A stretch of DNA of 64,000 nt from Chloroflexota bacterium (GTDB taxonomy: Bacteria; Chloroflexota; Anaerolineae; JAAEKA01). A program made the position numbers and the translations under genes. Positions 1 to 64,000 of the stretch are shown piece by piece. The notes beneath the pieces were generated by a model. It searched no databases. It saw only the letters and a list, made by a program, of their open reading frames with translations, and was not told where the DNA came from. Numbering within the stretch: position 1 is the first letter of the stretch; each line of letters opens with the position of its first letter. Where the stretch lies: contig JAYELL010000001.1 of NCBI GenBank assembly GCA_034717495.1, positions 66,649 to 130,648 of the forward strand, given 5' to 3'.

Positions 1-968
1 AAGCCACCAAAATCTACGGTGGCGGCTTTCTTCAGTCCGGTCCCCAGACCATTGCTCTTCAGGACTTCGACCTGACCATCGAGGAACGGCCGGCCTCCAT
101 TACCACTATTGCCGGCGAGAGCGGCAGTGGCAAAACCACCCTGGCCAATCTTGTCCTGGGTTTCATCGAGCTGACCTCCGGACAGATTCACTACAAGGGC
201 CGGGACATTGCCGACATGAACAAGGCCCAGAGGATGGCCTACCGGCGCGAGGTCCAGGCGGTCTTCCAGGATCCCTACGCAGTCTATAATCCCTTTTATC
301 GGGTCAAACATATTTTTGACATCGTGATCAAGAACTTCAAGCTGGCCCGCAACAAACAGGAGGCCAAGGACATCATCGAGGATGCGTTGAATGTGGTAGG
401 CATGCTCGGTGAAGAGGTGCTGGAGAAATATCCCCACCAGCTGAGCGGCGGGCAGCGCCAGCGCATGATGGTGGCACGGGCCTACATGTTGCAGCCAAGC
501 CTGATCGTGGCCGACGAGCCCGTTTCCATGGTGGATGCTTCCCTGCGAGCCATGATCCTGGACATCATGTTGCGGCTGCGGGATGAAAAGCATATTTCCT
601 TCCTCTACATCACCCATGATCTCAGCACTGCCTACCAGATTGGCGATGAGATCGACATTCTCTACCAGGGATCAATTGCCGAGAAAGGGGATACCGCCAA
701 GGTCATCGAGAATCCCAAACACCCCTACGTGCAGGAATTGATCGGCTCCATTCCGGTACCCGATCCCAATGAGCGCTGGGACACCGATCTGGTCCTGCCC
801 ACCGAGGAGGAGTTGCGGGCCCATGCCGACAGCGGTTGTCGTTTCTACCCCCGCTGCCCCCATGACATGGAGCGTTGTCTTGAAAAGCAGCCCTTCCTCT
901 ATCAGATCGATGGCAGCGAACACCTGGCTGCCTGTTATCTCTATGATGATCTTCCTGTCGGCGAGTGA
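1..968 (+). CDS. ABC transporter ATP-binding protein, oligopeptide/dipeptide (OppF/DppF-like) type; 5' end lies outside the window
   Basis: In-frame Walker A (ESGSGKTT, ~nt 117), ABC signature LSGGQRQR, Walker B IVADEPVSMVD. C-terminal Cys-rich extension (CRFYPRCPHDMERC) typical of Opp/Dpp ATPases. Reading frame is open from nt 1. Confidence 0.8.
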   Translation, partial: ATKIYGGGFLQSGPQTIALQDFDLTIEERPASITTIAGESGSGKTTLANLVLGFIELTSGQIHYKGRDIADMNKAQRMAYRREVQAVFQDPYAVYNPFYRVKHIFDIVIKNFKLARNKQEAKDIIEDALNVVGMLGEEVLEKYPHQLSGGQRQRMMVARAYMLQPSLIVADEPVSMVDASLRAMILDIMLRLRDEKHISFLYITHDLSTAYQIGDEIDILYQGSIAEKGDTAKVIENPKHPYVQELIGSIPVPDPNERWDTDLVLPTEEELRAHADSGCRFYPRCPHDMERCLEKQPFLYQIDGSEHLAACYLYDDLPVGE

Positions 969-1039
969 TTCTGCTCGCGGACAGAAGCGTTTCGGCCTGA
1001 TCCCCCTTGATGAGCGTACCGTCAATACGCGCTACTCGA

Positions 1040-1290
1040 CCATGATTGGTGTCCAACATTCCCCCCCAGCCCCCCACAGGGGGGAGCTGCCGGAAATTCC
1101 CCCCGTTGGGGGGTTAGGGGGGCAAGTCTGGACTCCCGCGTTCCCCGCGTTTGCGAGGATGACAGCGGGAGAAAAGCGTACACGCAATGATCGGTATCCA
1201 TTCCCCCCTCCCAGCCGCTGCAGGGGGGAGCTGCCGGAAATTCCCCCCGTTGGGGGGTTAGGGGGGTCAGTGGTGGTTCCCAACTATTTT
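1040..1290. repeat. G/C-rich intergenic repeat block. Contains a 45-bp direct repeat (x2, ~1077-1122 and ~1222-1267) and a REP-like hairpin unit (~1128-1170) that recurs at ~25385-25430.
   Basis: The unit 'aggggggagctgccggaaattccccccgttggggggttagggggg' occurs twice. 'ggactcccgcgttccccgcg..gcgaggatgacagcgggag' has a ctcccgc/gcgggag inverted stem and a second copy near 25.4 kb. Confidence 0.6.
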
Positions 1291-1303
1291 CCGAGGCTTC
1301 GTT

Positions 1304-2698
1304 ATGACTGACACAAGGTCCCTGGACCCCACACAACGAGCCAGAATAGCGATCATAGCCATTCTCGTGATCCCAACGCTTGCCCTTATTGCCTACTTTG
1401 CCTACGTTTTTGTGCTGCGCGACAGGCTGGCAACCTGCCCTCCCGACTGTCAGCAGACCGATCTGACCGATGCCAACCTGCGGCAAATGAACCTTGCCGG
1501 TGCCAATCTGAGTAGCGCCACCCTCTCCGGTGTTGATCTGGCCGGGGCTGATCTGAGGAAGACCAACCTCTATTTTGCCAACTTCAAGGATGCCAACCTT
1601 CAGGGCGCGGATCTGCGGGAAGCTGATCTCAGGGGTGCCTTGCTTCATGGCACAGACCTCAGTGGCGCCAATCTTCAGCAGGCGGACCTGGGCGGCAGCC
1701 GGATGGCCTGGGCAAATCTAAGCGAGGCGGACCTGCGCGGGACGATGTTTCGAGGCACTGAACTTTCGGGAGCCAACCTGAGAGGGGCGCGCCTGGACGT
1801 GTCGACCACGCTCAGTCCCAAGTGGCGACAGGTGTGGGAAATCGTCAACAACGACCAGACAGGCCGCCAGCTTGCAGGCGTGGATCTGCGGGGTGCCAAC
1901 CTGAGTGGAGCCATCCTGGAGTCTGCTGATCTGCGGCAGGCCGACCTGCGAGACGCTGTTCTGTCCGGAACCAACCTTGCCGGCGCTCAACTGGAAGGCG
2001 CCCGATTGCAGCAGTCAAGCATCGATGGCCTGACCCAGTTGCCGGCCAAATGGTTCCAGACCTGGCAGATCGTCAACGAGACAGAGGAAGGCCGCAGCCT
2101 GGCAGGTATCGATCTGTCAGCGGCCAATTTGCAGGCGGCATACCTGCGGGCTGCAGACCTCAGTGCGGCAAACCTGGATGAGGCTGTTCTGCAGGAAGCC
2201 GATCTGCGCCAGGCCGATCTGCGCCAGGCCAGTCTACGCGACGCGGATCTCACCGAGGCCAGCCTGCACCAGGCTGATTTGCAGGGCGCCGACCTGACCG
2301 GCACCAACCTCAGTGGAGTCGATCTGCGCGAGAGCGATCTTCGGCAGGCTATTCTGGATGAGACAACCCTGATCTCGGACGGTTGGCGTACTGTCTGGCA
2401 GATCGTCAACGGCGGTGCGGTTAATGGGCAGTTCTCAGGGGCTGTGCTAAGCTGGGCGGACCTGGTGGGTGCCGACTTGTCGGGTGCCAACCTGCAGGGC
2501 GCCGATCTCAGTAACGCACTGCTGAAAAGCGCCGATCTGGCTGACGCCGATCTGTCGGGCGCCAGCCTATGGGGTGCCGACTTGACAGGTGCAGACCTGA
2601 CGGGTGCCGATTTACGCAACGCTGACCTGCGCTGGGCTGTTCTGGAGAGAACCCTGTTGAACGGTGCAATGCTCGAAGGCGCGATCATGCCGGAGTGA
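1304..2698 (+). CDS. pentapeptide-repeat protein with N-terminal transmembrane anchor
   Basis: N-terminal hydrophobic segment (IAIIAILVIPTLALIAYFAYVFVL). It is followed by >60 tandem A(D/N)LxG pentapeptides (ANLSGANL, ADLRGADL, ...). Confidence 0.85.
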   Translation: MTDTRSLDPTQRARIAIIAILVIPTLALIAYFAYVFVLRDRLATCPPDCQQTDLTDANLRQMNLAGANLSSATLSGVDLAGADLRKTNLYFANFKDANLQGADLREADLRGALLHGTDLSGANLQQADLGGSRMAWANLSEADLRGTMFRGTELSGANLRGARLDVSTTLSPKWRQVWEIVNNDQTGRQLAGVDLRGANLSGAILESADLRQADLRDAVLSGTNLAGAQLEGARLQQSSIDGLTQLPAKWFQTWQIVNETEEGRSLAGIDLSAANLQAAYLRAADLSAANLDEAVLQEADLRQADLRQASLRDADLTEASLHQADLQGADLTGTNLSGVDLRESDLRQAILDETTLISDGWRTVWQIVNGGAVNGQFSGAVLSWADLVGADLSGANLQGADLSNALLKSADLADADLSGASLWGADLTGADLTGADLRNADLRWAVLERTLLNGAMLEGAIMPE

Positions 2699-2699
2699 T

Positions 2700-2890
2700 C
2701 GGAGGTTCAGAGGTTCAGAGTATCAGAGGACAAGAGTATCAGAGTATCGGAGAAACAGAGTAACACTATAACAGGGAGTTGGTGGGTCTCGCAGATTGTT
2801 GACACTCCGACCCTCTGACACTCCGAGACTCCGACTCTCTGACATCCTGACATAATGATATTATACCATTTTGACACTAAAAGGAGCCCC
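2700..2890 (+). repeat. 8-bp-phased repeat array immediately upstream of the GH38 gene; candidate promoter or leader element
   Basis: Tandem octamers of NNNCAGAG type (gttcagag gttcagag tatcagag ...) followed by GACANNNN type (gacactcc gaccctct gacactcc gagactcc gactctct gacatcct gacataat). The array ends in ttgacact + aaaaggag RBS + ATG. Confidence 0.55.
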
Positions 2891-2892
2891 CC

Positions 2893-5800
2893 ATGCTACA
2901 TGAAATGCGTTGGACCGAAACGAAAATCAGGCAGCGTCTTGAGCTGATCGAGCCGTTGGTTTACCGCCGACGTCAGCCGTTGGCATCCTTCAGGCACATG
3001 ACCTTGCCTGATCCCCTGACAGATCCGCCCATCGGCATCGAGGTGGATGACAGTGATTGGGAGACCATTGAGCCCGACTCCTATTGGGGCATCTGGATGA
3101 CCGACTACGCGCTGCGCACGTCGTTCCAGGTGCCGCAGGACTGGGATGCCGACAGCCCTGTTGCCCTCTACTTGCCTTTGGGCGAGGCAGGAGACTTCAG
3201 CCATCCAGAGGGGCTGGCCTATATCGACGGCGAGCCCTACGCGGCCTGCGACCGTCATCACCAGGAGATACTACTACCCGACAAATGGCGCGATGGAAAG
3301 TCGCACCTGCTGGCCTTGCATACCTGGACCGGACTGGGTGGCTGGCGATTTGATTCCCCGGCTACCAAGCTCTTCATGCGCACGTGCGAGGTAGTTCAGC
3401 TGGACCAGCCGACCCGCGATTTTGTGGCAACAGCCAGGGTAGCCCTGGGCATCGCCAGCGCCCTGGACGAGAACGCACCGGCCAAGGGAAACCTTCTCAA
3501 CGCCCTGGACGAGGCGTTCAAGATCCTCGATACGCGCGCGCCACTCGCCGACCGGTTTTACAACAGCGTTGCCCCAGCGCACGCCGCCCTGCAAGCAGGG
3601 ATCGATCTGGCCGGGGCACCGATGGACGTGGACGTCGTCGGCGTGGGACACGCCCACATCGATGTGGCCTGGTTGTGGACCCTGGGCCAGACTCGCCGGA
3701 AATCGGGCCGCACCTTCCATACGGTATTGCGCCTGATGGAACAGTTTCCCGATTATCACTTCGTCCAGAGCCAGCCCCAGCTGTACGACTATATCCAGGA
3801 GGACTATCCCGGGTTGCTGGATGCAATCAAGGAGCGTGTTGCCGAAGGCCGCTGGGAACCTCTGGGGGGCATGTGGGTAGAGGCAGACTGCAATCTGAGC
3901 GGCCCTGAATCCCTGGCGCGTCAGTTTTTGCTGGGCCGCACCTTTTTCCAGGAACACTTCGGCCGCGATGCCGACTCTCCGGTGCTGTGGCTGCCTGACG
4001 TTTTCGGCTATGCGTGGGCATTGCCCCAACTCATCAAACAGGCGGGCCTGGACTACTTCATGACCATCAAGATCGGTTGGAACCAATACAACCGGCTGCC
4101 CTACGACAGCTTCTGGTGGCAGGGGCTGGATGGCACCAGGGTATTGACCCACTTCAGCACGACGCCGGACGTGGGCGGTGGTTTTGGTGCCAGCACGTAC
4201 AACGCCATGGCGGTACCCGAACAGGCCATTACCACCTGGACCAATTTCCAGCAGAAGGAGCTGCAGCAAGAACTGCTGATGATCTTTGGTTACGGCGACG
4301 GTGGCGGTGGACCCACGAGGGAGATGTTGGAGAATTTCCGCGAGCTGGAGGCTTTTCCGGCGACACCACGGATGCGGCAGGACAGCGCCGGTGATTTCTT
4401 CCGCAACCTTGAAACGACCTCCGGAGACCGCCTTCCGACCTGGAATGCTGAGCTCTATTTCGAGCTTCATCGCGGCACCTACACTACCCAGAGTCGCAAT
4501 AAGCGAGCCAACCGCAAGAGCGAGTTCTTGCTGCATGATGCCGAATATCTGGCCACATTAGCCGCCATGCTGGATTCTGGATATGAGTATCCTGCTGCTA
4601 CCATACGAAAGGCCTGGGAGTTGGTCTGCCTCAATCAGTTCCACGACATCATCCCGGGAAGCAGTATCAACCCTGTGTACGTCGAGTCCCTGGAACAGTA
4701 TGCCGAGATCGAGGAGATGGGGTCTGGCGTGCGAGACAAGGCTTTGCAGGCGGTGGCAACAATAATCGGCAGCGATATCCTGGTTGTGAACCCCACCTCC
4801 TTTGTCCTGGATGATCTGGCCTACCTGCCCGAGCAACTGCAGGCTGGTGAGCGTCTGCAGCGGCCCGATGGCGTGCCGGTACCGACCCAGGTGGCTGACG
4901 GTGGCACATGGGCCGCTACGGGCGAACTGGCTCCATTCAGCGTAACCCCGCTCGCCGTGGCCGGCGGCAACCCACCGGAGTTGGACACAGAACTCAATGT
5001 TTCGCCCACGCTGCTCGAAAACGCCTACCTCCGGGTGGAACTTGACCCGGCCGGTGACATCGTGCGCATTCTCGACAAGGCAAACGATCGGGAGGTGCTG
5101 CCGGCTGGTACGGTTGCCAATCAGTTCCAGGCCCTGGAGGACCGGCCAATGAACTGGGATGCCTGGGATGTGGACATCTTCATCGACGACAAGATGTGGA
5201 CTGCAGAACCGGCAACCTCGGTCGAGGTCGTGGAGGCGGGTCCGCTGCGGGCCACCCTGGAGATCCGCCGGCGCGTTCTCAACAGCAATTACGTTCAGCG
5301 CATCTCGTTGAGTCACAACAGCGCTCGCCTGGACTTCGATACCCAAATCGACTGGCGGGAACGTCATATCATGCTCAAAGTGGCCTTCCCGGTGGAGGTC
5401 TTCTCACCGGTGGCGACCTATGAGATCCAATGGGGCAACGTCGAGCGGCCCACCCACAGCAACACCAGTTGGGATTGGGCCCGCTTCGAGACCTGCGCTC
5501 AGAAATGGGTCGATCTTAGCGAGGGTGGCTATGGTATCAGTCTGCTCAACGACTGCAAGTATGGCCACGACATCAAGGACAATGTGATGCGCATTAGCCT
5601 GCTGCGCGGTCCAACCAGTCCCGATCCCGAGGCCGACCAGGGTGAACATCGTTTTGCGTACAGCTTGCTTCCCCACGCCGGTGGTTGGGGCGAGACGACA
5701 ATCGCGGCAGCCTATGCCTTGAATGATCCGTTGATTGTGTGGGTCAACCCAGGTGAACTTGAATCGTCGGCTCAGGCTACTCAGGTTGATGACTCTGGTG

Positions 5801-6093
5801 ATCGCCGCGTTGCCGTGTCTTCCCATCCCTCCTTCGTCTCGGTCGACCAGCCCAACGTGGTGGTGGAGACGATCAAACGAGCCGAGGATGGCAATGGTTT
5901 GATTGTGCGTCTTTACGAAAGCCAGCGCCGCCGTGGTCTTGTCACATTGACGGCGGCCTTTGAGGTTGCAGAGGCCTGGCATGCCAATCTCTTGGAGGAG
6001 AATGAGACGGAGCTGGAGGCCAGCGGCAACCAGGTGACCCTGTCCATCAAGCCCTACGAAATCGTGACCGTGCGTCTCATCCCGGTCGCCTGA
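2893..6093 (+). CDS. alpha-mannosidase, glycoside hydrolase family 38
   Basis: 1066 aa with GH38 N-terminal catalytic motifs (VGHAHIDVAWLW, LPDVFGY), followed by the central and C-terminal beta-sandwich regions typical of MngB-like enzymes. RBS aaaaggag sits upstream. Confidence 0.85.
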   Translation: MLHEMRWTETKIRQRLELIEPLVYRRRQPLASFRHMTLPDPLTDPPIGIEVDDSDWETIEPDSYWGIWMTDYALRTSFQVPQDWDADSPVALYLPLGEAGDFSHPEGLAYIDGEPYAACDRHHQEILLPDKWRDGKSHLLALHTWTGLGGWRFDSPATKLFMRTCEVVQLDQPTRDFVATARVALGIASALDENAPAKGNLLNALDEAFKILDTRAPLADRFYNSVAPAHAALQAGIDLAGAPMDVDVVGVGHAHIDVAWLWTLGQTRRKSGRTFHTVLRLMEQFPDYHFVQSQPQLYDYIQEDYPGLLDAIKERVAEGRWEPLGGMWVEADCNLSGPESLARQFLLGRTFFQEHFGRDADSPVLWLPDVFGYAWALPQLIKQAGLDYFMTIKIGWNQYNRLPYDSFWWQGLDGTRVLTHFSTTPDVGGGFGASTYNAMAVPEQAITTWTNFQQKELQQELLMIFGYGDGGGGPTREMLENFRELEAFPATPRMRQDSAGDFFRNLETTSGDRLPTWNAELYFELHRGTYTTQSRNKRANRKSEFLLHDAEYLATLAAMLDSGYEYPAATIRKAWELVCLNQFHDIIPGSSINPVYVESLEQYAEIEEMGSGVRDKALQAVATIIGSDILVVNPTSFVLDDLAYLPEQLQAGERLQRPDGVPVPTQVADGGTWAATGELAPFSVTPLAVAGGNPPELDTELNVSPTLLENAYLRVELDPAGDIVRILDKANDREVLPAGTVANQFQALEDRPMNWDAWDVDIFIDDKMWTAEPATSVEVVEAGPLRATLEIRRRVLNSNYVQRISLSHNSARLDFDTQIDWRERHIMLKVAFPVEVFSPVATYEIQWGNVERPTHSNTSWDWARFETCAQKWVDLSEGGYGISLLNDCKYGHDIKDNVMRISLLRGPTSPDPEADQGEHRFAYSLLPHAGGWGETTIAAAYALNDPLIVWVNPGELESSAQATQVDDSGDRRVAVSSHPSFVSVDQPNVVVETIKRAEDGNGLIVRLYESQRRRGLVTLTAAFEVAEAWHANLLEENETELEASGNQVTLSIKPYEIVTVRLIPVA

Positions 6094-6103
6094 CGTCCCG
6101 GTA

Positions 6104-6240
6104 AGGGCATGATATCCCAACTACGGAGCCTTGCCACGCGTGACGCCGCCCCACGGGATATCATGCCCCTGGGTACCCGCCGACGCCCGGCCACACGTGA
6201 CGACGCCCCATGGGATATCTTGTCCCCTGGGTACCCGGTG
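6104..6240 (+). promoter_or_regulatory. hairpin plus tandem ~55-bp palindrome-rich direct repeat between the GH38 and epimerase genes; operator-like
   Basis: gggcatgatatccc (6106-6119) is the reverse complement of gggatatcatgccc (6161-6174). Two ~85%-identical copies 'cac(g/a)cgtgacg(c/a)cgcccca(c/t)gggatatc(a/t)tg(c/t)ccctgggtaccc' each carry the palindromes CACGCGTG/CACACGTG and GGGTACCC. Confidence 0.5.
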
Positions 6241-6264
6241 CCTGTCATCAAGGAGATCATCACC

Positions 6265-7074
6265 ATGCCAAATCCCATCGGTAACGTCCGTCAAAAGGTA
6301 AAGATCGCAGCCGGCCTGTTCTGGGCGGATTACGCAGTGCTGGGCGCGCAGGTTCAGGAATTGGAGGCGGCCGGCGTCGACTGGTTGCATATCGAAGTGC
6401 GCGATGGCACCTATATGGACTTCGGCATGCCTCGCGGTGGCTTCGATATCATCGAGGCGGTGCGCAAAAGCACCTCCCTTCCGATCGAGGCACAGTTACA
6501 GATGGTGCGGCCGAGCTTCGATGTCTTTCGGCAACTGGCAGACCTGGGCGTGGACCTGATCACACTGCCGGTCGAGACGATGGCTGAACTCACAATGCAA
6601 GCCATCACCTTCATCAAGGACGCTCTCGATCTGAAGGCCGGCGTCTGGGCCTGGCAGGGTGTGCCGATAGCCGCGTTCGAGCAATACCTGTTACCTTTCG
6701 TCGACATCATCGAGTACGAGAGTCGGGCTCATTTCTGGGTCAAGGAAACTGGCAAGAGCCCTCACACCATGGACCCGATCATGGTCGAAAACATCCATCG
6801 TCTGCACACCATGATTCTTGACGCGGGGCTGGAGGAAAGAATCGATCTGATGGAGGACGGTGGCTTGAACGCCGGCAATGTGGCTGAGTTCATCGAAGCA
6901 GGCATGACCGTGGGCGAGTTTTCATCGCCGCTGCTCAAGGGACCCGATGGCAAATATCAGCCTGGCATCGGCCAGATCGAAGCAGCTGTGGCAAGGCTGC
7001 GTGCAGTGATGGATAAGGCGAGCGATACCTATCGAAACGAAGATGGGCTGATCAGCAGCCAACAGAAGAGGTAG
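6265..7074 (+). CDS. ribulose-phosphate 3-epimerase family protein, divergent, with non-canonical metal-site residues
   Basis: Collinear with RPE: IAAGLFWADYAVLGAQV / DWLHIEVRDGTYMDF / LPIEAQLQMV match IAPSILSADF.. / DWxHxDVMDGHFVPN / LPxDVHLMV. The conserved Asp (HxDVMDG) is Glu here and the DVHLMV His is Gln. RBS aaggag; start chosen after the repeat region. Confidence 0.5.
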   Translation: MPNPIGNVRQKVKIAAGLFWADYAVLGAQVQELEAAGVDWLHIEVRDGTYMDFGMPRGGFDIIEAVRKSTSLPIEAQLQMVRPSFDVFRQLADLGVDLITLPVETMAELTMQAITFIKDALDLKAGVWAWQGVPIAAFEQYLLPFVDIIEYESRAHFWVKETGKSPHTMDPIMVENIHRLHTMILDAGLEERIDLMEDGGLNAGNVAEFIEAGMTVGEFSSPLLKGPDGKYQPGIGQIEAAVARLRAVMDKASDTYRNEDGLISSQQKR

Positions 7075-7078
7075 GCAG

Positions 7079-8221
7079 ATGAAACAACTGGGAATCGCCA
7101 TGATCGGCTATGGCGGAATCGGCCGCGTGCACGCGATGGCCTACCGGACGATCCCGTTCCATTATGGCCTGGCCGCAGACACGTTCAGGATCGTTGGTGT
7201 TGCCACCACTCAGGAGACTACAGCCCGCAAGGCCGCGGCTGAGATTGGTTGCGAAAACTGGACGAGCGATTATCGGGACCTGCTGGCGCGCGACGATGTG
7301 GATCTGGTCGACGTCTGCGTGCCAAATCATAAACATGAGGAAATCGTCGTAGCGGCTGCCGAAGCTGGAAAACATATCTACTGCGAAAAACCACTCTCGA
7401 TGGATGTTGCAGAGGGCAAGCGCATGGTAGCTGCTTGCGAGCTGGCGGGAATAAAAACCCAGATGACCTTCAATTTTCGCTTTTTCCCGGCGATTACACG
7501 GGCGCGGCAGTTGATGGAGCAGGGCTTCCTGGGGCGCATCTTCTCCTTTCGGGGCCGCTACTACCGCTCCAGCTACATTGACACCAATAAACCCCTCTCC
7601 TGGCGATTGCGCAAGGAGATCGCCGGCGGCGGTGCCCTCTTTGACCTTGGGTCCCACGTGCTCGACCTGGTCACCTACCTGTTGGGTGATTTTGGGTCGG
7701 TACAGGCAACCATCGACACATTGATCAGGGAACGCCCGATAGCTCCCGGGTCGGATGAGATGGCCCCGGTGGATGTGGATGATATTGCTCTGATGCATCT
7801 GCGCATGGCCGATGGCACCCTGGGTCTTGTCGAGATCTCCCGGATGGGTACAGGTGCCACCAATGACCTCCAGATCGAGATATTTGGCGATCGGGGCGCG
7901 ATGCGCTTCAATTCGACCGACCCCAGTTGGCTGGAAGTGTATGATCTGCGGGACCCTGGTCAACCACTGGGCGGCATGAGGGGATTCCGTAAACTGGAAA
8001 CGGTGCAGCGCCACGAGGGTCAGAAGTCGCCCGACTGGTCGATGCCGCCAGGTTTTGTGCGGGCTCATGCCGAGTGTCAATACCAGTTCTTGCGTGCGAT
8101 CGTCGACGATGTCTCTTCCAGCCCGTCGCTGGCCGACGGCTTGCGTGTGCAGGAGGCCATGGAGGCGGCCCTTCAGTCCTCGGCCCAGAATCGCTGGGTA
8201 ACGGTGGAGGAAGTGAGGTAG
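7079..8221 (+). CDS. Gfo/Idh/MocA family NAD(P)-dependent oxidoreductase
   Basis: N-terminal Rossmann motif IAMIGYGGIGRVHA, EKPLS motif, C-terminal alpha/beta domain; 380 aa. Confidence 0.8.
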   Translation: MKQLGIAMIGYGGIGRVHAMAYRTIPFHYGLAADTFRIVGVATTQETTARKAAAEIGCENWTSDYRDLLARDDVDLVDVCVPNHKHEEIVVAAAEAGKHIYCEKPLSMDVAEGKRMVAACELAGIKTQMTFNFRFFPAITRARQLMEQGFLGRIFSFRGRYYRSSYIDTNKPLSWRLRKEIAGGGALFDLGSHVLDLVTYLLGDFGSVQATIDTLIRERPIAPGSDEMAPVDVDDIALMHLRMADGTLGLVEISRMGTGATNDLQIEIFGDRGAMRFNSTDPSWLEVYDLRDPGQPLGGMRGFRKLETVQRHEGQKSPDWSMPPGFVRAHAECQYQFLRAIVDDVSSSPSLADGLRVQEAMEAALQSSAQNRWVTVEEVR

Positions 8222-8291
8222 GATGACACGGAGACGCGGCGACGCAGAGACACGGCGATATTCTGACATTCCGACATTCTGACACACTGGC
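8222..8291 (+). repeat. 8-bp-phased GACA-type repeat array upstream of the ROK kinase gene
   Basis: gatgacac ggagacgc ggcgacgc agagacac ggcgatat tctgacat tccgacat tctgacac, then ATG at 8292. Confidence 0.55.
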
Positions 8292-9254
8292 ATGCTGAAT
8301 CCCTGGGTTATCGGCGCCGATTTGGGCGGCACCAAGATCGAGTTGGGCCTGGTTGATCCTGAGAACCAGGTTGTGGCCCGGAGGCGCATTGCCACCGAGG
8401 CCGAAAAAGGGCCCGATCACGTGGTCAACGGAATCGCTGGCAGCGTCGGCGATCTTCGCGCTGCCCTGCCTTCAGGAGCGAAGATAGCAGCTCTGGCCAT
8501 CTGCTCGCCCGGTCCGCTCGATCACGAAAGCGGTGTGTTGATGGACCCGCCCAATCTTCGCGGCCTTCATAACACACCCTTGCGCCAAATGCTGGAGGAT
8601 CGACTGCAGATGCCGGTTGCCCTGGAGCATGATGCTAAGGCCGCTGCTCTGGGTGAGCTTAACTTCGGTGCCGGCCGCGGGGCATCCAGTATGGTCTATA
8701 TCGTCGTCGGTACCGGTGTGGGTGCGGCCATAATCCTGGATGGCAACATGGTCCGCGGCGAACATAACTTTGCCGGTGAGGTAGGGCATATCACCATTGA
8801 CCGCTACGGGGAGTTGTGCCACTGCGGAAGCCGGGGCTGTGCCGAAACCTTTATCAGCGGTCCTTCCCTTGCGAAACGATATCGCCAGGCCATGGAGAAT
8901 GAGGGCAGCGCTGTAGATGCCCGGCCCATCTCGGGAGAGTTTGTGTCGGAGCTGGCTGCCCAGGGTGACCACCTGGCTGAAACCGTTATGCAGGCCGCCG
9001 GCGAGGCGCTGGGACTGGTCGTCGCTTCCCTGGCGATGACTGTCAATGTCGACCTGTATGTCATTGGCGGTAGTGTGGTCAATGCAGGTGACCTGCTGCT
9101 CGAGCCCGCGCGCCGTACTGTCCCCCACTATACCTTCCAGTCGGTGGGTGACAACGTGCGCATTGTTGCAGCCGGGCTGGGGGGAGTTGGACCCGTTCTG
9201 GGCTGTGCGTGGCTTGCCCGGCAGATCGACCAGGAGGATTTGCTGCAAAAATGA
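8292..9254 (+). CDS. ROK family sugar kinase (glucokinase-like; no N-terminal HTH)
   Basis: Begins directly with the ATP-binding motif IGADLGGTKIELGLVD. ROK zinc motif HCGSRGCAETFISG. 320 aa with no wHTH extension, so kinase rather than repressor. Confidence 0.75.
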   Translation: MLNPWVIGADLGGTKIELGLVDPENQVVARRRIATEAEKGPDHVVNGIAGSVGDLRAALPSGAKIAALAICSPGPLDHESGVLMDPPNLRGLHNTPLRQMLEDRLQMPVALEHDAKAAALGELNFGAGRGASSMVYIVVGTGVGAAIILDGNMVRGEHNFAGEVGHITIDRYGELCHCGSRGCAETFISGPSLAKRYRQAMENEGSAVDARPISGEFVSELAAQGDHLAETVMQAAGEALGLVVASLAMTVNVDLYVIGGSVVNAGDLLLEPARRTVPHYTFQSVGDNVRIVAAGLGGVGPVLGCAWLARQIDQEDLLQK

Positions 9255-11683
9255 GACAAACCTTGCACCAGCTCAACGAAAATCCCCTATCAGCCTTTCC
9301 TCCAGAGTTGTGGCATTCTACACGGCCCTCTGAACGGGCGGCCCGCATCAAGGGCCGGTTGCTGAGCGATGAACGCCAGGTTGATATCGAGCGGGCTCGC
9401 TACGCGACAGAGAGCTACAGGGAAACCGAGGGACGGCCCATGCCTCTGCGTCGGGCCGCCATGCTGCTTCATCTGGTCCGCCACATGAGCATCGGCATTG
9501 AGCCCGACGAGTTGATCGTGGGCAACCGTTCCTTGTTACCCAGAATGGGAGTCATTGCGCCGGAGGGCGCCGTCGCCTGGATCGATCGGGAACTGGATAT
9601 CCTTTCCACTCGTCCCCAGGATCGCTTCAACATTCGTCCGGAGCAGCGTAGTGAGCTCCGCGAACAGATATTTCCCTATTGGCAGGGCAAAACCCTGGAG
9701 GATATGGTTGCCAGGCGCGTGCCCGATCATGTCAAGGTAGCGGTGAAGGGCAAAGCCTTCAGTCTGAACCAGACCGATCATGCTCAGGGCCACATCCTGC
9801 CTGACGTCGCCGGTTGGTTGAGGCTTGGGATCGGCGGCTTCAGGCGAAAAGTGATCGAGGCTCAAGGTGGTGCTGAAACTGCCGGGCAGGAGGTGTTTTA
9901 CAGGGCCTCGCTGATGGCTCTTGAGGCGGCTCAAACCTTCATACGCCGTTACGCCCATCTCGCCCGTCAGCAGGCCAACGACATGGCCGAACAGACCAGA
10001 AGGGCTGAGTTGGAAGAGATCGCCTCGGCGTGCGATCTGCTTTCTGAACGGCCACCTCGAACCTTCGGGCAGGCATTGCAGGCGGTCTGGTTTCTTTTTG
10101 TGCTTCTGCAGATCGAATCAAATGCCAGCAGTTTTTCGCCCGGGCGCCTGGACCAATACCTGTTGCCCTGCCTGGAGCGGGATATTGCCTCGGGTCGCCT
10201 CTCCCTTCCCGAGGCCCAGGAACTGTTGGAGCATCTTTGGTTGAAGTTCAATGAGATCGTCTTGCTGCGAAGTAGCAGCAGCGCCCGCTATTTCGCCGGT
10301 TTTCCCATCGGTTTCAACATCTCCCTGGGAGGACAGCTGGAAGAGGGCCGCGATGCCACCAATATGCTCAGCTACATGTGCCTCAGGGCCCAGGCCGACC
10401 TGGGTCTGACTCAACCCAATCTGTCGATCCGTATCCACCAAAACAGCCCTCAGGAGTTTCTGATGGCTGCCACTGCTGTCATCAGCAAGGGCAGTGGTAT
10501 GCCCCAGGTGTTCAACGATGAGGTGGTGATCCCGGGCCAGATAAACCGGGGGATTGCCCCGGTCGACGCCCGAAACTACGCGGCCGTCGGCTGCGTTGAG
10601 CTGTCCACACCGGGCAAGGCATTGGGCTGGAGTGATTCCTCTATGTTCAATATGATCAGGGTGTTGGAGCTGACGCTCTTTGGCGGCAGAGACCCAAAGA
10701 GCGGCGACCTGATCGGCCTCGAAACGCCTGCCGTGGACGAGATGGATAGCTTCGATGCCCTCGAGGCTGCCTATGACTTGCAGTTGGCTCACTTCGTCGA
10801 TCTGATGGTGCAAGGCTGCAATGTGGTGGACCGCATTCATGCCGAGGTTCTGCCGTCCCCCTTTCTGTCGCTGGTTATCGAGGACTGCATCGACCAGGGG
10901 GTTGACGTTACTGCCGGCGGTGCCCGCTACAATTTCTCCGGTCCCCAGGGTGTGCAGATTGCCAACGTTGCCGATAGCCTGGCTGCCATTTGCCAGGCCG
11001 TTTTCGAGGAGGCGTGGCTCTCGGGCAGTGAGCTGCTCGACGCGCTGCAAAACGATTTTGCCGGCGACGAACAACTGCGGCAACGGCTGATCAACCGGGT
11101 TCCAAAATATGGCAACGACGACGACCGCGTCGACAGGTTCGCCAAAAAATGGGCAGGCCGTTTTTGCCAGGAAGTTGGCCAATACCCGACGATGCGGGGC
11201 GGGACCTACCAGCCTGGTTTTTATACCGTCTCCGGGCACATGCCCATGGGCGCCCATGTAGGCGCGACGCCGGATGGCCGTCATGCTGGCACACCGCTGG
11301 CGGACGGCGGACTTTCGCCCGTGGCCGGCCAGGACCGCAAAGGGCCGACGGCGGTACTTAATTCGGTCGGCAAAATCAACCTGGAACTGGCTTCCAATGG
11401 CACCTTGCTGAATATGAAGTTTTTGCCTTCTTTTTTCGAGGGACAGCAGGCACTGGAGAAGTTCGTCTTGTTGTTGCGAGGGTTCTGTAGCTTGCGAATC
11501 CCTCACGTGCAGTTCAATGTCGTCTCGGCTGATACCCTGCGCCAGGCTCAGATGCATCCCGATCAGTATCGCCACTTGGTTATCCGGGTAGCCGGCTACA
11601 GTGCCTACTTCAGCGACCTGGACAAAGATCTGCAGAATGAGATTATCCGCCGTACCGGGTTTCCCGACATTCCGACATGCTGA
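9251..11683 (+). CDS. glycyl radical enzyme, eliminase/dehydratase clade (PFL-like fold)
   Basis: C-terminal glycyl-radical motif RVAGYSAYFSDL. Cys loop GCVE (VGCVELSTPGK), typical of single-Cys/Glu GRE eliminases (glycerol dehydratase, CutC, HypD type) rather than the PFL CC type. N-terminal region matches GRE eliminases (ERARYATESYRETEGRPMPLRRA...LIVGN). The ATG at 9251 overlaps the ROK stop. Confidence 0.85.
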   Translation: MRQTLHQLNENPLSAFPPELWHSTRPSERAARIKGRLLSDERQVDIERARYATESYRETEGRPMPLRRAAMLLHLVRHMSIGIEPDELIVGNRSLLPRMGVIAPEGAVAWIDRELDILSTRPQDRFNIRPEQRSELREQIFPYWQGKTLEDMVARRVPDHVKVAVKGKAFSLNQTDHAQGHILPDVAGWLRLGIGGFRRKVIEAQGGAETAGQEVFYRASLMALEAAQTFIRRYAHLARQQANDMAEQTRRAELEEIASACDLLSERPPRTFGQALQAVWFLFVLLQIESNASSFSPGRLDQYLLPCLERDIASGRLSLPEAQELLEHLWLKFNEIVLLRSSSSARYFAGFPIGFNISLGGQLEEGRDATNMLSYMCLRAQADLGLTQPNLSIRIHQNSPQEFLMAATAVISKGSGMPQVFNDEVVIPGQINRGIAPVDARNYAAVGCVELSTPGKALGWSDSSMFNMIRVLELTLFGGRDPKSGDLIGLETPAVDEMDSFDALEAAYDLQLAHFVDLMVQGCNVVDRIHAEVLPSPFLSLVIEDCIDQGVDVTAGGARYNFSGPQGVQIANVADSLAAICQAVFEEAWLSGSELLDALQNDFAGDEQLRQRLINRVPKYGNDDDRVDRFAKKWAGRFCQEVGQYPTMRGGTYQPGFYTVSGHMPMGAHVGATPDGRHAGTPLADGGLSPVAGQDRKGPTAVLNSVGKINLELASNGTLLNMKFLPSFFEGQQALEKFVLLLRGFCSLRIPHVQFNVVSADTLRQAQMHPDQYRHLVIRVAGYSAYFSDLDKDLQNEIIRRTGFPDIPTC

Positions 11684-11923
11684 CACGGTGACACGGCGAC
11701 ACGGTGACATGGCAAATGTGCAGGAGTCGAGGCTGTGCGTAGCCCCCTTTTTGGGTTAGCCGGGAGAGAGACACGGCGACGCGGTGACACGGCGACGCGG
11801 CGACGCGGTGACACGGCGACGCGGAGACGCGGTGACACGGCGATGCGGAGACGCGGTGACACGGCGACGCGGAGACACAGCGACACGGCGACATGCTGAC
11901 ATTCCGACCTGAGGAGGTGACAA
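11684..11923 (+). repeat. long 8-bp-phased GNGACNCG repeat array (about 28 octamers) upstream of the URO-D-like gene
   Basis: gacattccgacatgctgacacggtgacacggcgacacggtgacatggc ... gacacggcgacgcggtgacacggcgacgcggcgacgcggtgacacggcgacgcggagacgcggtgacacggcgatgcggagacgcggtgacacggcgacgcggagacacagcgacacggcgacatgctgacattccgac, then gaggaggtgacaaATG. Confidence 0.6.
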
Positions 11924-13156
11924 ATGCTAAGTTCGCGTGAACGGGTGATGATGGCTGTTAACCACCGGGAGCCCGATCGCGTACCGATCGATCTGGGCGG
12001 CCATCGCTCGTCCGGGATCATGGCGATTGCCTACAATCAGCTGAAGCGGCAGCTGGGAATCGACTCGGGCGACATCTACGTCTACGATTTTCTGCAGCAA
12101 TTGGCGATTATCGAGCCTGAGGTGTTGGACCGCTTTGGCGTCGACACAATCGAAATGGGGCGCGGGTTTGCACTTGAGCCGGAAGACTGGCAGGATTGGG
12201 TGTTGCCTGACGGGACCCCGTGCAAGATTCCCTCCTTCATTCACCCTGTTCGCGAAGGCAATGATTGGTACGTCTACCACGAGGATGGCACTCGAATCGC
12301 GGTTCAGAAAGAGAGCTGTTTATATGTGGAGCAGACCTGTTTCCCGCTTGCTGAGAGCGACGATCAGCTCTTTGACGATCTGGCAACGCCCCTGGAAAGG
12401 GTCATGTGGGCAGCCGTGGGTACCCCTCCGGCGCCCATTGGCTACGACGAACAGGGGCTGCAACAACTGGCTGCCGGGGCGAAGGCTCTGCGCGAGTCGA
12501 GCGATCGGGCCATAATCGGACTCTTCGGCGGGAACATCTACGAGTTGCCCCAGTGGCTCTTCAGCATGGAAAACTTTTATTACCTCATGGGCGCGGAGCC
12601 ACAGCGAGTACACCGGCTGTTGGACCAACTGGTAGCCATGCACTTGGAGAACCTGGAGAAGTTCCTGTCAGCGGTTGGGCCCTACATCGACATCATTCTT
12701 TTCGGCGACGACCTGGGTATGCAGAGTGGCCCCCAGTTCTCGCCTCGCATGTTCGAGACCTACTTCCAGCCTCGTTACACTCTGATGTGGGAAACGGCCA
12801 GACGCCTTGCCGATGTCAAGGTAATGCTGCATTGCTGCGGCAGTATCACGCGGTTATTGCCCGGCCTGATCGAAGCGGGGTTGGATATCATTCAGCCTGT
12901 CCAGACCAACGCACGGGATATGGAACCTGACCGGCTCAAGCGCGAGTTTGGCAAGGATATCTGTCTCTGGGGCGGTGGATGTGACACACAGCAGGTGTTG
13001 CCCTGCGGGTCACCCGAGGAGGTGGCCGAGAATGTTCGTCAGAACGTAGAGATCCTGGCGCCGCAAGGCGGCTACGTATTTCAGCAGATTCATAACGTGA
13101 TGGCCGATGTTCCGCCCGAAAATATCGTCGCCATGCTGGATGCTGTTAACCCCTGA
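11924..13156 (+). CDS. uroporphyrinogen decarboxylase (URO-D/MtaA) family protein
   Basis: N-terminus ERVMMAVNHREPDRVPIDLGG matches the URO-D family opening (ERVxAALxGxxxDRVP). C-terminal core FSPRMFETYFQPRY...VMLHCCGSITRLLPGLIEAGLDIIQPVQ...ICLWGG...PQGGYVFQQIHNV. Confidence 0.7.
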   Translation: MLSSRERVMMAVNHREPDRVPIDLGGHRSSGIMAIAYNQLKRQLGIDSGDIYVYDFLQQLAIIEPEVLDRFGVDTIEMGRGFALEPEDWQDWVLPDGTPCKIPSFIHPVREGNDWYVYHEDGTRIAVQKESCLYVEQTCFPLAESDDQLFDDLATPLERVMWAAVGTPPAPIGYDEQGLQQLAAGAKALRESSDRAIIGLFGGNIYELPQWLFSMENFYYLMGAEPQRVHRLLDQLVAMHLENLEKFLSAVGPYIDIILFGDDLGMQSGPQFSPRMFETYFQPRYTLMWETARRLADVKVMLHCCGSITRLLPGLIEAGLDIIQPVQTNARDMEPDRLKREFGKDICLWGGGCDTQQVLPCGSPEEVAENVRQNVEILAPQGGYVFQQIHNVMADVPPENIVAMLDAVNP

Positions 13157-13169
13157 GAACGGAGGCTTC

Positions 13170-14405
13170 ATGGCTGGAGCACAACGCGGGAATTCCAGAT
13201 TGCTCATCGCCTTGGCGTTCCTGAGCTTCATCGCAATGGGTCTGTTTGTCGGCTTGATGGGCGTGGCCTGGCCATCTATTCGCCTGAGCTATGGCATCCC
13301 TCTCGATGCCATAGGGGCTTTGTTTCTGTTTTCCATGGCCGCATCTCTGATCTTTAGCTTCAGTAGTGGCCGTCTGATAGCTGGCGTCGGATTAGGTGTC
13401 CTTCTGTTAATCGGCGGAATCCTGGCCTCTCTGGGTTTTTTGGGATACGCGGCAGCGCCCGCCTGGTGGACGATGATTCTGGCCGCGGCCATCGCCTCGG
13501 CGGGCACCACACTCATAAACACCGGCCTCAATACCTACTTCGCCATCATTTCCACGGCAAGTCTCATGAGCTGGCTCCACGCCAGCTTTGGTCTGGGCGC
13601 TACCATCAGTCCGATCGTGATGGCTGCTATGCTGAATGCCGGATATTCCTGGCGCTGGGGTTTCGCCTTCGTGGCACTCTGTTTCGCTGTTTTGTCCCTC
13701 CTCTACCTCTTCACCCGCAGGCACTGGCCTCTGCCAGAGCACAAGGCCTCCGACCAATCCACCGACGTACCGGTGCAGTCCAGCTACCGGGACAGCCTGA
13801 AACTTGCAGGCGTCTGGCTGAGCCTGTTGCTTTTTGCCGCCTTTACCGGCATGGAGGGGACCGCGGGCCAGTGGCCCTATGTGCTTTTCACCGAATCACG
13901 CGCTATAGATCCTGTCGTCGCCGGCCTGTGGGTCAGTATCTTTTGGGCCAGCATCACGATGGGCCGGCTGTTCTTTGGCGCGATCGTCGGTCGAACGGGC
14001 ACCGTCCCACTGATTCGCGCTTGCGGCGTGCTGATCGTCGCTGGATCGGCTCTGCTCTGGTGGAATCCCAGCAATACACTCAGTTTCGCAGGCCTCATCC
14101 TGATCGGTTTCGCTGCGTCCCCGTATTTCCCGGTGCTTGCCTCGGAAACACCCAGATTGTTTGGCCAGGAGAACGCCGCCAACATAATCGGATTCCAGAT
14201 TACTGCCGTTCGTCTGGGATTGGCTATCGTGCCGGCTTCCGTCGGGGTTCTGGCCCGCGCCGCCGGCCTGGAGACCATTGGCTTGTCGATGTTTGCAATT
14301 GCCGTTGCGGTTGTCGTATTATATGAGTTGACCCTGCGCACCACGGCGCGTGCCGAAACGGCGCTGCCCGAAGGCGAGGGGAGTTATGGAAAGGAACTAG
14401 CATGA
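13170..14405 (+). CDS. MFS transporter
   Basis: About 12 predicted TM helices; Gly/Ala-rich hydrophobic profile. The start at 13170 (RBS ggagg) follows the previous stop. Confidence 0.75.
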   Translation: MAGAQRGNSRLLIALAFLSFIAMGLFVGLMGVAWPSIRLSYGIPLDAIGALFLFSMAASLIFSFSSGRLIAGVGLGVLLLIGGILASLGFLGYAAAPAWWTMILAAAIASAGTTLINTGLNTYFAIISTASLMSWLHASFGLGATISPIVMAAMLNAGYSWRWGFAFVALCFAVLSLLYLFTRRHWPLPEHKASDQSTDVPVQSSYRDSLKLAGVWLSLLLFAAFTGMEGTAGQWPYVLFTESRAIDPVVAGLWVSIFWASITMGRLFFGAIVGRTGTVPLIRACGVLIVAGSALLWWNPSNTLSFAGLILIGFAASPYFPVLASETPRLFGQENAANIIGFQITAVRLGLAIVPASVGVLARAAGLETIGLSMFAIAVAVVVLYELTLRTTARAETALPEGEGSYGKELA

Positions 14406-15460
14406 CCAATTTATTGAAGGTAGGAGTTATCGGTGTCGGTGGTATCGCCAAATGGCACATGCCAGGATGGCAGGCATCTGAACATGCCGAGGTCGTTGCA
14501 GGCAGTGATATCGCCGGGGATGTGCTCGCTGGCTGGGGTGCAGAGTTTTCTGTCGACCGGCTCTACACCGATCCGGCGGATCTCTTTGCTGATCCAGACA
14601 TTGACATCATCGACATTTGCACGCCCAATATGTCCCACACGCCCCTGGTGATTGCGGCGCTGGACGCGGGAAAAAACGTCATCTGCGAGAAGCCGTTGGC
14701 TGCCACACCGGGGGAGATCGAGCAGATGATTGAGGCCCGCGATCGTTCCGGAAAACTTTTGATGACCGCACAACATTTCCGCTTCAAGGGTGTATCTCAG
14801 ACCATGAAGCAGGAGATCGAGGCGGGTGCGCTGGGAGATGTGTATCACGCGCGCAGCTGGCAATTGCGACGCAATGGCTTGTTTGTGCGGCCCAGTTTTA
14901 CGCGCAAGGAGTTCAGCGGGGGTGGCCCCTGTATCGACATCGGTGTACATATCCTCGACCTGTCGCTTTGGTTGATGGGCAATCCCCGGCCTGTGGCAGT
15001 GAGCGGTGTGGCCTGGGCGCCGTTGGCCCATCACGACAGGGCTTTTGCCAGTTGGACTGGCGAACTTATCCGCCCCGATTTCGATGTCGAGGACTATGCC
15101 GCCGCTTTCGTCAGATTCGACACCGGTGCCACGTTGATTCTTGAAGTGAGCTGGCTGCTGCATCACGATATCGAAGGGGAGGATTCTCAAGTGTGGCTCT
15201 ACGGCACCGAAGGTGGATGCCATTGGCCCAAGGCTCTGTTTCTCGAAACCAACTACGATTCAAAACAATTTTACAATCGCACGCTCAAGTTGACCGGGGA
15301 TGCCATGGAACCTCACGGGCTGGAGTGTGTGGCCTTTGCCGAGGCTGTGGCGGAAGGCAGGCCCTCACCCGTGCCGGCCGAACAGTCTCTTCAGGTCATG
15401 ACCATTTTGGATGGCATCTATCGCAGCCAGGAGACTGGACGCGAAATCTGGTTCGAATAA
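14402..15460 (+). CDS. Gfo/Idh/MocA family oxidoreductase
   Basis: VGVIGVGGIAKWHMPGW Rossmann N-terminus, CEKPLA motif; 352 aa. Confidence 0.8.
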   Translation: MTNLLKVGVIGVGGIAKWHMPGWQASEHAEVVAGSDIAGDVLAGWGAEFSVDRLYTDPADLFADPDIDIIDICTPNMSHTPLVIAALDAGKNVICEKPLAATPGEIEQMIEARDRSGKLLMTAQHFRFKGVSQTMKQEIEAGALGDVYHARSWQLRRNGLFVRPSFTRKEFSGGGPCIDIGVHILDLSLWLMGNPRPVAVSGVAWAPLAHHDRAFASWTGELIRPDFDVEDYAAAFVRFDTGATLILEVSWLLHHDIEGEDSQVWLYGTEGGCHWPKALFLETNYDSKQFYNRTLKLTGDAMEPHGLECVAFAEAVAEGRPSPVPAEQSLQVMTILDGIYRSQETGREIWFE

Positions 15461-15464
15461 AGGA

Positions 15465-16475
15465 ATGACAATTATGTTACGCACCGCAATGCTCGGCGTT
15501 GCCCATGTCCACGCCAATGGCTACGCCCGTCAGATTATCGAACATCCCGAAGCGCAGATCGTTTGTGTCTGGGATGACCAGGCTGACCGGGGAACGGCGG
15601 CCGCCGCCAGGTATGGAGTCCCGTTCGCCGATGACCTGGAGGCCCTTTTGAGTCGCCAGGATGTGGATGGTGTAGTGGTCAACGCGCCCACCGACCAGCA
15701 CCCTGAGATTCTAATAGCCGCAGCCGCTCATGGCAAACATATCTTCACCGAAAAAGCCCTCACGATCGCGACAGCCGACGCCGACCGGGTTGTCGACGCC
15801 GTCCACGCCAGTGGCATTAAGTTCATGATCTCCCTGCCAAGACGTACCTGGCCGGAAAGCCTGTTTTTCAAACAGGTGCTCGACGAGGGTTGGTTGGGCC
15901 GCGTCACCATGATGCGCGCGCGCCTGGCCCACCCCGGCGCGCTGGATCGATGGTTCAGCGGGCCGACCGCCTGGTTTGGCGACAGGGAGCAAGCGGGAGG
16001 CGGTGCATTGTTCGACCTGGGCTGTCACATCGTCGATCTGATGGGCTGGTTTCTCGGTGAGCCTGCCAGCGTCGTGGCAGTGACTCAGAATTTCAGCGGC
16101 GAATATGACATCGACGACCAGACCGTGGCCATCGTGCAGTTCAAGCAAGGTGCCCTGGGAATCCTGGACTGCACCTGGGTCCATCGGGCGGGCCCAAATC
16201 CTATTGAGATCTACGGCACGGAAGGCTACGCGGGCTATGATGGCCGGCGCGAGTCTATCCAGTTGATCAGCAACGAACTGCAGCCTGAGGGGATTCGCGG
16301 CAGCATTCACCCTCTGGAACTACCCGAGGCGCTGCCCTCTCCCATGGATCAGTGGATCAGCGCCGTGCTGCACGATACACCGATGACCATTGGCATCGAG
16401 GACGGCCGAAATCTTACGCGGCTCATGGAAGCGATCTACCAAGCTGCTGACAGTGGCTGCCAGGTTGTGGTTTGA
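15465..16475 (+). CDS. Gfo/Idh/MocA family oxidoreductase
   Basis: MLGVAHVHANGYARQI...TEKALT motif with dimerisation domain. The start could alternatively be the ATG at 15474. Confidence 0.75.
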   Translation: MTIMLRTAMLGVAHVHANGYARQIIEHPEAQIVCVWDDQADRGTAAAARYGVPFADDLEALLSRQDVDGVVVNAPTDQHPEILIAAAAHGKHIFTEKALTIATADADRVVDAVHASGIKFMISLPRRTWPESLFFKQVLDEGWLGRVTMMRARLAHPGALDRWFSGPTAWFGDREQAGGGALFDLGCHIVDLMGWFLGEPASVVAVTQNFSGEYDIDDQTVAIVQFKQGALGILDCTWVHRAGPNPIEIYGTEGYAGYDGRRESIQLISNELQPEGIRGSIHPLELPEALPSPMDQWISAVLHDTPMTIGIEDGRNLTRLMEAIYQAADSGCQVVV

Positions 16476-16527
16476 TGTCAATATGTCAGCATGTCAAAAT
16501 GACACAATGACATTCTGGAGAAAACCT
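16476..16527 (+). repeat. short GACA/TGTC octamer-type element upstream of the DHS-SIS gene
   Basis: gatgtcaatatgtcagcatgtcaaaatgacacaatgacattctggagaaaacct ATG. It shares the gacat(t)ccgacatgctgaca core seen at 8.26, 11.67, 11.89, 30.0 and 56.70 kb. Confidence 0.45.
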
Positions 16528-18249
16528 ATGCCTTTCCCGGCAATCGACACATCTCTCGTCCGCACCTACGCGCTGTCGGAACGACCGAGCCTGGTGGCCC
16601 TTGACCACCTTATCACACCGGAAATGCCGGTGCCGCCATTCGACAACCCGGAACTGGTCGAAGTAGCTACGCGAATCGTGGCTGCGCGCCAGGCGGGACG
16701 GCCTGTGATCTGGATGATCGGTGCTCATGTTGTGAAGCGTGGTCTGGCTCCGGTGCTCATCGACCTGATGCGGCGGGGCGTGATTACCCATCTGGCCAGC
16801 AATGGCGCAGCGCCGATCCATGACTTTGAGATTGCCTTGCTGGGCAATACCAGCGAGGATGTGTCCACAAGTCTTGAGGATGGCAGTTTCGGCATGGCGG
16901 AGGAAACGGGCGCTTTCATGAACCGGGCAATCCAGGCAGGCGCCCGCAGTGGTATCGGAGTTGGCGAGGCCCTGGGCCAATGGATTGCAGGGCATGATCG
17001 TTTTCGCTTCCGGGATCAGAGCCTGCTTTACTCTGCCTTCCACCTTGGAATCCCCTATACGGTGCATGTTGCGATTGGCACAGACATCATCCACCAGCAC
17101 CCGGAATGTGATTTCGCGGCCCTCGGTTGGGCCAGTGGTCAGGACTTCAAGGTCTTCACCAGTTCGGTCAGTCAACTGGAGGGTGGAGTCTTCTGTAACT
17201 TCGGTTCAGCGGTGATAGGTCCGGAGGTCTTCCTGAAGGCCCTTTCCATTGCTCGCAATCTGGGGCATAGGGTGCAGGTCTTCACTACGGCGAACTTCGA
17301 TATATTGCCCCTGGAGCAAGACTATCGTAAGCCCTCAACCGACGACCAGCCGACCTACTATTATCGACCGAAGAAGAATATTGTTATCCGGCCTACCTCC
17401 ATGGGTGGACGTGGCTACCACATCGTCGGTGATCACCGGGATACCATACCTAATTTGCATCATGAGGTAGTTCAAGGGCTCGCCGGTACGACCCTGCCCA
17501 ACCCACTGGATCGACGAAATGCAGCATTCGAAGGAGCTGGCGACCTGGAGATGCAATTTCCCAGGGCGGCCGCGTGCCTGTTGGGGGCGATCGAACGGCA
17601 ACCTGCTCTTGAGCCGGTGACGACCGCACTGATCGATGCTTTTCGTGTAGTAAATCTGGCTGAATCGACCGGTGGCACGCTTTTTCTCTGCGGAAACGGC
17701 GGAAGCATGGCAGACGCGCTGCACATTTCCGGCGAGCTACTGAAATCCTACGCCAGGAAACGATCTTTGGAGCAAGGCAGGTGCGATCGCTTGCTTCAGC
17801 AGCCCGATGGGGAACTGTTGGCTCGAAACCTGGAGCCTGGCCTGCGGGCAGTGGTTCTGGGCATCAACCCGTCGCTGGCCAGCGCCGTCGCCAACGACAT
17901 GCCCGATCGTGATATGAACCTGGCTCAGGAGTTGATGGCCCTGGCTCGTCCAGGCGACGTGCTGTTGGGCATCAGCACAAGCGGCAATGCCCGAAATGTG
18001 GCCTATGCCGCGCAGACTGCCCGCGCCCTCGGCGTCCATGTAATCGCTCTTACCGGCGAGGCCGGGGGCCTGCTCGCCGGCCTCGCCGATGTGGCCATCA
18101 AGGTTCCAGCTCAGCGCACCGACCGGGTCCAGGAGTTGCACATCCAGTGCTATCATACCCTGTGTGAAATGCTGGAGGAGCAGTTTTTTGGCGAGGAGGT
18201 TGGGCCATCGCAGGGATGTGTCCATCAACCGTTGGCCCTGTCACCTTGA
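16528..18249 (+). CDS. fusion protein: N-terminal deoxyhypusine-synthase-like (DHS-like NAD-binding) domain and C-terminal GmhA-type SIS domain (sedoheptulose-7-phosphate-isomerase-like)
   Basis: C-terminal ~190 aa is collinear with GmhA: LFLCGNGGSMADALHISGELL...VLLGISTSGNARNV...IALTGEAGG...VPAQRTDRVQELHIQCYHTLCE. N-terminal ~380 aa shows the DHS-like pattern (VIWMIGAHVVKRGLAPVLIDLMRRGVITHLASNGAAPIHDFEIALLG, compare IFLGYTSNLVSSGLRE..VDVLVTTAGGIEEDFIK). The domain assignment of the N-terminus is inferred from memory. Confidence 0.5.
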   Translation: MPFPAIDTSLVRTYALSERPSLVALDHLITPEMPVPPFDNPELVEVATRIVAARQAGRPVIWMIGAHVVKRGLAPVLIDLMRRGVITHLASNGAAPIHDFEIALLGNTSEDVSTSLEDGSFGMAEETGAFMNRAIQAGARSGIGVGEALGQWIAGHDRFRFRDQSLLYSAFHLGIPYTVHVAIGTDIIHQHPECDFAALGWASGQDFKVFTSSVSQLEGGVFCNFGSAVIGPEVFLKALSIARNLGHRVQVFTTANFDILPLEQDYRKPSTDDQPTYYYRPKKNIVIRPTSMGGRGYHIVGDHRDTIPNLHHEVVQGLAGTTLPNPLDRRNAAFEGAGDLEMQFPRAAACLLGAIERQPALEPVTTALIDAFRVVNLAESTGGTLFLCGNGGSMADALHISGELLKSYARKRSLEQGRCDRLLQQPDGELLARNLEPGLRAVVLGINPSLASAVANDMPDRDMNLAQELMALARPGDVLLGISTSGNARNVAYAAQTARALGVHVIALTGEAGGLLAGLADVAIKVPAQRTDRVQELHIQCYHTLCEMLEEQFFGEEVGPSQGCVHQPLALSP

Positions 18250-18406
18250 GCGGAAGTGCCTGATAGCTCATTGGACACGGAAAGTTGTTAGCGAAAGGTC
18301 CCAATCATGTGGGGCGAGATGCTTCGCTAGTCGCGCGTACGCGTGGTGTGCGACCTGTTCCACCGCTCAGCTTGACACGAGCCCACCACCCAGGAGAAGT
18401 TGAACC

Positions 18407-19363
18407 ATGCAACCACGAGATCGTTTCATCGCCGCCCTGGAGCGACGTCCCTTTACGGGCCGGGTACCCCATTTTGAACTGGTTTTTTATCTGACCATGG
18501 AGGCATTCGGCAGGGTTCATCCCGGACACCGAAGTTATCACCAGTGGATGCAGATGGATGAGGAGGAACGCCAGTTGCACCGGGTCGATATGGCCGGTCT
18601 TTATATCGCCACGGCAGAACGCTATGAGCACAGCGCCATCTTTCTCCATCCCAATCCAGACTCGCTGGAAGAGACCATTCGTCTGGTCGATCTTGTTCGG
18701 GAGCGTACCGGTGACCGCTACTTCCTCATGCGGCACGGGGACGCTACCTTCAGCATTCCCGACGGCACCACGATGGTGGATTTCGTCTACCGACTGGCCG
18801 ATGAGCCAGACAAGGTCAAAGCTGAGGCCCAGGAAAATGTAAACCATGCTCTTGAGCTCGCGGAGCAGCTGGCGAAACATGGAGAACTCGACGGATTCGC
18901 ACTCTGTGCGGATTACTGCTTCAACAGCGGGCCCTTTCTGAGTCCCAGGATGTTCTCGGAATTCATCACGCCCTATCTCACACAGCTTGTTCGCGGTTAT
19001 CGCCAACTGGGTTTCTACGTCATCAAACATACTGACGGCAACATCATGCCGATTATCGACGATCTGTTGGAGGGCGAACCCCATGCGCTGCATTCTCTGG
19101 ATCCGCAAGCCGGAATCGACATCGCCCAGGTTAAGCGGGATTTCGGCCATCGGGTCTGCCTGATTGGCAACGTCAATTGCGGGCTGTTGGATACCGGTAC
19201 CGAGGAAGAAGTCATCGAATCGGCCAGCTATGCGTTGAGGCACGGCATGCCCGGCGGAGGTTACATCTTTTCCACCAGCAATTGCATCTACACCGGCATG
19301 CGTCTCTCCCGCTACGAGTTGATGCTGGACGTCTGGCGCCGCGAGGGCAATTATGACGCGTAG
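18407..19363 (+). CDS. uroporphyrinogen decarboxylase (URO-D/MtaA) family protein, second paralog
   Basis: RDRFIAALERRPFTGRVPHFEL N-terminus. Strong C-terminal collinearity with URO-D/MtaA (FLSPRMFSEFITPY...IKHTDGNIMPIIDDLLEGEPHALHSLDPQAGIDIAQVKRDFGHRVCLIGNV...PGGGYIFSTSN). Preferred over the overlapping antisense ORF 18305-19243. Confidence 0.7.
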   Translation: MQPRDRFIAALERRPFTGRVPHFELVFYLTMEAFGRVHPGHRSYHQWMQMDEEERQLHRVDMAGLYIATAERYEHSAIFLHPNPDSLEETIRLVDLVRERTGDRYFLMRHGDATFSIPDGTTMVDFVYRLADEPDKVKAEAQENVNHALELAEQLAKHGELDGFALCADYCFNSGPFLSPRMFSEFITPYLTQLVRGYRQLGFYVIKHTDGNIMPIIDDLLEGEPHALHSLDPQAGIDIAQVKRDFGHRVCLIGNVNCGLLDTGTEEEVIESASYALRHGMPGGGYIFSTSNCIYTGMRLSRYELMLDVWRREGNYDA

Positions 19364-19371
19364 CGCGTAGA

Positions 19372-20430
19372 ATGAATCCTATGAAAAAACATCTATCGAC
19401 CGCTCGTCTGCAGGATATCCTCGATCGTTTCGGCGAGCTGCAAGTCGGCGTTATCGGTGATCTTGCACTCGATGCTTACTGGTATGCCGATATGACCCAG
19501 TCCTATCTTTCCCGCGAGACACCGCTTTTTCCACGGCCCGTGGTGCGCGAAGTGTACGCGCCCGGCGCGGGCGCCAACGTGGCCGACAACCTGGCGGCTC
19601 TCGGTGTGCGCAAGGTTGTCGCATTCTCCGTCATCGGTGATGACTGGCGCGGCCAACTCTTGCGACGGGAATTGACCGGGCGCGGTATCTCCGTCGAACA
19701 GCTGGTGGTCTCGGATCAACGAACGACCAGCTGCTACGTCAAACCGATCTTGATGGGCTTTGACTCGCAACAAGAGGACCCGCGTCTTGATTTCAGCAAC
19801 GCTGTCCCGCTCGATGGTCCGTCGGTGGAAGCGTTGATCGATCGGATTTCCAGGGAAATAACAAATCTGGACGCGCTGCTGGTTGCCGATCAATTCGAGC
19901 TGAATGGCATTATCGCGGACCCGGTTCTCGACGCGCTCAACCAATTGGCCGCCGATCATCCAGCTACCCACTTTGTTGTGGATTCGCGCCAGCGAATCGG
20001 CTTGTTCAGCCACATGGTGCTCAAGCCCAACTGGGTGGAGGCGGGGGCAGCAATTTACCCCCACCGTGACCCGCGGGATCTGAGCCAGGAGCAACTCGTT
20101 GAGGTCGGGAAACTATTGAGCCAGCGCAGCAGCCGGCCTGCTTTCATCACATTGAGTAACCGGGGCGCTCTGGTTTGCACGGAGGCTGAACAGGTCAGGG
20201 TACCGGCAGGACCTGTCCAGCCACCACTGGATCCGGTGGGCGCAGGCGATACATTTGTCGCTGCGCTGGCGGCATCTCTTGCAGCTGGGGCCGCGCCGGC
20301 CGAGGCGGCCGCGGTCGCCAATCTGGCGGCTTCCATCACCGTCGAAAAACTCAACCAGACCGGCACCGCTACACCCGAAGAGATCGTGGTTCGCTACGAA
20401 TTGGCCAGCACTCAGGAGGATTCCCGTTGA
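19372..20430 (+). CDS. PfkB-family sugar kinase resembling D-glycero-beta-D-manno-heptose-7-phosphate kinase (HldE domain I / HldA-like)
   Basis: VGVIGDLALDAYWYADMTQSYLSRETPLFPRPVVREVYAPGAGANVADNLAALG parallels HldE [46 protein letters not shown]. C-terminal PfkB motif DPVGAGDTFVAALAASLAAG. Confidence 0.7.
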   Translation: MNPMKKHLSTARLQDILDRFGELQVGVIGDLALDAYWYADMTQSYLSRETPLFPRPVVREVYAPGAGANVADNLAALGVRKVVAFSVIGDDWRGQLLRRELTGRGISVEQLVVSDQRTTSCYVKPILMGFDSQQEDPRLDFSNAVPLDGPSVEALIDRISREITNLDALLVADQFELNGIIADPVLDALNQLAADHPATHFVVDSRQRIGLFSHMVLKPNWVEAGAAIYPHRDPRDLSQEQLVEVGKLLSQRSSRPAFITLSNRGALVCTEAEQVRVPAGPVQPPLDPVGAGDTFVAALAASLAAGAAPAEAAAVANLAASITVEKLNQTGTATPEEIVVRYELASTQEDSR

Positions 20431-21284
20431 CCTTATCCCCAATCATCACTGCCGGCGAACTGCCGCCCCTGCCATGGCTGGAGGTCATCAATCCTTTGGC
20501 CCGTCTCGGGCAGGTGCGCCACGCCCTGTTCGACTTCGACGGTACTATCTCGGTCATTCGCAGGGGTTGGGAGCAGATCATGATTCCCTTGATGGTTGAG
20601 ATGATCTGCGAAGATCAGCCACCGTCGCCGGAGATCGAAGCGCAGGTGGAAGACTATGTGGATCTTTCGACCGGTATCCTGACAATCAAGCAGATGGAAT
20701 GGCTCGAACAAGCCGTGGTGCGGCACGACCTTGCCAGCAGAAAGTTGACTGCCCGCCAATACAAAACGATCTACAACGAACGATTGCTTCAACCGGTGCG
20801 AGCGCGCATGGCCCTGATGGAAGGAAGCGGCGATTCCCGCGAGACCCTGATGATTGCCGGAGTCCGGGCATTCCTGGAAGACCTTCAAGAGCGGGGCGTG
20901 AGTCTCTATCTGGCCAGCGGCTCCGATCACGTGTACGTGGTGGAAGAAGCCACAGCTCTGGGTGTTGCCGACTTTTTTGATGGACACATCTACGGGGCGC
21001 GCGATGACACAGAAGCCTATTCCAAGGATCGAATCATCTACCGCATTCTGGACGACCATGATCTGGCCGGCGAGCAGTTATTGGTTGTAGGGGATGGTCC
21101 GGTGGAGATCCGTCATGCCCGGGACAGGGGTGCCCTGGCCCTCGGTATTGCCGCCGACGAGGAACTGCGGCAGGGGCTCGATTCCCGTAAACGCCAACGG
21201 TTGTTGCTGGCCGGTGCCGACCTGCTGGTGACCGATTTTTTGCACCACGAGCAGTTGGCCGGGATTTTGGCCGGCGACGGGTAG
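20427..21284 (+). CDS. HAD superfamily phosphatase
   Basis: Motif I ALFDFDGTIS (DxDGT), motif II LASGS, motif IV VVGDGPVE..D; 285 aa. Translationally coupled to the upstream kinase by a 4-nt overlap. Confidence 0.65.
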   Translation: MTLSPIITAGELPPLPWLEVINPLARLGQVRHALFDFDGTISVIRRGWEQIMIPLMVEMICEDQPPSPEIEAQVEDYVDLSTGILTIKQMEWLEQAVVRHDLASRKLTARQYKTIYNERLLQPVRARMALMEGSGDSRETLMIAGVRAFLEDLQERGVSLYLASGSDHVYVVEEATALGVADFFDGHIYGARDDTEAYSKDRIIYRILDDHDLAGEQLLVVGDGPVEIRHARDRGALALGIAADEELRQGLDSRKRQRLLLAGADLLVTDFLHHEQLAGILAGDG

Positions 21285-21547
21285 GGGGGCGCGGCGACGG
21301 TTTGGACCACGAAGGCGCGAAGGATCGCGGATGACACGAAGCGCGAAGGAGACGAAGGACACGAAGGACACGGAGACATGGCGATAGGGCGACGGTTTGG
21401 ACCACGAAGGCGCGAAGGATCGCGGATGACACGAAGCGCGAAGGAGACGAAGGACACGGAGACACGGCGATAGGGCGACCCTGCGACTCTGAAACTCTGA
21501 GACTCTGAGACTCTGAGACTCGGGAACCCTGGAAGAAGGAACAACCA
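21285..21547 (+). repeat. octamer-phased repeat block with a ~100/86-bp tandem duplication and a (gactctga)n run, upstream of the GH2 gene
   Basis: 'gggcgacggtttggaccacgaaggcgcgaaggatcgcggatgacacgaagcgcgaaggagacgaaggacac..ggagaca(t/c)ggcgata' occurs twice (~21288-21387 and ~21388-21473). Then gactctgaaactctgagactctgagactctgagactc, then gaaggaacaaccaATG. Confidence 0.6.
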
Positions 21548-24079
21548 ATGCTCGACTTGAACGGATCCTGGAAACTCATGGACTTTGCACCCGGCCTGGG
21601 TGTGGCCGCCGGCGCGTTTAGCAGCGACTTCGATGATAGCGACTGGCCGCCGGTCGGCGTGCCGGGCGATGTGCACACTGCCCTGGTCCGGCAGGGACGC
21701 ATCGAACCACCCTTTTTTAACATGAATGTCGAGACCTGCCAATGGGTCGAGGACCAGGAGTGGTGGTACCGGCGAAGCTTTCAGATCGATGAACCAGTCC
21801 TGTCGCCAGGCTCGCGTTTCATTTTGCGATTCGATGGCCTTGACACATTTGCCACGATTTATCTAAACGGCGCCGAAATAGGCCAACATGCCAATATGTT
21901 CATCGGCAAGGAACTGGATGTGACCAGCGATCTCCGGCCGGGTGATAACCTGCTGGCCGTCTGCTTCGACCCGGTGATGCAACAAATAGGCGATCACTCG
22001 CTGGACGGGCAGTGGGCCAGCTATGGCGCCGAGCGTGTCTGGGCTCGCAAGGCCCAGTACAACTTCAGTTGGGACTGGGCACCTCGCCTTCTCAGCGCAG
22101 GCATCTGGCAGGATGTGATACTTAAGCGTTTTGAAGGTGCCCGGTTGGCGGATGTGTTTTTCAAGACCGTCATGTTCAACGAAGATCTGGCGCGTGTTGC
22201 CATCGATATTGACATAAACAGATGGACGAATAACCGCGAACTCGGCGTCGAGATCGTTCTGAGTCGAGGCGAACAAGAGTTGGTTGCAGCGGCACCTGTG
22301 TCCGGGAACCGGATAGAAATGGCGCTTGATGTTTTCGACCCGGCCATTTGGTGGACCCACGATCTGGGTGAGCCTGCACTTTACGACCTGGAGGTGCGTC
22401 TGCTGGGGCAGGAGGGGCTTCTGGACGTTTACCGGGACCAGGTTGGTATCCGTACCATCGAGGTAGACCAATCCCTCGATCCGGAGGAACCGGGCACCCG
22501 GTTCTTTACCTTCGTCCTTAATGGCGTGCCCCTCTTTGCCCGGGGTGCGGACTGGATTCCGGCCGATTCCTTCGTTGCCCAGGTGGATGAGGATCGCTAC
22601 CGCGACCTTCTGAGGCTGGCGGTGGAAGCCAACATGAACTGCCTGCGGGTGTGGGGTGGTGGCATCTACGAGAAACGGGCCTTCTATCAACTGTGCGACC
22701 AGTTTGGTCTGCTGGTCTGGCAGGATTTCATGTTTGCCTGCGCGCTCTATCCCGATTTCGATCCAGACTTCGTGGCGCAGATCGAAGTGGAGGCAGATGC
22801 CGTGGTTCGCCGTTTGCGCAACCATCCCTCCATCGCCATGTGGTGTGGCAGCAATGAAAACATATGGATCGACGACCTGGTCAACTGGGATGAGCCAGGC
22901 CGCGACTTCCCCGGAAAAACGATCTACCACCAGGTTTTACCGGACATCGTCGATCGATTGGACGGCACCCGTTTGTACTGGCCCTCCAGCCCCTTTGGCG
23001 GCAACGATCACAACGACGAGCGTCAGGGAAACCGGCACAATTGGCAGGTCTGGCATGGTGCTGAGTTGCCGCGTCGCTTTGGCGAGGAACCCCGGCGTGA
23101 TTTCTCGCCGGACGGCGTTTCCTTCCGGCACTATGGGCACGACATGGCTCGATTTATCAGCGAATTCGGCATGCATGCTTCGCCGGTGCTGGAAACTTTG
23201 CGGCGCAATGTTCCCGAAACCGGGCTGCGTTTCGCAAGCCCCGAGCTGCTCTATCGCAACAAGGACCGGCCAAAGGACAAGGGAAACATGTTGATGCGGG
23301 CCCACACGGGCTTACCCGCGTCCCTTCAGGAGTACGTCGATTTCTCCATGATTGCCCAGGCGGAGGGGCTCAAGTTCGCTCTTGAACATTACCGGCGGCG
23401 CAAGTTTCACTGCAGCGGCACTCTCTTCTGGCAACTGAACGACTGCTGGCCCGGCCTGAGTTGGAGCGTTCTTGACTACTATCACTTTGCGAAAGCCGGC
23501 TATTTTTACGCAAAACGGGCCTATGCCCCGCTGATGGCCTCCTTTCAGTCGGAAGTCGACGGCAGTGTTTCCTTGTGGGTTGTCAATGACACGTTGGCTG
23601 AGTTGCATGACTCGGCCCTGTGGACGCTGGCGACATTTGATGGCGAAACCATTCATCAGGGATCGCAAGGCTATTCCCTGGACGCAAACGTATCCCGCCT
23701 GGTGACCAGTATCCCTGCCGAGCTTTTGCGCCGGGCCGATCCCAGGGCAAGCTTTCTCCATGTTCGCTCGCAAGGCAGCCTGTTTCCAGATAACCGGCAC
23801 TTCTTTGTGGAAATCAAGGATCTGCTTCGGCCGCAAGCAAACCTGGAAGTAGGTATCAGCGAGGCGGAAAGGGGGCTGGATGTCCAGATATCCAGCGACC
23901 TGTTCGCCTACTTCGTTCAAGTCGTGGTCCCCGTCCAAGGCACACGCTTCTCTGACAACTACATCGATCTACTGCCGGGAGAGAAACGGCTTATTCAGGT
24001 CCGTCACGCCGGCGACCGTGCCTTGACGAAGGATGACGTTGTCGTATCCTGTCTCCCCGGAACCAGCGCCACGATATGA
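21548..24079 (+). CDS. beta-mannosidase, glycoside hydrolase family 2
   Basis: LNGSWKL..DSDWPPVGVPGDVHTALVRQGRIEPPFFNMNVETCQWVEDQEWWYRRSF matches the GH2 beta-mannosidase N-terminus (GxWxF..W..ITVPG..H..L...G.I.DP..G.NE....WVE...WWYR.F). 843 aa. Confidence 0.8.
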   Translation: MLDLNGSWKLMDFAPGLGVAAGAFSSDFDDSDWPPVGVPGDVHTALVRQGRIEPPFFNMNVETCQWVEDQEWWYRRSFQIDEPVLSPGSRFILRFDGLDTFATIYLNGAEIGQHANMFIGKELDVTSDLRPGDNLLAVCFDPVMQQIGDHSLDGQWASYGAERVWARKAQYNFSWDWAPRLLSAGIWQDVILKRFEGARLADVFFKTVMFNEDLARVAIDIDINRWTNNRELGVEIVLSRGEQELVAAAPVSGNRIEMALDVFDPAIWWTHDLGEPALYDLEVRLLGQEGLLDVYRDQVGIRTIEVDQSLDPEEPGTRFFTFVLNGVPLFARGADWIPADSFVAQVDEDRYRDLLRLAVEANMNCLRVWGGGIYEKRAFYQLCDQFGLLVWQDFMFACALYPDFDPDFVAQIEVEADAVVRRLRNHPSIAMWCGSNENIWIDDLVNWDEPGRDFPGKTIYHQVLPDIVDRLDGTRLYWPSSPFGGNDHNDERQGNRHNWQVWHGAELPRRFGEEPRRDFSPDGVSFRHYGHDMARFISEFGMHASPVLETLRRNVPETGLRFASPELLYRNKDRPKDKGNMLMRAHTGLPASLQEYVDFSMIAQAEGLKFALEHYRRRKFHCSGTLFWQLNDCWPGLSWSVLDYYHFAKAGYFYAKRAYAPLMASFQSEVDGSVSLWVVNDTLAELHDSALWTLATFDGETIHQGSQGYSLDANVSRLVTSIPAELLRRADPRASFLHVRSQGSLFPDNRHFFVEIKDLLRPQANLEVGISEAERGLDVQISSDLFAYFVQVVVPVQGTRFSDNYIDLLPGEKRLIQVRHAGDRALTKDDVVVSCLPGTSATI

Positions 24080-25290
24080 CAGATCGGCCCGTAGCAATAG
24101 ACCTGTCGCTGGCAGAAGAGCCGCTGGCGACATCCGGCGAAAGCGACACATTCCAACTCGATCAGGTGCTCACCATCGGCGTGGGGCACCTGACCCATGA
24201 TATCTTTACCGCATTTCTTGCACCCCTGCTTCCTCTGATCCAGACCAGGCTCGGCCTGGGCTACGCTATGGCCGGAAGCCTGGCGATTTTCGCCCAGCTG
24301 CCCAGTCTTCTCAACCCCTTCATCGGTTACATGGCGGACAGGGTCAGCGTACGCTATTTCGTCATTCTGGCGCCAGGTGTCAGCGCGACTCTTTACAGCC
24401 TGATAGGGCTGGCGCCAAGCTACGCTGCATTGGCCATTCTCTTGTTCGCAGCCGGTATCAGTATTGCTGCCTTTCACGCCCCCGCGCCGGCCATGGTTGC
24501 CAAGGTGTCTGGTCCCCGGGTCGGCACGGGAATGAGTGTCTTTATGGCTTCTGGCGAGTTGGCCCGGGCCATTGGTCCGATCTTCGCTGTGGCAGGGGTG
24601 GCGTGGTTCGGTTTAGAGGGCATATGGCGATTGGCCGTGCTGGGTTGGCTGGTATCTGCCTTCCTTTTCGTGCGCCTTCGGCGGGTTCCGGCGACGCCAA
24701 GGACCCCGGGAAACTCCGACATGGCTGACTTCTGGCATACAGCACGGCGTGTGTTTCCCTCTCTTACCTGGCTGGTTAGCGGACGAATCTTCATGTTGGC
24801 GGCAGTGACAACCTATTTGCCCATCTATATGAGCGATGAACGGGAGGCCGGCCTCTGGATGGCAGCAGCAGCCCTGACGATTCTGGAAGCCGCGGGGGTA
24901 GCCGGCGCGTTGCTGGCCGGTACGCTGAGCGACCGGCTGGGGCGTAAGCGGGTCCTGCTGGTGCTCATGAGCGTGGCGCCGCTTCTTTTGTTCGCTTTTG
25001 TGTCTGGCCCCGAGTGGCTGGCAGTACCCCTGCTGGTCGCTCTGGGGTTTACAGCTATTTCCCCGCAGCCGGTGCTGTTGGCTCTGGTGCAGGATCAGTT
25101 TCCCAGAAACCGCGCCCTGGCCAACGGCACCTTCCTGGCCATCAGCTTTGTCGTCCGGGCCGCGGGCATCTGGCTCGTTGGTGTTATTGCCGACAGCTAC
25201 GGGCTGAACAGTGCCTTTGCCTTCAGCGCCTTCTTTGCCTTGTTCAGTATTCCTTCAGTGTTTCTGTTGCCGTCGAAAGAGGTTGAATGA
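24076..25290 (+). CDS. MFS transporter
   Basis: 12-TM hydrophobic profile; overlaps the GH2 stop by 4 nt (translational coupling). Confidence 0.75.
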   Translation: MTDRPVAIDLSLAEEPLATSGESDTFQLDQVLTIGVGHLTHDIFTAFLAPLLPLIQTRLGLGYAMAGSLAIFAQLPSLLNPFIGYMADRVSVRYFVILAPGVSATLYSLIGLAPSYAALAILLFAAGISIAAFHAPAPAMVAKVSGPRVGTGMSVFMASGELARAIGPIFAVAGVAWFGLEGIWRLAVLGWLVSAFLFVRLRRVPATPRTPGNSDMADFWHTARRVFPSLTWLVSGRIFMLAAVTTYLPIYMSDEREAGLWMAAAALTILEAAGVAGALLAGTLSDRLGRKRVLLVLMSVAPLLLFAFVSGPEWLAVPLLVALGFTAISPQPVLLALVQDQFPRNRALANGTFLAISFVVRAAGIWLVGVIADSYGLNSAFAFSAFFALFSIPSVFLLPSKEVE

Positions 25291-25329
25291 GGCAGGTTCG
25301 GCCTGGCGGTCTGCAAAGAAACTCGCGAT

Positions 25330-25450
25330 TTCCCGACCAACCGAGTGTCATCCCCGCGCGGGCGGGGATCCAGGGCGTGAACTCCTGGACTCCCGCGTTC
25401 CCCGTGCTCGCGAGGATGACAGCGGGAGTGACGGATACGTGAGTTTGTTG
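25330..25450. repeat. hairpin-rich convergent-terminator region containing the second copy of the REP-like unit (ggactcccgcgttcccc..gcgaggatgacagcgggag)
   Basis: catccccgcgcgggcggggatc palindrome, followed by the unit shared with 1128-1170. Lies between convergent gene ends (MFS + strand, DUF362 - strand). Confidence 0.5.
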
Positions 25451-25778
25451 TACCGGCGATCCCGTTGCGGCGGTGGGATGGGTAACTCTCAATGACAAGA
25501 GAGGGCCTGTCACTGCGAGGAGATCGAGCGACGTCAGCGCGAGAGAAAGGGCTGCAGGAGCAATCCAGCGAGATCGACGTGGCAGTCTCATTCACGGTTG
25601 AGAGGATGGTTTGTTAACCGACTCTGAGATTGCCACGTCAGCACGCCACGCCAGCAGGTGTACCGTGAGGTAGCAGGCGGTGCGTGAGCCACGCCGGCCC
25701 GAACCCCGGCTCGCAATGACAGCAGACCTCTGTCACCGCGAGGAGTTCCTCTGAATTCCAACGAGATCTGATGAGTCC

Positions 25779-26891
25779 CTACGCCGTTGACGTCAATAGA
25801 ACCTCTCGAATCCGTCCGGCATACGCTGCGCTTTCCGCATCACCGGTAACAAAGCTGATCTGATCTGGCGATTTTACACCCAGGCCCAACTCCACCGCCC
25901 GGGCCAGCTGCTCCTGTTCGAACACGGATCCGCGCTCGACGTCGCGGGTGGTCTCAAACATGCGCAAGATGGCAACACCGGCAGCATCGATGGCAACGCG
26001 GTCGGTGCCCGCCAGAATGACTCCGGTTTCGGCCTTGGTGCCGGTGGCCGGTCCTCCCTTGACGAAGGCCTCCACGCCATCCAGAACGATAAGGGCCGGA
26101 TCATAGGCCGTATTGATTTCGGCGATCATCTTGCGCTGGTCGCTCGTGCCGTGCAGCTCGTTCATGAAGTTGTAAGAATCGTGATGTTTGGCGACGAACC
26201 CCACCGAATTCTTTAGCGAAAGGGTGAAATGCCCACCGTAGCGGTGGGTCTTCAGATTGCAGGTCTGCACCACGCATTCGGCATCCCGAAGCATCCTTGG
26301 TACAGGAAACCCCCGTGCCCAGTGGAACCCGTCGCCATCGATGATGGTCCAGGCATCGGCCGGCAGGTCCTCAAAGGCCACCGCCTCTGCACCAAATTCA
26401 TCAACTAATTCAAAGACACCTTTTTGCTCCATTACCCGATGGGTATTGCCCATGCCACTGCGATCAGCCAGGGTGATGGCGTGGGCCTCCATGTCGCTCA
26501 GGCTGGCAAGCAGTATTCGTAAAACGTCATCATGCGTGGAGCCGGGCGCGGGGTCAGCGCTGTTGAAGTTTGGTTTGAACAGCACATGACGGCCGCGAAC
26601 AGGGTTGATGCCCAGCAGCTCAAGCGCCTGGCGTACACCTGCTGCTCGATCGGTGGTGCTGACGAGAGCGATGGTTGCCAATGATTGATCAGGCGCGGCC
26701 GCGGGCGAAGATTGGGCTTTCGGCTTAGCGGAGGTTCCGGAAGAAGCCGGCTGGCCGGAGGCAGCGGGCGTATCGGTGGATCTGGCTGTCTCCCCGGGCG
26801 GAATCGGGTATGTGCAGGCGTCGGTCAGTGGCGCCAGGACCGCGGCGCTGCCCAGCGCGATCAGGTTCCTGCAGAATTGTCGGCGATTCAT
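25779..26891 (-). CDS. DUF362 domain protein with twin-arginine (Tat) signal peptide
   Basis: MNRRQFCRNLIALGSAAVLA Tat motif. Central VLFKPNFNSADPAPGSTHDDVLRILL..ITLADRSG matches DUF362. The Ser/Pro/Ala-rich linker after the signal suggests a lipoprotein or extracytoplasmic location. Start placed at the internal Met with RBS aaaggtgg. Confidence 0.55.
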   Translation of the reverse strand: MNRRQFCRNLIALGSAAVLAPLTDACTYPIPPGETARSTDTPAASGQPASSGTSAKPKAQSSPAAAPDQSLATIALVSTTDRAAGVRQALELLGINPVRGRHVLFKPNFNSADPAPGSTHDDVLRILLASLSDMEAHAITLADRSGMGNTHRVMEQKGVFELVDEFGAEAVAFEDLPADAWTIIDGDGFHWARGFPVPRMLRDAECVVQTCNLKTHRYGGHFTLSLKNSVGFVAKHHDSYNFMNELHGTSDQRKMIAEINTAYDPALIVLDGVEAFVKGGPATGTKAETGVILAGTDRVAIDAAGVAILRMFETTRDVERGSVFEQEQLARAVELGLGVKSPDQISFVTGDAESAAYAGRIREVLLTSTA

Positions 26892-26987
26892 CGGAGCACC
26901 ACCTTTCGATCCGAATCCGCGAAGTACTCGATAGTGCTTACCAGACCCACTGATCACGGTTTCCGGTGGCAGTTCCGGCGAGACCGA

Positions 26988-28208
26988 CTACGGTGCCCCC
27001 GAACCAGGACCAAGATGCTTCAACATGACAATTGGGTCTGAACCACTGGGGTTGTGGATGGTGACCCCTTCCTGCGCAGCCCGGTAGGAGACGAAGTACT
27101 CGTCGTAGGTCAATTGTCCGAAGCGAATCAAGGCCGGCGTCTCAATGGGCCACCTCTGGGCCGCTGGCTGGGACGACCCGGTCCCCATCGAGCCATGCCC
27201 TTGCACCACGATCAAACCGTAGGGACCGCTGTCCCGAATCGTAACCGTACGCCCTGGCAGAACGGTGAGTTCCTTGGCGGCGAAATATTCGTTGCCGTAA
27301 GTGATCCAGTTCTCCACGTACCCGGCCTCTTTCATCTCCTCCGGCGGTTTCACCGGAAGCGGATTCCTGAAAAATACCGCTTTGAAGTCGGGAATCGTGT
27401 TGATCTCCCAGTCCAGCATGGAAATGATGTAATCCATATCCTGTTTGTGCTTCTCGGGCACATGCATGACCAACTGCTCCCATCCGATGGGCATGTCGTT
27501 GGTCATCGACTCGAACATGGCATAGATATCGCTGGCCCACTGGGGCTCGTAGGTGCAGAGGCTTCCTGGTGCGTGCAACAGGCCCGGCGGTATGTACCAG
27601 CCTGTGCCCGTTTCCAGGCGATAGGCCCTGGACAGGTCGGTAATGCGGTTGTCCCCCTCGTTCCAGATTTCCAGGCAACGGATCACCTGTTCTTTGCTGG
27701 TTCCTGGCTCCAGGCCAAAGAAGGTGTGGGGGAAATCAGCGCCATAGTTGTTGAGTTGCGGCGGAAAGAAATAGGCCTCGGGTTTGGATTTCTGTCCCAC
27801 ATTGGCAGCGTGTTCCTCCATCTGATGCATGTGGTGGGGCAGTGGTCCTTTGTTGTCGAAGAACTTGGAGTAGATGGGCCAGCCGCCGTGTTTCTGCCAC
27901 ATGGCTTCGCCCAATAATTCAGCGCCCTCGTCCGCTACCAGGTCCGCCAACAGAACCCGCTGGGGATCGTCATTTTCCCCAGAAACCGCGTAACTCAAAC
28001 CTTCATTGGGAGTGGTCAACGGGCCGTTGTCCGCCCTGGTAGTGGATGACAACCAGCGCTCATCGATACCGCCCCGATGCGCACCGAAGGCGTAGTAGTC
28101 GTTTGGATGAAGTTTGATACGCCTGCCTGGAATGCAGAATACTCGAGGCACCCAGGTTGGTGCCAGCCGTAGAATACCCTTTCCTTGTTCAAGGATGTTG
28201 TTGGTCAT
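26988..28208 (-). CDS. bicupin-like protein, possibly a type-I mannose-6-phosphate-isomerase-like sugar isomerase
   Basis: Cupin motif 1-like GPLPHHMHQMEEHAANVG (G-x4-HxH-x3-E-x5-G) and motif 2-like GWYIPPGLLHAPG (PxG-x2-H). 406 aa is similar in size to ManA-type PMIs. The functional call is inference. Confidence 0.4.
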   Translation of the reverse strand: MTNNILEQGKGILRLAPTWVPRVFCIPGRRIKLHPNDYYAFGAHRGGIDERWLSSTTRADNGPLTTPNEGLSYAVSGENDDPQRVLLADLVADEGAELLGEAMWQKHGGWPIYSKFFDNKGPLPHHMHQMEEHAANVGQKSKPEAYFFPPQLNNYGADFPHTFFGLEPGTSKEQVIRCLEIWNEGDNRITDLSRAYRLETGTGWYIPPGLLHAPGSLCTYEPQWASDIYAMFESMTNDMPIGWEQLVMHVPEKHKQDMDYIISMLDWEINTIPDFKAVFFRNPLPVKPPEEMKEAGYVENWITYGNEYFAAKELTVLPGRTVTIRDSGPYGLIVVQGHGSMGTGSSQPAAQRWPIETPALIRFGQLTYDEYFVSYRAAQEGVTIHNPSGSDPIVMLKHLGPGSGAP

Positions 28209-28439
28209 GGTTGTTTCCTATTTCAGTTCAATGGCCGGAAGCTCGCCGACTGCCGCCTTGTCCAGTCGCTCGGAAGTTTTTCGATCGCTTTCTTCGACAA
28301 ACTCAAATATACCACCCCTTGCTCGATATGGTCAATCTGCTCGACCGGAACGGTGACATGGCTGATCGCCGATGACCGCCCGCAACCGACCACAAACCGC
28401 GGTCTGCGGTCCGCCGTCTGCTGTCTTCTGAAAGCCGCC

Positions 28440-28790
28440 TCATACCTGACCGAACTGCAGGTTCACCTTGTAATCATGTTGATCGATGATTTCTACCGCG
28501 AACAACTGTTCGTCCCGATCGTACACACCCCAGACCAGGTTTGGATCGATCGGAATCTCTGGTGTACCGGCGCCGGCGAGTTCAATGGTCAGGTGGGGGT
28601 GCCGTCGATGATGTTCGTAATCCAGACCTACAAGGGTAATCGATCCTGTTTGAGCTACGGGAGTCATGGAGCCTGTGCCTTGCTCTACATGAACCGATTT
28701 TCCACCGAAGTTCTGATTGAGCTCCTCGAAGAAAGCTGTCCATTGGGATGCGGGAATCATCCTGGGTTGGTGGGTGGGATCGTGATCCAT
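28440..28790 (-). CDS. small hypothetical protein (~116 aa)
   Basis: ORF only; start placed at the internal Met (MDHDPTHQ..). No recognisable motif. Confidence 0.3.
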   Translation of the reverse strand: MDHDPTHQPRMIPASQWTAFFEELNQNFGGKSVHVEQGTGSMTPVAQTGSITLVGLDYEHHRRHPHLTIELAGAGTPEIPIDPNLVWGVYDRDEQLFAVEIIDQHDYKVNLQFGQV

Positions 28791-28967
28791 AAGATTCTCC
28801 TTTTCGCCGGTAGTATTTTGGGGCCATCGAAGCTGAGCCGTCATGGGCCGGCATCATACCAATTTTACCCAGCTTCGTCGACCCCGCAAGTAGGTTTGCA
28901 TCGGTTGTTTCGCATGACCCGATCCGCCAATGCACCATCGCCCTGTTTCTCTTTTCGCCGCGTCCCT

Positions 28968-29957
28968 CTATTCCAGTGATTTTCGGTACTCCAACCAGGC
29001 CGGTAGTTCCTGGAAACCAAATCGAAGATTCAGCAGAAACATCGGGTTGTCTTCGTGATTGTCAGTACGGATTTCGGGCGGCCCACCTTCGGACGATGTC
29101 AGGGATTTGGCATAGGAGATCGCCTGCACCTTGAGAGCGGTTGCGATACCCTGGCGCCGATAGTCGCGCAGAACGCCGGTTAGCCCTGTATAGAGGATGG
29201 TGTCGGTTGCCTCGCTTGCCCAAAGGTTTGTCAGACCTATGTAGCGGTCTTCGTCGAGCGCAACCAGAAAGCCGTTGGGCATCAGGTTGGGGTTATCTTC
29301 GAGCCTCTTAGCGAAATGTTCGAAGGGTACGGGTGTAAAGTCGTCATGCCACGGGATATCCTGCATGATTATACGATCCAGATCGAATAATCGCCGGAGG
29401 TGGTCGGGATAGATGGCATCCAACTCGCCAAAGGTTCGGATGGTGATACCCGAATCCTGCATGGCCTGAACCACGCCGGAGAACCGCTCAGGCTCAAACG
29501 CTGCCGGGTCCAAAACCGAGCATGGCGAACGGGAGGCCATCTGGAAGCCACGGTCTTCCAGAAACCGTTGGCCTTCCGGCTTGTCCTCCCGGGTGAGGGC
29601 ATCGATTGAACGGGGATCGGAAGGCTGCAGCTCTGCAATAATATGGTCGTAGAGCATCCCGCCGATACCCTGTTGCTGGAAATCTGGAAGGATCAGGATT
29701 TCCAGGTAGTACTTCCGGGGATCGAACGCCCAGGACATGTGGCCATATTCGGCGAACGCAACACACTGAACGGGCTCGGCGGCAATCTTTTCCCGAATCA
29801 CCAACACCCGTCGAAAGAGATGCTCCGGTATCCGTTGCCTGTCCCGGCGTGCCTGGAAGGAGACGTTGACAGGCATATCGGGCCAGATGGCGTTTCGGAT
29901 CGCCACGATGGCCTCGTAATCTTCGGAGCTGCCATTGAAGGGTCTGGTACTGAACAT
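28968..29957 (-). CDS. GNAT family N-acetyltransferase, tandem two-domain
   Basis: Two acetyl-CoA-binding signatures: QQQGIGGMLYDHI and RRQGIATALKVQAISYA. 329 aa is consistent with duplicated GNAT folds. Confidence 0.7.
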   Translation of the reverse strand: MFSTRPFNGSSEDYEAIVAIRNAIWPDMPVNVSFQARRDRQRIPEHLFRRVLVIREKIAAEPVQCVAFAEYGHMSWAFDPRKYYLEILILPDFQQQGIGGMLYDHIIAELQPSDPRSIDALTREDKPEGQRFLEDRGFQMASRSPCSVLDPAAFEPERFSGVVQAMQDSGITIRTFGELDAIYPDHLRRLFDLDRIIMQDIPWHDDFTPVPFEHFAKRLEDNPNLMPNGFLVALDEDRYIGLTNLWASEATDTILYTGLTGVLRDYRRQGIATALKVQAISYAKSLTSSEGGPPEIRTDNHEDNPMFLLNLRFGFQELPAWLEYRKSLE

Positions 29958-30314
29958 CGTTTCCTCCAGTCGAGAATAGATATCCTGTCAGCTGCCTATG
30001 GCAGCATGTCGGAATGTCAAAATGCCAGAACGGGAACAGGAGTTTTCGTAGGTCCGGCTACCAGCCGGACGATCTGGTGTACCAGAGATGTCACGCTGAT
30101 AGCGATGACCTACAAAACTCGCGTTCGCAAATTGGCTTCAGTTTTTTTCACCGGTTCACCGTGTCCTCGTATCGCCGTGTCGGACAAGGGCTTGGATTCC
30201 GATGGGGCCGAACTGACGCCAGACGCGCAGACTTCCGGTCCCGCCAGGAGATCGGAAGTCTGATTGAACGATGGCTTTCAGGCCGGAATCCGATCGGCCT
30301 GCCGGTCTTCGGGA

Positions 30315-31088
30315 TTAGCCCAGATCCTCTGTCGCTGCTGCTGCGCCCAGTTCGGCAGCGCCTTCGGCGATCTCGGCGATTCCTTCAGCCTCAATCTCCG
30401 CGGCAATCTCAGCATCCTCGGCGGCCATTGCCAGCTCGTCGATGCCCTCCAGGCCCAGTAAGAATCCCCCAGCAGCCAGTTCGGCCGCGCGCTCCGAGGC
30501 CAGCTCGGAAGCAGCAATCCGAAGCGCTCCCTCGTCGATCTCCTCAATGCCCAACTCGGCGATGTGCAGACCGGTGGCATCCATTAGTTCTGCCAGGCTC
30601 TGCTGAGCGGCTGATCGCAGAATAACATCCCCGGCGATCTCCTGCAATCTGGCTCCGCGATCACCCAGCACTGCGCTCAACACCGGCATCTCCAGCGCAT
30701 CCACCACATCACCGATGGTCTGAAGCTCTCCCGCCATGCGGCCCAGCTCCAGGCCCCGGTCCAGGTCTCCCAGGCTCATCAGACCAACCGCAGCGCTCAT
30801 GGCGCTGACATCGTCTGAGGCCATCAACAGCTCGGCGCCCTCAGCCAGATCGGTGACCCCGGCCTCACCGACCACATCGGCCAACGCCGCCAGGCGATCT
30901 GCCACGATCTCGGCGTCAACCGCCCTGGTCAAATCGGAGGCGGCGGCCATTGCTTCGGCCACGGCCAGATCGGCCACTTCCTCTCCCAACTCGAGGGTAT
31001 CGAGACCCTCTTCCACCAACTCATCACCTTCTGCGGCTATAAAGGTTGCAGCTGCTTCAGCGGCCGTATCCTTGTCTTTCTTTGCCAT
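30315..31088 (-). CDS. highly acidic Ala/Glu/Leu/Gly-rich low-complexity protein of unknown function
   Basis: 257 aa with ~25% Ala and >20% Glu+Asp, almost no basic residues after the N-terminal MAKKDKD, and degenerate internal repeats (AELxxxG, EIAAEIEAEGIAEIAEGAAELGAAAATEDLG). Good RBS aaaggag. Confidence 0.5.
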   Translation of the reverse strand: MAKKDKDTAAEAAATFIAAEGDELVEEGLDTLELGEEVADLAVAEAMAAASDLTRAVDAEIVADRLAALADVVGEAGVTDLAEGAELLMASDDVSAMSAAVGLMSLGDLDRGLELGRMAGELQTIGDVVDALEMPVLSAVLGDRGARLQEIAGDVILRSAAQQSLAELMDATGLHIAELGIEEIDEGALRIAASELASERAAELAAGGFLLGLEGIDELAMAAEDAEIAAEIEAEGIAEIAEGAAELGAAAATEDLG

Positions 31089-31150
31089 GTTCCATTTTCT
31101 CCTTTTGGAATATTGATTGCCCTCGCAGGCAAGCGAAAACTGATTGAACT

Positions 31151-31648
31151 CTACAAGCCCAGACCTGAACTGAGTTCCGCCAGGGCAGCCTTCTCCTGGT
31201 CACTGACGCGCACGCTGCCGATTCCTAAGAATCCACCCTCGCGTCCCGCCTCGGCCGTCGCCTGAGCGACACCCATTATCCACTTTTTGTAGCCCGTGGC
31301 TTCTTCTGCACTGCCTTTTTCTGCCACCAGGTTGGCGGCTTCTTCGATCTCGGTCAGCATGGCGGCCTTGGTAGCTTCCGGATCCTTCTTCTGCTCGTCG
31401 GTGAGGTCGAAATCCGATTTGGCGTCCTTGTCCTTGGATTTATCCTGGAAATCGGCCACCAATGCACCGACCAGGTCTTGAGCGTCCTCGGGCACGGGCT
31501 GTGCCAGGATCGCCTTGCTCATACCGGCGGTCTCTTTGAATACACTGGTCACGGCCAGATCGGCGATGATAAGATAGGTGCCGGCCAAAATCGGGGCCTG
31601 CATGAGTTGGCCCCACTCTTCCGCGGTATAATCTGTTTTCGTGGTCAC
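31151..31648 (-). CDS. hypothetical protein (165 aa), co-transcribed upstream of the acidic protein
   Basis: ORF with an N-terminal amphipathic or hydrophobic stretch (APILAGTYLIIADLAVTSVF) and a charged Lys/Asp/Glu-rich middle. No family recognised. Confidence 0.45.
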   Translation of the reverse strand: MTTKTDYTAEEWGQLMQAPILAGTYLIIADLAVTSVFKETAGMSKAILAQPVPEDAQDLVGALVADFQDKSKDKDAKSDFDLTDEQKKDPEATKAAMLTEIEEAANLVAEKGSAEEATGYKKWIMGVAQATAEAGREGGFLGIGSVRVSDQEKAALAELSSGLGL

Positions 31649-31933
31649 AATTCTCTCCCTGGTTTGGATGGCGTTGAGGCTTCAGCCGGTTTCGTGTCTG
31701 ACCGACCAAAGCATACTGAACAATTGCCGTTTCGTACATGGATTGCTCCGATTATACCCGCGGCATGCTGATAGCGCAAAAAATCAGTTTCTCAGACCTG
31801 GGTTATTCCCGCAGATAGCGCATAGTCCCTGTGTATTCCCAGGCGGGATTTCATTTGACAGCGCGACACCGCTGTGTTATCATCTCTTTGCAACATCTGT
31901 TCAAGCCTGTTCATCTGTTCAAGTGAGGCGCCG

Positions 31934-32971
31934 ATGCGTTCCGATGCCGACAGGCACACGCTCTTGTACAAGATCGCCAAGGCCTATTACGAGGACGGGC
32001 TCACCCAGCACCAGATCGGTCGACGCTTTAGTCTCTCCCGCGTCAAGGTCTCGCGCCTTTTGCAGGAGGCACGAGATGAACGAGTTGTCCAGATTGCCAT
32101 CGTTTCTTCCATTGACTCCAACGCGGACCTCGAACGTGAACTGGAAGCTCGCTTTGACCTTCTGGAGGCCGTCGTCGTCACCCCTGCGGACTACAGTGCT
32201 CCCGTGATTCTTCAGGAACTGGGTACTGCAGCGGCTAATCATCTGATGCGCTGCCTGCAGGGCAAGGAGATTGTGGCCCTGAGCTGGGGCACTACCCTGC
32301 ATGCCGTGATCGAGGCGCTGCCCGCTCAGAACTGGCCCGATCTGAAGGTCGTGCAGATCCTTGGTGGCGTTGGTGATCCAGAGGTCGAAGTTCATGGCAA
32401 CGATCTCTCCCGCCGGATGGCTCAATCCTTTGGCGCCCAACTTCGTTTCATGCCATCCCCGGGTATCGTTGGCAGCAGGCAAGTGCGCGACGCGTTGATC
32501 GGCGATCCCCAGATTGCGTCAAGCCTGGCATTGGGCCAACGGGCCGACGTGGCGCTGGTAGGCATCGGTGTGCCTATCCCGGGATCGGTGGTCGACCGGG
32601 CAGGTATTCTATCGAAGGATGAGATCGTCGAGTTGGCGAACCTCGCTGCTGTGGGTGACATTGCTCTGCGATTCTTCGACAAAAACGGCCAACCCACCCA
32701 GCACGCGATCAACGATCGTATCGTTGGCCTGGATATCGACCAAATGAGGCGGATACCCCGCAGGATCGGTGTGGCTGGTGGTAGTGACAAACACCAGGCG
32801 ATTGGCGCAGTGCTGCGTGGCGGCCTCGTCAATGTTATCGTGACCGATGAGCGCAGCGCCAGATATCTGCTCACCAGCTCCGGAAAGGCCCCGGATTCAG
32901 CCAACGGGATAGCAGCTCAGGCGACGATTGGCAACACCGTGCGATCGCCTGGCGAACTGGTTCATGGGTGA
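31934..32971 (+). CDS. SorC/DeoR-family sugar-binding transcriptional regulator
   Basis: N-terminal HTH LLYKIAKAYYEDGLTQHQIGRRFSLSRVKVSRLLQEARDERVVQIAI, followed by a ~250-aa sugar-phosphate-binding domain, as in CggR/DeoR(Bsu)/LsrR. Confidence 0.75.
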   Translation: MRSDADRHTLLYKIAKAYYEDGLTQHQIGRRFSLSRVKVSRLLQEARDERVVQIAIVSSIDSNADLERELEARFDLLEAVVVTPADYSAPVILQELGTAAANHLMRCLQGKEIVALSWGTTLHAVIEALPAQNWPDLKVVQILGGVGDPEVEVHGNDLSRRMAQSFGAQLRFMPSPGIVGSRQVRDALIGDPQIASSLALGQRADVALVGIGVPIPGSVVDRAGILSKDEIVELANLAAVGDIALRFFDKNGQPTQHAINDRIVGLDIDQMRRIPRRIGVAGGSDKHQAIGAVLRGGLVNVIVTDERSARYLLTSSGKAPDSANGIAAQATIGNTVRSPGELVHG

Positions 32972-33010
32972 AGGATTATCAGGATAACCTCCTGGAAGGG
33001 TAGTGGATTC

Positions 33011-34567
33011 ATGTCAGATTATCTTCTTGGTCTCGACTATGGCACCGGCGGTGCCAAGGCCTGTATTATCGACCCGGAGGGCAACGTCCTGGGCTTTGCT
33101 TTCGAGGAATATCCTTTCTATCATGACCATCCCGGCTGGTCGGAGCACGATCCCGATCGCTACTGGACTGTCGCCTGCCAAATGATCCAGGAATGCATCT
33201 CGCAGGCTCGCATTCAACCAGCCGAAATCAAGGGGCTTGCAGTTTCTTCCGCCTTGCCTTCCATGGTAATGGTGGACGAGCAGCACCAGCCAATTCATCG
33301 CGCCTACAACCTGATGGATAGGCGTGCAACCCGGGAGGTTGAATGGCTCAAGGAGAATATCGGCGAGCAACGGATCATGGATATCACGGCCAATCGTATC
33401 GAGGATCATCCTGCCCTGGTCAACCTGTTATGGGAAAAGACCAACCGTCCCGAGTCCTATGGGCAGATCTGGAAAGCCCTTACCATCGATGGTTTTATCA
33501 CCCTCAAGTTGACCGGCAGGCCGGTGGTTTGTCACGGCGGCGCGCCCTTCTACGGCGTGGCCTACAACCTGGTCGAGGAGAGCTTCGACCAACAGATGTT
33601 GAACGACATCGGGATCGATGGCAGCCTGATACCGGAGATCCATCGCAGCGAGGAGATCATCGGCGAGGTGACCTCTGCCGCCGCCGCTGAGACGGGCCTG
33701 GCAGCGGGCACGCTGGTCTGCGCCGGACAGGTTGACTTCAATGCCAGTTGCATCGCTGCCGGCATCGTCGACGAAGGCGACATCATGAGCAACCTGGGCA
33801 CGGTTGGCAACTTCGGCGTCATATTCACCGACAAGGCCTTCCCCTATTCACCTGTGGGCCTCTCCATGATTAACCTGGCCTTTACCGTGGACTCGGCCAA
33901 TACCTTGATGACCATTCCCTCGACCACCACCGGCGGCCAGTCGATTCGCTATCTGCGGGACGAATTTTCCAAGTACGAGATCGAGGTGGAGCGGGTGCTG
34001 GGTATCAGTTCGTATGATCTGCTCAATATGCAGGCAGCCGAGGTTCCCTTGGGCAGCGACGGTTTGATCATTCTCCCCTACCTGATGGGTGAACGAACGC
34101 CCATTTGGGATACCACTGCCCGGGGTGTCATCTTCGGTCTCTCGTTGAACCATACCAAGGGCCACATCGTACGTGCCATGATGGAGGCGGTAGCCTTTGC
34201 CCTGTACGACTCCTACCGCCTGATCGAAACATCTGGATTGAAGCTGAACACCCCCATGGTGCTCAACGAGGGTGGCGCGGTCAGCAAGCTCTGGCGCCAG
34301 ATCATTACAGATGTGTTCAACGTGCCCACAGTGCTGGTCAAACGACGGACAGGTGCTCCCTTTGGCGACGCAATCCTTGCCGGGGTGGCTACTGGTGTTT
34401 TCGACGATTATTCAGTTGCGAAGCAGTGGGCAGAATATGTCGACCGCATGGAGCCGATTCCAGGCAACCACCAGCGCTACATGCCTTATTTCGACCTTTA
34501 CAAAGACCTTTATGAACATGTCAAGGAGGATTTCAAAACGTTGGCGAAGCTACGAGGACAGCTATAG
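33011..34567 (+). CDS. FGGY-family carbohydrate kinase (xylulokinase/LsrK-like)
   Basis: [17 protein letters not shown]-terminal motif; FGGY domain 2 ([18 protein letters not shown]); 518 aa. Confidence 0.85.
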
Positions 34568-34584
34568 CAGATGAAAGGAAGAAA

Positions 34585-35403
34585 ATGAGCACCTCCCTCG
34601 GCAAGCAGGTGCGGCTGCACAGGTTGCAGAACCCGCAGTCGGGCCGGATCCTGACGATAGCCATTGACCATGCGCCCAGCTATGGCGTGCTGCCCGGCCT
34701 GGAGGATATCCAGGCGGTGATCGACCGCGTGGCCGCTGGCGGCCCCGACGCGGTCATGCTGATGAAAGGTCCTGCCCAGCGCTGTTTTGCGCCGTATGCA
34801 GGTGATATATCGTTGATACTCAAGTCGTCGACGCTGTCCCCATTCCATCCGACGCAAGACGTTTGGGTGAACCCGGTTGAGGATGCGCTTCGTTTGGGTG
34901 CAGACGCGATTTCCATGGCTCTGACTGTGGGCAGCGAGCAGCAGGCGGCGCTGGTGTCCAACCTGGCAGCGCTGGTACGGGAAGCGGAGCAGGTTGGGCT
35001 GCCCGTGATCGTACACGCCTACCCGAACGGCGAACTGGTGCCGCCAGACCAGATCTATTCGGCGGAACAGGTCAGCTACGCGGCTCGCCTGGGCATGGAG
35101 TTGGGCGTCGACATTGTCAAGACCTTCTACACCGGTTCGGCTGAGAGCTTCGGCACCGTAGTGGAGGCGGCCGCGCCTGCCCTAGTCGTGGCTGCCGGGG
35201 GACCGCGCCTGGATAGCGACGCCGATGTGTTGACTATGGCGTTCGCGGTCAAGGAGGCGGGCGCGGCGGGCCTGACGTTTGGGCGCAACGTGTGGCAGAG
35301 TGACAGCGCCCCATCCACGATCCGCGCGCTGGCGGCCGTGCTGCACGAGGAGGCTTCGGTAGACGAGGCGCTGGCGTTGTTGCCATCACAGGAAAGTGTT
35401 TGA
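34585..35403 (+). CDS. DhnA/FbaB-type class I aldolase family protein (LsrF/ADH-synthase-like)
   Basis: RLHRLQNPQSGRILTIAIDHAPSYG opening and the ~270-aa length match archaeal-type class I FBP aldolase, LsrF and DhnA. Confidence 0.7.
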   Translation: MSTSLGKQVRLHRLQNPQSGRILTIAIDHAPSYGVLPGLEDIQAVIDRVAAGGPDAVMLMKGPAQRCFAPYAGDISLILKSSTLSPFHPTQDVWVNPVEDALRLGADAISMALTVGSEQQAALVSNLAALVREAEQVGLPVIVHAYPNGELVPPDQIYSAEQVSYAARLGMELGVDIVKTFYTGSAESFGTVVEAAAPALVVAAGGPRLDSDADVLTMAFAVKEAGAAGLTFGRNVWQSDSAPSTIRALAAVLHEEASVDEALALLPSQESV

Positions 35404-36290
35404 TCATGCCGCTGGTCAATTTCAGGGAAATCCTGCAGGATGCCACCGATGACCGATACGGTGTGCCATGTCTTCTCGGTGGCAACCTTGAAATGGTCGT
35501 TGGCCAGATCAGGGCAGCAGAGGCATGTAATTCGCCCTTGATCCTCGCCTTCAATCAGGCCGTTACACCTGATGTGCCTATGTCTATCGGTCTGCCGATG
35601 ATTGTCAATGCGGCGCGAGAGGCTGCCGTGCCGGTAGCAACCATCCTGGATCACGGGATGCACCTTGAGCCAGTGGTGCAGGCCATTCACCTGGGAAGTT
35701 CCTCGGTGATGTACGACGGGTCTGGCCTGCCCTTCGAGGAAAATGTGCGACAGACGGCGGAAATCGTGCGGATCGCCCATTCCGTCGGGGTCGGCGTTGA
35801 GGCAGAACTGGGCGGCATAGGTGGCTCGTCACTGGAGGTAGGTGCGGCTGGACCCGAGCCGAGTTTCACCGATCCCGAAATGGCTGCAGAGTTCGTCGAA
35901 AGGACCGGCATCGATGCGCTGGCAGTCTCTTTTGGCAATGCCCATGGCCCTTATCAGGCAGATCCCGAGCTTGAACTGGACAGGGTTAAAAGAATCCGTG
36001 AACTGGTCTCGATCCCGCTGGTGATGCACGGCGCCTCCGGCCTGGTTGACAGCCAGTATCGGGAGATTGTAGAGAGTGGAATCAGCAAGATCAACTATTA
36101 CACAGCCATGGCTCGCGATGCCGCCCGGGATTTACGGGACTTGATGCTTGAGACCGAAGAGAACGGCCTCATTTATCACCACATTATTAAACGATCTATC
36201 GATTTCTATTATCAGGAAACAGAAAGATTACTTGTTGTTTTGGGTTGTGCCGGCAGGATTGCTGCCGGTGAGCGATTCAGGACTTACTGA
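35400..36290 (+). CDS. class II fructose/tagatose-bisphosphate aldolase family protein (GatY/KbaY-like)
   Basis: NFREILQDA..YGVP, SVMYDGSGLPFEENV (class II M(I/L)DGS motif), HGASG; 296 aa. Confidence 0.8.
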   Translation: MIMPLVNFREILQDATDDRYGVPCLLGGNLEMVVGQIRAAEACNSPLILAFNQAVTPDVPMSIGLPMIVNAAREAAVPVATILDHGMHLEPVVQAIHLGSSSVMYDGSGLPFEENVRQTAEIVRIAHSVGVGVEAELGGIGGSSLEVGAAGPEPSFTDPEMAAEFVERTGIDALAVSFGNAHGPYQADPELELDRVKRIRELVSIPLVMHGASGLVDSQYREIVESGISKINYYTAMARDAARDLRDLMLETEENGLIYHHIIKRSIDFYYQETERLLVVLGCAGRIAAGERFRTY

Positions 36291-36302
36291 AGGAAGTTCA
36301 GA

Positions 36303-37601
36303 ATGGAACTCTATGAAAACCTGTCGAAGCTGGAAGCAGCCGGTACGCCGATCCGGGTGGGCCTGGTAGGTTGCGGCCAGATGGGATCGGGCATGGTCCA
36401 TGTCACCAATCAGATGGCCGGCATGAAAACCCGCGCGATCGCCGATATCGATGTCCAACTTCCCATCAAAACCTTCCGCAAGATCGGTGTTCCGGAGTCG
36501 GATATCTGCGTCACAGCCAATCGTGGCGAGGCGCAGGATGCGTTGGCCCAGGGCAAGGTATTGGTGACCGAGGATGCCCTGCTTCTGACCCAGCTGGATG
36601 GCCTCGACAGTATCGTCGAAGCGACAGGATACACGGAGATCGGCGCTCAGGTCGCGTGGCATAGCATCATGAACGCCAAAAACGTAGTGATGCTTAACGT
36701 GGAAACCGATGTGACGGTCGGCGTATACCTTAACGAGTTGGCCAGACAGGTGGGTTGTGTGTACACAGTGGCCAGCGGCGACGAGCCCGGTGTGTGCAAG
36801 ATGTTGTACAACTTTGCCCGCAGTCTTGGCTTCGAAGTGGTATGCCTGGGCAAGGGTAAAAACAACGTCATCGACTACTATGCCACGCCCGATACCTGTC
36901 GCGAGGAAGCCCTCGGCAAGGGCATGAATCCCAAGATGTTGGCGGCATTCAAGGATGGTACCAAGACCATGGTTGAACTGGCTGCCATGTCCAACGCTAC
37001 TGGACTGGTACCCGATGTGCCTGGCACCCATGGCCAGAAGGTCGACCTGCCCGATCTCAACAAGATGCTTGTGCCGGTGAAGGACGGCGGCATCTTGAGC
37101 CAGCCCGGTTGTGTTGAGTACACCACTGGAAAGGTGGCGCCAGGTGTCTTTGCCGTCATTACCTCCCCAGACCGGCGAATTCGTGTCGATATGAAGTTCC
37201 TGGCCATGGGTGATGGTCCCTACTATACGCTGTATCGGCCTTATCATCTGTGCAACGTCGAGACGCCCATCTCCATTGCTGAGGCGGTCATCTACGGTGA
37301 AACAACGCTTGTTTCCAGGGACCTGGTATCAGAGGTGGTTGCCATCGCCAAACGGGATCTGGCGCCCGGAGACGTGGTAGATGACCTGGGAGGCTTCGAT
37401 TTCTTCAACCGTATCTACGCCTACGGGCAGGCTAAGGCGGCCAGGGGCATTCCCATGGGCCTGACGCCGGGCGGCACCGTGCTGAAGTCTATTGCCAAGG
37501 GCGAGATGTTCACTGAGGATAATTTCGCACCCGATTCCAGCCGCTTTGCCTTCAAGTTGCGCACCATTCAGGACGAAATGCTGGCGAGACGTGATTCGTG
37601 A
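36303..37601 (+). CDS. NAD(P)-binding oxidoreductase with C-terminal SAF domain (COG4091, homoserine-dehydrogenase-like)
   Basis: [15 protein letters not shown] Rossmann motif; ~430 aa with a C-terminal SAF-like region. The family assignment is from memory. Confidence 0.55.
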
Positions 37602-37692
37602 AACCTGAAGCGCCGTGCGTGATCCGGTGTGCGCGGGACGCCATACCTGACACGCATCACGCACTAACCAGCATATCTTTGAGAAATTACCT

Positions 37693-38757
37693 ATGACACC
37701 CACTACCATGCAAGCTGTAGTCGTGCGAGCGCCGATGGAATTTGGCGTGGAGGAAGTGCCCCTGCCTCAGGTGGACCCGGGTGGCCTTCTCCTTCAGGTT
37801 GAGGCCTGCGGTCTATGTGGTTCAGACCTGCGCACGTTGAGGGGCGGCCATCGTAAGGTGACCTTTCCCTGGATCATCGGTCACGAGATTTGCGGCACCG
37901 TTGTCGAAACGGGCACAGACTACCGCGGTCCCTGGCAACCCGGTCAGCAGCTTGCCGTAGGGCCCATCGTCTACTGCGGAACCTGCGACTTTTGCCAGGA
38001 TGGGCGATACGAGTTGTGCGAGAACTACCGCGAGATCGCCCAGGCCTGGCCTGGCGGCCTGGCAGATTACATCGCGCTTCCCCCGGAGAGCATTCGTCTC
38101 GGCAACGTTCGGGCAGTGTCCGCAGGAGTCGACCCTGCCTTCGCTGCCATCACCGAGCCTATCTCTTCCTGTCTGAGCGCGCAGGAGAAGGGCCAGGTAG
38201 GCTTGGGCGATACCGTGATGGTCATTGGTTCGGGACCAGTCGGTTGTATCCACATTGCCCTGGCCCGTGCACGCGGTGCCTCGAAGATATTCATTGCCGA
38301 TATCGTCGATGAAAGGCTCAGGCTGGCGGAAGCGTTCGAGCCTGACGCAACGATCAACGTTTCCGAACGCGATCTGGTGGAGGAAGTGCGAAGACTGACC
38401 GGCGGCAAGGGGGCCGATGTGACGGTGACAGCAACCCCGGCGCCTGTTGCCCAGGTCCAGGCTGTCGAACTGACCAGAAAGGGTGGTCGTATTCTACTGT
38501 TCGGTGGTCTACCCAAGGATCGCAGCAAACCCGGCGTGGATATGAATATTGTCCACTACAATGCCTTGCATCTCATCGGCACGACCATTTTTGCTCCCCG
38601 GCATCACCGGCTGGCGGTGCAGTTGGTCGAGTCGGGGCGGTTTCCCATGGACAAACTGGTTACCCACAGGTTTCCACTGTCCGAGTTCAACGCCGGCGCA
38701 ACTATGGCGCTGGAAGGAAAGGTCTTGAAGGCTGTTTTCCTGCCTGGTGTTGGCTGA
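37693..38757 (+). CDS. zinc-dependent medium-chain dehydrogenase (sorbitol/threonine-DH-like)
   Basis: [15 protein letters not shown] with GHEICG zinc ligands; second Zn site [15 protein letters not shown]; GSGPVG NAD motif. Confidence 0.8.
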
Positions 38758-38789
38758 TACCGGCTGTCAAGCAGCTAACTGGTGATTTC

Positions 38790-39881
38790 GTGATCGCAAA
38801 CATTACACAATCTCAGGTTCTCCAACGTCTTCAGGAGCATGGATTGCAGCACACTGTCGTGGAACTCGATGGCGGCGCGCGTATTGTTGTAATGCAGCGG
38901 GGCGGCCGAATTCTGGGCCCATTCCTCCCTGGCGACGGTGGCAGCATTCTCTGGCTCAACGATGTTTGGGCCGACTCCGATGCCTTCAGTGCCTATCTTG
39001 CCGGCAACGAGTGGAACCTGGGTGGTGAACGTGTATGGATCGCACCGGAAATCCAGTTCAGTGTACGCGATCGCTACGATTTCTGGAACACGGTGCAATG
39101 TCCCCCGGCAGTTGATCCGGGAAACTATTCGCTGGATCAGGCGTCAGCGGGCGAGGTCACACTGTGCCAGCGCATGGTGTTGGAGGCCTACAATATTGCC
39201 AGCGGGAGCAAAGAACTGTATCTCAAGCGGCATATCCGGCCAGCAGCCAACCCGTTGCGGGCATTGAGCCAGTTCAAAGAGCTGATGGATGGTGTCGGCT
39301 ACGCGGGCTACGAGCATGCTGTTGAGCTGTCGGAAACGACATCAGATGACATTGTGAGTGAAGGCTGGAGCCTGCTCCAGTTGCATGCGGGTGGTATTCT
39401 GATTATTCCGGCTTCCCCCAAGGTGGAGTACAGTGATTATTTTGACCCTATTGACTCGGATCACCAGACAATTCATCAGGATGCTGGTTATGTGGCCGTT
39501 CGCATCAGCGGCCGGCGGCAATTCAAGGTGGGGTACAAGTCGGCGCACGTGCAGGGGCGACTTGCCTATCTCAGTCGCCTGAACGACAGCCATTTCTACC
39601 TGCTCATCCGCAACTTCTTCAACAACCCTTCGTCACTCTATGCGGAGGAACCACCTCATCTACCGGGTTGCCGAGGCCATTCGATTCATGTCTACAACGA
39701 CGATGGTGATTTCGGCGGCTTTGGCGAACTGGAGGTCATGGCGCAGACGATCGGCGGTGAAACGGGCCGGCGCAGCAGCAGCGAGCAGTTCCTGTTCTGG
39801 CTGTTTGTAGGGCCGGGCGATCGGCTAGAGCTGCTGGCCGAACATCTGTTGGGCGTGCGCTTGATCGTGGACCTGCCCTGA
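38790..39881 (+). CDS. hypothetical protein (363 aa)
   Basis: ORF in-operon between the dehydrogenase and isomerase genes. No motif recognised with confidence. Confidence 0.4.
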   Translation: MIANITQSQVLQRLQEHGLQHTVVELDGGARIVVMQRGGRILGPFLPGDGGSILWLNDVWADSDAFSAYLAGNEWNLGGERVWIAPEIQFSVRDRYDFWNTVQCPPAVDPGNYSLDQASAGEVTLCQRMVLEAYNIASGSKELYLKRHIRPAANPLRALSQFKELMDGVGYAGYEHAVELSETTSDDIVSEGWSLLQLHAGGILIIPASPKVEYSDYFDPIDSDHQTIHQDAGYVAVRISGRRQFKVGYKSAHVQGRLAYLSRLNDSHFYLLIRNFFNNPSSLYAEEPPHLPGCRGHSIHVYNDDGDFGGFGELEVMAQTIGGETGRRSSSEQFLFWLFVGPGDRLELLAEHLLGVRLIVDLP

Positions 39882-39976
39882 TCCCAGTCAGGCTACGGCT
39901 TGAACAGTTGGAATCCACTAACAAATCACCTGCTACTCACAGTGAACCGGACACCTTTCAAAGGAGAAACGATGCG

Positions 39977-41407
39977 ATGAACGTCATGGACAGGAAGACC
40001 ACCTTTGGCCTGATCGTAGGCTCGCGAGGGTTCTTCAATTCGGAACTGGCGGTGCAGGGCCGCAAGGACCTGCTGGCAAAGCTGGACGAACTGGGCTTCA
40101 ACTACGTCATCCCGCCCGAAGATGCCACGCCCAACGGCGTTATCGAAACCTACGCCGATGCCAAGATTTGCGCCGAACTGTTCAAGCAGCGCCGGGATGA
40201 TATCGATGGCGTTGTCGTGGTGCTGCCCAACTTCAGCGACGAGATGGGCGTTGTGTTCACCCTTGATATGGCCAGGCTCGACGTGCCGGTGATGGTGCAG
40301 GCTTGCGACGATGAGGATCCCATGAAGCTGCTCATCGACCAACGGCGGGATTCCTTCTGCGGAAAGATATCGGTCTGCAACAACCTCTACCAGTTCGGTA
40401 TTCCCTTTACCGACACAACCTATCACACCTGCACGATCGGCAGCGATCTCTTTTCGAAGGACCTGGACAGGTTCGCCCGCATCTGCCGGGTCGTAAAGGG
40501 CCTGACCAACATGCGGATCGGCGCCATTGGTGCCCGTCCGACTCCGTTCCACACCTGCCGTTACAGCGAGAAACTGCTCCAGAGCACCGGCGTCACGGTA
40601 GTCACCGTCGATCTTTCCGAAATGATGGCTTCAGCCAATGCGCTACGCCAGGGCGGCGCGCAGGCGGTGACCGACAAGGTGGACCAGATCCGGGCCTATG
40701 GCACCATCCCGGACTATATCCAGGATGAGGCCATCATTCGACAGGCTGCCTGGTCCGTTGCCGTAGAGACTTGGATGGCCGAAAACGAGTGCGATGCCAG
40801 TGCCATCCAATGCTGGACCTCGATCCAGCTCAACTATGGCTGCGCCACCTGTTTGACTATGAGCATGATGGGTGAGAAGTTGATGCCCAGCGCCTGCGAG
40901 GTAGACATCACTGGAGCGGTGTCCATGTATGCCTTGGTACTGGCCTCGGGCAATGCCGCTGGCTTTCTGGACTGGAACAACAATTACGGTGAAGACCGGG
41001 ACATGTGCATCAACACTCATTGCAGTAACTATCCCAAGAGCTTTATCGGCGAGACTCCGGAGATCTCCAACCTGGACGTGATCGGCGCGAGCGTTGGGGC
41101 TGACAAATCCTTCGGCGCTGTCAAGGGCCAGGTGGTTGCCGGGCCGATGACCTTTTTCCGCATGTCTACCGATGATACCCGGGGCGTGATCAAGTCGTAT
41201 GTGGGCGAAGGTGAATTCACCGATGATCCCACCAATATTCAGGGCGGCTCTGCCGTCTGCCGGATCGGCAACCTGCAGCAGATGATGAAGTATGTCTGCA
41301 AGAACGGCTTCGAGCACCACGTTGCCCAGGTACGCGGCAATTGGGCCGACGTCCTGGAGGAAGCGATCGCGACCTACCTGGGTTGGGATCTGTACCGGCA
41401 CCGGTAG
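39977..41407 (+). CDS. L-fucose isomerase-like family protein (short FucI/AraA-like)
   Basis: FGLIVGSRGFFNSELAVQGRKDLLAKLDELGFNYV...DGVVVVLPNFSDEMGV pattern of the short L-fucose-isomerase-like family; ~475 aa. Start at the ATG preceded by aaaggag. Confidence 0.6.
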   Translation: MNVMDRKTTFGLIVGSRGFFNSELAVQGRKDLLAKLDELGFNYVIPPEDATPNGVIETYADAKICAELFKQRRDDIDGVVVVLPNFSDEMGVVFTLDMARLDVPVMVQACDDEDPMKLLIDQRRDSFCGKISVCNNLYQFGIPFTDTTYHTCTIGSDLFSKDLDRFARICRVVKGLTNMRIGAIGARPTPFHTCRYSEKLLQSTGVTVVTVDLSEMMASANALRQGGAQAVTDKVDQIRAYGTIPDYIQDEAIIRQAAWSVAVETWMAENECDASAIQCWTSIQLNYGCATCLTMSMMGEKLMPSACEVDITGAVSMYALVLASGNAAGFLDWNNNYGEDRDMCINTHCSNYPKSFIGETPEISNLDVIGASVGADKSFGAVKGQVVAGPMTFFRMSTDDTRGVIKSYVGEGEFTDDPTNIQGGSAVCRIGNLQQMMKYVCKNGFEHHVAQVRGNWADVLEEAIATYLGWDLYRHR

Positions 41408-41555
41408 CGCACTGTGGTCAGCAATCAGTGATCGCTTATCTGTGACCTGATCACCGAATAGCGATTACCGGTGACTGAAAAGAAGGAGGTGATGCCAGGA
41501 AAGAAAACATCAATTCGGCCGAATCGCTCATCGCGACCATTCACTTAGGAGGATT

Positions 41556-43061
41556 ATGATGAGCAAGAGCGATCTAAATCGACGCCAATTCCTGCGCTAC
41601 AGCGCCATCGCTGGTGCGGGAGTGGCCGCGGCTGCCTGTGCACAACCTGCAGCTCCACCGGCAGCGCAGCCGGTAGAACCTGAGGCTGAAGCGCCGGCGG
41701 CTGCTCCTGAAGCGGAGGCCCCTGCTGCCGAGGAAGTGACGCTGGATGTCATGTCCCTCGCAGAGTACGAGGGGCCCTACCGGGAGATATGGAACATCTT
41801 CGAGGCCGGCCATCCGGGCATCAAGATCAATGTGTTCTCGATCAACGAGGACACGGCTGCTGCCTACGAGGCCAAGGTTGCCGGTGGTTACCTGGCCGCT
41901 ATCGAGCTGACCCAGGAGATGCAGATCTTCTTCGACAAAAACAACTACGAAATGGCCATCAACCTGGGCGAGCTGGACTTCCCCTGGTGGGATCGCTGGC
42001 AGTTCGATGTCAAGAACATCTGGGCAGATCTGCACGGCCTGCCCGGACCGAGGTCCCTGGACGTCTTCCAGGGTTTTGTGATGACCTGGCAGTACAACCA
42101 GGAACTCATGGAGCAGTCCGGCCTGGATCCCCATACCGACGTCAAGTCATGGGATGATCTGAAGAAATGGCTGGGAGATGGCGCCGAGTGGGTTGCCAAG
42201 ACCGACGGCGTGGACTGGTTCTACAACCAGGCCTGGCACAATTGGGTCTTCGGCAATAACTACATGGATGCCCTGCCCCTGGCCTTCGCCGATGGTCAGC
42301 GCGATCGCCAGGTCGATTGCTGGCTGGGTCGGACCAAGTTCAATGCGGAGGATTCGCCCTATCGCCATGCCTACGAGTTCTTCCTCGCGGCCAATGACGA
42401 AGGTTGGATGCCGCCCAGCATGTGGACCCGCCAGTGGGAGGGCGACATGGAAGCCTCCTACATCGCCGGCAACTCCGTCATGATGTTGCACGGCCCCTGG
42501 GTGTGGGACAAGGCCCTGGCCGCCGGTTCCGACTTCGCTGTCAACGACATGCAGGAAGGCTTACCGGTCACACCGCCCGCTGAGGGACAGGTTCCGTGGA
42601 TGCAGAGCGCACTGCCGCCTAACATCGACAACCAGTGGTTCCTGCGAATCGGCAACGAAGATACCCCCCACTGGGCACAGACCCAGGAGGCCTGGAACTG
42701 GTTCTGGAGCCCCGAGGCTGTGCCCTTCAAGGCTCAGGCCGAAGGGCGCTGGCCGCTGTATGACCTGGATGAACCGCTCGAACTGCAAGGACCGCAGTTT
42801 GTGCATGTCCTCAGTCAGATCGGCACACCCGGTGGAATCTGGGAAGATGCTCAGTTCGAGCAGAACCCGACCGGGAACCTGATGGCAAGCCCTTATCGCC
42901 TCAAGGGTTCCAAGGGTGTCTGGGACTGGGAGTCAAACAGCAACAACGAGGTGTTCGCCGACGTGTTGCAGGGCAAGATCACCGTTCAGCAAGCTCTGGA
43001 CATTGCCCAGCGCAACTGGGAAGAAAGCTTCGAGATTCCGGAAGAGGTCACCAACGGCTGA
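41556..43061 (+). CDS. ABC transporter extracellular solute-binding protein (CUT1 sugar type) with Tat/lipoprotein signal
   Basis: NRRQFLRYSAIAGAGVAAAAC signal with lipobox Cys, a Pro/Ala/Glu-rich linker, and a ~450-aa SBP body. RBS aggagg. Confidence 0.8.
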   Translation: MMSKSDLNRRQFLRYSAIAGAGVAAAACAQPAAPPAAQPVEPEAEAPAAAPEAEAPAAEEVTLDVMSLAEYEGPYREIWNIFEAGHPGIKINVFSINEDTAAAYEAKVAGGYLAAIELTQEMQIFFDKNNYEMAINLGELDFPWWDRWQFDVKNIWADLHGLPGPRSLDVFQGFVMTWQYNQELMEQSGLDPHTDVKSWDDLKKWLGDGAEWVAKTDGVDWFYNQAWHNWVFGNNYMDALPLAFADGQRDRQVDCWLGRTKFNAEDSPYRHAYEFFLAANDEGWMPPSMWTRQWEGDMEASYIAGNSVMMLHGPWVWDKALAAGSDFAVNDMQEGLPVTPPAEGQVPWMQSALPPNIDNQWFLRIGNEDTPHWAQTQEAWNWFWSPEAVPFKAQAEGRWPLYDLDEPLELQGPQFVHVLSQIGTPGGIWEDAQFEQNPTGNLMASPYRLKGSKGVWDWESNSNNEVFADVLQGKITVQQALDIAQRNWEESFEIPEEVTNG

Positions 43062-43176
43062 CATTCCTGCGTTCGTGGTGGGTGGCCTGGTGTCACCAAC
43101 CGGTCACCCACCACATTCCTGAGGCGTGGTAAGCCTTACGATTCGCGTACCAGGCAGTTCGCCAGCGGAGATGCTT

Positions 43177-44130
43177 ATGGCACCAACAACCGGACAGCAG
43201 TCCAACGGGATTACGGATAAATCAGGCAATCAACCCAGGATAAGCAAGCTGGAACGACGGCGTATTCTTCGTGATTGGGCCTTCATCACGCCGCAGCTCT
43301 TTCTTTTCGTCCTATTGACGATTGTGCCCTTCTTCGTCGCCATCCCGATCCTGTTCACCGACATGTCCCAGTTTAACGATCCAGCGATCAATCCGGTTGG
43401 ATTGCGCAATTTCACGGCAATTTTCGATAATCCCAGTGTGCAACGTGACTATTTCCCGGCGCTGCGACGCACCCTTATCTTTGTGGTCTTTAATTATACG
43501 ACGGTATATATCTTTGGATTGTCGCTGGCATTGCTCATGTACGAGGTTGGTTTCCGGGGCGGATTCTTCACCATCGTCTATCTGCCACTCATGGTGTCGG
43601 GTCTGGCGGTTGGTTACATGGCCGTGATGCTCTTCAGCCAGGAAACCGGAACGGCAAACCTGTTGCTTCAGGAAGTTGGGTTGTTGAAAAAACCGATTGA
43701 TATCTTTTCTGCCGAGGGGACTGCCTTTATCTTGCCGGGCCTGGTTGGCTGGCGATACGCCGGCTACAACATGGCGATTTTTCTGGCTGGGCTTTTGGCG
43801 ATTCCCAAGGAAACCATCGAGGCATCCATCGTAGACGGCGCGAGTTACTGGCAGCGCCTCTGGAAGGTCTATTTTCCCCAGATGCTGCCATCCTTTGTGC
43901 TGGCCACGACAATGTGTTTGATCGGCTCCTTCGCCGTTTTCGACGAACTGGTGGCCATGGGTGCTCTTTACGTCAATCCAGAGGCCAAGCTGTTAAGCAT
44001 TCTGTTCTTCACCTATGGGTTTCAGGTTGAACGGCTGGCCATGGGTATGACACTGGCAGTCGAGACCTTCCTGCCCCTGGTGGTTCTTGGTGTCGCTCTG
44101 CAGCGACTGCAGCGACGGCTGCAATACTAA
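43177..44130 (+). CDS. ABC transporter permease (MalF/UgpA-like)
   Basis: 6 TM segments; EAA-loop region (AIPKETIEASIVDGAS). Confidence 0.8.
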   Translation: MAPTTGQQSNGITDKSGNQPRISKLERRRILRDWAFITPQLFLFVLLTIVPFFVAIPILFTDMSQFNDPAINPVGLRNFTAIFDNPSVQRDYFPALRRTLIFVVFNYTTVYIFGLSLALLMYEVGFRGGFFTIVYLPLMVSGLAVGYMAVMLFSQETGTANLLLQEVGLLKKPIDIFSAEGTAFILPGLVGWRYAGYNMAIFLAGLLAIPKETIEASIVDGASYWQRLWKVYFPQMLPSFVLATTMCLIGSFAVFDELVAMGALYVNPEAKLLSILFFTYGFQVERLAMGMTLAVETFLPLVVLGVALQRLQRRLQY

Positions 44131-44150
44131 CAGCGAGGAGATCAGTTGCC

Positions 44151-45269
44151 ATGTCAGGCTCTGCTACTGCTTCGGATCAGCGATCCATTCGGCAACCCAT
44201 GTTGTCCTCTACCAATCGCAAACGACTCGTTCGGATACTTGCCGTCACGGTGATGCTAGTCTATACTCTCCTCACATTGTTTCCCTTTTACACACTTTTT
44301 ATCCGGTCGTTCGTCAGCACCAAGGACTCGACTGATCTCCACCTTTGGATCCCGGAGGCGGATGAAGTAAATTTGGACGCCCAGGTCGGTAACCTGGCGG
44401 TGTTCTACGATCTCGACCTCAAGGACCTGAAGGAGGCCTTCGGTATTCCGCAAACGGAATTCCTGATGGCGCGTACCTCGCTGCGCCAAATCGGTGAGAG
44501 GTACGACGTTCCTGAGGCACAAATCCGAGACTTCTTTGCGGGATTCTATACCTTCAACGGCTGGAAAACCTTGCTAACGGGCGAATTGTATGGCACCAGC
44601 TTCTGGGGCGCACTGTTCAGAACGCTTATTGTGACGGCCACCAGTCTTGCCCTGGGCATAGTCCTGTCAATATTTACCGGGTATGGCCTGGCAGGGTTGA
44701 GACGCAAGGATCAGATGCTTGTCTACAATCTATACCTGCTGCAGATGGTTATCCCAGCCATGCTTATCTTATTGCCTCAGTTTTTGATGATTCAGTGGTT
44801 CGCCAAGCTGATCCCCGGTTATGGCGATCCCGGAACCACGCGTCAAGCGCTGCAGCTTGGCTCGATTGTGCTCATCAACATCAAGGGCACTGCCCTATCG
44901 ACCATGATTCTTACGGCAGCCATCTCCGGTATTCCCAAGGAACTGGAGGACTCGGCCCAGATCGACGGTGCCAGCAGTATGCAGTACATTCGTTACATCC
45001 TGTTACCGCTGTTGAAGGTGCCAATCGTCAGTCTGATTGTTATTATGTTGCCCCTGATCTATAACCAGTTCCTTGAGCCCTACGTGTATCTGGACCCCGC
45101 CAACTCAACCCTTTTGCCCTTCACCCAGAGCGCCGTGGGTCAATTTTCGACCAACTTCCAACTCATCTACTCCGCTATCTTCGCCTCGGTGGTGCCGTTA
45201 GTGATTGTTTATCTGCTTTTCCGCAGCTTCTTCGTGGAGGGTGTGATGGCGGGGGCAATCAAAGGATAG
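44151..45269 (+). CDS. ABC transporter permease (MalG/UgpE-like)
   Basis: TM profile; EAA motif (SGIPKELEDSAQIDGAS). Confidence 0.8.
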   Translation: MSGSATASDQRSIRQPMLSSTNRKRLVRILAVTVMLVYTLLTLFPFYTLFIRSFVSTKDSTDLHLWIPEADEVNLDAQVGNLAVFYDLDLKDLKEAFGIPQTEFLMARTSLRQIGERYDVPEAQIRDFFAGFYTFNGWKTLLTGELYGTSFWGALFRTLIVTATSLALGIVLSIFTGYGLAGLRRKDQMLVYNLYLLQMVIPAMLILLPQFLMIQWFAKLIPGYGDPGTTRQALQLGSIVLINIKGTALSTMILTAAISGIPKELEDSAQIDGASSMQYIRYILLPLLKVPIVSLIVIMLPLIYNQFLEPYVYLDPANSTLLPFTQSAVGQFSTNFQLIYSAIFASVVPLVIVYLLFRSFFVEGVMAGAIKG

Positions 45270-45272
45270 CAT

Positions 45273-46922
45273 ATGCCGAGAGGCAAACCCCAACGCGTCG
45301 TCTTTCAGCCCAATACCTATCGCGGCTTCCAGCGCGGAGCTAACCAGATTGTCAATGCAGTGCGTCCTACATTGGGCCCGCGCTCGCGCACCGTGGTGAT
45401 TCAGCGAGAATTGGACGACAAGACCCCCGAGATGCTGGATGACGGCGGCACCATTGTGAAGCGAATCATCGCGCTTGCTGACCGGGACGAGGATGTGGGC
45501 GCCATGTTCGTTCGCGAGATGCTCTGGCGTTTACATGATGAGGTGGGAGATGGCACAGCCGCCGCCGCCGTGCTGTTCCAGTCGATCTATAACCAGGGCA
45601 TTCGTTACCTGGCTTCCGGCGGTAACGCCCGGATATTGGAGAAGCACCTGACGGAAGGACTCCAGATCATACTGGACCAACTGGGCGGGATGACCGAGCC
45701 GGTATCCGGCAAGCAGCAGTTGGCCCACCTGGCCGAAACGATCTGCTACGATCCGGCCATGGCCAGGCTACTGGGTGAGATATTTGACATAATCGGCGAG
45801 TTCGGAAGGCTCGAGATCCGCAAAGGGCGGACCCGGGATATGCGGCGTGAGTATGTGGAAGGGATGTACTGGGAGCGCGGCCTGATGTCCCGCCAGATGA
45901 TCACCGATCACGCCAGGACGCGCAGCGAACTGCAGAACCCCCATATTCTGATCAGTGATTTGCAGATAGATGATCCCGCGCAATTGCTGCCGTTACTGGA
46001 GATGGCGAAACGGGAAAACATCAAGGGACTGCTGATCGTCGCGGGCAAGATCAGCGACAACGCGCTCTCCATTCTGTTGGCAAATCGGCAAGAGGAGGGA
46101 TTCCAACCGGTTGCTGTCACGACGCCTGGCTATGGGGTGGAAGCGCAGCTTTGGGCCCTGGAAGACCTGGCTATCCTGACCGGTGGTCGTTCCTTCATCC
46201 AGGTGGCGGGAGATACCTTTGACGGTGTTCAACCCGAGGATCTGGGCAACGCCCGGCGCGCCTGGGCAGATTTGAAGAACTTCGGCATCATCGGCGGTGG
46301 CGGCGGCGCCAGGGCGTTGCGTAATCACATTGCTACCGTGCGCGCCTCTTATGATAACACGAAAAACCTGGTGTTGGTCGATAAGCTGAGAGAGCGGATC
46401 GGTAAGTTGCTGGGCGGATCGGCAACGCTATGGGTTGGCGCCAATACGGAATTGGAAGTGGATTTTCGAAAGGCAGTGGCCGACCGGACCGCGGCGGCCA
46501 TGCGTACCGCCATGCTCGACGGAATCGTTCCTGGAGGGGGCGTTGCCTTGTTGGCCTGTCGCCCCGCTCTCCGGGAGCGATTGCAGCAAAGCGAGAGCGT
46601 CGACGAACGAGCAGCCTTCCAAATATTGATCAAGGCACTGGAGGCACCGATTCGTGCCATTCTGCAGAACGCCGGGCTCGACGCAAGCGACGTGATGGCC
46701 GACATCCGGCTGGCCGGAAATGGCTACGGATTCGATGTGACGACTGAGACTGTAGTCAACATGAAGGAGGCTGGCATCGTCGACGCGACCGCCGTGCAAA
46801 AGGCAGCTGTCTTTTCAGCCGTTTCCGGTGCAGCTCTGGCCCTGACGGTCGATGTTATCGTCCACCACAGGCAGCCTGAACGGCAGATCAAGCGCGAGCC
46901 TGCCACGAGAAAGCGCCTCTGA
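45273..46922 (+). CDS. divergent GroEL/Cpn60-family protein (chaperonin paralog) with altered nucleotide-binding loop
   Basis: Collinear with GroEL over its full length: TLGPRSRTVVI (TLGPKGRNVVL), GDGTAAAAVLFQSI (GDGTTTATVLAQAI), WERGLMS (FDRGYLS), TPGYGVEAQ..LAILTGG (APGFGDRRK..IATLTGG), VPGGGVAL (VAGGGVAL), C-terminal VDATAVQKAAVFSAVSGAAL. The phosphate-binding Thr triplet reads AAA, and there is no GGM tail. No groES is adjacent; the start is 4 nt after the permease stop. Confidence 0.75.
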   Translation: MPRGKPQRVVFQPNTYRGFQRGANQIVNAVRPTLGPRSRTVVIQRELDDKTPEMLDDGGTIVKRIIALADRDEDVGAMFVREMLWRLHDEVGDGTAAAAVLFQSIYNQGIRYLASGGNARILEKHLTEGLQIILDQLGGMTEPVSGKQQLAHLAETICYDPAMARLLGEIFDIIGEFGRLEIRKGRTRDMRREYVEGMYWERGLMSRQMITDHARTRSELQNPHILISDLQIDDPAQLLPLLEMAKRENIKGLLIVAGKISDNALSILLANRQEEGFQPVAVTTPGYGVEAQLWALEDLAILTGGRSFIQVAGDTFDGVQPEDLGNARRAWADLKNFGIIGGGGGARALRNHIATVRASYDNTKNLVLVDKLRERIGKLLGGSATLWVGANTELEVDFRKAVADRTAAAMRTAMLDGIVPGGGVALLACRPALRERLQQSESVDERAAFQILIKALEAPIRAILQNAGLDASDVMADIRLAGNGYGFDVTTETVVNMKEAGIVDATAVQKAAVFSAVSGAALALTVDVIVHHRQPERQIKREPATRKRL

Positions 46923-46937
46923 GGGAAGCAGCTCGTT

Positions 46938-47882
46938 ATGACTAACGAAACCCAACTCCAGAATTACGTTCACTTGCTTGTCGTCTCCCCAGACTTTGCA
47001 GCCGACAGCACTTGCTTTGCCGCTCGGAATTCGGGTCTCCTGCGATCCACTGATGGCGGCCGTAGTTGGCAGGATGCCTATGAATCGATGGACCTCCAGA
47101 GCCAGCTGCCGACGTCAGCCGTTGCGCTCTCTCCCGATTTTCAGCGTGATGGGCACCTCTTTGCCGGCGCGCCCGGTGGCATTCTGCGATCCCTGGATCG
47201 GGGCGATACCTGGCAGGTAGCCCTCCTTGGCTCTCCCCCTCCCTTCGTGTCAGATCTGGCTGTGTCACCCAACTACAGGCGCGATGGCACGCTGTTTGCC
47301 GCGACTCTCGATGATGGCGTCTTTCGCTCCGCAGATCGCGCAACGAGCTGGGCATCATGGAATTTTGGCCTGCTTGATTTGGCCGTGATGGCACTGGCAA
47401 TTTCCCCCGGTTATACCGACGACGAGACTCTCTACGCTGCAACGGAAACGGGGATCTTTCGCAGCACCAACGGGGGGCGTGCCTGGCGCGAGCTGGCTTT
47501 TCCCACCGATCTTGCACCTGTTCTCCGCCTGGCCATATCACCCGATTTCGCCGAGGATAAAACGATCTTCGCCGGCACAGAATTGAATGGTTTGTTCCGC
47601 TCCAGGGATTCTGGTCAGACATGGTTCCCCCTGGGTCAGGATGAGCTGGCAGGCGCCATCAATGGCATCGTGCTTTCCCCTCAATATCCGGAAGACCCGT
47701 CGTTACTTGTGCTGCGGGGGGACTCTGTCATGGTCTCGCGCGATGACGGCGAATCCTGGGAGGCGCGATCGCTCGATCTGACTCCCCAAGGGGTTGTCTC
47801 TGCGGTGGCCGCTCCCTGGGGTTTCCATCCTTCGGCACCCCTGCTGCTTGGTTTGATCGGCGGCGAGCTCCTGCGGCTTTGA
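46938..47882 (+). CDS. BNR/Asp-box repeat beta-propeller protein (Ycf48/sialidase-like fold)
   Basis: Six SxDxGxTW-type repeats: STDGGRSW, SLDRGDTW, SADRATSW, STNGGRAW, SRDSGQTW, SRDDGESW. Confidence 0.65.
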   Translation: MTNETQLQNYVHLLVVSPDFAADSTCFAARNSGLLRSTDGGRSWQDAYESMDLQSQLPTSAVALSPDFQRDGHLFAGAPGGILRSLDRGDTWQVALLGSPPPFVSDLAVSPNYRRDGTLFAATLDDGVFRSADRATSWASWNFGLLDLAVMALAISPGYTDDETLYAATETGIFRSTNGGRAWRELAFPTDLAPVLRLAISPDFAEDKTIFAGTELNGLFRSRDSGQTWFPLGQDELAGAINGIVLSPQYPEDPSLLVLRGDSVMVSRDDGESWEARSLDLTPQGVVSAVAAPWGFHPSAPLLLGLIGGELLRL

Positions 47883-47883
47883 C

Positions 47884-48768
47884 CAGTTGCCTGCCGGGCA
47901 GCGGCCTCTCTTGGGCCGCGTTTAGGGTAACGATTTGGCTGGCGTTTTCGCCGATCTCGGTGCCCATGACGTGGGTGCCGTGGCTGGGGAAGCCTGGATA
48001 GGCGCCAACCGGGAAAGGAGACGGTGTACCAGAGACACTGGCCAGGCTGCGGGCATCCCACCAGTTGTAGTCATGGTCAAAGGGACCGGACAGCGTGCCA
48101 CTCTGGTTGCCTCGATACTGGCGCACCAGGGCCTCGTGGCTGTAGCGAACGCCCGTATCGATATTGGCTGCAACGATACCCTCGCCGCGAACGCTGTAGG
48201 TGTTCCATACCTGATCGGCGCCGATTTTGGCCACACGCCAGGCAAGCGCTTCGGAGTTTCCCGGGATAGCTTTTGTTGGCTCGATAACGGGATTGGGTGC
48301 CTGCACCCTGGGTTCGGCGATAATTTCCCTTACTTCCGGATAGGTGGCAAGGGCATTGGCTGCCTGCCGGTCCCCCTGAACCACGATCACGTTGGCGATC
48401 CAGTAGGGCTTTAAGTATGAAACCGTGCCAGCCAGGGCTTCGGCTTGCAGCGCCTACATTATTATTCTCCGTTGGCTGCTTTCCGCTGTGTCCCGCAGGG
48501 TGTCCTACACGAACTGGCCCCGGGCTGCCCAATCGTCGATCTCTTTGGCCCGACTCAGATTGGCCCGTGCATTCATGATCACGAAGAACCGCGCCTGGCC
48601 ACTTTCTGATGTGGCAATTGCCTCGATGAGCGTGCTGTCGACTGGGGCCGCATGGGCAGACGGGAGAAGGCCTGTCGGACTCGTCAACGGCATTCGAGAG
48701 CCATAAAATGGGATCAGGAAGATCACCGTCATCGCCGAAAGGAGAGCGACAATTCTGCCAAGCGTCAT
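47884..48768 (-). pseudogene. subtilisin-like (S8) serine peptidase remnant: signal peptide, propeptide and Asp/His motifs present, frameshifted, 3' half missing
   Basis: ORF 48505-48846(-) encodes the signal peptide MTLGRIVALLSAMTVIFLIPF after RBS ggagg. A different frame (47728-48390) carries S8 motifs NIDTGV (Asp) and HGTHVMGT (His), then degenerates. The Ser motif region would fall inside the BNR gene, so the gene is truncated. Confidence 0.55.
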
Positions 48769-48901
48769 GAGCACCTCCTGGTGCGGGCATGGGGACGCGC
48801 TGAGCGGAAATCTGACCTTAGGATGTTTGTTCGCGCGTCCTGACAACGGGGCATTCTAACCCAGAAAATTCAGGGCAGGCAAAGGAACAATAGAGTTTCT
48901 C

Positions 48902-49918
48902 TCAAAGATCGTCTCGCACCAGAATCCCTTTCTGAACCATGCCCGGGTTTTCCGTCATGGCTTTGAAGACCTGGGGTGCGTCCCAGAGGTTGAACTCGGT
49001 CGCCACGCGGGGATAGGTGATTGCCCCCGCCGCCATCAGCTCCAATGCCTCCGGAAAACAGTCTACCGACGCCCGGGATCCAAGGATGGTCATCTCCTTG
49101 CGGGTGAAATCGAGGGCGGGCAGGCTGACGGTTGTCCCCTGTTTAACCAGGCCAAGGATCACGATTCGCCCACCGGCGGCTACCAGGTCGACGGTTTGTT
49201 CCATGACCCGGGGGCTACCGGTGGCTTCAATCACCACAGGGAAACCCTCGCCGTCGGTTCGGTCCAGCACAGTTTCCAGCAAGTTGGCGTCAGCCAGAAC
49301 TGTATCCGCACCAAATTCGGCGGCAGTCCTCAGGCGTTCGGGCACGATATCTGTCGCCAGGACCCTGGCGCCGCGGGCCCGGGCCACCTCGATCACGGAC
49401 AGGCCGATAGGCCCTGTACCCAGCACCAGCACATTCTCGCTACCCACGCCGCCGCGACGACAGGCCTGCACGCCGATGGCGACCGGCTCGGCAAAGGAGG
49501 CTTCGGACAACGACAGGCCAGGTGGCACCGGATGTATCAGTTCAACCGGCGCTGTCAGATACTCGGCATATCCGCCTGGAAGATGGGCTCCGATGATGCG
49601 TAGATTGGCACAGCAATTGGACTTGCCGATGCGGCAGGGATAGCACTCGCCGCAGCCGATGAAGGGTTCGACGACCACCTGCGTTCCTGGAATCAACTCC
49701 TCGACACGGTTGCCAACCTCAACTGCTTGTCCAGCGATTTCATGTCCACAGATCATGGGGTAGATGACGTAGGGGTTTTTGCCCGTGTACGCGTAGAGAT
49801 CGCCAGCACAGATTCCTGCTGCCCCGACCTCGACCAGGACCTCTCGGGGTCCAGGAACAGGTTTTTCCCAGCTGCCGATCATTGAGTCGAAAGGGCCATT
49901 GATGATGAAAGCGCGCAT
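48902..49918 (-). CDS. zinc-dependent medium-chain alcohol/polyol dehydrogenase
   Basis: GICAGDLY..GHEIAG zinc ligands; CGECYPCRIGKSNCC structural Zn site; GTGPIG NAD motif. Confidence 0.8.
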   Translation of the reverse strand: MRAFIINGPFDSMIGSWEKPVPGPREVLVEVGAAGICAGDLYAYTGKNPYVIYPMICGHEIAGQAVEVGNRVEELIPGTQVVVEPFIGCGECYPCRIGKSNCCANLRIIGAHLPGGYAEYLTAPVELIHPVPPGLSLSEASFAEPVAIGVQACRRGGVGSENVLVLGTGPIGLSVIEVARARGARVLATDIVPERLRTAAEFGADTVLADANLLETVLDRTDGEGFPVVIEATGSPRVMEQTVDLVAAGGRIVILGLVKQGTTVSLPALDFTRKEMTILGSRASVDCFPEALELMAAGAITYPRVATEFNLWDAPQVFKAMTENPGMVQKGILVRDDL

Positions 49919-49985
49919 GGGTGATCTCCTGTTCGTGGGAACTCATTAGAGCGCATTGGTTCTCGTCGGAGCTTGGTGGAAACTC

Positions 49986-51035
49986 CTAAGAGCTCCCTAC
50001 TCCGTACTCATCCAAACTGACAACCTGGTTCCGCGCCGCCGACTCGTAGGCGGCATACACCAATTGCATCGTTTTCAGATTGTCCTCGCCAGTGTTTTCG
50101 GGCGGTTCACCCGAGCGAAACGCCCGCAGGAAATCCTGGTGAATCGGCACCATGCTGGCGTGGTTCACATCGTAAGCAGGGTCGGCCCAGGCATAGTGGG
50201 GGGGAGGAATGCGCCAGACCCGGGTGCCACCGTCCCTGGTCAGATGGATCCAGAAATCTGCCTTCAATTCCACGGTTCCCAATTCTCCCTCGATGAAAAT
50301 GATTTCTTCGGGAAAGTGCTCCCAGGCGACCTTGCTGACGAAACTCATGTCCACGCTACAGATGATGTCACCCATTCGCAGCAGGGCCGAAGCTACATCC
50401 TCTGCCAGGATATCATCCCGCACCCGGGAATGCTGGCAGTAGATGCTCTGGGCCTCGCCGAAAAAGAAGCGCGCCAGGTCGAACTGGTGGCTGCCCTGAT
50501 CGGCCACGATCAAACGAGGCAGTGTCTTGAGCAATGGCTGATTATCCCAGACGAAAGGCGCCAGGGCATGAAGGAATTGAAACCTGCCCCGGAACGGCTT
50601 GCCGATCTGGCCCTCGTCGATGACCCGTTTGACCTCGCGAATGGGGTGTTGCCAGCGATAGTTTTCGTGTACAAACAAGGAAACACCTGCATCTCTGCAG
50701 ACGGCCACCATCTGCTGTGCAGTCTGGTAGTCAGGTGCCATCGGTTTTTGGCAGATAACCGGCACCCCATACTGGGCTGCCAGTTCCACCAGGGCAGCAT
50801 GGGCTGCCACTTCGGTGATGATATCGACAAAATCCAGCTGCTCCTGTTGGAACAGGGTTTCGGCATCCCGGTAGACCTGTGGCACGCCAAACTTTTCGGC
50901 CACCGCCAGCGCTCTGCTGTGGGTTCGATTCCAGACCGCGACCAACTCCACACCACCGACCTCAAACCAGGCCGGGATCTGGTAGTGTGACCAGAAACCG
51001 GTGCCAAGCACCGCAAACCTCAACTTATCGGACAT
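49986..51035 (-). CDS. Gfo/Idh/MocA family oxidoreductase
   Basis: LRFAVLGTGFWSHYQ Rossmann N-terminus; CQKPMA motif; start at the internal Met (MSDKLRF). Confidence 0.8.
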   Translation of the reverse strand: MSDKLRFAVLGTGFWSHYQIPAWFEVGGVELVAVWNRTHSRALAVAEKFGVPQVYRDAETLFQQEQLDFVDIITEVAAHAALVELAAQYGVPVICQKPMAPDYQTAQQMVAVCRDAGVSLFVHENYRWQHPIREVKRVIDEGQIGKPFRGRFQFLHALAPFVWDNQPLLKTLPRLIVADQGSHQFDLARFFFGEAQSIYCQHSRVRDDILAEDVASALLRMGDIICSVDMSFVSKVAWEHFPEEIIFIEGELGTVELKADFWIHLTRDGGTRVWRIPPPHYAWADPAYDVNHASMVPIHQDFLRAFRSGEPPENTGEDNLKTMQLVYAAYESAARNQVVSLDEYGVGSS

Positions 51036-51206
51036 GACAACAGCTCCTCTGTCCAGCAATGCGTTTACAGAACATGCATTTCCTTGTCTACTGTTCTCAA
51101 AGTGGCGCTCTACCTCACGGATCGGCTAGCTAGCTCACGCACCGTCTGCTGACGTCACGCACCGCTTGCTGCCTCTCGGCACGCCTGCTGGCGTAGCGTG
51201 CTGCCG

Positions 51207-51322
51207 TGGCCGGTCTTTGCGAAGCACCCCGCAGCGCCAGCGAAGTGGGCCCGACCGTGCCAGCCTGCATTTTCATCGTTGCTGGTGCGCCAACGTTCAT
51301 GTTGACTTGTCTACTTGTTTCC
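51207..51322. repeat. left copy of a 116-bp near-identical inverted repeat (partner at 62368-62483), followed by cttgtttc/cttatcta octamer repeats to ~51347
   Basis: The reverse complement of 51207-51322 equals 62368-62483 with 2 mismatches (catgaacgttggcgcacc vs catgatcgttggcacacc). Confidence 0.8.
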
Positions 51323-51356
51323 TTATCTACTTATCTACTTGTTTCCTTGTCCCCCC

Positions 51357-52388
51357 TCACAACTCAAACAGAACCTTCATCGTCTCACTCGACCGGACCA
51401 GTTCAAATCCACGCTCATATTCCTCCAGTGGCAAGACATGGCTGATGAGCGGCTTCAGATTGATCATTCCTGCCTCCACCAGCTGTACCATGCGCCGCCA
51501 GGTCTCCCACGTGCGGCCCATGGTGCCAAATAGCTTGATCTCGCGGCGGGTCAAGGCGAAGAAGGGATTGATTGACACCGGTGCATCGAAGGTGCCGATC
51601 GTGACCACAGTACCGGCATTGCGAACCAGAGCCAGGGCCTGTTCCAGTCCCGATTGTGTGGCTGCTGCTTCGATTACGAAGTCAGCGCCCCGCCCATCGG
51701 TCATCGCCTGAACCCTGGCGACGGGATCCTCCCGGCTGGCATCGACCACGGTGCCAGCACCGATCGTTGTGGCCAGCTCGAGACGGGGCGCTGACAGATC
51801 GGTCAGGATCACGGTGGCGCCATAGGCTGCCAGCGTCTGGCCTGCCAGGATTCCAATGGGTCCACAGCCGACCACTACGGCGGTGTCGCCTGGATCGTGG
51901 GGCTCGACTTCGACCGCGTGGACGGCGATACCCAGGTTCTCCAGCAGCGCACCCTCGGCCATCCCCAGGCTGTCGGGCATTCTGCAGAGCGACCCCTCGG
52001 GAAGCACCCCGTATTCGGCGAAGGCTCCCCGTTGTTTGCCGTAGATTTCCCGTTCCAAACACATGTTGGTGGCACCTTTGCGGCAGAGAAAACAATGGCC
52101 GCAATGGATCAGTGGATCGACTACGATGCGGTCGCCCGGTTGGAAGCGCTTGACGGCATTGCCAACCTCGGCCACAACACCCGATACCTCGTGGCCCAGT
52201 ACTGTGGGCAGCTTCAATGTCGAATCGTTGGCGGCCCACTCGTTCCAATCGTAGACCTTGACCTCGCCCACGCAGATGGCGCAGTACGCGACCTTGAACA
52301 GAACGTCGTTGGGATGTTCGATGCCGGGCCTTGGAAGGTCTCGCAGCCAAAGCCCGGGCCCCGGCCGCTCTTTCACGAGGGCCTTCAT
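51357..52388 (-). CDS. zinc-dependent medium-chain dehydrogenase (threonine/sorbitol-DH-like)
   Basis: CAICVGEV..GHEVSG; CGHCFLCRKGATNMC; GCGPIG. Confidence 0.8.
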   Translation of the reverse strand: MKALVKERPGPGLWLRDLPRPGIEHPNDVLFKVAYCAICVGEVKVYDWNEWAANDSTLKLPTVLGHEVSGVVAEVGNAVKRFQPGDRIVVDPLIHCGHCFLCRKGATNMCLEREIYGKQRGAFAEYGVLPEGSLCRMPDSLGMAEGALLENLGIAVHAVEVEPHDPGDTAVVVGCGPIGILAGQTLAAYGATVILTDLSAPRLELATTIGAGTVVDASREDPVARVQAMTDGRGADFVIEAAATQSGLEQALALVRNAGTVVTIGTFDAPVSINPFFALTRREIKLFGTMGRTWETWRRMVQLVEAGMINLKPLISHVLPLEEYERGFELVRSSETMKVLFEL

Positions 52389-52389
52389 G

Positions 52390-53142
52390 TCAGCATCCCT
52401 CCCTGTCTACGACTGGCGCGGCCAGCTGGGCGTATCGCTCCGTATTTTTTCGCATCTGCTCAAGATTGTCGCGCATGGCCTGCCGGGCTCCCTCGGCATC
52501 ACGTGCTTCGATTCGTTCGAGCAGCCGTCTGTGATGGGGGATGTTGTCTTTCCAGGGATCGAGAAAGACCGTCACCAATGCAATGTATTCGTACAGGAGG
52601 TCGCGGATGGAGTCCATCAGGACGATCAAGAGAGGATTGTGGGTCATTGCTGCGATTGCCCTGTGGAACTCGGTGTCGTGGACCGCCAGCAGTTCGACGT
52701 CGGCCTGAGCCGCTTCCATGCTTTCGAAGATTGCCCTGAGGTGGGCTAATTCTCCGTCGGTGGCCTGGCAGGCGGCAAGGCCACCAGTCTCTACCTCCAG
52801 TATCGACCGCACCTGGTGAAGGTCGTGAAAGGAAATCGTTCCGCTTCCGTGGGCTCGCAAGTAGAGACCCAGGGGCTCCATCACCTGTTGGCTGGTCAGC
52901 TGCCGGACCTGGGTACCGACGCCGTGTTGTGTTTCCAATAAGCCCTTGGCTACAAGGATGCCCACCGCCTCACGCACGACGGTACGGCTGACGCCGAGTT
53001 GTTCGGCAAGTTCCCTTTCCGGGGGCAGTCGCGTTTCCGGTGCCAGGTCACCCTGGACGATCAGCCCTTCGATTTCCAGGACTACCTGGTCAACCAGGTT
53101 TTCTTTTGTTCCGACTGCCCGAAACGGGCTGCCTGGGTTCAT
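52390..53142 (-). CDS. GntR-family transcriptional regulator (FadR/FCD subfamily)
   Basis: N-terminal wHTH (LPPERELAEQLGVSRTVVREAVGILVAKGLLE) with a C-terminal all-helical FCD-type domain. Confidence 0.8.
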   Translation of the reverse strand: MNPGSPFRAVGTKENLVDQVVLEIEGLIVQGDLAPETRLPPERELAEQLGVSRTVVREAVGILVAKGLLETQHGVGTQVRQLTSQQVMEPLGLYLRAHGSGTISFHDLHQVRSILEVETGGLAACQATDGELAHLRAIFESMEAAQADVELLAVHDTEFHRAIAAMTHNPLLIVLMDSIRDLLYEYIALVTVFLDPWKDNIPHHRRLLERIEARDAEGARQAMRDNLEQMRKNTERYAQLAAPVVDREGC

Positions 53143-53173
53143 GGAGTCTCTCCCGAAGCTGTGGTCTTGGACA

Positions 53174-53950
53174 TCAGCCGATCCTTTGCGCCATCAGAGG
53201 CATGTACAGGCTTTGAGCGCCATCGACGCTGACAACCTGACCGCTAACGTGCCCTGCGTCTTCTGAGGCAAAATAAGCGACCAGATGGGCATGGTCGCTT
53301 GGATCTGCCATCTTGCCGGCTGGGATGAGGGCCGTCATGGCGTCCAGATCGAGGTTGCGGTCGACCGCCGATTCTGCGAGCATCTCTGTCCAGGTCATTC
53401 CCGGGCAGACGGCGTTGACGGTAATCCCGTGAGGTGCCATTTCTACTGCCAGGCAACGGGTGAAGTGATTGACAGCAGCCTTGGCGGAACAATAGCCGAT
53501 CTGCTTTTCGCGGGCGATGATTCCGGCAATAGACGATATGTTTACGATTCTCCCGCCGGATCGGGGTATCATGCGCCGGATGGCAGCCTGTGAACAGAGG
53601 AATACCCCCTTGGCGTCCACATCGAAGCAGGTGTCCCAGTCGGCTTCGCTCATATCCGCGGTAGGTCCGGTGCGCAGGGCGCCTGCGTTGTTGACAAGCA
53701 GCCACAGGGGACCCAGCCGATCTTCAGTTTGTGCCACCATGCGCTCGACAGCGGTTTTTTGGCTGACGTCGGCGCGGATGGCGATGGACTGATAGCCTGC
53801 GGTCTGGAGGGTTTCGGCGGTCTGCTCGACCTCCCTGGAGCGTGCGGCCACTGCCACGGCCATGCCCTTCGAGGCAAGCACCCGGGCGATCTCGCGGCCA
53901 ATCCCTTTGCTGGCACCTGTTACCAACGCTACCTTGCCTTGCAGATCCAT
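53174..53950 (-). CDS. SDR-family oxidoreductase
   Basis: TGASKGIG Gly motif, NNAG, YxxxK (YCSAKAA). Confidence 0.85.
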   Translation of the reverse strand: MDLQGKVALVTGASKGIGREIARVLASKGMAVAVAARSREVEQTAETLQTAGYQSIAIRADVSQKTAVERMVAQTEDRLGPLWLLVNNAGALRTGPTADMSEADWDTCFDVDAKGVFLCSQAAIRRMIPRSGGRIVNISSIAGIIAREKQIGYCSAKAAVNHFTRCLAVEMAPHGITVNAVCPGMTWTEMLAESAVDRNLDLDAMTALIPAGKMADPSDHAHLVAYFASEDAGHVSGQVVSVDGAQSLYMPLMAQRIG

Positions 53951-53973
53951 AATAATTCACCTCCACCGGTGCC

Positions 53974-54735
53974 TCACATTGCAGTCATGCCACCATCCAC
54001 CACGTAGAAACCGCCAGTGCAAAAACTGGACTCGTCGGAGGCGAGGAACACCGCCAGACCCACCACATCTTCGGGCTGGCCGATTCGGCCCATGGGAATG
54101 GCTTCGGCCAGGCGTTGCGGGACCCCCTCGTCCTCGAGCACGGCGGAGATCATCGGCGTTTCGGTGGTGCCGGGACAAAGAGAGTTGACCCGAATGTTGT
54201 CGCGGGCATAATCTATGGCCATGATCCGTGTCAGCCCGATCACGCCACCTTTGCTGGCGCTGTAAGCGGTGTACCCTGGAGCGCAGGCGCGATAGCCGGT
54301 CGGAGACCCGACGAGGATGATGGACCCTCCGCCTTGCTGAAGCATAAACGGGATAACGGCCTTGGCGCAAAGCCATGAACCCTTCAGATTCACGGCAACC
54401 GTGCGGTCCCAAATATCCTCGGACAGCTCGTGGGCCCGACTATCGGCGCGCATAAACTGGATACCGGCATTGTTGTAGAGAATATCGACCCTGCCGAATC
54501 GTTGAATGGCCACGTCAACCATGGCCTGCACACCGGCGAATTGCGTGACATCGGTCATGATGAAGGTGGCTACGCCGCCGGCATCCTGGATGATCGAAGC
54601 TGTCTCGCGGCAGAGGTTCCGCTTGATGTCAGCAAGCACCAGTCTGGCGCCCTCTTTCGCATAGCCAGTGGCTACAGCTCGACCCATTCCTGCGCCTGCG
54701 CCAGTAACGATGGCTACTTTATCCTTCAATCTCAT
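53974..54735 (-). CDS. SDR-family oxidoreductase
   Basis: TGAGAGMG, NNAG, YSASKGG; RBS gaggag before the chosen Met. Confidence 0.85.
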   Translation of the reverse strand: MRLKDKVAIVTGAGAGMGRAVATGYAKEGARLVLADIKRNLCRETASIIQDAGGVATFIMTDVTQFAGVQAMVDVAIQRFGRVDILYNNAGIQFMRADSRAHELSEDIWDRTVAVNLKGSWLCAKAVIPFMLQQGGGSIILVGSPTGYRACAPGYTAYSASKGGVIGLTRIMAIDYARDNIRVNSLCPGTTETPMISAVLEDEGVPQRLAEAIPMGRIGQPEDVVGLAVFLASDESSFCTGGFYVVDGGMTAM

Positions 54736-54811
54736 GGTGGACTCCTCTTCATTTTCCACGCCATTGACGCCAACTATCCATTCTTAGTAACCCATCGATC
54801 GAACACTTTGT

Positions 54812-55612
54812 TTACGCGTCAATGTCGCGTAGCCACGATCCACCAGCTTCAAAACCACCGTCGATGATGATGTTTTGGCCGGTGATGTAGGAGGAGGCGT
54901 TGGAGGCGAGCAGCAACGTGACACCAACCAAATCCGATGGGTTCCCCGGGCGCCGTGCAGGAATCCGCTGTCGGAACCAGCGTGCTTTTTCCTCATCTTG
55001 CCAGAGCGGCCGGGAGAGGGGAGTCAGCATGAAACCAGGCGAGATGCAGTTGATCTGGATGTTATCCGGTGCCCATTCCACCGCCATCGCCTTGGTCAGC
55101 TGAGCCATTCCTCCCTTGCTGGCGCCATAGACGGAAACAGTGTCAAGGGCAAAGGTAATGTTGATCGACCCGACATGGATAATCTTGCCGCCACCCTGAG
55201 AGCGCATGATCGCGTGGGCAGCCTGGCTCAGGAAGAAGACGCTACGCAGATTGACCGCCGTGATGATCTCCCAGTCCTCCTCGGTGACTTCGGAAATTGG
55301 CTTGCGGCGATTGGTAGCCGCGCAGTTGATCAGGATATCGAGGCGGCCGGTGGCTGCGACCAGGTCGTCCACGAGATGGCGGCAAGCATCGACATCGGCC
55401 ACGTCCGCGACCAGTGGCACGGCCTTTTGACCGGCTTGCTCGACCATGTCGCAGGCGATTCGCACCCGTCCGAGATCGCGGCCGTGTACGCCGACGGTTG
55501 CGCCTGCATCAGCCAATGCCCCTGCCAGCACTTGTCCGATACCGCCTGAGGCGCCGGTGAGCAGGGCTGTCTTGCCGCCCAAAGAAAAAAGTCTCTCAAC
55601 AAACGAGCTCAT
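54812..55612 (-). CDS. SDR-family oxidoreductase
   Basis: TGASGGIG, NCAA, YGASKGG. Confidence 0.85.
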   Translation of the reverse strand: MSSFVERLFSLGGKTALLTGASGGIGQVLAGALADAGATVGVHGRDLGRVRIACDMVEQAGQKAVPLVADVADVDACRHLVDDLVAATGRLDILINCAATNRRKPISEVTEEDWEIITAVNLRSVFFLSQAAHAIMRSQGGGKIIHVGSINITFALDTVSVYGASKGGMAQLTKAMAVEWAPDNIQINCISPGFMLTPLSRPLWQDEEKARWFRQRIPARRPGNPSDLVGVTLLLASNASSYITGQNIIIDGGFEAGGSWLRDIDA

Positions 55613-55718
55613 GATTTCCGTTTCCTTGCCTGCTGATTATTGCCTGGAACCCGATCCGGATTGTTCGGCCAACCTTGTTTCTACGGGCAGCACATCAATC
55701 CGGAATCAGCGGTACCAT

Positions 55719-56681
55719 CTAGACCACCCGGTACAGCGGTTCGTCGCCACGCAGCGCCCGCAGGCAGTTTTCCAGGCACATTTTCCCTTGCTTGCGCTGG
55801 GCGTCGACGGTACGGCCGCCCAGGTGAGCGGTGAGCACGACGTTATTGAGGTCGAGCAGGGGACTGTCGACCGGGGGTTCCGTGACAAAGGCGTCCAGGC
55901 CGGCTCCTGCAATCTGACCTTCCTGAAGAGCAGTGACCAGCGCCTCTTCGTCCACCAGCGCGCCGCGGGCGGTATTGACCAGTATTGCCGTTGGTTTCAT
56001 CATGTCCAGCTCGCTGGCTCCAATCAGTGGCCCATCGATCATTTCGACTGCCGCGTGCAGCGACACAACGTCGGCTTGAGCGATCAGCTCGGCAAGAGAC
56101 GCGAAAGTAACCCCATTTTCGGCCGCCCATGCAGAATCCGGGTAAGGGTCGAAGGCCAGAACGGTCATGCCAAAGGATCGTGCCCGCAAGCAGACTTGCT
56201 TGCCGATTCGTCCCAGCCCGACGACTCCCATTTTTTTGTCCTGCAATTCCATGCCATAGACTGCCTGCCAACCACCCTGGCAAACATCGTTGTGGCTGCG
56301 CACCACACCACGTGCCACAGCCAGCAACAGGGCCATGGTCAGGTCTGCTACCGAGTGATGGTTGGTGCCCGGCGTGGCGGAAACGACAATGCCTCGGGCC
56401 TGGGCTGCATCCAGATCGATGGTCTCCAATCCTACGCCATGTTTGGCAATCGTGCGTAAACTCACGGCCGCGTCGATCACCTCGGCCGTGAGTTCATCGG
56501 TGCCGGTGATGATGGCGTCCATGCCGGGCAGAATCTCAAGCAATTCCTCGGCCCGGTAGGCTCGTCCGACGCTGTTAGGGATGACCTCGCAGCCAGCTTG
56601 TTTGAGTTGTGTGATATGCTCGGGAATTCGTTTTCCAAAGGAACGAGAGCCGATCAGCACTCGCCATTTTCTTTCGGTCAT
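55719..56681 (-). CDS. D-isomer-specific 2-hydroxyacid dehydrogenase family protein
   Basis: GVVGLGRIGKQV NAD motif; catalytic region RGALVDEEAL..; substrate-binding N- and C-lobes; RBS aaagga. Confidence 0.8.
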   Translation of the reverse strand: MTERKWRVLIGSRSFGKRIPEHITQLKQAGCEVIPNSVGRAYRAEELLEILPGMDAIITGTDELTAEVIDAAVSLRTIAKHGVGLETIDLDAAQARGIVVSATPGTNHHSVADLTMALLLAVARGVVRSHNDVCQGGWQAVYGMELQDKKMGVVGLGRIGKQVCLRARSFGMTVLAFDPYPDSAWAAENGVTFASLAELIAQADVVSLHAAVEMIDGPLIGASELDMMKPTAILVNTARGALVDEEALVTALQEGQIAGAGLDAFVTEPPVDSPLLDLNNVVLTAHLGGRTVDAQRKQGKMCLENCLRALRGDEPLYRVV

Positions 56682-56689
56682 CCGTTGTC

Positions 56690-56975
56690 CTTTCGTTATG
56701 TCGGAATGTCATCATGCCATCATGTCATTGCGCTGTCACCGCGTCACCGTGTCTTCCTTTCGCCGTGTCTCCCTATCTCTACGTCTCCGTGTCTCCCTAT
56801 CGCCGCGTCCCCGTGTCGCCCTATCGCCGTGTCACCGCGTCTCCCTATCTCTACGTCTCCGTGTCTCCCTATCGCCGCGTCCCCGTGTCTCCCTATCGCC
56901 GCGTCACCGCGTCTCCCTATCGCCGCGTCACCGCGTCTCCCTATCGCCGCGTCACCGCGTTTGTCTCAAGAATCG
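56690..56975 (-). repeat. long 8-bp-phased repeat array (24-bp super-period, about 33 octamers) upstream of the minus-strand dehydrogenase operon
   Basis: On the top strand (cgccgcgt caccgcgt ctccctat)n. In gene sense this reads gacgcggtgacgcggcgatagggagac..., the same family as 11684-11923. It ends in gacattccgacat 15 nt before the ATG at 56681. Confidence 0.6.
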
Positions 56976-56982
56976 TTCAACC

Positions 56983-57648
56983 TCACCGCTGCTCCTCTAT
57001 CAGATTCCGCATCTCCACCACCTCGGCTGCCATGTCAGGCACACGGTAGATGCCACCACCAAAGGCGATGGATGTGGCGCCGGCTGCCAGGAGATCAGGA
57101 AGATGTTGGCGCTTGACGCTGCCAGCAATCTGAATGTCGAACGCCACGCCGGCGCTATCGGCCAGAGAGCGAGCCGTGCTTAGCCGTGGCAGAACCAGGG
57201 GATTGAACACAGCCCCTCGGCTCCCCTCGCCCGTCACCCGGGAAAGCAGAAGGATGGCATCCACCAGGGTGATTACGGGCTCCAGCAAGGCCAGCGGCGT
57301 TCCCAGCGTGAAGGCCAGGCCCACGGTCACGCCCAGCTCGCGCACGAAGAAGAGATCCTCGTAGGGCATGGTCGAACTCTCCACATGGAAGAGTATCAGA
57401 TCTGCGCCTGCGTCGGCCAGTTGCGGCGCCACATGGCGTACATTAGTCACGCCCAGATGTACCTCAAAGGGTAACGCCGTCAGCGGTCGCAAGGCAGCAA
57501 TGGTGCGGGGTGAAAAACCCAGGTCGGCGACAAAATGACCGTCGAAGACGTCGTGATGGATGAAATCGAGCCCGGCCGCTTCCAGCCGTGCGATCTCATC
57601 AGCCAATCGCCCGTGATCGCCATTGAAGAGAGCCGCACCCAGCCGCAT
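56983..57648 (-). CDS. ribulose-phosphate 3-epimerase family protein (canonical metal site)
   Basis: FIHHDVFDGHFVADLGF (HxDxxDGHFV) and EVHLGV present; about 220 aa from the internal Met (MRLGAALF). Confidence 0.7.
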   Translation of the reverse strand: MRLGAALFNGDHGRLADEIARLEAAGLDFIHHDVFDGHFVADLGFSPRTIAALRPLTALPFEVHLGVTNVRHVAPQLADAGADLILFHVESSTMPYEDLFFVRELGVTVGLAFTLGTPLALLEPVITLVDAILLLSRVTGEGSRGAVFNPLVLPRLSTARSLADSAGVAFDIQIAGSVKRQHLPDLLAAGATSIAFGGGIYRVPDMAAEVVEMRNLIEEQR

Positions 57649-57728
57649 GCCAGTGCCATTTTTGAATTGCTGCTCCATAGGTAAATCCTCGATTTTGCCA
57701 CTCCAAAAAAGCCTGAATGTGTCAGGTC

Positions 57729-58391
57729 CTAAGCCTCCGGCTCAATGGCTATGGCGCGCACCGGACACGAGTCGAGGCCTACGACCGGCCATGGCAGAGC
57801 GATCAGGAAGATCCGCTGCTGCTGCAATTCGGTCAGGTTGGTCAGGCATTCGATGATAGGTACGCCGGCGTTCATGGTCAGGCGGTGGTTGGGATGATGG
57901 CTGACACCGCGTACCTCGAAACCGGAACTATCGGTGCCCAGGCAGTTGATTTTTCGATTCTCCACCAGCCATCGTACCGCCTCTTCGGTGATATAAGGAC
58001 GATCGTGGGAGGTTGGCGTTCGATACTGGGTGTGGCGACCCGTCATAGTCAACACGCGGTCTCCAACCTGGATATTGCCGGCGTCCTGCATTTCCTCCAG
58101 CGTGATTGCTTCGTTGACGCCCTTGTGGCGGAAATCCAGGACGATGGCCGGGCCCATCAGGTTTTCAATGGTGAGACTGGCAGTGTCGCCGCCATCTTCG
58201 ACAAAGTGCAGGGGTGCTTCCACATGCGTCCCGACATGGGACCACATGTACACAGTCTTCATGATATCGCCTTCGGAACCCTTGCGTTGATCGCGCTGGG
58301 AAATCTCCAGCGTATATTGTTCTTTGAAGGGATGCAGAACGTGGGTAAGATCTACGATCCTGCCTGTCGGAATGCTGACCTGGTTGAACAT
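57729..58391 (-). CDS. cyclase-family protein (kynurenine-formamidase-like fold)
   Basis: SHVGTHVEAPLHF matches the cyclase HxGTHxDAPxH motif; 220 aa. Confidence 0.7.
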   Translation of the reverse strand: MFNQVSIPTGRIVDLTHVLHPFKEQYTLEISQRDQRKGSEGDIMKTVYMWSHVGTHVEAPLHFVEDGGDTASLTIENLMGPAIVLDFRHKGVNEAITLEEMQDAGNIQVGDRVLTMTGRHTQYRTPTSHDRPYITEEAVRWLVENRKINCLGTDSSGFEVRGVSHHPNHRLTMNAGVPIIECLTNLTELQQQRIFLIALPWPVVGLDSCPVRAIAIEPEA

Positions 58392-58464
58392 CTGTGGTAT
58401 GTGCTCCTTTTGCTACTGTCGGTCCGGGCAAAACTTCAGCCCGGCCTCGTCTGATTCACTGAAG

Positions 58465-59511
58465 TTACGCAGGCTGTTGCCGGTCGCCTGACCGACCAGA
58501 CTCAACTCTGATACCCGGCGCACCAGTGGTGACCGGAAGACCCCGCCCGCCGGCTTCGTTGATGGCCGCTACGACGCCGGCCTGGTCGTCCGGTGCAGCC
58601 AGCGCGATGATAATGCCTCCGCCGCCGGCGCCGGATATCTTGGCGCCCAGTGCTCCCGCGCCGATCGCCGCCTCGATGAGAGCGTCGTTTTCGGGGGCCG
58701 ATGTTCCGATTTTGTCCTGGATCAGTTGGTGGAGATTGAATAAATGGCCAAGGCTGAAAAGGTCGTGATTGCTCAACTCCTTTTCGATCTGGTTTGACAA
58801 CCAGCCCATGTCGCCAAAAAGATGCATCTTGGCAGGATGGGCTTCCAGATATTTTCGTACGATGGTGTTGAGTTTGGCGGTGCTGCGATCCTCGACGAAG
58901 GCCTGGCCCACCACCAGTGGCAAGGCCTTCTGTATGGCCAGGGGCTGCGCCCCATCTTCTACTGTGTAGCGGACCAGACCGCCCAACGCGATAGTGCTGC
59001 TGTCCAGACTGGAGGCGATACCTCCGTGGGCAATGATATCGCCCTGCCAGGCCACAAAGATTACATCGTCCGGAGTTGGCTGGTAGCCAGCCAGATGGAA
59101 GGCTGCCAGCGCCATAGCAGTGGAGGCTGCGGCGCCGGACCCGAGGCCTGAACTGATAGGGACATCGGAAAACCATTCGATGTCCAGGCCCGGACCACCG
59201 ACCTGCTCGATCACGTGGGCCAGCACGTAGCGGGTAGGTGCAAAAAAGTCCCTGGCCATCTCCCGTATCGCGTCCAACTGCCCGGTCTCCCGTAACCTGT
59301 CCACGTCAGCTTTGAAGGCGAAAAGACGATCCCGGGAACAGGTTTCGAAGCGTTCTCCCGATCGCAAGGTGAAATGTTGATCCGAGCGAGTCTTTGCCCG
59401 ACAGGTCGTACGCATGTCGACGGCGGTGCAGAGTGCCGGCTGCCGGCGGTTTACCCCATGATCGCCGCAGAGGATGATCTTGGCGGGCGCTGATGTGACG
59501 ATGCTTGTCAT
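58465..59511 (-). CDS. GHMP-family kinase
   Basis: N-terminal APAKIILCGDH; motif 2 PISSGLGSGAAAS; C-terminal GAKISGAGGGG. Confidence 0.75.
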   Translation of the reverse strand: MTSIVTSAPAKIILCGDHGVNRRQPALCTAVDMRTTCRAKTRSDQHFTLRSGERFETCSRDRLFAFKADVDRLRETGQLDAIREMARDFFAPTRYVLAHVIEQVGGPGLDIEWFSDVPISSGLGSGAAASTAMALAAFHLAGYQPTPDDVIFVAWQGDIIAHGGIASSLDSSTIALGGLVRYTVEDGAQPLAIQKALPLVVGQAFVEDRSTAKLNTIVRKYLEAHPAKMHLFGDMGWLSNQIEKELSNHDLFSLGHLFNLHQLIQDKIGTSAPENDALIEAAIGAGALGAKISGAGGGGIIIALAAPDDQAGVVAAINEAGGRGLPVTTGAPGIRVESGRSGDRQQPA

Positions 59512-59515
59512 GATC

Positions 59516-61612
59516 TCATTTTTCGATGGAATCGATCCGGGCGATGGCGTAAGGTCGGAGATTCAGAGTCAACGTGCCCGCAGAGGTTTCGGTGACTTCT
59601 CCGTCGCTCAGGCGGAAGGTTTCAGGGAATCGCATCGCCTCCTCGCCATTGGTTTCATCCAGGACTCTGACGTCGACCCTCCCGGGTAATCCGGAGGTGG
59701 CTACCTGCTGCATTTCATTGCTCAGGTTGGCGACCAGCACCCTGACCCTGTTGCCATAGCGCATTGCAAGTGAATCCACAAGAAGAGGGTTGCGGGATTC
59801 CGTCGGGATTACCTCTCCGCCGGCGAACTCGCCTACATCAGCCAATACGTGATACACAGGAAATACGGAGCCGGGGATCGATTGAAAATACTCTGGAAGA
59901 GGCGAACCCGCTTGTGTCTCCATTACCCCTCGCCACCCGACAGTCTCGAAGTAGGTCGTGCTCAGAGCGCCGGCCTCCGCGAGGAATTTCAGGCTGCCCA
60001 GGGTCCAGCCTGCGCCAAAGAGGGACATCTGTCGCTCATCCACTTCGGCAGGCAGTTGGCCGGTGGGCCTCTGCTCTTCCGGTTCGCTGGCATAGGGATT
60101 GAAGCGCATCTTTAGTGTCACTGGTGTAACAGCAATGGGCAGGTTGCCTGTGATCTGTTGAGCACTTTTGACCGTAGCTGCCTGGGCTGCCAATGTCTCC
60201 ATCAGGGAAGAATTGTCGAAGGCGTGGACCTGTGGATTGACCGAATAACAGGCCAAATCAGATGCTTGCATTTGTGGACGCACCTGGTTCAGCTGGGTGA
60301 AGAACTGGTTGGTTCCCGCGCCGAAGCGGGCTGTCGGATCATAAGTTGCCAGTCGGTCACGAGCCAATCCGACCCATCTGTTCGACGTGGCAGCCTCATC
60401 ATCATGGAAGATGAGCCAGGCCCAGACGGGCGGCTTCAAATTCTGGAGGATCCGTGCAAATTCCGTAAGTTCTTTCTGAGCGTTGTTGGAGAGAAAGAGG
60501 GCAATCTCCAGTGCTACATCGAGTTGCCTGGCTTCTGCAATGGCCTGCCGTAACTTGGATTGGTAACCCGAATGTGAAAGCCTTACTCCTACCCGAAGAT
60601 GGGCAAGGTTGAGAGCCGCTAAACGCTCCAGTTCATTTTCTGTCAGAGGCATTCCGTGGCTTGCGATTCCCAGCCCGACCCGCGGCAGACGCCTGCCGGC
60701 GTCTTTGCCAAGCGAGATCGTCACGGCAGACTGCCCGGCGGACTGAGCCTGCAGCGGAACATTGCCCTCCAGGGCCAGTGATATCCTTTGAAAAATCCTG
60801 GTGCCCTTGGAGACTTCGACCGGGAAGGGCAAGCGAAGGGGCGTACTATATGTCTTGAAGGAGGCGTCGGTCCAATTGCGCTGATCCTCCATCTCGAAGA
60901 TATCACCCTCAAACCGTAGCCCGGCCCACAGATTCGCTTGGACCTGGTGCTTCACGGCTCTCATTTCCTCGAATGGGTGAAGCGGTTTCACCTGGCCGTC
61001 GACAATCAGTTGGGGGGCGATGGACATCGGAAAAGCGCTGTCGTCTGTGGTGCCATCAACGTGTTCTATCTGGCAAAGGGCGCCGGCGCACCTCATCGGA
61101 TGCAGAACGCAGAAGCCGATCCGGCTGCGAAGAAATGTGGAATGGGCCTGTCCATCCATGCTGAAGGTGATCGTGCCATCCGGCGCGCCCGTGATCACTC
61201 CATGCCAGCGGAAGTCGATGCCGCCCTCCCGGTTGTGGGCGTCGTAGGTGATCTGGAAGCGGTCGCCATCGATTTCGAGGCGTTCGTTGGTCAGCACCGG
61301 TGCGACCGTGCCCCAGTTTTTGTCTCGCACGGCGACATACACCCTGCGCAGGATCTCCTGGTCACCCAGCCGCACGTAGCGCAGATCGCCGGCTTGATAG
61401 ATTAGGGCCAGGGGGCCGGCGCGCAATGAAACCTTCTCGGGAAGAGAATCCTGGGCACCGTAGCGAAGCACATTTCGAGGGAGGCGCATAGGGCATGGCT
61501 CCAAACTGTGGAGATCGGCAGCTGATGTGGTAGGAGGTATGACCACTTCCACTATATCATATCGCGAGCTCTTTGTCCAGGTCAGATTGATGTCGCCGTC
61601 GATGCGGCTCAT
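59516..61612 (-). CDS. large hypothetical protein (up to 698 aa) heading an operon with the GHMP kinase, cyclase and RPE genes
   Basis: Long ORF with coding-like composition; 4-nt gap to the GHMP kinase gene. No family recognised. The start is ambiguous: Met at 61612, or an internal Met at 61489 with ggag 9 nt upstream. Confidence 0.45.
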   Translation of the reverse strand: MSRIDGDINLTWTKSSRYDIVEVVIPPTTSAADLHSLEPCPMRLPRNVLRYGAQDSLPEKVSLRAGPLALIYQAGDLRYVRLGDQEILRRVYVAVRDKNWGTVAPVLTNERLEIDGDRFQITYDAHNREGGIDFRWHGVITGAPDGTITFSMDGQAHSTFLRSRIGFCVLHPMRCAGALCQIEHVDGTTDDSAFPMSIAPQLIVDGQVKPLHPFEEMRAVKHQVQANLWAGLRFEGDIFEMEDQRNWTDASFKTYSTPLRLPFPVEVSKGTRIFQRISLALEGNVPLQAQSAGQSAVTISLGKDAGRRLPRVGLGIASHGMPLTENELERLAALNLAHLRVGVRLSHSGYQSKLRQAIAEARQLDVALEIALFLSNNAQKELTEFARILQNLKPPVWAWLIFHDDEAATSNRWVGLARDRLATYDPTARFGAGTNQFFTQLNQVRPQMQASDLACYSVNPQVHAFDNSSLMETLAAQAATVKSAQQITGNLPIAVTPVTLKMRFNPYASEPEEQRPTGQLPAEVDERQMSLFGAGWTLGSLKFLAEAGALSTTYFETVGWRGVMETQAGSPLPEYFQSIPGSVFPVYHVLADVGEFAGGEVIPTESRNPLLVDSLAMRYGNRVRVLVANLSNEMQQVATSGLPGRVDVRVLDETNGEEAMRFPETFRLSDGEVTETSAGTLTLNLRPYAIARIDSIEK

Positions 61613-61803
61613 TGCTCATACGGAGTTGGTCGCCAAAACCGGATTCGCTTCATGTCTCTGGCTGCTATTCCATTGATCATCCTTCGGTGTGGTATAATTT
61701 GTGGCGTTCCGAATCCATCCAACCTCCCCTAACCGGCGAGGGCAGTTTTCCACTACCCTCTCGGAGGAGCAAGCGCAGCAACTCAAGGATGCCCTCAAGG
61801 AAA

Positions 61804-62352
61804 ATGAGTGAGCCCTCTGATCTCAGCCTTTTTCATCGGCTGTTCGACAAATCATATCCTGCTATCCGTTTCTTTTACGAAAGGGTCATGGGTCACGTCT
61901 GGTTCAGCCAGATCACGCCACAGCTCTGGTTGGGTGGCGCGCCCACCTACAAACGTGACTACCAGGTACTGCTGGAGTATGGTATCAGCGCCGTGCTAAA
62001 CGTACGGGCCGAACGGGCCGATGAAACCTTCTTTTATGATCAGCACGACATTACCCACGTGCGCTACCTGGTGCCCGATGTTTCGATACCGGACGAGAAA
62101 ATCCTTAGCGAGGCGGTCGATTGGATCAAATCCCAGGTGGAGGATGATCGGGTTGTTCTGGTTCACTGCGCGAAAGGCCGGGGTCGGTCTGCGACCCTGC
62201 TGGCCGCCTATCTGATGCGTGAAGAGGGCATGACCTTCGACCAGGCCAATGAGCTGTTGAAGACCAAACGCTCCCTGACCAAGTTGCAGTCGCGACATCG
62301 CCAGGTTTTAGAGGGATGGATGGAGACGCAGCAGCAAGGGGGAAGTAAATAA
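61804..62352 (+). CDS. dual-specificity / Cys-based protein phosphatase
   Basis: Catalytic P-loop VHCAKGRGRSAT (HCx5R(S/T)). 182 aa from the Met preceded by aaggaaa. Confidence 0.7.
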   Translation: MSEPSDLSLFHRLFDKSYPAIRFFYERVMGHVWFSQITPQLWLGGAPTYKRDYQVLLEYGISAVLNVRAERADETFFYDQHDITHVRYLVPDVSIPDEKILSEAVDWIKSQVEDDRVVLVHCAKGRGRSATLLAAYLMREEGMTFDQANELLKTKRSLTKLQSRHRQVLEGWMETQQQGGSK

Positions 62353-62367
62353 GTAGAGAAGTAAACA

Positions 62368-62483
62368 AGGAAACAAGTAGACAAGTCAACATGATCGTTG
62401 GCACACCAGCAACGATGAAAATGCAGGCTGGCACGGTCGGGCCCACTTCGCTGGCGCTGCGGGGTGCTTCGCAAAGACCGGCC
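62368..62483. repeat. right copy of the 116-bp inverted repeat (partner at 51207-51322), flanked by gtaaacaa/ggaaacaa and gggaagta/gtaagtat octamer repeats
   Basis: See the left copy. In sense orientation relative to the downstream squalene-synthase-like gene (start 62537), as the left copy is relative to the Gfo gene (start 51035). Confidence 0.8.
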
Positions 62484-62536
62484 AGAGCGGCTATTCACAG
62501 TACAGTGGGAAGTAAACAAGAGGTAAGTATGCAAGT

Positions 62537-63622
62537 ATGAGTGAGGACTTTGTGATTCTGGAACAAGAGCGGTTGTATCTGCAATCCTCTATGAACGGCG
62601 TGTCTCGTTCCTTCGCCATCGTGGTGCCAAATCTTGAACCACCGCTTGATGACTATTTTGCCACCGCCTATCTTATCTGCCGGGTTGTCGATAACATCGA
62701 AGACTGCACCCACCCGTTTTACTGGCAGCAGCAGCGTTTTAGCGAATTCCACCAACTGCTTTCCCATCCTGAATCGGCCCGAGAGATCCTGGCTGTCTGG
62801 GATCAGGAATCCTGGCCAGGCTTGACGATCGAAGAGGTGGCCATGATGGGAACGCAGTACGGTGCGCCACTGTGGAAGATCTACGCGGCCATACCCGAAA
62901 GCGAAAGAGCGTCGATAGCCAAATGGGCTGGGACGATGGCAGATGGCATGTGTCGCGTTGAAGATCCTGATTTGGTGCCTCGGCTGATCGACCATGATGG
63001 TGTGTCGATGCTGGCCGACGCAGAGGACTATAATGGTTACTGCTATTATGTTGCCGGGACGGTCGGGCAAATGGCCACGGAACTGGCGATCTCCCATTAC
63101 CAGTTTCCAGATGACGTTGCGACCCTGCTTTTCGATAACGCCGAGGCCTGTGGACGCAGTCTGCAAAAGACCAATATCGTCAAGGATTTCGTCAAGGATC
63201 TGGAACGGGGTGTTTCCTACCTTCCCGATCAATGGCTACGACAGACCGGCTATAGCCCATTACGCCTGGCGGGAGCCCCGGTGGCGTGGAAGTATCAGGT
63301 GCTTGACGATGTCATGCAAGAGCTTCGCGACGCCACCCGTTATCTCGTTTCACTGCCATACAGCGCTTCCGGATATCGTATGGCCGCGCTGCTATGTCTG
63401 CTTCCAGCCTACCAAACACTTTTGCTGGCAGCGAAAAGGCAGGACAAACTGTTTACGGAGAAACATCAGATCAAGATTTCTCGCACGACCATGGCAAAAT
63501 GCAAGTGGGATGCCAAATCCATGATTGCCGATAATGAGGCTGTTCGACGTTACAGCCAGCGGATGGAGACGGCGGTTGCCGCTGCCTTTGGCGCAGCCGT
63601 TCCTGCCCCTGGGCGTCTGTAA
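62537..63622 (+). CDS. squalene/phytoene synthase family protein
   Basis: YCYYVAGTVG motif (canonical YCYxVAGTVG) and first Asp-rich region VVDNIEDC; 361 aa. Confidence 0.8.
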   Translation: MSEDFVILEQERLYLQSSMNGVSRSFAIVVPNLEPPLDDYFATAYLICRVVDNIEDCTHPFYWQQQRFSEFHQLLSHPESAREILAVWDQESWPGLTIEEVAMMGTQYGAPLWKIYAAIPESERASIAKWAGTMADGMCRVEDPDLVPRLIDHDGVSMLADAEDYNGYCYYVAGTVGQMATELAISHYQFPDDVATLLFDNAEACGRSLQKTNIVKDFVKDLERGVSYLPDQWLRQTGYSPLRLAGAPVAWKYQVLDDVMQELRDATRYLVSLPYSASGYRMAALLCLLPAYQTLLLAAKRQDKLFTEKHQIKISRTTMAKCKWDAKSMIADNEAVRRYSQRMETAVAAAFGAAVPAPGRL

Positions 63623-63643
63623 GCTGATTCAGCAGGTGCCGGT

Positions 63644-64000
63644 TTGACCAACGACATTGGTTTCGAATATTATCAAACTCCAAAGGGATTGGTGCGGCGT
63701 TACTTTCAAACGCTGGGCCAGCTGTCCGGTCTTTTTTATGGATACAGCTATTCCTACGTACAGGAGAGAAAGGCAGCGGGCACGGCGCGGGCGCTCAAGG
63801 TTCTGCTTCTGCGATTTTATCTTTTCATTGGCTGGCCTTTTGTCGATCGGAACCTGGTGCAGCAGCCCTTTAACGAACAGTTTCGCGTTCGCCTTGAGAG
63901 GATGGGACCCACTTATATCAAATTGGGCCAGATTCTGAGCCTGCGAGAGGACCTTCTGCCGAAGGCATTGACCGACGAATTGAAGAATCTGCTCACTGAA
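63644..64000 (+). CDS. ABC1/UbiB-family atypical kinase, 5' portion (continues beyond the window; non-ATG start)
   Basis: The frame opens at the upstream gene's stop (63620-22) and contains GPTYIKLGQILSLREDLLP, matching the UbiB/ABC1 GPxxIKxGQxLSxRxDLLP motif. No in-frame ATG before 63902, so TTG 63644, TTG 63689 or GTG 63692 are candidate starts. Confidence 0.5.
   Translation, partial: MTNDIGFEYYQTPKGLVRRYFQTLGQLSGLFYGYSYSYVQERKAAGTARALKVLLLRFYLFIGWPFVDRNLVQQPFNEQFRVRLERMGPTYIKLGQILSLREDLLPKALTDELKNLLTE

What the first reader, a model, noticed from the sequence alone, without database searches (positions are those of the whole stretch)
16528..21284. Heptose-biosynthesis-like trio (GmhA-SIS fusion, HldE-kinase homolog, HAD phosphatase) inside a catabolic mannoside cluster, with a novel DHS-like::SIS domain fusion
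Three consecutive, translationally coupled genes resemble three of the four steps of nucleotide-heptose synthesis: a sedoheptulose-7-P-isomerase-like GmhA SIS domain, an HldE domain-I / HldA-like heptose-7-P kinase, and a HAD phosphatase in the GmhB position. No nucleotidyltransferase is present.

The GmhA-like domain is fused to a ~380-aa N-terminal domain that looks deoxyhypusine-synthase-like. A second URO-D-family gene (18407-19363) is inserted between the isomerase and kinase.

The module is flanked by Gfo/Idh/MocA oxidoreductases and by GH2 and GH38 mannosidases on the same strand. That context points to a catabolic or salvage role for a seven-carbon or mannose-configured sugar phosphate, rather than cell-envelope biosynthesis. 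Alternatively it could produce a heptose-phosphate signalling or glycosylation precursor.
Basis: partly seen in the sequence, partly recalled or inferred. Interest (0 to 1): 0.7.

Follow-up and report, generated by a model that had tools for sequence, protein, structure and literature searches.

The report
Heptose-phosphate module with unknown fifth enzyme
An Anaerolineae sugar-utilisation island carries a conserved heptose-phosphate gene set whose isomerase is fused to an uncharacterised enzyme domain. That domain, the GSU2086 family, has a deoxyhypusine-synthase/ornithine-cyclodeaminase fold, travels with heptose genes across many phyla, and in several genomes sits in operons with nickel-pincer cofactor synthesis genes.

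Summary
Window 16528-21284 encodes four genes:
- a URO-D-like gene;
- an HldA-like PfkB kinase;
- a HAD phosphatase.

The fusion is not unique: thousands of homologues exist, mostly in Anaerolineae. I found no paper assigning a function to the family.

Across 165 related loci the domain lies within 5 kb of an HldA/HldE-type kinase (86), a GmhA-like SIS gene (63), and a HAD-IA (54) or GmhB (11) phosphatase. The two phosphatase types never occur together. Some loci are full ADP-heptose operons with GT9 heptosyltransferases.

Lar genes for nickel-pincer cofactor synthesis are in or beside the module in six loci. None lies in this window.

My best reading is a heptose-phosphate pathway with an extra redox-neutral, hydride-shuttling step, probably an epimerase and possibly nickel-pincer dependent. 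Whether it runs in the catabolic or the biosynthetic direction here is unresolved.

The parts
16528..18249 (+). Fusion protein (573 aa): GSU2086-family domain joined to a GmhA-type SIS domain
16543..17463 (+). N-terminal GSU2086-family domain with a DHS / LOR-SDH ornithine-cyclodeaminase-like Rossmann fold. Putative cofactor-dependent hydride-shuttling enzyme.
17581..18198 (+). C-terminal GmhA-like sedoheptulose-7-P isomerase (SIS) domain with a ~23-aa insertion
18407..19363 (+). URO-D / MtaA-like TIM-barrel protein (318 aa), role unknown. A recurrent partner of the module in Anaerolineae.
   Evidence: PF01208 E 6.8e-19. URO-D genes lie next to the module in L001, L003, L166 and L167.
19372..20430 (+). 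HldA-like (HldE domain I-like) PfkB sugar-phosphate kinase, monofunctional
   Evidence: TIGR02198 157 bits (cutoff 345) against ribokinase 70.7. Best PDB match is HldA 4e84, aligned over the full length, with a shared GDxxLDxYW motif. Sequence identity grades continuously to bona fide HldA/HldE next to the same domain.
20427..21284 (+). HAD-IA-type phosphatase occupying the GmhB position. Its TTG start overlaps the kinase stop codon.
   Evidence: PF00702 and PF13419. No GmhB/HAD-IIIA hit. DFDGT motif and AGGAGG Shine-Dalgarno sequence. Mutually exclusive with GmhB-type phosphatases across 165 loci.
14402..16475 (+). Two Gfo/Idh/MocA oxidoreductases directly upstream
   Evidence: Pfam. The Gfo/Idh/MocA family recurs near the module, in 11 of the 85 genome loci.
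8292..9254 (+). ROK-family sugar kinase in the same island
   Evidence: PF00480 E 2e-70. A ROK gene lies within 5 kb of the domain in 21 of 165 loci.
2893..6093 (+). GH38 alpha-mannosidase
   Evidence: Pfam. GH38 is also linked to the module in L001/L002 and L017.
21548..25290 (+). GH2 beta-mannosidase-like enzyme followed by an MFS transporter
   Evidence: Pfam. GH2 lies next to the module in L015 and L166.

Best explanation
The segment encodes a lineage-specific version of a widespread, uncharacterised five-function heptose-phosphate module.

**Proposed steps**
- Step 1, by homology: the C-terminal GmhA domain interconverts sedoheptulose-7-P and D-glycero-D-manno-heptose-7-P.
- Step 2, inferred: the fused GSU2086-family domain carries out a redox-neutral transient oxidation and reduction of a heptose phosphate. 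The most plausible reaction is an epimerisation at the phospho-sugar level, analogous to what HldD does on ADP-heptose. The domain would use a tightly bound nicotinamide-type cofactor, as its structural relatives DHS and LOR/SDH-type ornithine cyclodeaminase do. That cofactor could be NAD+ or a nickel-pincer (NPN/NPAD) derivative.
- Step 3, by homology: the HldA-like kinase phosphorylates the anomeric O1.
- Step 4, by position and complementary distribution: the HAD-IA phosphatase replaces GmhB and removes the 7-phosphate, giving a heptose-1-phosphate.

**Context in this organism**
- No nucleotidyltransferase is present here.
- The module sits among mannosidases, ROK kinase, transporters and oxidoreductases.
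- In this Anaerolineae bacterium the pathway is therefore probably fed by, or feeds, imported manno- or heptose-type sugars (salvage or catabolism) rather than LPS synthesis.

For: **Kinase.** Its best matches are HldE-I and HldA. Identity grades continuously to above-cutoff HldA/HldE next to the same domain (L130 TIGR02198 380 bits; L099 357 bits).

**Neighbourhood of the N-domain family.**
- Within 5 kb, out of 165 loci: PfkB 86, SIS 63, HAD-IA 54, GmhB 11.
- Typical gene order is HAD > domain > kinase.
- Fusions exist with each partner: domain::SIS, SIS::domain, domain::PfkB, HAD::domain, and ARMT1-phosphatase::cytidylyltransferase::domain.

**Canonical heptose operons that contain the domain.**
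- L130: GT9 ... gmhA, domain, hldA, gmhB, hldC, GT2, GT2.
- L099: gmhA, bifunctional hldE, domain.
- Geobacter: hldE (GSU2085), GSU2086, gmhA (GSU2087), with similar Tn-seq defects of -3.1, -3.2 and -3.7 (PMC5585712).
- GT9 heptosyltransferase-like ORFs occur in 11 loci, but an HldD-like ORF in only 1.

**Fold and homology to hydride-shuttling enzymes.**

**Active-site conservation.** About 20 polar residues are invariant or nearly so across phyla.

**Nickel-pincer lead.**
- L049 (Cohnella): larC1-larB-larE lie divergent from HAD, DUF4432, domain x2, kinase, SIS, larC2. All four Lar proteins score above their cutoffs.
- L025 (Ornatilinea apprima) and L168: HAD, domain, kinase, LarC, ROK. This synteny is kept although the LarC proteins are only 48% identical.
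- L085: LarC lies directly upstream of the same fusion.
- L052 has LarB and L057 has LarE within 10 kb.
- No LarA was seen among the genes annotated around L025, L049 and L168.
- The related TIGR00300 cyclodeaminase is named as nickel-pincer-dependent by NCBIfam and is described as NPAD-dependent in PMC13524815.
Against: - No enzymology exists for any family member, so the epimerase assignment is an inference from fold and context only.
- GmhA, kinase and phosphatase all score below the equivalog cutoffs here (126 of 209; 157 of 345; no GmhB hit). A different manno-configured substrate, such as a hexose-6-P, is therefore possible.
- No lar gene lies in the 64-kb window, and only 6 of about 170 loci show one. 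Most family members may simply use NAD+.
- Position 70 is Lys in 122 sequences but Arg in 43, so a LarA-like covalent thioamide tether cannot be universal.
- The catabolic-looking context (glycoside hydrolases, importers, ROK) fits poorly with a purely biosynthetic heptose-1-P product, and no consumer of that product was identified.
- The roles of the interleaved URO-D-like gene and of the Gfo/Idh/MocA genes are unexplained.
Confidence: 0.45

Rival explanations
1. This is a catabolic or salvage pathway for imported heptose, or for a manno-configured rare sugar. Glycosidases release the sugar. A transporter imports it and the ROK kinase phosphorylates it. The GSU2086 domain epimerises it, for example L-glycero to D-glycero. 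GmhA then runs in reverse to give sedoheptulose-7-P for the pentose-phosphate pathway. The kinase and phosphatase pair converts between 1-P and 7-P forms.
For: - GH38, GH2, MFS, ROK and Gfo/Idh/MocA genes surround the module in the window.
- Sugar importers plus ROK lie next to the module in Firmicutes and Anaerolineae: L009-L015, L025, L166, L167, L168.
- GH38 sits between kinase and HAD in L017. GH2 lies inside the module in L015.
- A nucleotidyltransferase-like ORF occurs in only 7 of 165 loci.
Against: - The same, highly conserved domain sits in clearly biosynthetic ADP-heptose and glycosyltransferase operons (L130, L099, Geobacter).
- A catabolic route to S7P needs neither an anomeric kinase nor a phosphatase, yet these are the domain's most conserved partners.
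- No heptosidase or heptose transporter is known to anchor this reading.
Confidence: 0.3
2. This is a rare-hexose pathway built from co-opted paralogues. The SIS domain acts as a mannose-6-P/fructose-6-P-type isomerase. The PfkB kinase acts on a hexose phosphate, giving a 1,6-bisphosphate. The HAD trims it. The N-domain epimerises a hexose phosphate. On this reading heptose is not involved in this lineage.
For: - All three proteins score below the equivalog cutoffs.
- From stereochemistry, the S7P to D-glycero-D-manno-heptose-7-P reaction is the one-carbon homologue of F6P to M6P.
- Mannosidases flank the module.
- ROK kinases and an RPE-like epimerase in the island recall the allose-type operon logic (established knowledge of E. 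coli alsK/alsE).
Against: - 41% identity to a characterised GmhA is typical of orthologues, and the GmhA-type active-site motifs align.
- The kinase family grades continuously into above-cutoff HldA/HldE.
- The N-domain active-site residues are identical in the LPS-type and the Anaerolineae-type loci, which argues for the same substrate class.
Confidence: 0.15
3. The N-terminal domain is a non-catalytic regulatory or scaffolding module. It could be an oligomerisation platform or a nucleotide sensor for GmhA. On this reading the lar genes nearby are coincidental.
For: - The second copy in the Cohnella tandem protein is degenerate at H67, K70 and H98.
- No lar genes lie in the window.
Against: - About 20 polar residues (H67, H98, D99, E101, E110, H180, D206, E233, K237, N244, D258, R280, R288 and others) are invariant or nearly so in 166 sequences that share only about 45% overall identity. 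This is typical of an active site.
- Most family members are stand-alone proteins.
- Lar genes are embedded in operons in three separate lineages.
Confidence: 0.07

Closest known systems
[quoted passage not shown]
   Same: - A GmhA-type isomerase, an HldA-type anomeric kinase and a phosphatase step in the same gene set.
- In relatives the same domain lies inside complete gmhA-hldA-gmhB-hldC operons with GT9 heptosyltransferases (L130, L099, Geobacter).
   Different: - No adenylyltransferase and no HldD here.
- The phosphatase is HAD-IA type rather than GmhB (HAD-IIIA).
- An extra DHS/OCD-fold enzyme is fused to GmhA.
- The host is an Anaerolineae bacterium, and the genes sit in a mannoside and sugar-uptake island.
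LOR/SDH-type ornithine cyclodeaminase (TIGR00300; PDB 3c2q; C-terminal domains of ArgZ 6juy and AgrE 6lrf). PMC13524815, citing Desguin 2025, reports that it uses a nickel-pincer adenine dinucleotide.
   Same: - Significant profile match over the dinucleotide-binding segment, including a shared HD[IF]E...G.T motif.
- Neighbourhood association with lar genes in some members.
   Different: - Only about 65 aa align by sequence, with 13-16% structural identity.
- The GaHviK motif replaces IHTGG.
- The genomic partners are sugar-phosphate enzymes, not arginine or ornithine genes.
- The substrate is presumably a sugar phosphate, not an amino acid.
Deoxyhypusine synthase (PF01916)
   Same: - Weak Pfam DS hits for family members (E ~4e-4).
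- Transient NAD+-mediated oxidation as the family chemistry (established knowledge).
   Different: - No significant sequence membership.
- No eIF5A or spermidine context.
- A different set of conserved active-site residues.
Nickel-pincer enzymes found by lar-gene neighbourhood (LarA family; NphT aldo-keto reductase, PMC13524815)
   Same: - LarB, LarC and LarE are encoded next to a candidate user enzyme, and no LarA was seen among the genes annotated around those loci.
- The candidate belongs to a superfamily otherwise known to bind NAD.
   Different: - Unrelated fold.
- The association is seen in only a minority of loci and not in this window.
- No biochemical evidence exists.

Membership tests
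GmhA, sedoheptulose-7-phosphate isomerase (TIGR00441) | SIS fold of the GmhA type with close structural similarity to solved GmhA | tested here: met
   [not shown]
GmhA, sedoheptulose-7-phosphate isomerase (TIGR00441) | Score at or above the curated equivalog cutoff | tested here: not met
   126.3 bits against a cutoff of 209.45. The match is split in two by a ~23-aa insertion.
GmhA, sedoheptulose-7-phosphate isomerase (TIGR00441) | Conserved metal-binding and catalytic His/Glu and Gln/His positions, and the STSGN phosphate loop | tested here: met
   Alignment to 1x92: GDAQHFSSELL / ADALHISGELL; ISTSGNSANV / ISTSGNARNV; RIQEVHLLAIH / RVQELHIQCYH. Which residues are catalytic is taken from my own knowledge of GmhA structures.
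HldA / HldE domain I, heptose-7-phosphate kinase (TIGR02198) | Best-scoring PfkB subfamily is HldE-I rather than ribokinase or fructokinase | tested here: met
   157.4 bits against ribokinase 70.7 and 1-PFK 58.7. Best PDB match is HldA 4e84, aligned over the full length.
HldA / HldE domain I, heptose-7-phosphate kinase (TIGR02198) | Score at or above the equivalog-domain cutoff | tested here: not met
   157.4 bits against a cutoff of 345. Kinases next to the same domain in L130 (380 bits) and L099 (357 bits) do pass.
HldA / HldE domain I, heptose-7-phosphate kinase (TIGR02198) | Phosphorylates O1 of D-glycero-D-manno-heptose-7-P | not testable with these tools
   Needs an enzyme assay.
GmhB, heptose-1,7-bisphosphate 7-phosphatase (HAD-IIIA; TIGR00213 / NF006506) | Sequence membership in HAD-IIIA / GmhB | tested here: not met
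   No GmhB or HAD-IIIA model was hit at E <= 0.01. The best hits are HAD-IA phosphoglycolate-phosphatase-like. The best PDB match is 2ah5, COG0546.
GmhB, heptose-1,7-bisphosphate 7-phosphatase (HAD-IIIA; TIGR00213 / NF006506) | Occupies the phosphatase slot of the pathway (functional equivalence) | tested here: inconclusive
   HAD-IA type is in 54 loci and GmhB type in 11, within 5 kb of the domain, and no locus has both. This is consistent with non-orthologous displacement, but it is not an activity test.
GSU2086 family (NCBIfam NF052581) | Score above the curated cutoff over the full model | tested here: met
   407.1 bits against a cutoff of 250; model positions 2-300 of 301.
Deoxyhypusine synthase (PF01916) | Pfam gathering-score membership | tested here: not met
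   [not shown]
LOR/SDH-type ornithine cyclodeaminase (TIGR00300 / PF21570) | Full-length sequence membership | tested here: not met
   TIGR00300 16.5 bits against a cutoff of 410. PF21570 21.4 bits against 27, and local only (63 aa). The family profile against 6juy gives E 2.8e-7 over about 65 aa.
Nickel-pincer cofactor-dependent enzymes | Encoded next to larB/larC/larE with no LarA present | tested here: inconclusive
   Met in related loci L025, L168, L049 and L085 (operonic) and in L052 and L057 (within 10 kb). Not met in the window's 64 kb. The genome-wide co-occurrence of the two gene sets was not testable.
Nickel-pincer cofactor-dependent enzymes | Bound Ni-pincer cofactor, with a His ligand to Ni and with or without a Lys tether | not testable with these tools
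   H67 is in 163 of 166 sequences. Position 70 is K in 122 and R in 43. These are candidates only, with no structural or chemical evidence.

The most novel reading that the evidence does not exclude
The GSU2086 family is a previously unrecognised class of nickel-pincer (NPN/NPAD) enzyme with a DHS/OCD fold. It catalyses a hydride-shuttling epimerisation of heptose phosphates. That would make it a missing or alternative step of bacterial and archaeal heptose metabolism, possibly a non-orthologous substitute for HldD acting before nucleotide activation. The fusion in this window would be its Rosetta-stone link to GmhA.
Probability: 0.25. Interest if true: 0.85.

Novelty: new variant of a known kind. 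Interest (0 to 1): 0.68.

Why it matters
- Heptose biosynthesis is a well-mapped antibiotic target and the source of an innate-immune signal (ADP-heptose). A conserved, unassigned enzyme that rides with gmhA and hldA/hldE in at least ten phyla would mean the textbook pathway is incomplete or has a widespread variant. One MAG labelled Akkermansia muciniphila also carries it.
- Known nickel-pincer enzymes comprise LarA-type racemases, one cyclodeaminase and one AKR family (PMC13524815). If the lar-gene link holds, the family would add sugar-phosphate chemistry to that short list. It would also help explain genomes that carry larBCE but no larA.
- For Anaerolineae, the module points to an unexplored route connecting mannoside or heptose scavenging with the pentose-phosphate pool.

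Tried and rejected
- **Source of the window.** Exact look-up of the window protein in public assemblies found nothing on record.
- **RNA elements.** An Rfam scan of the whole window gave no hits, so there is no riboswitch explanation.
- **Literature.** I found no paper assigning a function to the family.
  - Searches covered GSU2086, DHS-like plus heptose, and lar genes plus heptose/SIS/PfkB.
  - The only mention is a Tn-seq table.
  - The Desguin 2025 NPAD paper is not held.
  - The NphT paper has no supplement held as text.
  - An AgrE structure literature search gave nothing usable.
- **Structure.** The afdb50 Foldseek library was unavailable.
- **N-domain as the missing nucleotidyltransferase: rejected.** It co-occurs with bifunctional HldE (L099, Geobacter), with HldC (L130), and with a cytidylyltransferase domain in one polypeptide (P0134).
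- **N-domain as a GmhB substitute: rejected.** The fold is wrong, and the domain co-occurs with both types of phosphatase.
- **More distant LarC homologues (L169, L170, L171).** None has the module nearby, so the link is lineage-restricted. A 320-aa ORF without Pfam hits near LarC in L171 is not a family member.
- **Gene calling.** My first greedy ORF selection lost the domain in about 20 loci. I replaced it with homology-weighted selection.
- **Akkermansia HldE (Amuc_0415) paper.** I could not tell from the text whether that gene is the kinase next to the domain.

Full report
**1. What is in the window**

Plus-strand ORFs from about 2.9 to 25.3 kb form a sugar island:
- GH38 alpha-mannosidase (2893-6093)
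- ribulose-phosphate-3-epimerase-like (6109-7074)
- Gfo/Idh/MocA (7079-8221)
- ROK kinase (8292-9254)
- a glycyl radical enzyme (9209-11683)
- URO-D-like (11924-13156)
- MFS transporter (13107-14405)
- two Gfo/Idh/MocA genes (14402-16475)
- the four genes of the finding (16528-21284)
- GH2 beta-mannosidase-like (21548-24079)
- MFS transporter (24076-25290)

The finding's coordinates match the gene boundaries exactly.
- The fusion starts at the ATG at 16528, with GGAGA 7 nt upstream, and stops at 18249.
- After a 157-nt gap the URO-D-like gene starts at 18407.
- The kinase follows 8 nt after the URO-D stop codon.
- The HAD gene starts at a TTG that overlaps the kinase TGA, preceded by AGGAGG.
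- 'Translationally coupled' is therefore true only for the last junction.
- Rfam finds no RNA element in the window.

**2. The individual proteins**

*Fusion, C-terminal part.* This is a GmhA-type SIS domain.
- phmmer E 1e-29 to P. aeruginosa GmhA 1x92.
- The His/Glu and Gln/His motifs and the STSGN phosphate loop align.
- TIGR00441 scores 126 bits, below the 209 cutoff. Part of the shortfall comes from a ~23-residue insertion that splits the match.

*Kinase.* This is a monofunctional PfkB protein.
- Its best subfamily is HldE domain I (157 bits, against 71 for ribokinase). It is still below the cutoff of 345.
- Its best solved relative is B. cenocepacia HldA, aligned end to end and sharing the N-terminal GDxxLDxYW motif.

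*HAD.* It has the DFDGT nucleophile motif. It is HAD-IA-like, with no hit to GmhB or HAD-IIIA models.

*Nucleotidyltransferase.* No cytidylyltransferase-like ORF occurs in the window.

**3. The N-terminal domain**

Residues 6-312 match NCBIfam NF052581, 'GSU2086 family protein', at 407 bits against a cutoff of 250. Pfam has no model for it.

A family profile reaches the following over one ~65-residue segment, GaHviKvGlsp...nGAaaiHDfElAlvGaTs:
- ArgZ: E 2.8e-7
- AgrE: E 7e-7
- 3c2q: E 4e-5
- DHS: only E 0.015-0.03

Several family members give weak PF01916 (DS) and PF21570 hits. The nearest characterised relatives are the LOR/SDH-type ornithine cyclodeaminases.

**4. The fusion is common; the family is larger and mostly stand-alone**
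- The word-indexed search returns more than 6000 significant hits. The top 120 are all full-length fusions, 61-76% identical. They come mostly from Anaerolineae/Chloroflexi MAGs and are labelled only 'phosphoheptose isomerase' or 'SIS domain-containing'.
- An exhaustive search with the N-domain alone finds 2438 clusters at 50% identity, 517 of them below 1e-30. Most are 300-340-aa stand-alone proteins.
- Other architectures exist: domain::PfkB, HAD::domain, SIS::domain (reverse order), tandem domain::domain, and ARMT1-phosphatase::cytidylyltransferase::domain.
- The best genome matches to the window are Anaerolineae MAGs (74% and 72%). The window therefore most likely comes from an Anaerolineae bacterium (inference).

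**5. Neighbourhood analysis**

I fetched 80 genome loci and 80 metagenome loci. I called ORFs and searched them with profiles built from the window proteins.

Within 5 kb of the domain, out of 165 loci (many of them short contigs):

| Partner | Loci |
|---|---|
| HldA/HldE-type PfkB | 86 |
| GmhA-like SIS | 63 |
| HAD-IA of the window's type | 54 |
| GmhB-type HAD-IIIA | 11 |
| ROK kinase | 21 |

- The usual gene order is HAD > domain > kinase, often followed by SIS and ROK.
- HAD-IA and GmhB never occur together (0 loci). This supports the idea that the window's HAD fills the GmhB slot.
- A cytidylyltransferase-like ORF is present in only 7 loci.
- The family spans Chloroflexota, Planctomycetota, Verrucomicrobiota, Firmicutes, Nitrospirota, Acidobacteriota, Poribacteria, Latescibacterota, Thermodesulfobacteriota and some archaeal MAGs. 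One of the Verrucomicrobiota loci is a MAG labelled Akkermansia muciniphila.

**6. Bona fide heptose operons contain the domain**
- L130 reads: GT9 heptosyltransferase ... gmhA (204 bits), domain, hldA (TIGR02198, 380 bits, above cutoff), a LAGLIDADG endonuclease insertion, gmhB, hldC (TIGR02199, 192 bits, above cutoff), GT2, GT2.
- L099 reads: GT2, Wzm, gmhA, bifunctional hldE (kinase domain 357 bits, above cutoff), domain.
- In Geobacter sulfurreducens, GSU2086 lies between hldE (GSU2085) and gmhA (GSU2087). All three give similar Tn-seq defects on electrodes (-3.1, -3.2, -3.7; PMC5585712).
- GT9 heptosyltransferase-like ORFs occur in 11 loci. An HldD-like ORF occurs in one (using E. coli rfaD, waaF and waaC as seeds).
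- The window's kinase is 27-29% identical to these canonical kinases, through a continuous series of intermediates.
- The window's SIS domain is 32-37% identical to the stand-alone GmhA-like neighbours.
- The domain is therefore an extra component of heptose-phosphate metabolism. It is not a substitute for the isomerase, kinase, phosphatase or adenylyltransferase, because it co-occurs with each of them.

**7. A catabolic-looking variant**

In Anaerolineae and Firmicutes the same set sits with sugar importers, ROK kinases and glycosidases.

| Locus | Gene content and order |
|---|---|
| L001/L002 | GH38, DHDPS-like, fusion, URO-D, kinase, HAD |
| L166 | SBP, permeases, URO-D, GH2, fusion, kinase, HAD |
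| L167 | ABC importer, URO-D x2, fusion, kinase, HAD, URO-D |
| L017 | domain, kinase, GH38, HAD |
| L015 | HAD::domain, kinase, ..., GH2, SIS, ROK |
| L009-L014 | ribose-type ABC importer plus ROK, SIS, domain, kinase, HAD |

The window belongs to this variant. It is not universal.

**8. Nickel-pincer lead**

NCBIfam names TIGR00300, the distant relative of the domain, as a nickel-pincer nucleotide-dependent ornithine cyclodeaminase. PMC13524815 cites Desguin 2025 for a nickel-pincer adenine dinucleotide (NPAD) in that enzyme. It also describes the strategy of nominating new nickel-pincer enzymes from larB/C/E neighbourhoods that lack larA.

I found the following while annotating neighbours:
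- **L049 (Cohnella sp. REN36).** larC1-larB-larE lie divergent from HAD, DUF4432, domain::domain, kinase, SIS, larC2. All four Lar proteins score above their cutoffs: LarE 353, LarB 283, LarC1 218, LarC2 141 bits.
- **L025 (Ornatilinea apprima).** The operon reads HAD, domain, kinase, LarC, ROK (PF01969, E 1.7e-60). It lies opposite an ABC importer, a domain::SIS fusion and a second ROK.
- **L168.** Same synteny, although its LarC is only 48% identical to that of L025.
- **L085.** LarC lies directly upstream of a fusion whose N-domain is 67% identical to the window's, followed by kinase and HAD.
- **L052 and L057.** LarB lies 6 kb away in L052. LarE and a nicotinate phosphoribosyltransferase lie about 7-9 kb away in L057.
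- No LarA was seen among the genes annotated around L025, L049 and L168.

Caveats:
- With lar genes occupying roughly 3 kb in perhaps a quarter of genomes (my own recollection, so a rough figure), well under one chance co-localisation would be expected in about 2 Mb of flanks.
- No lar gene lies in the window's 64 kb.
- Three more distant LarC contexts lack the module.
- Genome-wide co-occurrence could not be tested.

**9. Active-site conservation**

In 166 domain sequences that share only about 45% overall identity, the following are invariant or nearly so: R19, G65, H67 (163 of 166), H98, D99, E101, T108, E110, G122, H180, D206, E233, K237, N244, D258, R280 and R288.
- Position 70 is Lys (122) or Arg (43).
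- The pattern is identical in LPS-type, Anaerolineae-type and lar-linked loci. This argues for one chemistry across the family.
- It also argues against a merely structural role.
- The second copy in the Cohnella tandem protein has lost H67, K70 and H98, so it looks like an inactive partner.

**10. Interpretation**

Shown by homology and context: a GmhA-type isomerase, an HldA-type kinase and a phosphatase in the GmhB slot, joined across many phyla to a DHS/OCD-fold enzyme.

Inferred:
- The extra enzyme performs a transient oxidation and reduction on a heptose phosphate, as its whole superfamily does on amines and as HldD does on ADP-heptose.
- The most economical reaction is an epimerisation at the phospho-sugar level. 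The near-absence of HldD in these loci, together with fusions to GmhA, kinase and phosphatase but rarely to a nucleotidyltransferase, fits this.
- The cofactor may be NAD+ or a nickel-pincer derivative.

Not resolved:
- which carbon is acted on
- the direction of flux in Anaerolineae (scavenging of mannosides or heptose versus synthesis of a heptose-1-P donor)
- the roles of the URO-D-like and Gfo/Idh/MocA genes

**11. Novelty and score**
- The heptose enzymes are a known kind.
- The fusion architecture and the GSU2086 family are already in databases, but I found no assigned function and no literature.
- I rate this a new variant of a known pathway, with a real possibility (about 0.25) that it hides a new class of nickel-pincer enzyme acting on sugar phosphates.
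- Interest: 0.68.

Noticed in passing
window 9209-11683 (+): An 824-aa glycyl radical enzyme (PF02901 E 8e-211 plus PF01228) sits in the sugar island between the ROK kinase and a URO-D-like gene. No activating radical-SAM enzyme was identified nearby. GRE hits also lie near the module in L013 and L030.
   Followed up: no
window 11924-13156 and 18407-19363; L001, L003, L166, L167; L169 6616-7734: URO-D/MtaA-like TIM-barrel genes recur next to the module in Anaerolineae, with up to three copies in L167. In L169 one lies directly upstream of larB-larE...larC. No corrinoid protein was seen, and their role is unknown.
   Followed up: partly
L049 9971-11959: Cohnella encodes a tandem GSU2086::GSU2086 protein. 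Its second copy has lost H67, K70 and H98, which suggests an active/inactive pair like the T. brucei DHS heterotetramer. P0121 and P0124 are also tandem.
   Followed up: partly
L130 12122-13072: A LAGLIDADG homing-endonuclease ORF is inserted between hldA and gmhB in an otherwise canonical gmhA, domain, hldA, gmhB, hldC operon.
   Followed up: no
window 25779-28208 (-): A DUF362 protein (392 aa) is followed by a 406-aa ORF with no Pfam hit, just downstream of the island on the opposite strand.
   Followed up: no
L007 6338-8023; L008 72-1754: Contigs binned as Nitrososphaerota/Crenarchaeota carry the same domain::SIS fusion (63-64% identical), kinase and HAD, plus a cupin-type mannose-6-P-isomerase-like gene and a GH78-like gene. 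This is either horizontal transfer or mis-binning.
   Followed up: no
L033 9962-12489: A MAG labelled Akkermansia muciniphila has domain, monofunctional HldA-like kinase (332 aa) and GmhB in a row. The published 'HldE' of A. muciniphila (Amuc_0415, PMC9427033) may be this kinase-only gene, which would leave the adenylyltransferase unassigned. I could not verify this.
   Followed up: partly
window 31874-47882 (+): A second, separate sugar cluster: SorC-type regulator, FGGY kinase, DeoC-type and class II aldolases, DRL-type oxidoreductase, Zn-ADH, DUF6786, fucose-isomerase-like protein, and a TAT-signal protein with an ABC permease.
   Followed up: no
window 1304-2698 (+): A 464-aa pentapeptide-repeat protein (PF00805, 10 stretches) lies immediately upstream of the GH38 gene.
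   Followed up: no
window 6109-7074 (+): A ribulose-phosphate 3-epimerase-family protein with a ~60-residue N-terminal extension sits between GH38 and a Gfo/Idh/MocA gene. Together with the ROK kinase it recalls allose-type rare-sugar operons.
   Followed up: no

What the first reader, a model, noticed from the sequence alone, without database searches (positions are those of the whole stretch)
30315..31648. Two-gene minus-strand pair encoding an unknown 165-aa protein and an extremely acidic A/E/L/G low-complexity 257-aa protein
The downstream gene encodes a protein with estimated pI around 3-3.5. It contains almost no basic residues after its first 7 residues, carries degenerate AE-rich repeats, and lacks a signal peptide or TM segment. 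The upstream partner has an amphipathic or hydrophobic N-terminal segment and a KD/E-rich middle.

Such pairs are reminiscent of phasin-like, gas-vesicle accessory, DNA-mimic or intrinsically disordered scaffold proteins. I cannot place it in a family. It sits divergent to the SorC-regulated operon and downstream of a GNAT gene.
Basis: seen in the sequence. Interest (0 to 1): 0.5.

Follow-up and report, generated by a model that had tools for sequence, protein, structure and literature searches.

The report
Two conserved uncharacterised acidic helical proteins
Both genes are real and belong to two unrelated, uncharacterised bacterial protein families that sit side by side only in this genome; the very acidic one is a folded helical protein, not a disordered one, and elsewhere it usually travels with small membrane stress proteins.

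Summary
Two minus-strand genes lie at 31151-31648 (165 aa, "B165") and 30315-31088 (257 aa, "A257", pI 3.5, net charge about -47).

The interpretation needs correcting on three points.
- A257 is not a low-complexity or disordered protein. It has a well-conserved, predicted all-helical core (residues ~50-205) with 24 invariant residues, four of them Arg. Only its two terminal helices are variable and A/E-rich. Its family has no Pfam, NCBIfam or PDB match. Every labelled member is from Chloroflexota (Anaerolineae), and dN/dS is about 0.1.
- The pair is not conserved. None of 80 B-family loci has an A gene within 10 kb, and none of 56 other A-family loci has an adjacent B gene.

The recurrent partner of the A family is a DUF1269 glycine-zipper membrane protein (17 of 56 loci), along with other small membrane or stress genes. 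Rare fusions of both A and B domains to DUF4332 link them loosely.

The function is inferred only: a stress or ion-homeostasis accessory protein. Interest is modest.

The parts
31151..31648 (-). B165: 165-aa acidic (pI 4.2) helical-bundle protein of a widespread uncharacterised family. GTG start; the N-terminus MTTKxDY matches the family consensus.
30315..31088 (-). A257: 257-aa polyanionic (pI 3.54, charge -47) all-helical protein. It has a short basic N-terminal tip (MAKKDK), variable A/E-rich N- and C-terminal helices, and a conserved core at residues ~50-205.
   Evidence: ORF. Composition and pI. Alignment A1. 486 cluster representatives at E<=1e-3. AF2 all-helical, pLDDT 72. dN/dS ~0.1.
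31089..31150 (-). 62-nt B165-A257 spacer carrying the A257 ribosome-binding site (AAGGAG at 31099-31104). No terminator-like site, so co-transcription is likely (inferred).
   Evidence: Sequence read. The terminator scan found none in 29900-32000.
31751..31779 (-). Candidate promoter for the B165-A257 unit: TTGCGC, 17-nt spacer, TATAAT, about 100 nt upstream of the B165 start. This is inferred. It falls below the scan tool's threshold because only 3 of 6 positions match in the -35 hexamer.
   Evidence: Sequence. Not reported by the consensus scan.
30229..30301 (-). Two G+C-rich hairpins 14-86 nt after the A257 stop codon, without a U tract. They may mark the end of the transcript or stabilise it, separating the unit from the GNAT gene 357 nt downstream.
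   Evidence: RNA fold of 30190-30320(-): -54 kcal/mol, z = -2.5 against shuffles. Coordinates.

Best explanation
**Shown**
- The locus holds two genuine genes that are probably co-transcribed. They come from two unrelated, uncharacterised protein families and are adjacent only in this Chloroflexota genome.
- A257 belongs to an Anaerolineae-centred family of cytoplasmic, strongly acidic, all-helical proteins of ~230-300 aa. Each has a short basic N-terminal tail, two long variable A/E-rich helices, and a conserved folded core.
- Elsewhere, genes of this family lie on the same strand as, and usually directly after, a DUF1269 gene. DUF1269 is a glycine-zipper membrane protein with a CutA1-like soluble domain. 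Other frequent neighbours are a Trp-rich ~100-aa three-TM protein and LOR, META, YtxH, SHOCT, DUF308 and ion-channel or transporter genes.
- B165 belongs to a solitary family present in many phyla. It is predicted with high confidence to be a compact seven-helix bundle, and its closest solved fold is one I recall being classed as TerB-like.

**Inferred mechanism**
- A257 is a stress or ion-homeostasis accessory protein that works at the cytoplasmic face of small membrane proteins. Its conserved core would be the docking or oligomerisation module. Its polyanionic helices would act as a high-capacity, low-affinity cation (Mg2+/Ca2+/K+) binding or electrostatic shielding surface.
- In this genome B165, possibly a TerB-like acidic metal-binding bundle, occupies the upstream slot that DUF1269 normally fills.
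- Both A and B domains also occur fused to the DUF4332/H3TH module, which is otherwise tethered to DUF1269, DUF308 or other membrane anchors. This suggests they belong to the same loose functional network.
For: **Reality and conservation**
-.

**Folded, not disordered**
- The conserved core has 24 invariant positions, and its conservation profile peaks at residues 50-120.
- AF2 predicts an all-helical protein.

**Not a conserved pair**
- No A gene lies within 10 kb of any of the 80 B-family genome loci.
- Of 61 A-bearing loci, only the window has an adjacent B gene.
- A and B profiles are unrelated (hhalign probability 0.1).

**A-family partners**
- DUF1269 occurs in 17 of 56 distinct A loci. 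In 12 of the 39 loci with >=500 nt of upstream sequence it is immediately upstream.
- DUF1269 density is about 7 per 100 kb in A loci against 0.26 per 100 kb in B loci.
- The Pfam census of 128 neighbours is led by DUF1269 (9) and LOR (6), followed by AI-2E, BrkB, META and SHOCT.
- L093, whose A gene is 70% identical to A257, reads YtxH-A-META-DUF1269-mem100 on one strand.
- The Trp-rich membrane protein abuts A in L001, L092, L009 and L129.

**DUF1269 description**
- A glycine zipper in a CutA1-like fold (bioRxiv 10.1101/2024.07.07.602159).

**Network links**
- P0193 is an A domain fused to DUF4332, seen on 3 contigs.
- L091 carries a DUF4332+B-domain protein 4 kb from an A gene.
- DUF1269+DUF4332 fusions lie 65 nt and 4 kb from B genes in L021 and L007.

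**B165 fold**
- AF2 pLDDT 88.8, pTM 0.84.
Against: - No experiment or direct computation shows cation binding, membrane association or an A-B or A-DUF1269 complex. The mechanism rests on charge, neighbours and rare fusions.
- The window holds no DUF1269, mem100, YtxH or channel gene. Its surroundings are sugar-metabolism genes.
- About two thirds of A loci show no DUF1269 within the sequence available, and many contigs are only 1-2 kb long.
- The A-DUF4332 fusion is one cluster among 135 DUF4332 hits.
Confidence: 0.5

Rival explanations
1. A257 is a membrane-protective or scaffolding coiled-coil protein, working like PspA/Vipp1/ESCRT-III or like YtxH/LEA-type stress proteins. Helical hairpins would polymerise or coat stressed membranes together with small membrane partners. 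The negative charge would be incidental to cation handling.
For: - A257 is all-helical and of PspA-like length, with long confident terminal helices.
- Neighbours include SHOCT, Phage_holin_4_2, DUF308, YtxH and small TM proteins, which from my own knowledge are typical of envelope-stress loci.
Against: - There is no PspA_IM30 or Snf7 Pfam match.
- A257 lacks a basic or amphipathic membrane-binding helix beyond MAKKDK. A charge of -47 would repel anionic membranes unless cations bridge them.
- No PspB, PspC or LiaI-type partner is seen.
Confidence: 0.2
2. A257 is a nucleic-acid mimic or electrostatic regulator of a DNA- or RNA-binding partner. For example, it could mask the H3TH/DUF4332 domain or another basic protein, acting as a polyanionic decoy.
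For: - It has extreme, conserved acidity: family pI 3.45-4.6.
- An A-domain fusion to the HhH-containing DUF4332 domain exists.
- The neighbour p159 has an Arg-rich tail.
- A divergent paralogue with an Arg-rich N-terminus occurs in L090.
Against: - There are no PHROGs, PADLOC or Pfam anti-restriction matches, and no phage or mobile-element context.
- At 257 aa it is larger than classic DNA mimics (my own knowledge).
- The dominant partners are membrane proteins, not DNA-binding proteins.
- DUF4332 proteins are mostly membrane-tethered, so DNA binding by that module is itself unproven.
Confidence: 0.1
3. One reading: an intrinsically disordered or low-complexity scaffold, or a phasin or gas-vesicle accessory pair. 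The two genes would act together as a dedicated two-component unit.
For: - The composition is A/E/L/G-rich, and the C-terminal 40 residues are low in complexity.
- The two genes are adjacent with a 62-nt gap.
- A YtxH-like gene sits next to an A gene in 3-4 loci. From my own knowledge, some genomes label YtxH as a gas-vesicle protein.
Against: - The core is conserved and predicted to be helical.
- There are no phasin or Gvp family matches, and no pha or gvp neighbours.
- The pair is not conserved in 136 other loci.
Confidence: 0.05
4. One or both ORFs are spurious reading frames in GC-rich DNA.
For: - The region has 60-64% GC and long ORFs in several frames.
- The exact 257-aa product is not in the 15-billion-protein collection.
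Against: - Hundreds of homologues align without indels across the core.
- dN/dS is about 0.1, and codon-position GC matches the neighbours while the overlapping frames do not.
- Ribosome-binding sites are good.
- Protein accessions MEA3334335.1 (GNAT) and MEA3334337.1 (B165) leave exactly one number between them, which implies A257 is annotated in the source record (inference).
Confidence: 0.01

Closest known systems
TerB-like helical bundles (Pfam TerB PF05099; solved examples 2ou3 COG3793 and 2h5n PG_1108). Closest known fold for B165.
   Same: - Both are small (~130-165 aa), acidic, all-helical bundles.
- B165 has two segments with conserved acidic residues: ..IIAD-x8-E39.. and ..AEAGRE137GG...VS-x2-E152-x3-L... 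These resemble the twin acidic motifs that I recall for TerB, which is a lead and not a test.
   Different: - No TerB Pfam match appears in B165 or in 39 relatives, and Foldseek finds nothing significant.
- B165 carries a family-specific invariant EGGFLGIG loop.
- B-family genes are solitary and are not in ter operons.
DUF1269 (PF06897) gene neighbourhoods. Closest known context for A257.
   Same: A-family genes are embedded in DUF1269-containing clusters of small membrane or stress genes. DUF1269 proteins are described as glycine-zipper proteins with a CutA1-like fold, and they neighbour a long coiled-coil protein in the Microcystis ccyA locus.
   Different: - A257 is not homologous to DUF1269 (hhalign probability 0.1).
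- The window has no DUF1269 gene.
- DUF1269 itself has no established function.
PspA/IM30/Vipp1 and ESCRT-III helical-hairpin membrane-stress proteins
   Different: - There is no sequence-family match.
- A257's charge is far more negative, and it has no amphipathic basic N-terminal helix.
- The structural matches are generic long-helix hits.
High-capacity acidic cation-buffer proteins (calsequestrin-type function) and acidic biomineralisation proteins
   Same: They share a very high density of carboxylates (23% D+E, charge -47), and A-family neighbourhoods are rich in channels and transporters.
   Different: - The fold is different and there is no homology. The resemblance is functional only and untested.
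- There are no EF-hand or other known Ca-binding motifs.
PopZ (JGI's name for a B-family member, P0130)
   Same: Both are small acidic cytoplasmic proteins.
   Different: - No PopZ-family Pfam match appears in B165 or its relatives.
- B165 is predicted to be a compact bundle. From my own knowledge, PopZ instead has a Pro-rich disordered linker with a C-terminal oligomerisation helix.
- The name looks like a misannotation.

Membership tests
Phasin (PF05597 / PF09361) | Match to a phasin profile HMM | tested here: not met
   The Pfam scan of A257 and B165 at E<=1 returned no phasin family.
Phasin (PF05597 / PF09361) | Genomic association with PHA synthesis genes (phaC/phaR) | tested here: not met
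   None appears among the top 25 families of 128 A-family neighbours, among 150 B-family neighbours, or in the window's flanking genes.
Gas-vesicle accessory proteins (GvpF/L, G, J, K, O ...) | Match to a Gvp profile, and presence of gvpA/gvpN nearby | tested here: not met
   There are no Gvp Pfam hits and no gvp genes among the neighbours. The only related finding is a YtxH-like gene next to A in 3-4 loci.
DNA-mimic / anti-restriction proteins (Ocr, ArdA and similar) | Homology to a known mimic, or a phage, plasmid or defence-island context | tested here: not met
   PHROGs, PADLOC and Pfam show no relevant hit. The neighbours are chromosomal membrane, stress or metabolic genes.
DNA-mimic / anti-restriction proteins (Ocr, ArdA and similar) | Surface carboxylates spaced like DNA phosphates | not testable with these tools
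Intrinsically disordered / low-complexity scaffold | Lack of a conserved folded domain; compositional rather than positional conservation | tested here: not met
   There are 24 invariant and 25 nearly invariant columns, concentrated in residues 50-205. Helices are predicted throughout. Core entropy is 3.0-3.5 bits. Only the terminal helices are compositionally conserved.
TerB-like (PF05099 and related), for B165 | Match to the TerB profile HMM | tested here: not met
   TerB is not among the hits for B165. It is also not among the 25 families shown, of 43 matched at E<=1, for the 40 aligned family members.
TerB-like (PF05099 and related), for B165 | TerB-like helical-bundle fold | tested here: inconclusive
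TerB-like (PF05099 and related), for B165 | Metal binding by conserved acidic residues | not testable with these tools
   Invariant E39, E137 and E152, and nearly invariant D6, E11, E116 and E133, are present. Binding cannot be computed here.
PspA/IM30 / ESCRT-III, for A257 | PspA_IM30 or Snf7 profile match; consecutive alpha1-alpha2 hairpin | tested here: not met
PopZ, for B165 | PopZ profile match; Pro/acid-rich disordered linker plus C-terminal oligomerisation helices | tested here: not met
   There is no Pfam match, and the confident model is a compact bundle.
DUF327 (PF03885), for B165 | Score above Pfam's gathering threshold | tested here: not met
   B165 scores 15.4 bits against a cut-off of 25.8, with E 0.019. 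Only 2 of 40 relatives match.
Conserved two-gene operon (A family + B family) | The adjacency recurs in other genomes | tested here: not met
   None of 80 B loci has an A gene within 10 kb. None of 56 other distinct A loci has an adjacent B gene. One locus (L091) has a DUF4332+B-domain gene 4 kb away on the opposite strand.
DUF1269-associated gene cluster (context of the A family) | A DUF1269 gene within about 1 kb of the A gene on the same strand | tested here: not met
   This is met in 15 of 56 other A loci. It is not met in this window, which has no DUF1269 homologue in its 64 kb.

The most novel reading that the evidence does not exclude
A-family proteins are the soluble polyanionic subunit of a previously undescribed stress or ion-buffering module in Chloroflexota. 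The module would be built from interchangeable small parts: DUF1269 glycine-zipper proteins, a Trp-rich three-TM protein, the DUF4332/H3TH domain, and B-family (possibly TerB-like) bundles. The A core would dock onto the membrane partner, and the acidic helices would store or buffer divalent cations. In this genome the B165-A257 operon would be a variant in which a soluble metal-binding bundle replaces the membrane partner.
Probability: 0.2. Interest if true: 0.55.

Novelty: new variant of a known kind. Interest (0 to 1): 0.3.

Why it matters
If the inference holds, it would give a first functional handle on three unannotated or DUF-level families that are abundant in environmental Chloroflexota, including Promineifilaceae-like filaments of sludge, soils and sediments:
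- the A family;
- the B family, present in at least 351 species genomes;
- DUF1269, together with the Trp-rich membrane protein.

It would also add a new type of polyanionic helical protein to the repertoire of bacterial ion and envelope stress responses.

In practical terms, the work shows that the striking composition is a family trait under purifying selection, not an artefact. It also shows that the apparent two-gene unit should not be propagated as an operon-level annotation. As it stands, this is a well-documented pair of conserved hypothetical proteins, not a surprising new system.

Tried and rejected
**Searches with no useful match**
- Pfam, NCBIfam, PADLOC and PHROGs scans of both proteins gave nothing usable.
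- Pfam scans of 40 B-family members gave only scattered sub-threshold hits.
- PDB sequence-profile searches with both family alignments gave nothing for A and only E~0.7 noise for B.
- Rfam on 29800-32000 gave only a sub-threshold chance hit.
- There are no small conserved ORFs in the 357-nt gap downstream of A257.

**Structure comparisons**
- The afdb50 fold library was unavailable.
- Foldseek of the B165 model against the PDB found no significant hit.

**Homology tests between the parts**
- A and B families are not related.
- A and DUF1269 are not related. The 81% BLAST coverage between P0193 and a DUF1269+DUF4332 protein shrank to the DUF4332 domain once composition was corrected.
- Weak B-profile hits to the N-termini of DUF4332 proteins turned out to be TM segments.

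**Repeats**
- Profile-profile signals for internal repeats in A257 were only weak. There are no tandem DNA repeats.

**Neighbourhoods**
- The census of B-family neighbours found no recurrent partner; the maximum was 4 of 150.

**Annotation in the source record**
- The exact 257-aa sequence and six shorter start variants are absent from the protein collection.
- The look-up of the identical B165 protein's contig failed.

**Other**
- The first related-loci scan with the full A alignment failed for lack of a conserved 7-10-column stretch. It was rerun with a 10-sequence subset.
- Literature searches for DUF1269, DUF4332, YtxH and TerB-like/2H5N gave one useful description of DUF1269 and nothing on the A or B families.
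Full report
**1. What is in the sequence**

- A257 (30315-31088) starts at the first in-frame start codon, an ATG. An AAGGAG Shine-Dalgarno sequence lies 10 nt upstream at 31099-31104.
- B165 (31151-31648) starts at a GTG behind GGGAGAG. Its N-terminus, MTTKTDY, matches the family consensus MTTKxDY.
- The genes are 62 nt apart with no terminator-like site between them.
- A TTGCGC-17 nt-TATAAT element lies about 100 nt upstream of B165 (31751-31779). It falls below the scan tool's threshold.
- Two G+C-rich hairpins without a U tract follow the A257 stop codon (30229-30301). The fold is -54 kcal/mol, z = -2.5.
- Co-transcription of B165 and A257, separately from the GNAT gene 357 nt downstream, is therefore likely but inferred.

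**2. Are the genes real?**

Yes.
- A257 has 49 word-indexed homologues, up to 74% identical. It has 486 50%-identity cluster representatives at E<=1e-3 in 1.84 billion proteins, 159 of them at E<=1e-30.
- B165 has 137 homologues. One is 100% identical: MEA3334337.1, locus tag U9R25_00390, from a Chloroflexota MAG.
- Against five homologous genes, A257 shows dN 0.19-0.24 and dS 1.4-3.2, so omega is about 0.1. For B165, dS is saturated at dN 0.35-0.38.
- Both genes have the GC1>GC3>GC2 profile of their neighbours. The overlapping ORFs in other frames do not.
- The exact 257-aa product is absent from the protein collection. However, the GNAT and B165 proteins carry accessions MEA3334335 and MEA3334337. 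One annotated protein therefore lies between them, presumably A257 (inference).

**3. The acidic protein**

The protein is not a low-complexity or disordered polypeptide.
- The 27-sequence alignment shows 24 invariant and 25 nearly invariant columns, concentrated in residues ~50-205. The consensus reads SDLTRAVDAxVVADRL...GDLERGLEL.RLAGEL...MPVL.AVL.DRG..LQ.IA.DVILR...GE.EIDEG.LR.
- The invariant residues include R55, D58, R65, D80, E121, M134, P135, R144, E183, E186, G187 and R190.
- So the claim of "almost no basic residues" misses the point. The nine Arg residues present are mostly conserved positions.
- Conservation per 10-residue block is 0.6-0.86 in the core, against 0.3-0.5 in the first 40 and last 10 residues. 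Sequence entropy is normal in the core, and only the last ~40 residues are compositionally simple.
- No tandem repeats exist at the DNA level. Profile-profile comparison of segments gives only a weak hint of an internal duplication: residues 49-76 against 105-132 at 50% probability.
- AlphaFold2 predicts six helices and nothing else. Mean pLDDT is 72 and pTM 0.47. The variable terminal helices are confident (pLDDT >90 for residues 11-50 and 210-250). The conserved core is poorly resolved, which may reflect the shallow alignment used.
- There is no TM-like segment. There is no match in Pfam, NCBIfam, PADLOC, PHROGs or PDB sequences.
- Homologues carry a short Lys/Arg/Ser-rich N-terminal tail of variable length ahead of the acidic body. 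In A257 this is reduced to MAKKDK.
- All family members that carry a taxonomic label are Anaerolineae/Chloroflexota.

**4. The upstream protein**

B165 (pI 4.2) belongs to a different family; hhalign probability against the A family is 0.1.
- The family is much wider than A's. They come from Chloroflexota, Acidobacteriota, Actinomycetota, Methylomirabilota, Deinococcus, Planctomycetales and proteobacterial MAGs.
- Its alignment has invariant W12, E39, A132, E137, G138, G139, L141, I143, G144, V148 and E152, with a signature AEAGREGGFLGIGSVRVS-x2-E-x3-L.
- AlphaFold2 gives a confident seven-helix bundle (pLDDT 88.8, pTM 0.84).
- I therefore treat "TerB-like acidic bundle, possibly metal-binding" as the best lead and not as a membership.
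- JGI's name "PopZ" for one member is not supported by profile or architecture.

**5. Is it a pair?**

No.
- None of 80 B-family loci with up to 10 kb of flank contains an A homologue.
- Among 61 A-bearing loci (56 distinct besides the window), only the window has an adjacent B gene.
- This includes L093, whose A gene is 70% identical to A257.
- B-family neighbours show no recurrent partner: at most 4 of 150 sampled neighbours share a family.

**6. What the A family does travel with**

- A DUF1269 gene occurs in 17 of 56 distinct A loci.
  - In 12 of the 39 loci with at least 500 nt of upstream sequence, it lies immediately upstream on the same strand, typically 50-130 nt away.
  - Its density is about 7 per 100 kb in A loci, against 0.26 per 100 kb in the 1.17 Mb of B loci.
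- LOR follows A in 6 of 28 assessable loci.
- An unannotated Trp-rich ~100-aa three-TM protein occurs in 10 loci and sometimes abuts A.
- META, YtxH, SHOCT, Phage_holin_4_2, DUF308, AI-2E and BrkB genes, K+ and MscS channels, bestrophin-like proteins, CLC and SulP/STAS transporters also recur.
- L093 reads YtxH-A-META-DUF1269-mem100 on one strand.
- DUF1269 has been described as a glycine zipper embedded in a CutA1-like ferredoxin fold (bioRxiv 10.1101/2024.07.07.602159). It is not homologous to A.
- None of these partner genes is present in the 64-kb window, whose surroundings are sugar-metabolism genes.

**7. An indirect A-B link**

- One A-family protein, P0193, seen on three contigs, carries a complete C-terminal DUF4332 (HhH/H3TH) domain.
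- In L091 a DUF4332+B-domain protein lies 4 kb from an A gene.
- DUF1269+DUF4332 fusions lie 65 nt (L021) and 4 kb (L007) from B genes, and a DUF4332 gene lies 1.8 kb from an A gene in L121.
- DUF4332 is mostly a C-terminal module. It is joined through an acidic A/E/P-rich linker to a 4-TM anchor, DUF1269, DUF308 or TM7S3-like domains.
- A and B are thus both rare, soluble members of the set of modules that combine with DUF4332 and DUF1269. This makes their adjacency here plausibly meaningful, though the numbers are small.

**8. Most likely mechanism (inferred)**

A257 is a cytoplasmic polyanionic helical accessory protein of a stress or ion-homeostasis gene set.
- Its conserved core serves as a docking or oligomerisation domain.
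- Its acidic helices act as a cation-binding or electrostatic surface near small membrane proteins.
- B165 may be a metal-binding bundle. In this genome it occupies the slot usually held by DUF1269.

The descriptive parts are well supported; the mechanism is not tested. Rivals are:
- a PspA- or LEA-like membrane-protective scaffold;
- a nucleic-acid mimic or regulator of basic partners;
- spurious ORFs, refuted.

**9. Verdict**

This is a correct and careful observation of an unusual composition, but the result is a pair of conserved hypothetical proteins and not a new system.
- The A family is undescribed in curated libraries, and its DUF1269 association is a useful annotation lead.
- Interest is modest at 0.3.
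- In terms of novelty, it is an undescribed family within the familiar class of small acidic helical stress-locus proteins.

Noticed in passing
window 26988-28208 (-): A 406-aa ORF with no Pfam match at E<=1, although it is long and has the codon-position GC pattern of a gene. It is another unannotated family candidate.
   Followed up: no
window 28440-28844 (-): A 134-aa ORF between the 406-aa gene and the GNAT gene. It has a sub-threshold DUF5335 match (E 0.001, 19.3 bits against a cut-off of 27).
   Followed up: no
window 31855-31883 (+) and 31874-32971 (+): A strong sigma-70-like site (TTGACA, 17-nt spacer, TATCAT, with an extended TG; 11 of 12 positions) lies inside the 5' end of the mechanically called SorC ORF. 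The 365-aa form is not in the protein collection. The real SorC start is probably the downstream MRSD... ATG.
   Followed up: partly
window 31135-31149 and 30255-30269 (- strand reading GTTCAATCAG...): A 15-nt motif, 87% identical between its two copies, follows both stop codons. It lies directly after B165 and 46 nt after A257. It could be chance or a shared 3' element.
   Followed up: no
L001 6774-7076; L092 5785-6090; L009 5861-6178; L129 553-852; L109 476-772 and others: A Trp-rich ~100-aa protein family with three predicted TM segments and no Pfam match (MCCAFL...WWLIQP...WWIWP...). It recurs on the same strand next to A-family genes in about 10 loci and is absent from all 80 B-family loci.
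   Followed up: partly
L001 7188-7667; L092 4414-4884; L113 3697-4182: A conserved ~157-aa protein without a Pfam match, ending in an Arg/Asp-rich tail (HRRDRRDDRRDRRR). It lies next to A-family genes in three loci.
   Followed up: partly
P0318-P0436 (proteins); L019 4997-6007; L021 10557-11318: DUF4332 is annotated by JGI as "flap endonuclease-1-like 5' DNA nuclease". It is mostly the C-terminal module of membrane-anchored proteins: a 4-TM, DUF1269, DUF308 or TM7S3-like anchor, then an acidic A/E/P-rich linker, then H3TH. A membrane-tethered HhH domain is odd for a nuclease annotation.
   Followed up: partly
L092 4947-5687, 5512-5781 and 9954-10687; L090 6615-7229: A-family paralogues cluster: there are two full copies plus a fragment within 10 kb in L092. 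L090 has a divergent paralogue with an Arg-rich N-terminus two genes downstream of the canonical copy.
   Followed up: partly
P0004 (L009 5001-5987) and P0013 (L090 5001-5933): These database gene calls have unrelated C-terminal tails, from a frameshift or read-through. The tail of P0004 overlaps the Trp-rich membrane-protein gene. P0299, P0289, P0265 and P0370 also look like chimeric calls.
   Followed up: partly
window 62537-63622 (+) and L001 3393-4469: A squalene/phytoene-synthase-family gene in the window is 57% identical to the one that lies 1.5 kb upstream of the A homologue in L001. In the window it is 31 kb from A257.
   Followed up: no
window 28968-29957 (-): The downstream acetyltransferase (MEA3334335.1) contains two GNAT domains in tandem.
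   Followed up: no

Follow-up and report, generated by a model that had tools for sequence, protein, structure and literature searches.

Organization of the locus

The DNA considered in this study, which I will call the window, is a stretch of 64,000 nt from a Chloroflexota bacterium (contig JAYELL010000001.1). Thirteen genes lie on its + strand between positions 31934 and 47882 (Table 1), with intergenic gaps of −4 to 148 nt. The list of open reading frames, Pfam and NCBIfam agree with the original prediction of a co-directional, SorC-regulated sugar catabolic operon, both in the families named and in their order. Nearly the same order is found in other Chloroflexota genomes (e.g., loci L002, L006, L007, L046 and L092; L numbers are my labels for related loci), and the arrangement is therefore not a matter of chance. 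The 13-gene operon is real, and serves to take up and break down a sugar.

Table 1. Features of the window. Positions are counted from its first nucleotide.
Feature	Position	Strand	Basis or remark
Sigma-70-like promoter, TTGACA-17-TATCAT, with TG extension	31855..31883	+	11/12 matches
Putative SorC operator, perfect direct repeat	31894..31923	+	CATCTGTTCAAG twice, 18 nt spacing
SorC/DeoR-type sugar-phosphate-sensing transcriptional regulator	31934..32971	+	PF04198, 238 bits
FGGY carbohydrate kinase, XylB-like	33011..34567	+	FGGY_N and FGGY_C
DhnA/DeoC-type class I aldolase, accessory	34585..35403	+	PF01791
Class II ketose-(bis)phosphate aldolase, accessory	35400..36290	+	PF01116, 258 bits
DXR-II/DRL-family NAD(P)-dependent reductoisomerase-like enzyme, 432 aa, signature gene	36303..37601	+	PF21135 DRL_cat, 212 bits
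Zn-dependent polyol/polyol-phosphate dehydrogenase (Zn-ADH)	37693..38757	+	ADH_N and ADH_zinc_N
DUF6786 protein, 363 aa, galactose-mutarotase-like beta-sandwich fold	38790..39881	+	PF20583
L-fucose-isomerase-superfamily aldose-ketose isomerase	39908..41407	+	Fucose_iso_C only
CUT1 solute-binding lipoprotein (SBP), oligosaccharide-binding type, 501 aa	41556..43061	+	TAT signal, Ala/Pro-rich linker
CUT1 ABC permease 1, MalF/MalG-like pair	43126..44130	+	BPD_transp_1
CUT1 ABC permease 2, MalF/MalG-like pair	44151..45269	+	BPD_transp_1
Divergent GroEL paralogue, coupled to the second permease	45273..46922	+	Cpn60_TCP1
Cytoplasmic BNR/Asp-box beta-propeller	46938..47882	+	BNR, Sortilin-Vps10, PSII_BNR
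Linked transporter-less cluster beside the operon	48902..61612	-	Pfam

The promoter-like sequence is the top-scoring site in positions 31000-49000 and lies about 50 nt 5' of the ATG of the SorC gene. The only exact matches to CATNTGTTCA in the window are the two copies within the putative operator; a third copy, with one mismatch, is found at 31717-31726. Related sites precede the SorC gene in 40 of 48 orthologous loci, as compared to a background of 17%. Judging from this pattern, the direct repeat would be where the SorC protein binds as a repressor.

Related loci

The survey covered 80 genomes, mostly of Chloroflexota, with some from Clostridia and Spirochaetota, and 84 related loci were compared. 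The recurrent core consists of a regulator, a DRL gene beside a Zn-dehydrogenase, an aldose isomerase and an FGGY kinase, and it is paired with one of two importers: a CUT1 system (always with the GroEL paralogue and often with the BNR protein) or a CUT2 system. The regulator that accompanies DRL in the three phyla is of the SorC or LacI type, SorC occurring in 51 of the 84 loci. The Zn-ADH, which reaches no NCBIfam equivalog, adjoins DRL in 73, and the two genes form the conserved center of the cluster.

Regulator, kinase and aldolases

The original prediction matched the operon to no characterised pathway, and this holds: none of the catabolic enzymes reaches an NCBIfam equivalog cut-off, those of the Lsr, fucose, xylose and tagatose systems included. 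The regulator falls below the cut-offs for LsrR (163 vs 486 bits) and DeoR, and has 34% identity to its counterpart in the D-apiose cluster of E. coli. The kinase finds its top match in XylB (299 bits, cut-off 380), well ahead of LsrK (200 vs 528) and FucK (86 vs 471). It has orthologues of 61-84% identity in 31 loci, while its identity to AplK, the apulose kinase of E. coli, is only 23%. The DhnA aldolase scores highest as an ADH-synthase/class I FBA-like protein (238.5 bits against an ADH-synthase cut-off of 241), as compared to 147 vs 297 for LsrF. It occurs in just 3 of the 84 loci scanned by tblastn, plus L092. The class II aldolase, which also reaches no equivalog cut-off, occurs in 14 of the 84, never alongside a SIS isomerase or E1/E2 genes. 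By this distribution both aldolases are lineage-specific additions, whose task may simply be to process triose or ketose phosphates, and aldol cleavage of a keto-sugar phosphate loses the pathway-defining role first assigned to it.

The same numbers bear on the suggested echo of the Lsr system, in which the operon would take up and destroy the quorum-sensing signal AI-2 or something chemically close to it, e.g., phospho-DPD. Regulator, kinase and DhnA aldolase do share their superfamilies with LsrR, LsrK and LsrF, but all three are far under the Lsr cut-offs and score higher against other subfamilies, so that the likeness is one of families only. Moreover, the known system (LsrR, LsrK, LsrF, LsrG, LsrACDB) has an LsrG, which the operon does not, and a CUT2 importer in place of a CUT1 importer without ATPase; and the DhnA gene is absent from nearly all related loci, making the aldolase dispensable among the operon's relatives. 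An Lsr function is thus largely refuted and I consider it extremely improbable.

Importer and associated proteins

As predicted, the CUT1 importer comes without an ATPase of its own: neither a scan for Walker A/LSGGQ pairs nor Pfam found one within the operon, and the sole such pair of the whole window lies at 114-441. The permeases are GlcT/MalF-like and MalG/UgpE-like in NCBIfam. The SBP itself matches no Pfam SBP family, but its relatives match PF13416/PF01547, and carbohydrate ABC SBP is the annotation given to its homologues. A structure search had been proposed for this protein. Its AlphaFold model (pLDDT 86) resembles oligosaccharide-binding CUT1 SBPs, the top Foldseek matches being binding proteins for chitin oligosaccharide and sucrose/maltotriose, MalE and RafE (E about 1e-14).

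The GroEL paralogue belongs to the GroEL subfamily (389 bits), yet stays below the TIGR02348 cut-off (372 vs 582). GDGTAAA replaces GDGTTT, apical residues are altered and the GGM tail is missing. In 24 loci it follows directly on the second permease gene, with a gap of 2-3 nt, and it is never found with CUT2 transporters. The BNR protein contains four Asp-box motifs, lacks a signal peptide and scores 98 bits against the "F510_1955 family glycosylhydrolase" model (cut-off 175). Among 18 loci that have it, it nearly always stands right behind the CUT1 permeases and the GroEL paralogue (in L082 it is elsewhere in the locus). Both proteins come and go with the CUT1 module, and no locus with the monosaccharide-type CUT2 importer has them; this, together with the likeness of the SBP to oligosaccharide binders, supports import of a glycoside. 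The propeller is possibly a glycosidase that acts on it.

Isomerase and mutarotase-like protein

The 363-aa protein that had been listed as of no known family is indeed encoded, and can now be placed in DUF6786, found in 23 loci. Its AlphaFold model (pLDDT 89, pTM 0.90) has as its top Foldseek matches the galactose mutarotase-like structure 3Q1N (E = 1e-7), 3DCD, 1LUR and 1YGA, and the modelled fold makes it a probable aldose ring-opening or anomerising enzyme. In L072 the isomerase gene is preceded by one for a DUF4432 protein, which I take to be of a mutarotase-like family as well.

The isomerase, which probably starts at an ATG inside the reading frame, near 39977, finds no sequence match in PDB, and its closest NCBIfam model, sulfoquinovose isomerase SftI, is a weak match (108 vs 700 bits). 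It is present in 53 of the 84 loci and adjoins the kinase in those of Firmicutes. In L018 and L036 a XI-type TIM isomerase stands in its place, a non-homologous replacement. This swap, the canonical pairing of isomerase with kinase and the mutarotase-like proteins all support a free aldose as the input. A KdsD/GutQ-like SIS isomerase, found in 23 loci, supports the chemistry of pentose 5-phosphates.

The DRL homologue

The gene described at first as a COG4091 oxidoreductase is present, but its product has a more specific identity that had been missed: it is a homologue of DXR-II/DRL. It aligns over its full length with the DRL of Brucella (PDB 3UPL/3UPY; E = 1e-102) at 41% identity, the same distance that separates the Brucella and Listeria proteins. 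K191, K193 and T229, which are reported to anchor substrate, fosmidomycin and phosphonate, are kept, as are the dimer residues R320 and Y322. Five references were used: the solved Brucella DRL and homologues from Agrobacterium, Priestia, Listeria and Ligilactobacillus. Of 104 positions invariant among them, 77 are kept in at least 90% of the operon's clade, and at the active site sequence does not distinguish the operon enzyme from the five. The protein is assigned to the family as a whole, not to one of its published clades (DXR-II, DLO1, DLO2). Chloroflexota hold hundreds of relatives with 67-83% identity, and some genomes have two paralogous copies, each within a sugar cluster.

The family, PF21135, is known from work on DXR-II/DRL (Sangari 2010; Perez-Gil 2012; Carretero-Paulet 2013, PMC3847144), where its sole described role is that of an alternative enzyme for MEP-pathway biosynthesis. 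DXR activity was shown for the members from Brucella and Listeria, and those of Brucella, Listeria and Chloroflexus complement DXR-deficient E. coli (PMC3847144). The operon gene differs in lying within a regulated operon for sugar import and catabolism. It might nonetheless be the organism's biosynthetic DXP reductoisomerase for isoprenoids, placed among sugar genes by chance. That the family is defined by DXR activity (PMC3847144) favors this idea, as does a squalene/phytoene synthase gene in the window. However, the tight linkage of DRL to Zn-ADH, regulator, kinase, isomerase and importers, conserved across three phyla, supports a catabolic rather than a biosynthetic context, the paired paralogues sit in sugar clusters, and Pfam finds none of the remaining MEP-pathway genes nearby in the window. 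I regard the biosynthetic role as very unlikely.

In line with a catabolic context, homologues in cultured bacteria occupy the position of a polyol-phosphate dehydrogenase in kinase or PTS operons. In the PTS-Gut operons of Listeria and Ligilactobacillus, the DRL homologue stands where sorbitol-6-phosphate dehydrogenase would be. In Agrobacterium, Aminobacter and Rhizobium it is followed directly by genes for E1alpha/E1beta/E2(/E3/LipA) of the acetoin/pyruvate-dehydrogenase type (Agrobacterium and Rhizobium having a SorC regulator, a transporter and a sugar kinase as well, and Rhizobium a class II FBA downstream), and in Priestia an acetoin-dehydrogenase-like complex lies a few genes away. These operons, all uncharacterised, resemble the present one in the DRL homologue (39-46% identity), the SorC-type regulator and a sugar kinase or PTS. 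They have E1/E2/E3 or PTS genes instead of the Zn-ADH, isomerase, DUF6786 protein, GroEL paralogue and BNR protein. Among the surveyed loci, about four have E1/E2 genes; in those of Leptolinea, from the operon's own clade, they follow DRL, and the SBP type and GroEL paralogue are as in the operon.

The linked cluster

The neighboring cluster on the opposite strand probably works on the same sugar. It encodes two Zn-ADHs, a Gfo/Idh/MocA protein, GntR, three SDRs, a 2-hydroxyacid dehydrogenase, an RPE-like protein, a cyclase, a GHMP kinase and a homologue of D-apionate lactonase (ApnL model NF049900: 325 bits, E = 1e-96, under the cut-off of 750). The last is 57% identical to a PF25837-9 protein of a Caldilineaceae genome (L002), whose gene adjoins the equivalent operon in divergent orientation, and in L006 and L007, too, the operon has Gfo and Zn-ADH genes at its side. 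Proteins of PF13204 ("apiosidase-like", GH140 family) directly adjoin DRL in the Chloroflexota loci L018, L036 and L034, and one is encoded downstream of the cluster in a Firmicute (L059). They are distant from the sole characterised apiosidase, their top PDB match being the uncharacterised 4N0R. A squalene/phytoene synthase gene is also present in the window, at 62537-63622.

Proposed pathway

The lactonase homologue and the apiosidase-family neighbors support a link to apiose, and the reading I favor, tentatively and with a probability of about 0.4, is that the operon breaks down a branched-chain aldose, D-apiose being the probable one, and that DRL works in reverse to yield a pentulose 5-phosphate. 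An autoregulated SorC-family repressor would govern the 13 genes, and the substrate would arrive as a small plant-derived glycoside, taken up by the SBP and two permeases with an ATPase supplied in trans. A cytoplasmic hydrolase would release the sugar (the BNR propeller may do so here, the GH140/apiosidase-family enzyme in sister loci), and the DUF6786 protein would open or anomerise the furanose. Isomerase, kinase and Zn-dehydrogenase would convert it to 2-C-(hydroxymethyl)tetritol 4-phosphate, or "apiitol phosphate", the hydroxymethyl analogue of MEP. DRL, in the oxidative, skeleton-rearranging direction, would then turn the branched polyol phosphate into D-xylulose 5-phosphate (Xu5P) for the pentose-phosphate pathway. 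As a substrate, D-apiitol 1-phosphate would differ from MEP only by CH2OH for CH3, with the D-configuration next to the phosphate unchanged, and the reverse of the DXR reaction would yield Xu5P from it.

Several observations count against apiose. Every family match is under its equivalog cut-off; the apiosidase-family proteins are distant ones, and of about 80 loci only some 6-8 have an apiose marker; the XylB-like kinase is far from apulose kinase; and the aldolases, the GroEL paralogue and a Glyoxalase-fold protein of sister loci are left unaccounted for. In addition, an active site the same as that of the references favors MEP/DXP as substrate equally, and E1/E2 genes behind or near DRL fit the cleavage of DXP, not of Xu5P.

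These last two points belong to the main rival, in which 2-C-methyl-D-erythritol, or a C-methyl-branched sugar related to it, would be catabolised: the kinase would make MEP, DRL would turn it into DXP by oxidation and rearrangement, and DXP would be degraded. In sister operons, an acetoin-dehydrogenase-like E1/E2/E3 would split DXP to acetyl-CoA and glyceraldehyde 3-phosphate. In the window, the Zn-ADH would oxidise DXP to 3-hydroxy-2,4-pentanedione 5-phosphate, to be split by the LsrF-related DhnA aldolase, the class II aldolase or both to DHAP and an acetyl unit; the class II FBA of Rhizobium fits here too. Such a route would also give a role to DXR-II that is present and active in bacteria without the MEP pathway (PMC3847144), for which biosynthesis does not account. 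A polyol, however, requires neither aldose isomerase nor mutarotase-like protein, both widespread in the clade, and the KdsD-like aldose/ketose-phosphate isomerase cannot use a 1-deoxy ketose. With DhnA and E1/E2 genes as rare as they are, most loci would lack a step to cleave DXP. Furthermore, the apiosidase-family and lactonase neighbors suggest another substrate, and in the Agrobacterium and Priestia clusters neither the SBP nor the kinase is an orthologue of the operon's. Overall I judge this rival rather unlikely, though it comes next after apiose.

Less probable still is the second option of the original prediction, an ordinary rare-sugar or polyol route whose substrate would be a linear pentose, a deoxyhexose or a polyol, with DRL as a plain polyol-phosphate dehydrogenase that leaves the carbon skeleton as it is and the aldolases splitting a ketose phosphate to DHAP and an aldehyde. 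Isomerase, kinase, aldolase and dehydrogenase together are the classic set, the PTS-Gut operons offer a precedent for DRL in such a role, and Zn-ADH and DRL as a redox pair could epimerise a pentulose phosphate via the pentitol phosphate. But relatives of DRL complement DXR-deficient E. coli (PMC3847144) and the operon enzyme keeps the catalytic and metal/phosphate-binding residues; most related loci do without the aldolases; and no NCBIfam match at equivalog level exists to enzymes of fucose, rhamnose, xylose, tagatose or inositol. The L-fucose system (fucPIKA) has in common with the operon an FGGY kinase and the C-terminal domain of the FucI superfamily, while the operon lacks a FucA-type (PF00596) aldolase and nothing in it matches FucI at equivalog level.

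Comparison with known systems

If the operon does break down apiose, it does so differently from the D-apiose clusters described (Carter et al. 2018; aps-apl-apt of E. coli ST131/Pectobacterium, PMC13001218). These share with it a SorC-type regulator, an FGGY kinase, an ABC importer and oxidoreductases, and the ApnL homologue and Gfo/Idh/MocA dehydrogenase that adjoin the operon add to the likeness. They differ in having a CUT2 importer and the apulose-4-phosphate transketolase AptA/AptB, missing from the operon, whose DRL, Zn-ADH, FucI-like isomerase and DUF6786 protein figure in no described apiose route.

A parallel in logic is the ery operon of Brucella, in which a SorC regulator (EryD) and an FGGY kinase (EryA) are joined by a polyol-phosphate dehydrogenase and isomerases to reach an intermediate of the pentose-phosphate pathway. 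In outline, both would oxidise a tetritol phosphate and isomerise the product without an aldolase. EryB, however, is a flavoprotein of a different dehydrogenase family, and the ery pathway rearranges no carbon skeleton.

A route for the breakdown of a branched plant sugar by way of DRL would be an undescribed one. The operon enzyme, from its sequence and context, is proposed to work in the direction opposite to that of the known biosynthetic enzymes, possibly on the hydroxymethyl analogue of their product. If this is true, the DXR-II/DRL family, described only for the making of isoprenoid precursors, would serve sugar catabolism as well.

Gene Content of the Operon and Comparison with Known Systems

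The 13 genes of the operon, separated by -4 to 148 nt, are listed in the table together with other features of the window. Gene calling and domain scans reproduced exactly the gene list of the original prediction and agreed with it that no ABC ATPase is encoded in the operon. The gene formerly labelled a COG4091 oxidoreductase is indeed present, but the label under-reads it: the protein (100% identical to NCBI protein U9R25_00415) carries the PF21135 DRL catalytic domain and is a homologue of DXR-II/DRL. The operon falls within the CUT1 importer class, having two permeases of the MalF/MalG type and a secreted SBP of the cluster type. With the block of carbohydrate genes upstream of the operon, the region is a carbohydrate-utilisation island.

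Features of the operon and its surroundings. Operon genes (SorC regulator to BNR protein) are from the ORF table and from Pfam and NCBIfam scans. The last column gives the number of related loci, out of 84, in which the gene was found; the counts are lower bounds, because contig ends truncate many of the loci.
Feature	Position	Strand	Related loci
Carbohydrate genes: MFS transporters, Gfo/Idh/MocA, 619-aa SIS-domain protein, URO-D-like protein, PfkB kinase, HAD hydrolase, GH2 beta-mannosidase-like enzyme	13107-25290	+	
Degenerate third copy of repeat	31717-31726		
Direct repeat, putative SorC operator	31894-31923		
SorC regulator	31934-32971	+	at least 51
FGGY kinase	33011-34567	+	at least 31 (orthologous)
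DeoC/DhnA aldolase	34585-35403	+	at least 3, plus L092
Class II aldolase	35400-36290	+	at least 14
432-aa oxidoreductase (DRL)	36303-37601	+	
Zn-ADH	37693-38757	+	at least 73 (adjoining DRL)
DUF6786	38790-39881	+	at least 23
Fucose_iso_C protein (FucI-like isomerase)	39908-41407	+	at least 53
501-aa TAT-signal protein (SBP)	41556-43061	+	at least 31
First BPD_transp_1 permease	43126-44130	+	at least 32
Second BPD_transp_1 permease	44151-45269	+	at least 29
Cpn60 (GroEL paralogue)	45273-46922	+	at least 24
BNR protein	46938-47882	+	at least 18
Transporter-less cluster: two Zn-ADHs, Gfo/Idh/MocA, GntR/FCD, three SDRs, PGDH-like 2-hydroxyacid dehydrogenase, RPE-like protein, PF04199 cyclase, GHMP kinase, D-apionate-lactonase homologue (59516-61612)	48902-61612	-	
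Squalene/phytoene synthase family gene, beyond the apionate-like cluster; the only isoprenoid-related gene noticed in the window	62537-63622	+	

The operon had been thought to resemble the Lsr (AI-2) system, a resemblance that fails at each defining component. The kinase scores 200 bits against the LsrK model NF008187 (cut-off 528) and higher, 299, against XylB; the regulator scores 163 bits against the LsrR model NF011947 (cut-off 486) and higher, 240, against a Bacillus-type DeoR model; and the DhnA aldolase scores 147 bits against the 297 required for LsrF, with 238.5 against 241 for the ADH-synthase subfamily. No LsrG-like protein was found by Pfam among the 13 genes, and whereas LsrACDB is a CUT2 transporter with its own ATPase, the operon encodes BPD_transp_1 (CUT1) permeases, an SBP with a MalE/RafE-like fold and no ATPase. 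It is scarcely conceivable that this is an Lsr/AI-2 system. The echo could still hold in a limited mechanistic sense, if the LsrF-related DhnA enzyme disposes of deoxyxylulose phosphate (DXP).

For the L-fucose route fucI-fucK-fucA, named at the outset as a known pathway for comparison, the Pfam and NCBIfam scans likewise revealed no orthologous set: the isomerase matches Fucose_iso_C alone, the score against the FucK model is 86 bits (cut-off 471), and FucA belongs to PF00596, a family absent from the operon, whose aldolases belong to PF01791 and PF01116. As to the known apiose pathways, the kinase shares 23% identity with AplK of E. coli, and the Pfam-scanned ORFs of the window include no transketolase of the kind represented by the apulose-4-phosphate transketolase AptA/AptB. 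Since each defining enzyme is below cut-off or absent, the operon is, on these profile scores, outside the Lsr, fucose, xylose, tagatose and published apiose systems. A kinase next to the cluster in a related locus, L068, was considered as an apulose kinase (39% identity to E. coli AplK) and set aside, as NCBIfam calls it a glycerol kinase (GlpK, 551 bits).

The DXR-II/DRL Protein

The signature enzyme of the operon is, judged by its sequence, a member of the DXR-II/DRL family, with interconversion of DXP and methylerythritol phosphate (MEP) as its candidate activity. It scores 212 bits against PF21135 (cut-off 27) and aligns end to end (residues 8-429, E=1e-102) with 3UPL, the crystal structure of the Brucella abortus DRL/DXR-II. 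The PDB numbering of that structure is the same as the published numbering, according to which K191, K193 and T229 are the reported anchors of fosmidomycin and R320 and Y322 are dimer residues (PMC3847144). All five are kept in the window protein (as K184, K186, T222, R312 and Y314) and in at least 90% of the clade of window-type relatives, mostly from Chloroflexota; E174 is replaced by M.

An alignment of 89 homologues, with sequences from Brucella, Agrobacterium, Priestia, Listeria and Ligilactobacillus as references, contains 104 positions that are invariant amongst the five references. At 77 of these the clade is at least 90% identical, including all the active-site motifs (NVExD, GDEP, GKGKNN, DGxKTMxE and RPxH), and at the remainder the clade is conservative or variable. 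When this alignment was examined for specificity-switch residues between the reference DXR-II sequences and the clade, only conservative or variable changes were found. Identity of the window protein is 41% to the Brucella sequence and 40% to that of Listeria, as compared to 41% for the Brucella-Listeria pair, and DXR activity has been reported for both of those lineages (PMC3847144). These are the distances that bear on its placement in the DXR-II clade as against DLO1 or DLO2. Homologues of 30-35% identity occur in other contexts.

Conservation across Related Loci

To define the conserved neighbourhood, one genome per species was scanned, 491 relatives were returned, and the best 80 loci were taken with 10-kb flanks. 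These come mostly from Anaerolineae, Caldilineae and Ardenticatenia, with some from Clostridia, Spirochaetota, Planctomycetota and Zixibacteria. Genes were counted over 84 loci by tblastn with the window proteins and by de novo clustering of all ORFs. Regulator, isomerase, kinase, DRL and Zn-ADH form the conserved core, together with an importer. The two aldolases, which had been placed at the heart of the pathway as the enzymes cleaving a keto-sugar phosphate, are accessory. A plain linear rare-sugar pathway, the general form of that reading, I consider improbable.

Several genes recur in related loci that are not found in the window: in 23 loci a 207-aa SIS protein whose closest match is arabinose-5-phosphate isomerase KdsD/GutQ, in 15 a Glyoxalase_4 protein, in 14 a xylose-isomerase-like TIM protein and in about 12 an entire CUT2 transporter, ATPase included. 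A second type of FGGY kinase is present in at least 19 of the 84 loci. The loci of Clostridia and Spirochaetota are reduced to genes for the FucI-like isomerase, FGGY kinase, DRL, Zn-ADH and SIS protein, with a LacI regulator above. Throughout the set of loci, the SIS gene, the class II aldolase and genes for dehydrogenase E1/E2 components are mutually exclusive, never appearing in one locus. Three genomes (L054, L081 and L084) have two DRL paralogues each, about 42% and 62-66% identical to the window protein, which lie in sugar clusters of their own (SorC-SIS-ZnADH-DRL-FGGY2 adjoining FGGY-DRL-Glyoxalase-FucI).

The SBP, the isomerase and DUF6786 found no match in a sequence search of the PDB, and the SBP matches no Pfam SBP family. 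It carries a TAT/lipoprotein signal, and carbohydrate SBP is the annotation given to its relatives. The structural comparison proposed for it with the original prediction yields a model (pLDDT 86) that resembles CUT1 oligosaccharide-binding proteins (E about 1e-14, TM 0.6-0.76), its neighbours being binders of chitobiose, sucrose/maltotriose, maltose, raffinose and lacto-N-biose. The modelled fold suggests import of a glycoside or of a di- or oligosaccharide. The CUT2 SBPs of sister loci were tried as a clue to the substrate and discarded, as apiose-, ribose- and inositol-type SBPs matched weakly (63-73 bits).

The AlphaFold model of DUF6786, built from a 35-sequence alignment (pLDDT 89, pTM 0.90), has galactose-mutarotase-like Foldseek neighbours: 3Q1N (E=1e-7), followed by 3DCD, 1LUR and 1YGA. 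The fold match to the beta-sandwich of the aldose 1-epimerase (galactose mutarotase) superfamily has a Foldseek probability of 1.0 and TM values of 0.47-0.59 at identities of just 6-12%. H300, E313 and E315 are invariant, and would be candidates for the catalytic His/Glu of GalM. In one Clostridial locus its position is taken by DUF4432, which I take to be likewise a mutarotase-like family. DUF6786 is not confined to DRL operons, because it is present without DRL in L091, a locus of Kiritimatiellae, in a GntR-regulated cluster with SDRs, an AP_endonuc_2 protein, a cupin, an Asp/Glu racemase, a Zn-ADH and an aldo-keto reductase.

The GroEL paralogue scores 372 bits against TIGR02348 (cut-off 582), passing a loose subfamily model only (389 against 352), and by this measure it is not the housekeeping GroEL equivalog. 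It keeps GDGT, D52, D398 and GGG. It differs in T90A/T91A (GDGTAAA) and in the apical residues Y199L, Y203Q and F204M, it lacks the GGM tail, and no GroES gene adjoins it. It always lies 3' of the second CUT1 permease with a gap of 2-3 nt (the same arrangement is found in loci L002, L006, L007, L009, L019, L023, L025-L027, L038, L040, L041, L044, L046, L048, L061, L070, L073 and L077) and never with a CUT2 transporter. The BNR propeller, too, is never found with CUT2; it occurs only adjoining CUT1 permeases, with the one exception of L082.

Regulation

The strongest promoter-like site in the region (TTGACA-17-TATCAT, 11 of 12 positions) ends 50 nt 5' of the SorC start codon. Between its -10 box and that codon lies a perfect 12-nt direct repeat, two copies of CATCTGTTCAAG at a spacing of 18 nt, and a third, degenerate copy lies upstream. 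Exact CATNTGTTCA sites occur in the 64-kb window only in the repeat's two copies. Related sites of the form CAnnTGTTCA/TGAACAnnTG stand in the 200 nt preceding SorC in 40 of the 48 orthologous loci, as compared to a background of 17% in random windows. The repeat is probably an operator through which SorC would regulate its own operon. No enrichment of the motif was seen elsewhere in the 64-kb window, and a regulon shared with the downstream apionate-like cluster is thus unsupported.

DRL Relatives in Other Bacteria

On plasmids of Agrobacterium (L087), Aminobacter (L093) and Rhizobium (L094), the DRL gene is directly followed by genes for E1alpha, E1beta and E2 of the acetoin/pyruvate dehydrogenase type, with E3 as well in Agrobacterium and Rhizobium and lipoyl synthase (LipA) in Agrobacterium; the clusters of Agrobacterium and Rhizobium also encode a SorC-type regulator and, for sugars, both a transporter and a kinase. 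In Priestia (L086), E1alpha-E1beta-E2-E3 precede DRL by a few genes within one cluster, to which SorC regulators, an FGGY kinase and an MFS transporter also belong. DRL is adjacent to E1 and E2 also in Leptolinea (L070 and L073), within the window's own clade. In Listeria innocua (L088) and Ligilactobacillus salivarius (L089), DRL occupies the place of sorbitol-6-phosphate dehydrogenase in a PTS-Gut operon. Both of these glucitol-type operons carry GutM and a SorC-type regulator, and in Ligilactobacillus fsa and tkt come after the DRL homologue. A Deinococcus homologue (35% identical) belongs to a nucleotide-sugar cluster and stands apart from these cases.

These contexts make the regulated catabolic operon a theme of the whole family, in which a kinase or PTS would produce a polyol phosphate for DRL to oxidise. 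That the window protein is a biosynthetic DXR brought into the operon by chance is a very unlikely explanation. For the operons with E1/E2 genes, the chemistry suggests that methylerythritol may be converted to MEP, then to DXP by DRL in reverse, and finally to acetyl-CoA and glyceraldehyde 3-phosphate. No description of such a pathway was found in the literature on methylerythritol catabolism, DUF6786, BAB2_0264, apiitol/aceric acid and apionate oxidoisomerase. Transfer of a substrate from the Agrobacterium or Priestia clusters to the window was considered and abandoned, neither the SBP from Agrobacterium nor the kinase from Priestia being orthologous to its window counterpart.

Candidate Substrates

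I favour the catabolism of a branched aldose, apiose, giving this reading a probability of about 40%. A free aldose seems preferable to a polyol because of the isomerase-kinase pair, because an unrelated isomerase of the XI type substitutes for the FucI-like one in loci L018 and L036, because DUF6786 has a modelled fold like that of mutarotases, and because the KdsD-like aldose/ketose-phosphate isomerase cannot use a 1-deoxy sugar.

Three independent signals from gene neighbourhoods point to apiose in particular. First, PF13204 'apiosidase-like' (GH140-family) proteins with DUF5060 are encoded immediately ahead of DRL in L018 and L036, close to it in L034, and right behind the cluster in L059, a Firmicute locus. 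Second, a D-apionate lactonase homologue lies in the window 11.6 kb downstream of the operon (NF049900, 325 bits, E=1e-96, below the cut-off of 750). Third, the gene set to which that homologue belongs is found also in Caldilineaceae, divergently adjoining the operon; its Gfo/Zn-ADH part flanks the operon in L006 and L007. The minus-strand cluster containing the lactonase homologue could be an undescribed oxidative variant of apiose/apionate breakdown that uses the importer of the plus-strand operon. Its GHMP kinase is mevalonate-kinase-like (157.7 bits against a cut-off of 163). Split transketolases near some loci were given little weight, being generic.

In the proposed pathway, apiose would be converted to apiitol phosphate and this to xylulose 5-phosphate (Xu5P) by a reversed rearrangement of the DXR type. 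D-apiitol 1-phosphate would be the analogue of MEP in which CH2OH replaces CH3, the configuration beside the phosphate being identical, and the DXR reaction run backwards on it would give D-xylulose 5-phosphate. Such a route would need no aldolase, which fits the absence of aldolases from most loci. Against apiose stand the active site of DRL, which gives no sign in its sequence of an altered specificity, and the apiosidase-family proteins, which are distant from the sole characterised member, their top PDB match being the uncharacterised 4N0R.

Catabolism of the methylerythritol type is the main alternative. The E1/E2 genes adjoining DRL within the same clade fit DXP rather than Xu5P as the product, and in the window the LsrF-related DhnA aldolase, the class II aldolase and the Zn-ADH could dispose of DXP via 3-hydroxy-2,4-pentanedione 5-phosphate. 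Set against the arguments for a free aldose, this explanation seems to me rather unlikely for the operon.

Significance

For 15 years DXR-II/DRL has been seen as an odd, patchy substitute for DXR in isoprenoid synthesis, and also as a caveat to fosmidomycin's drug target. The 2013 family study (PMC3847144) left unexplained its finding of active DXR-II in Chloroflexus, which has the mevalonate pathway only, and in Finegoldia, which has no pathway at all, and a 2026 review saw 'no defining pattern' in the distribution. The operon and some 80 relatives place the family in regulated clusters for sugar import and catabolism, and that placement leads to the proposal of a concrete physiological role in degrading branched plant sugars or polyols, for example apiose and methylerythritol. 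The new component, in what otherwise appears to be a regulated sugar catabolic operon, would be a DXR-type reductoisomerase in putative catabolic use, which is unprecedented.

A still wider reading, tentative and doubtful as a whole, would make DXR-II/DRL enzymes primarily catabolic 'branched polyol-phosphate oxido-isomerases', the operon a fifth, undescribed pathway for D-apiose, the sister operons a means of catabolising methylerythritol via an acetoin-dehydrogenase-like complex, and the GroEL paralogue perhaps an accessory of the CUT1 importer. If true, it would explain active DXR-II in bacteria without the MEP pathway. The proposed role in sugar breakdown, if confirmed, would bring a new carbohydrate pathway with a rearrangement of the carbon skeleton, functions for DUF6786 and for a subfamily of FucI-like isomerases, and help in annotating the uncultured Chloroflexota that abound in sediments and sludge. 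The value of the proposal is that it turns the unexplained distribution of DXR-II into simple predictions.
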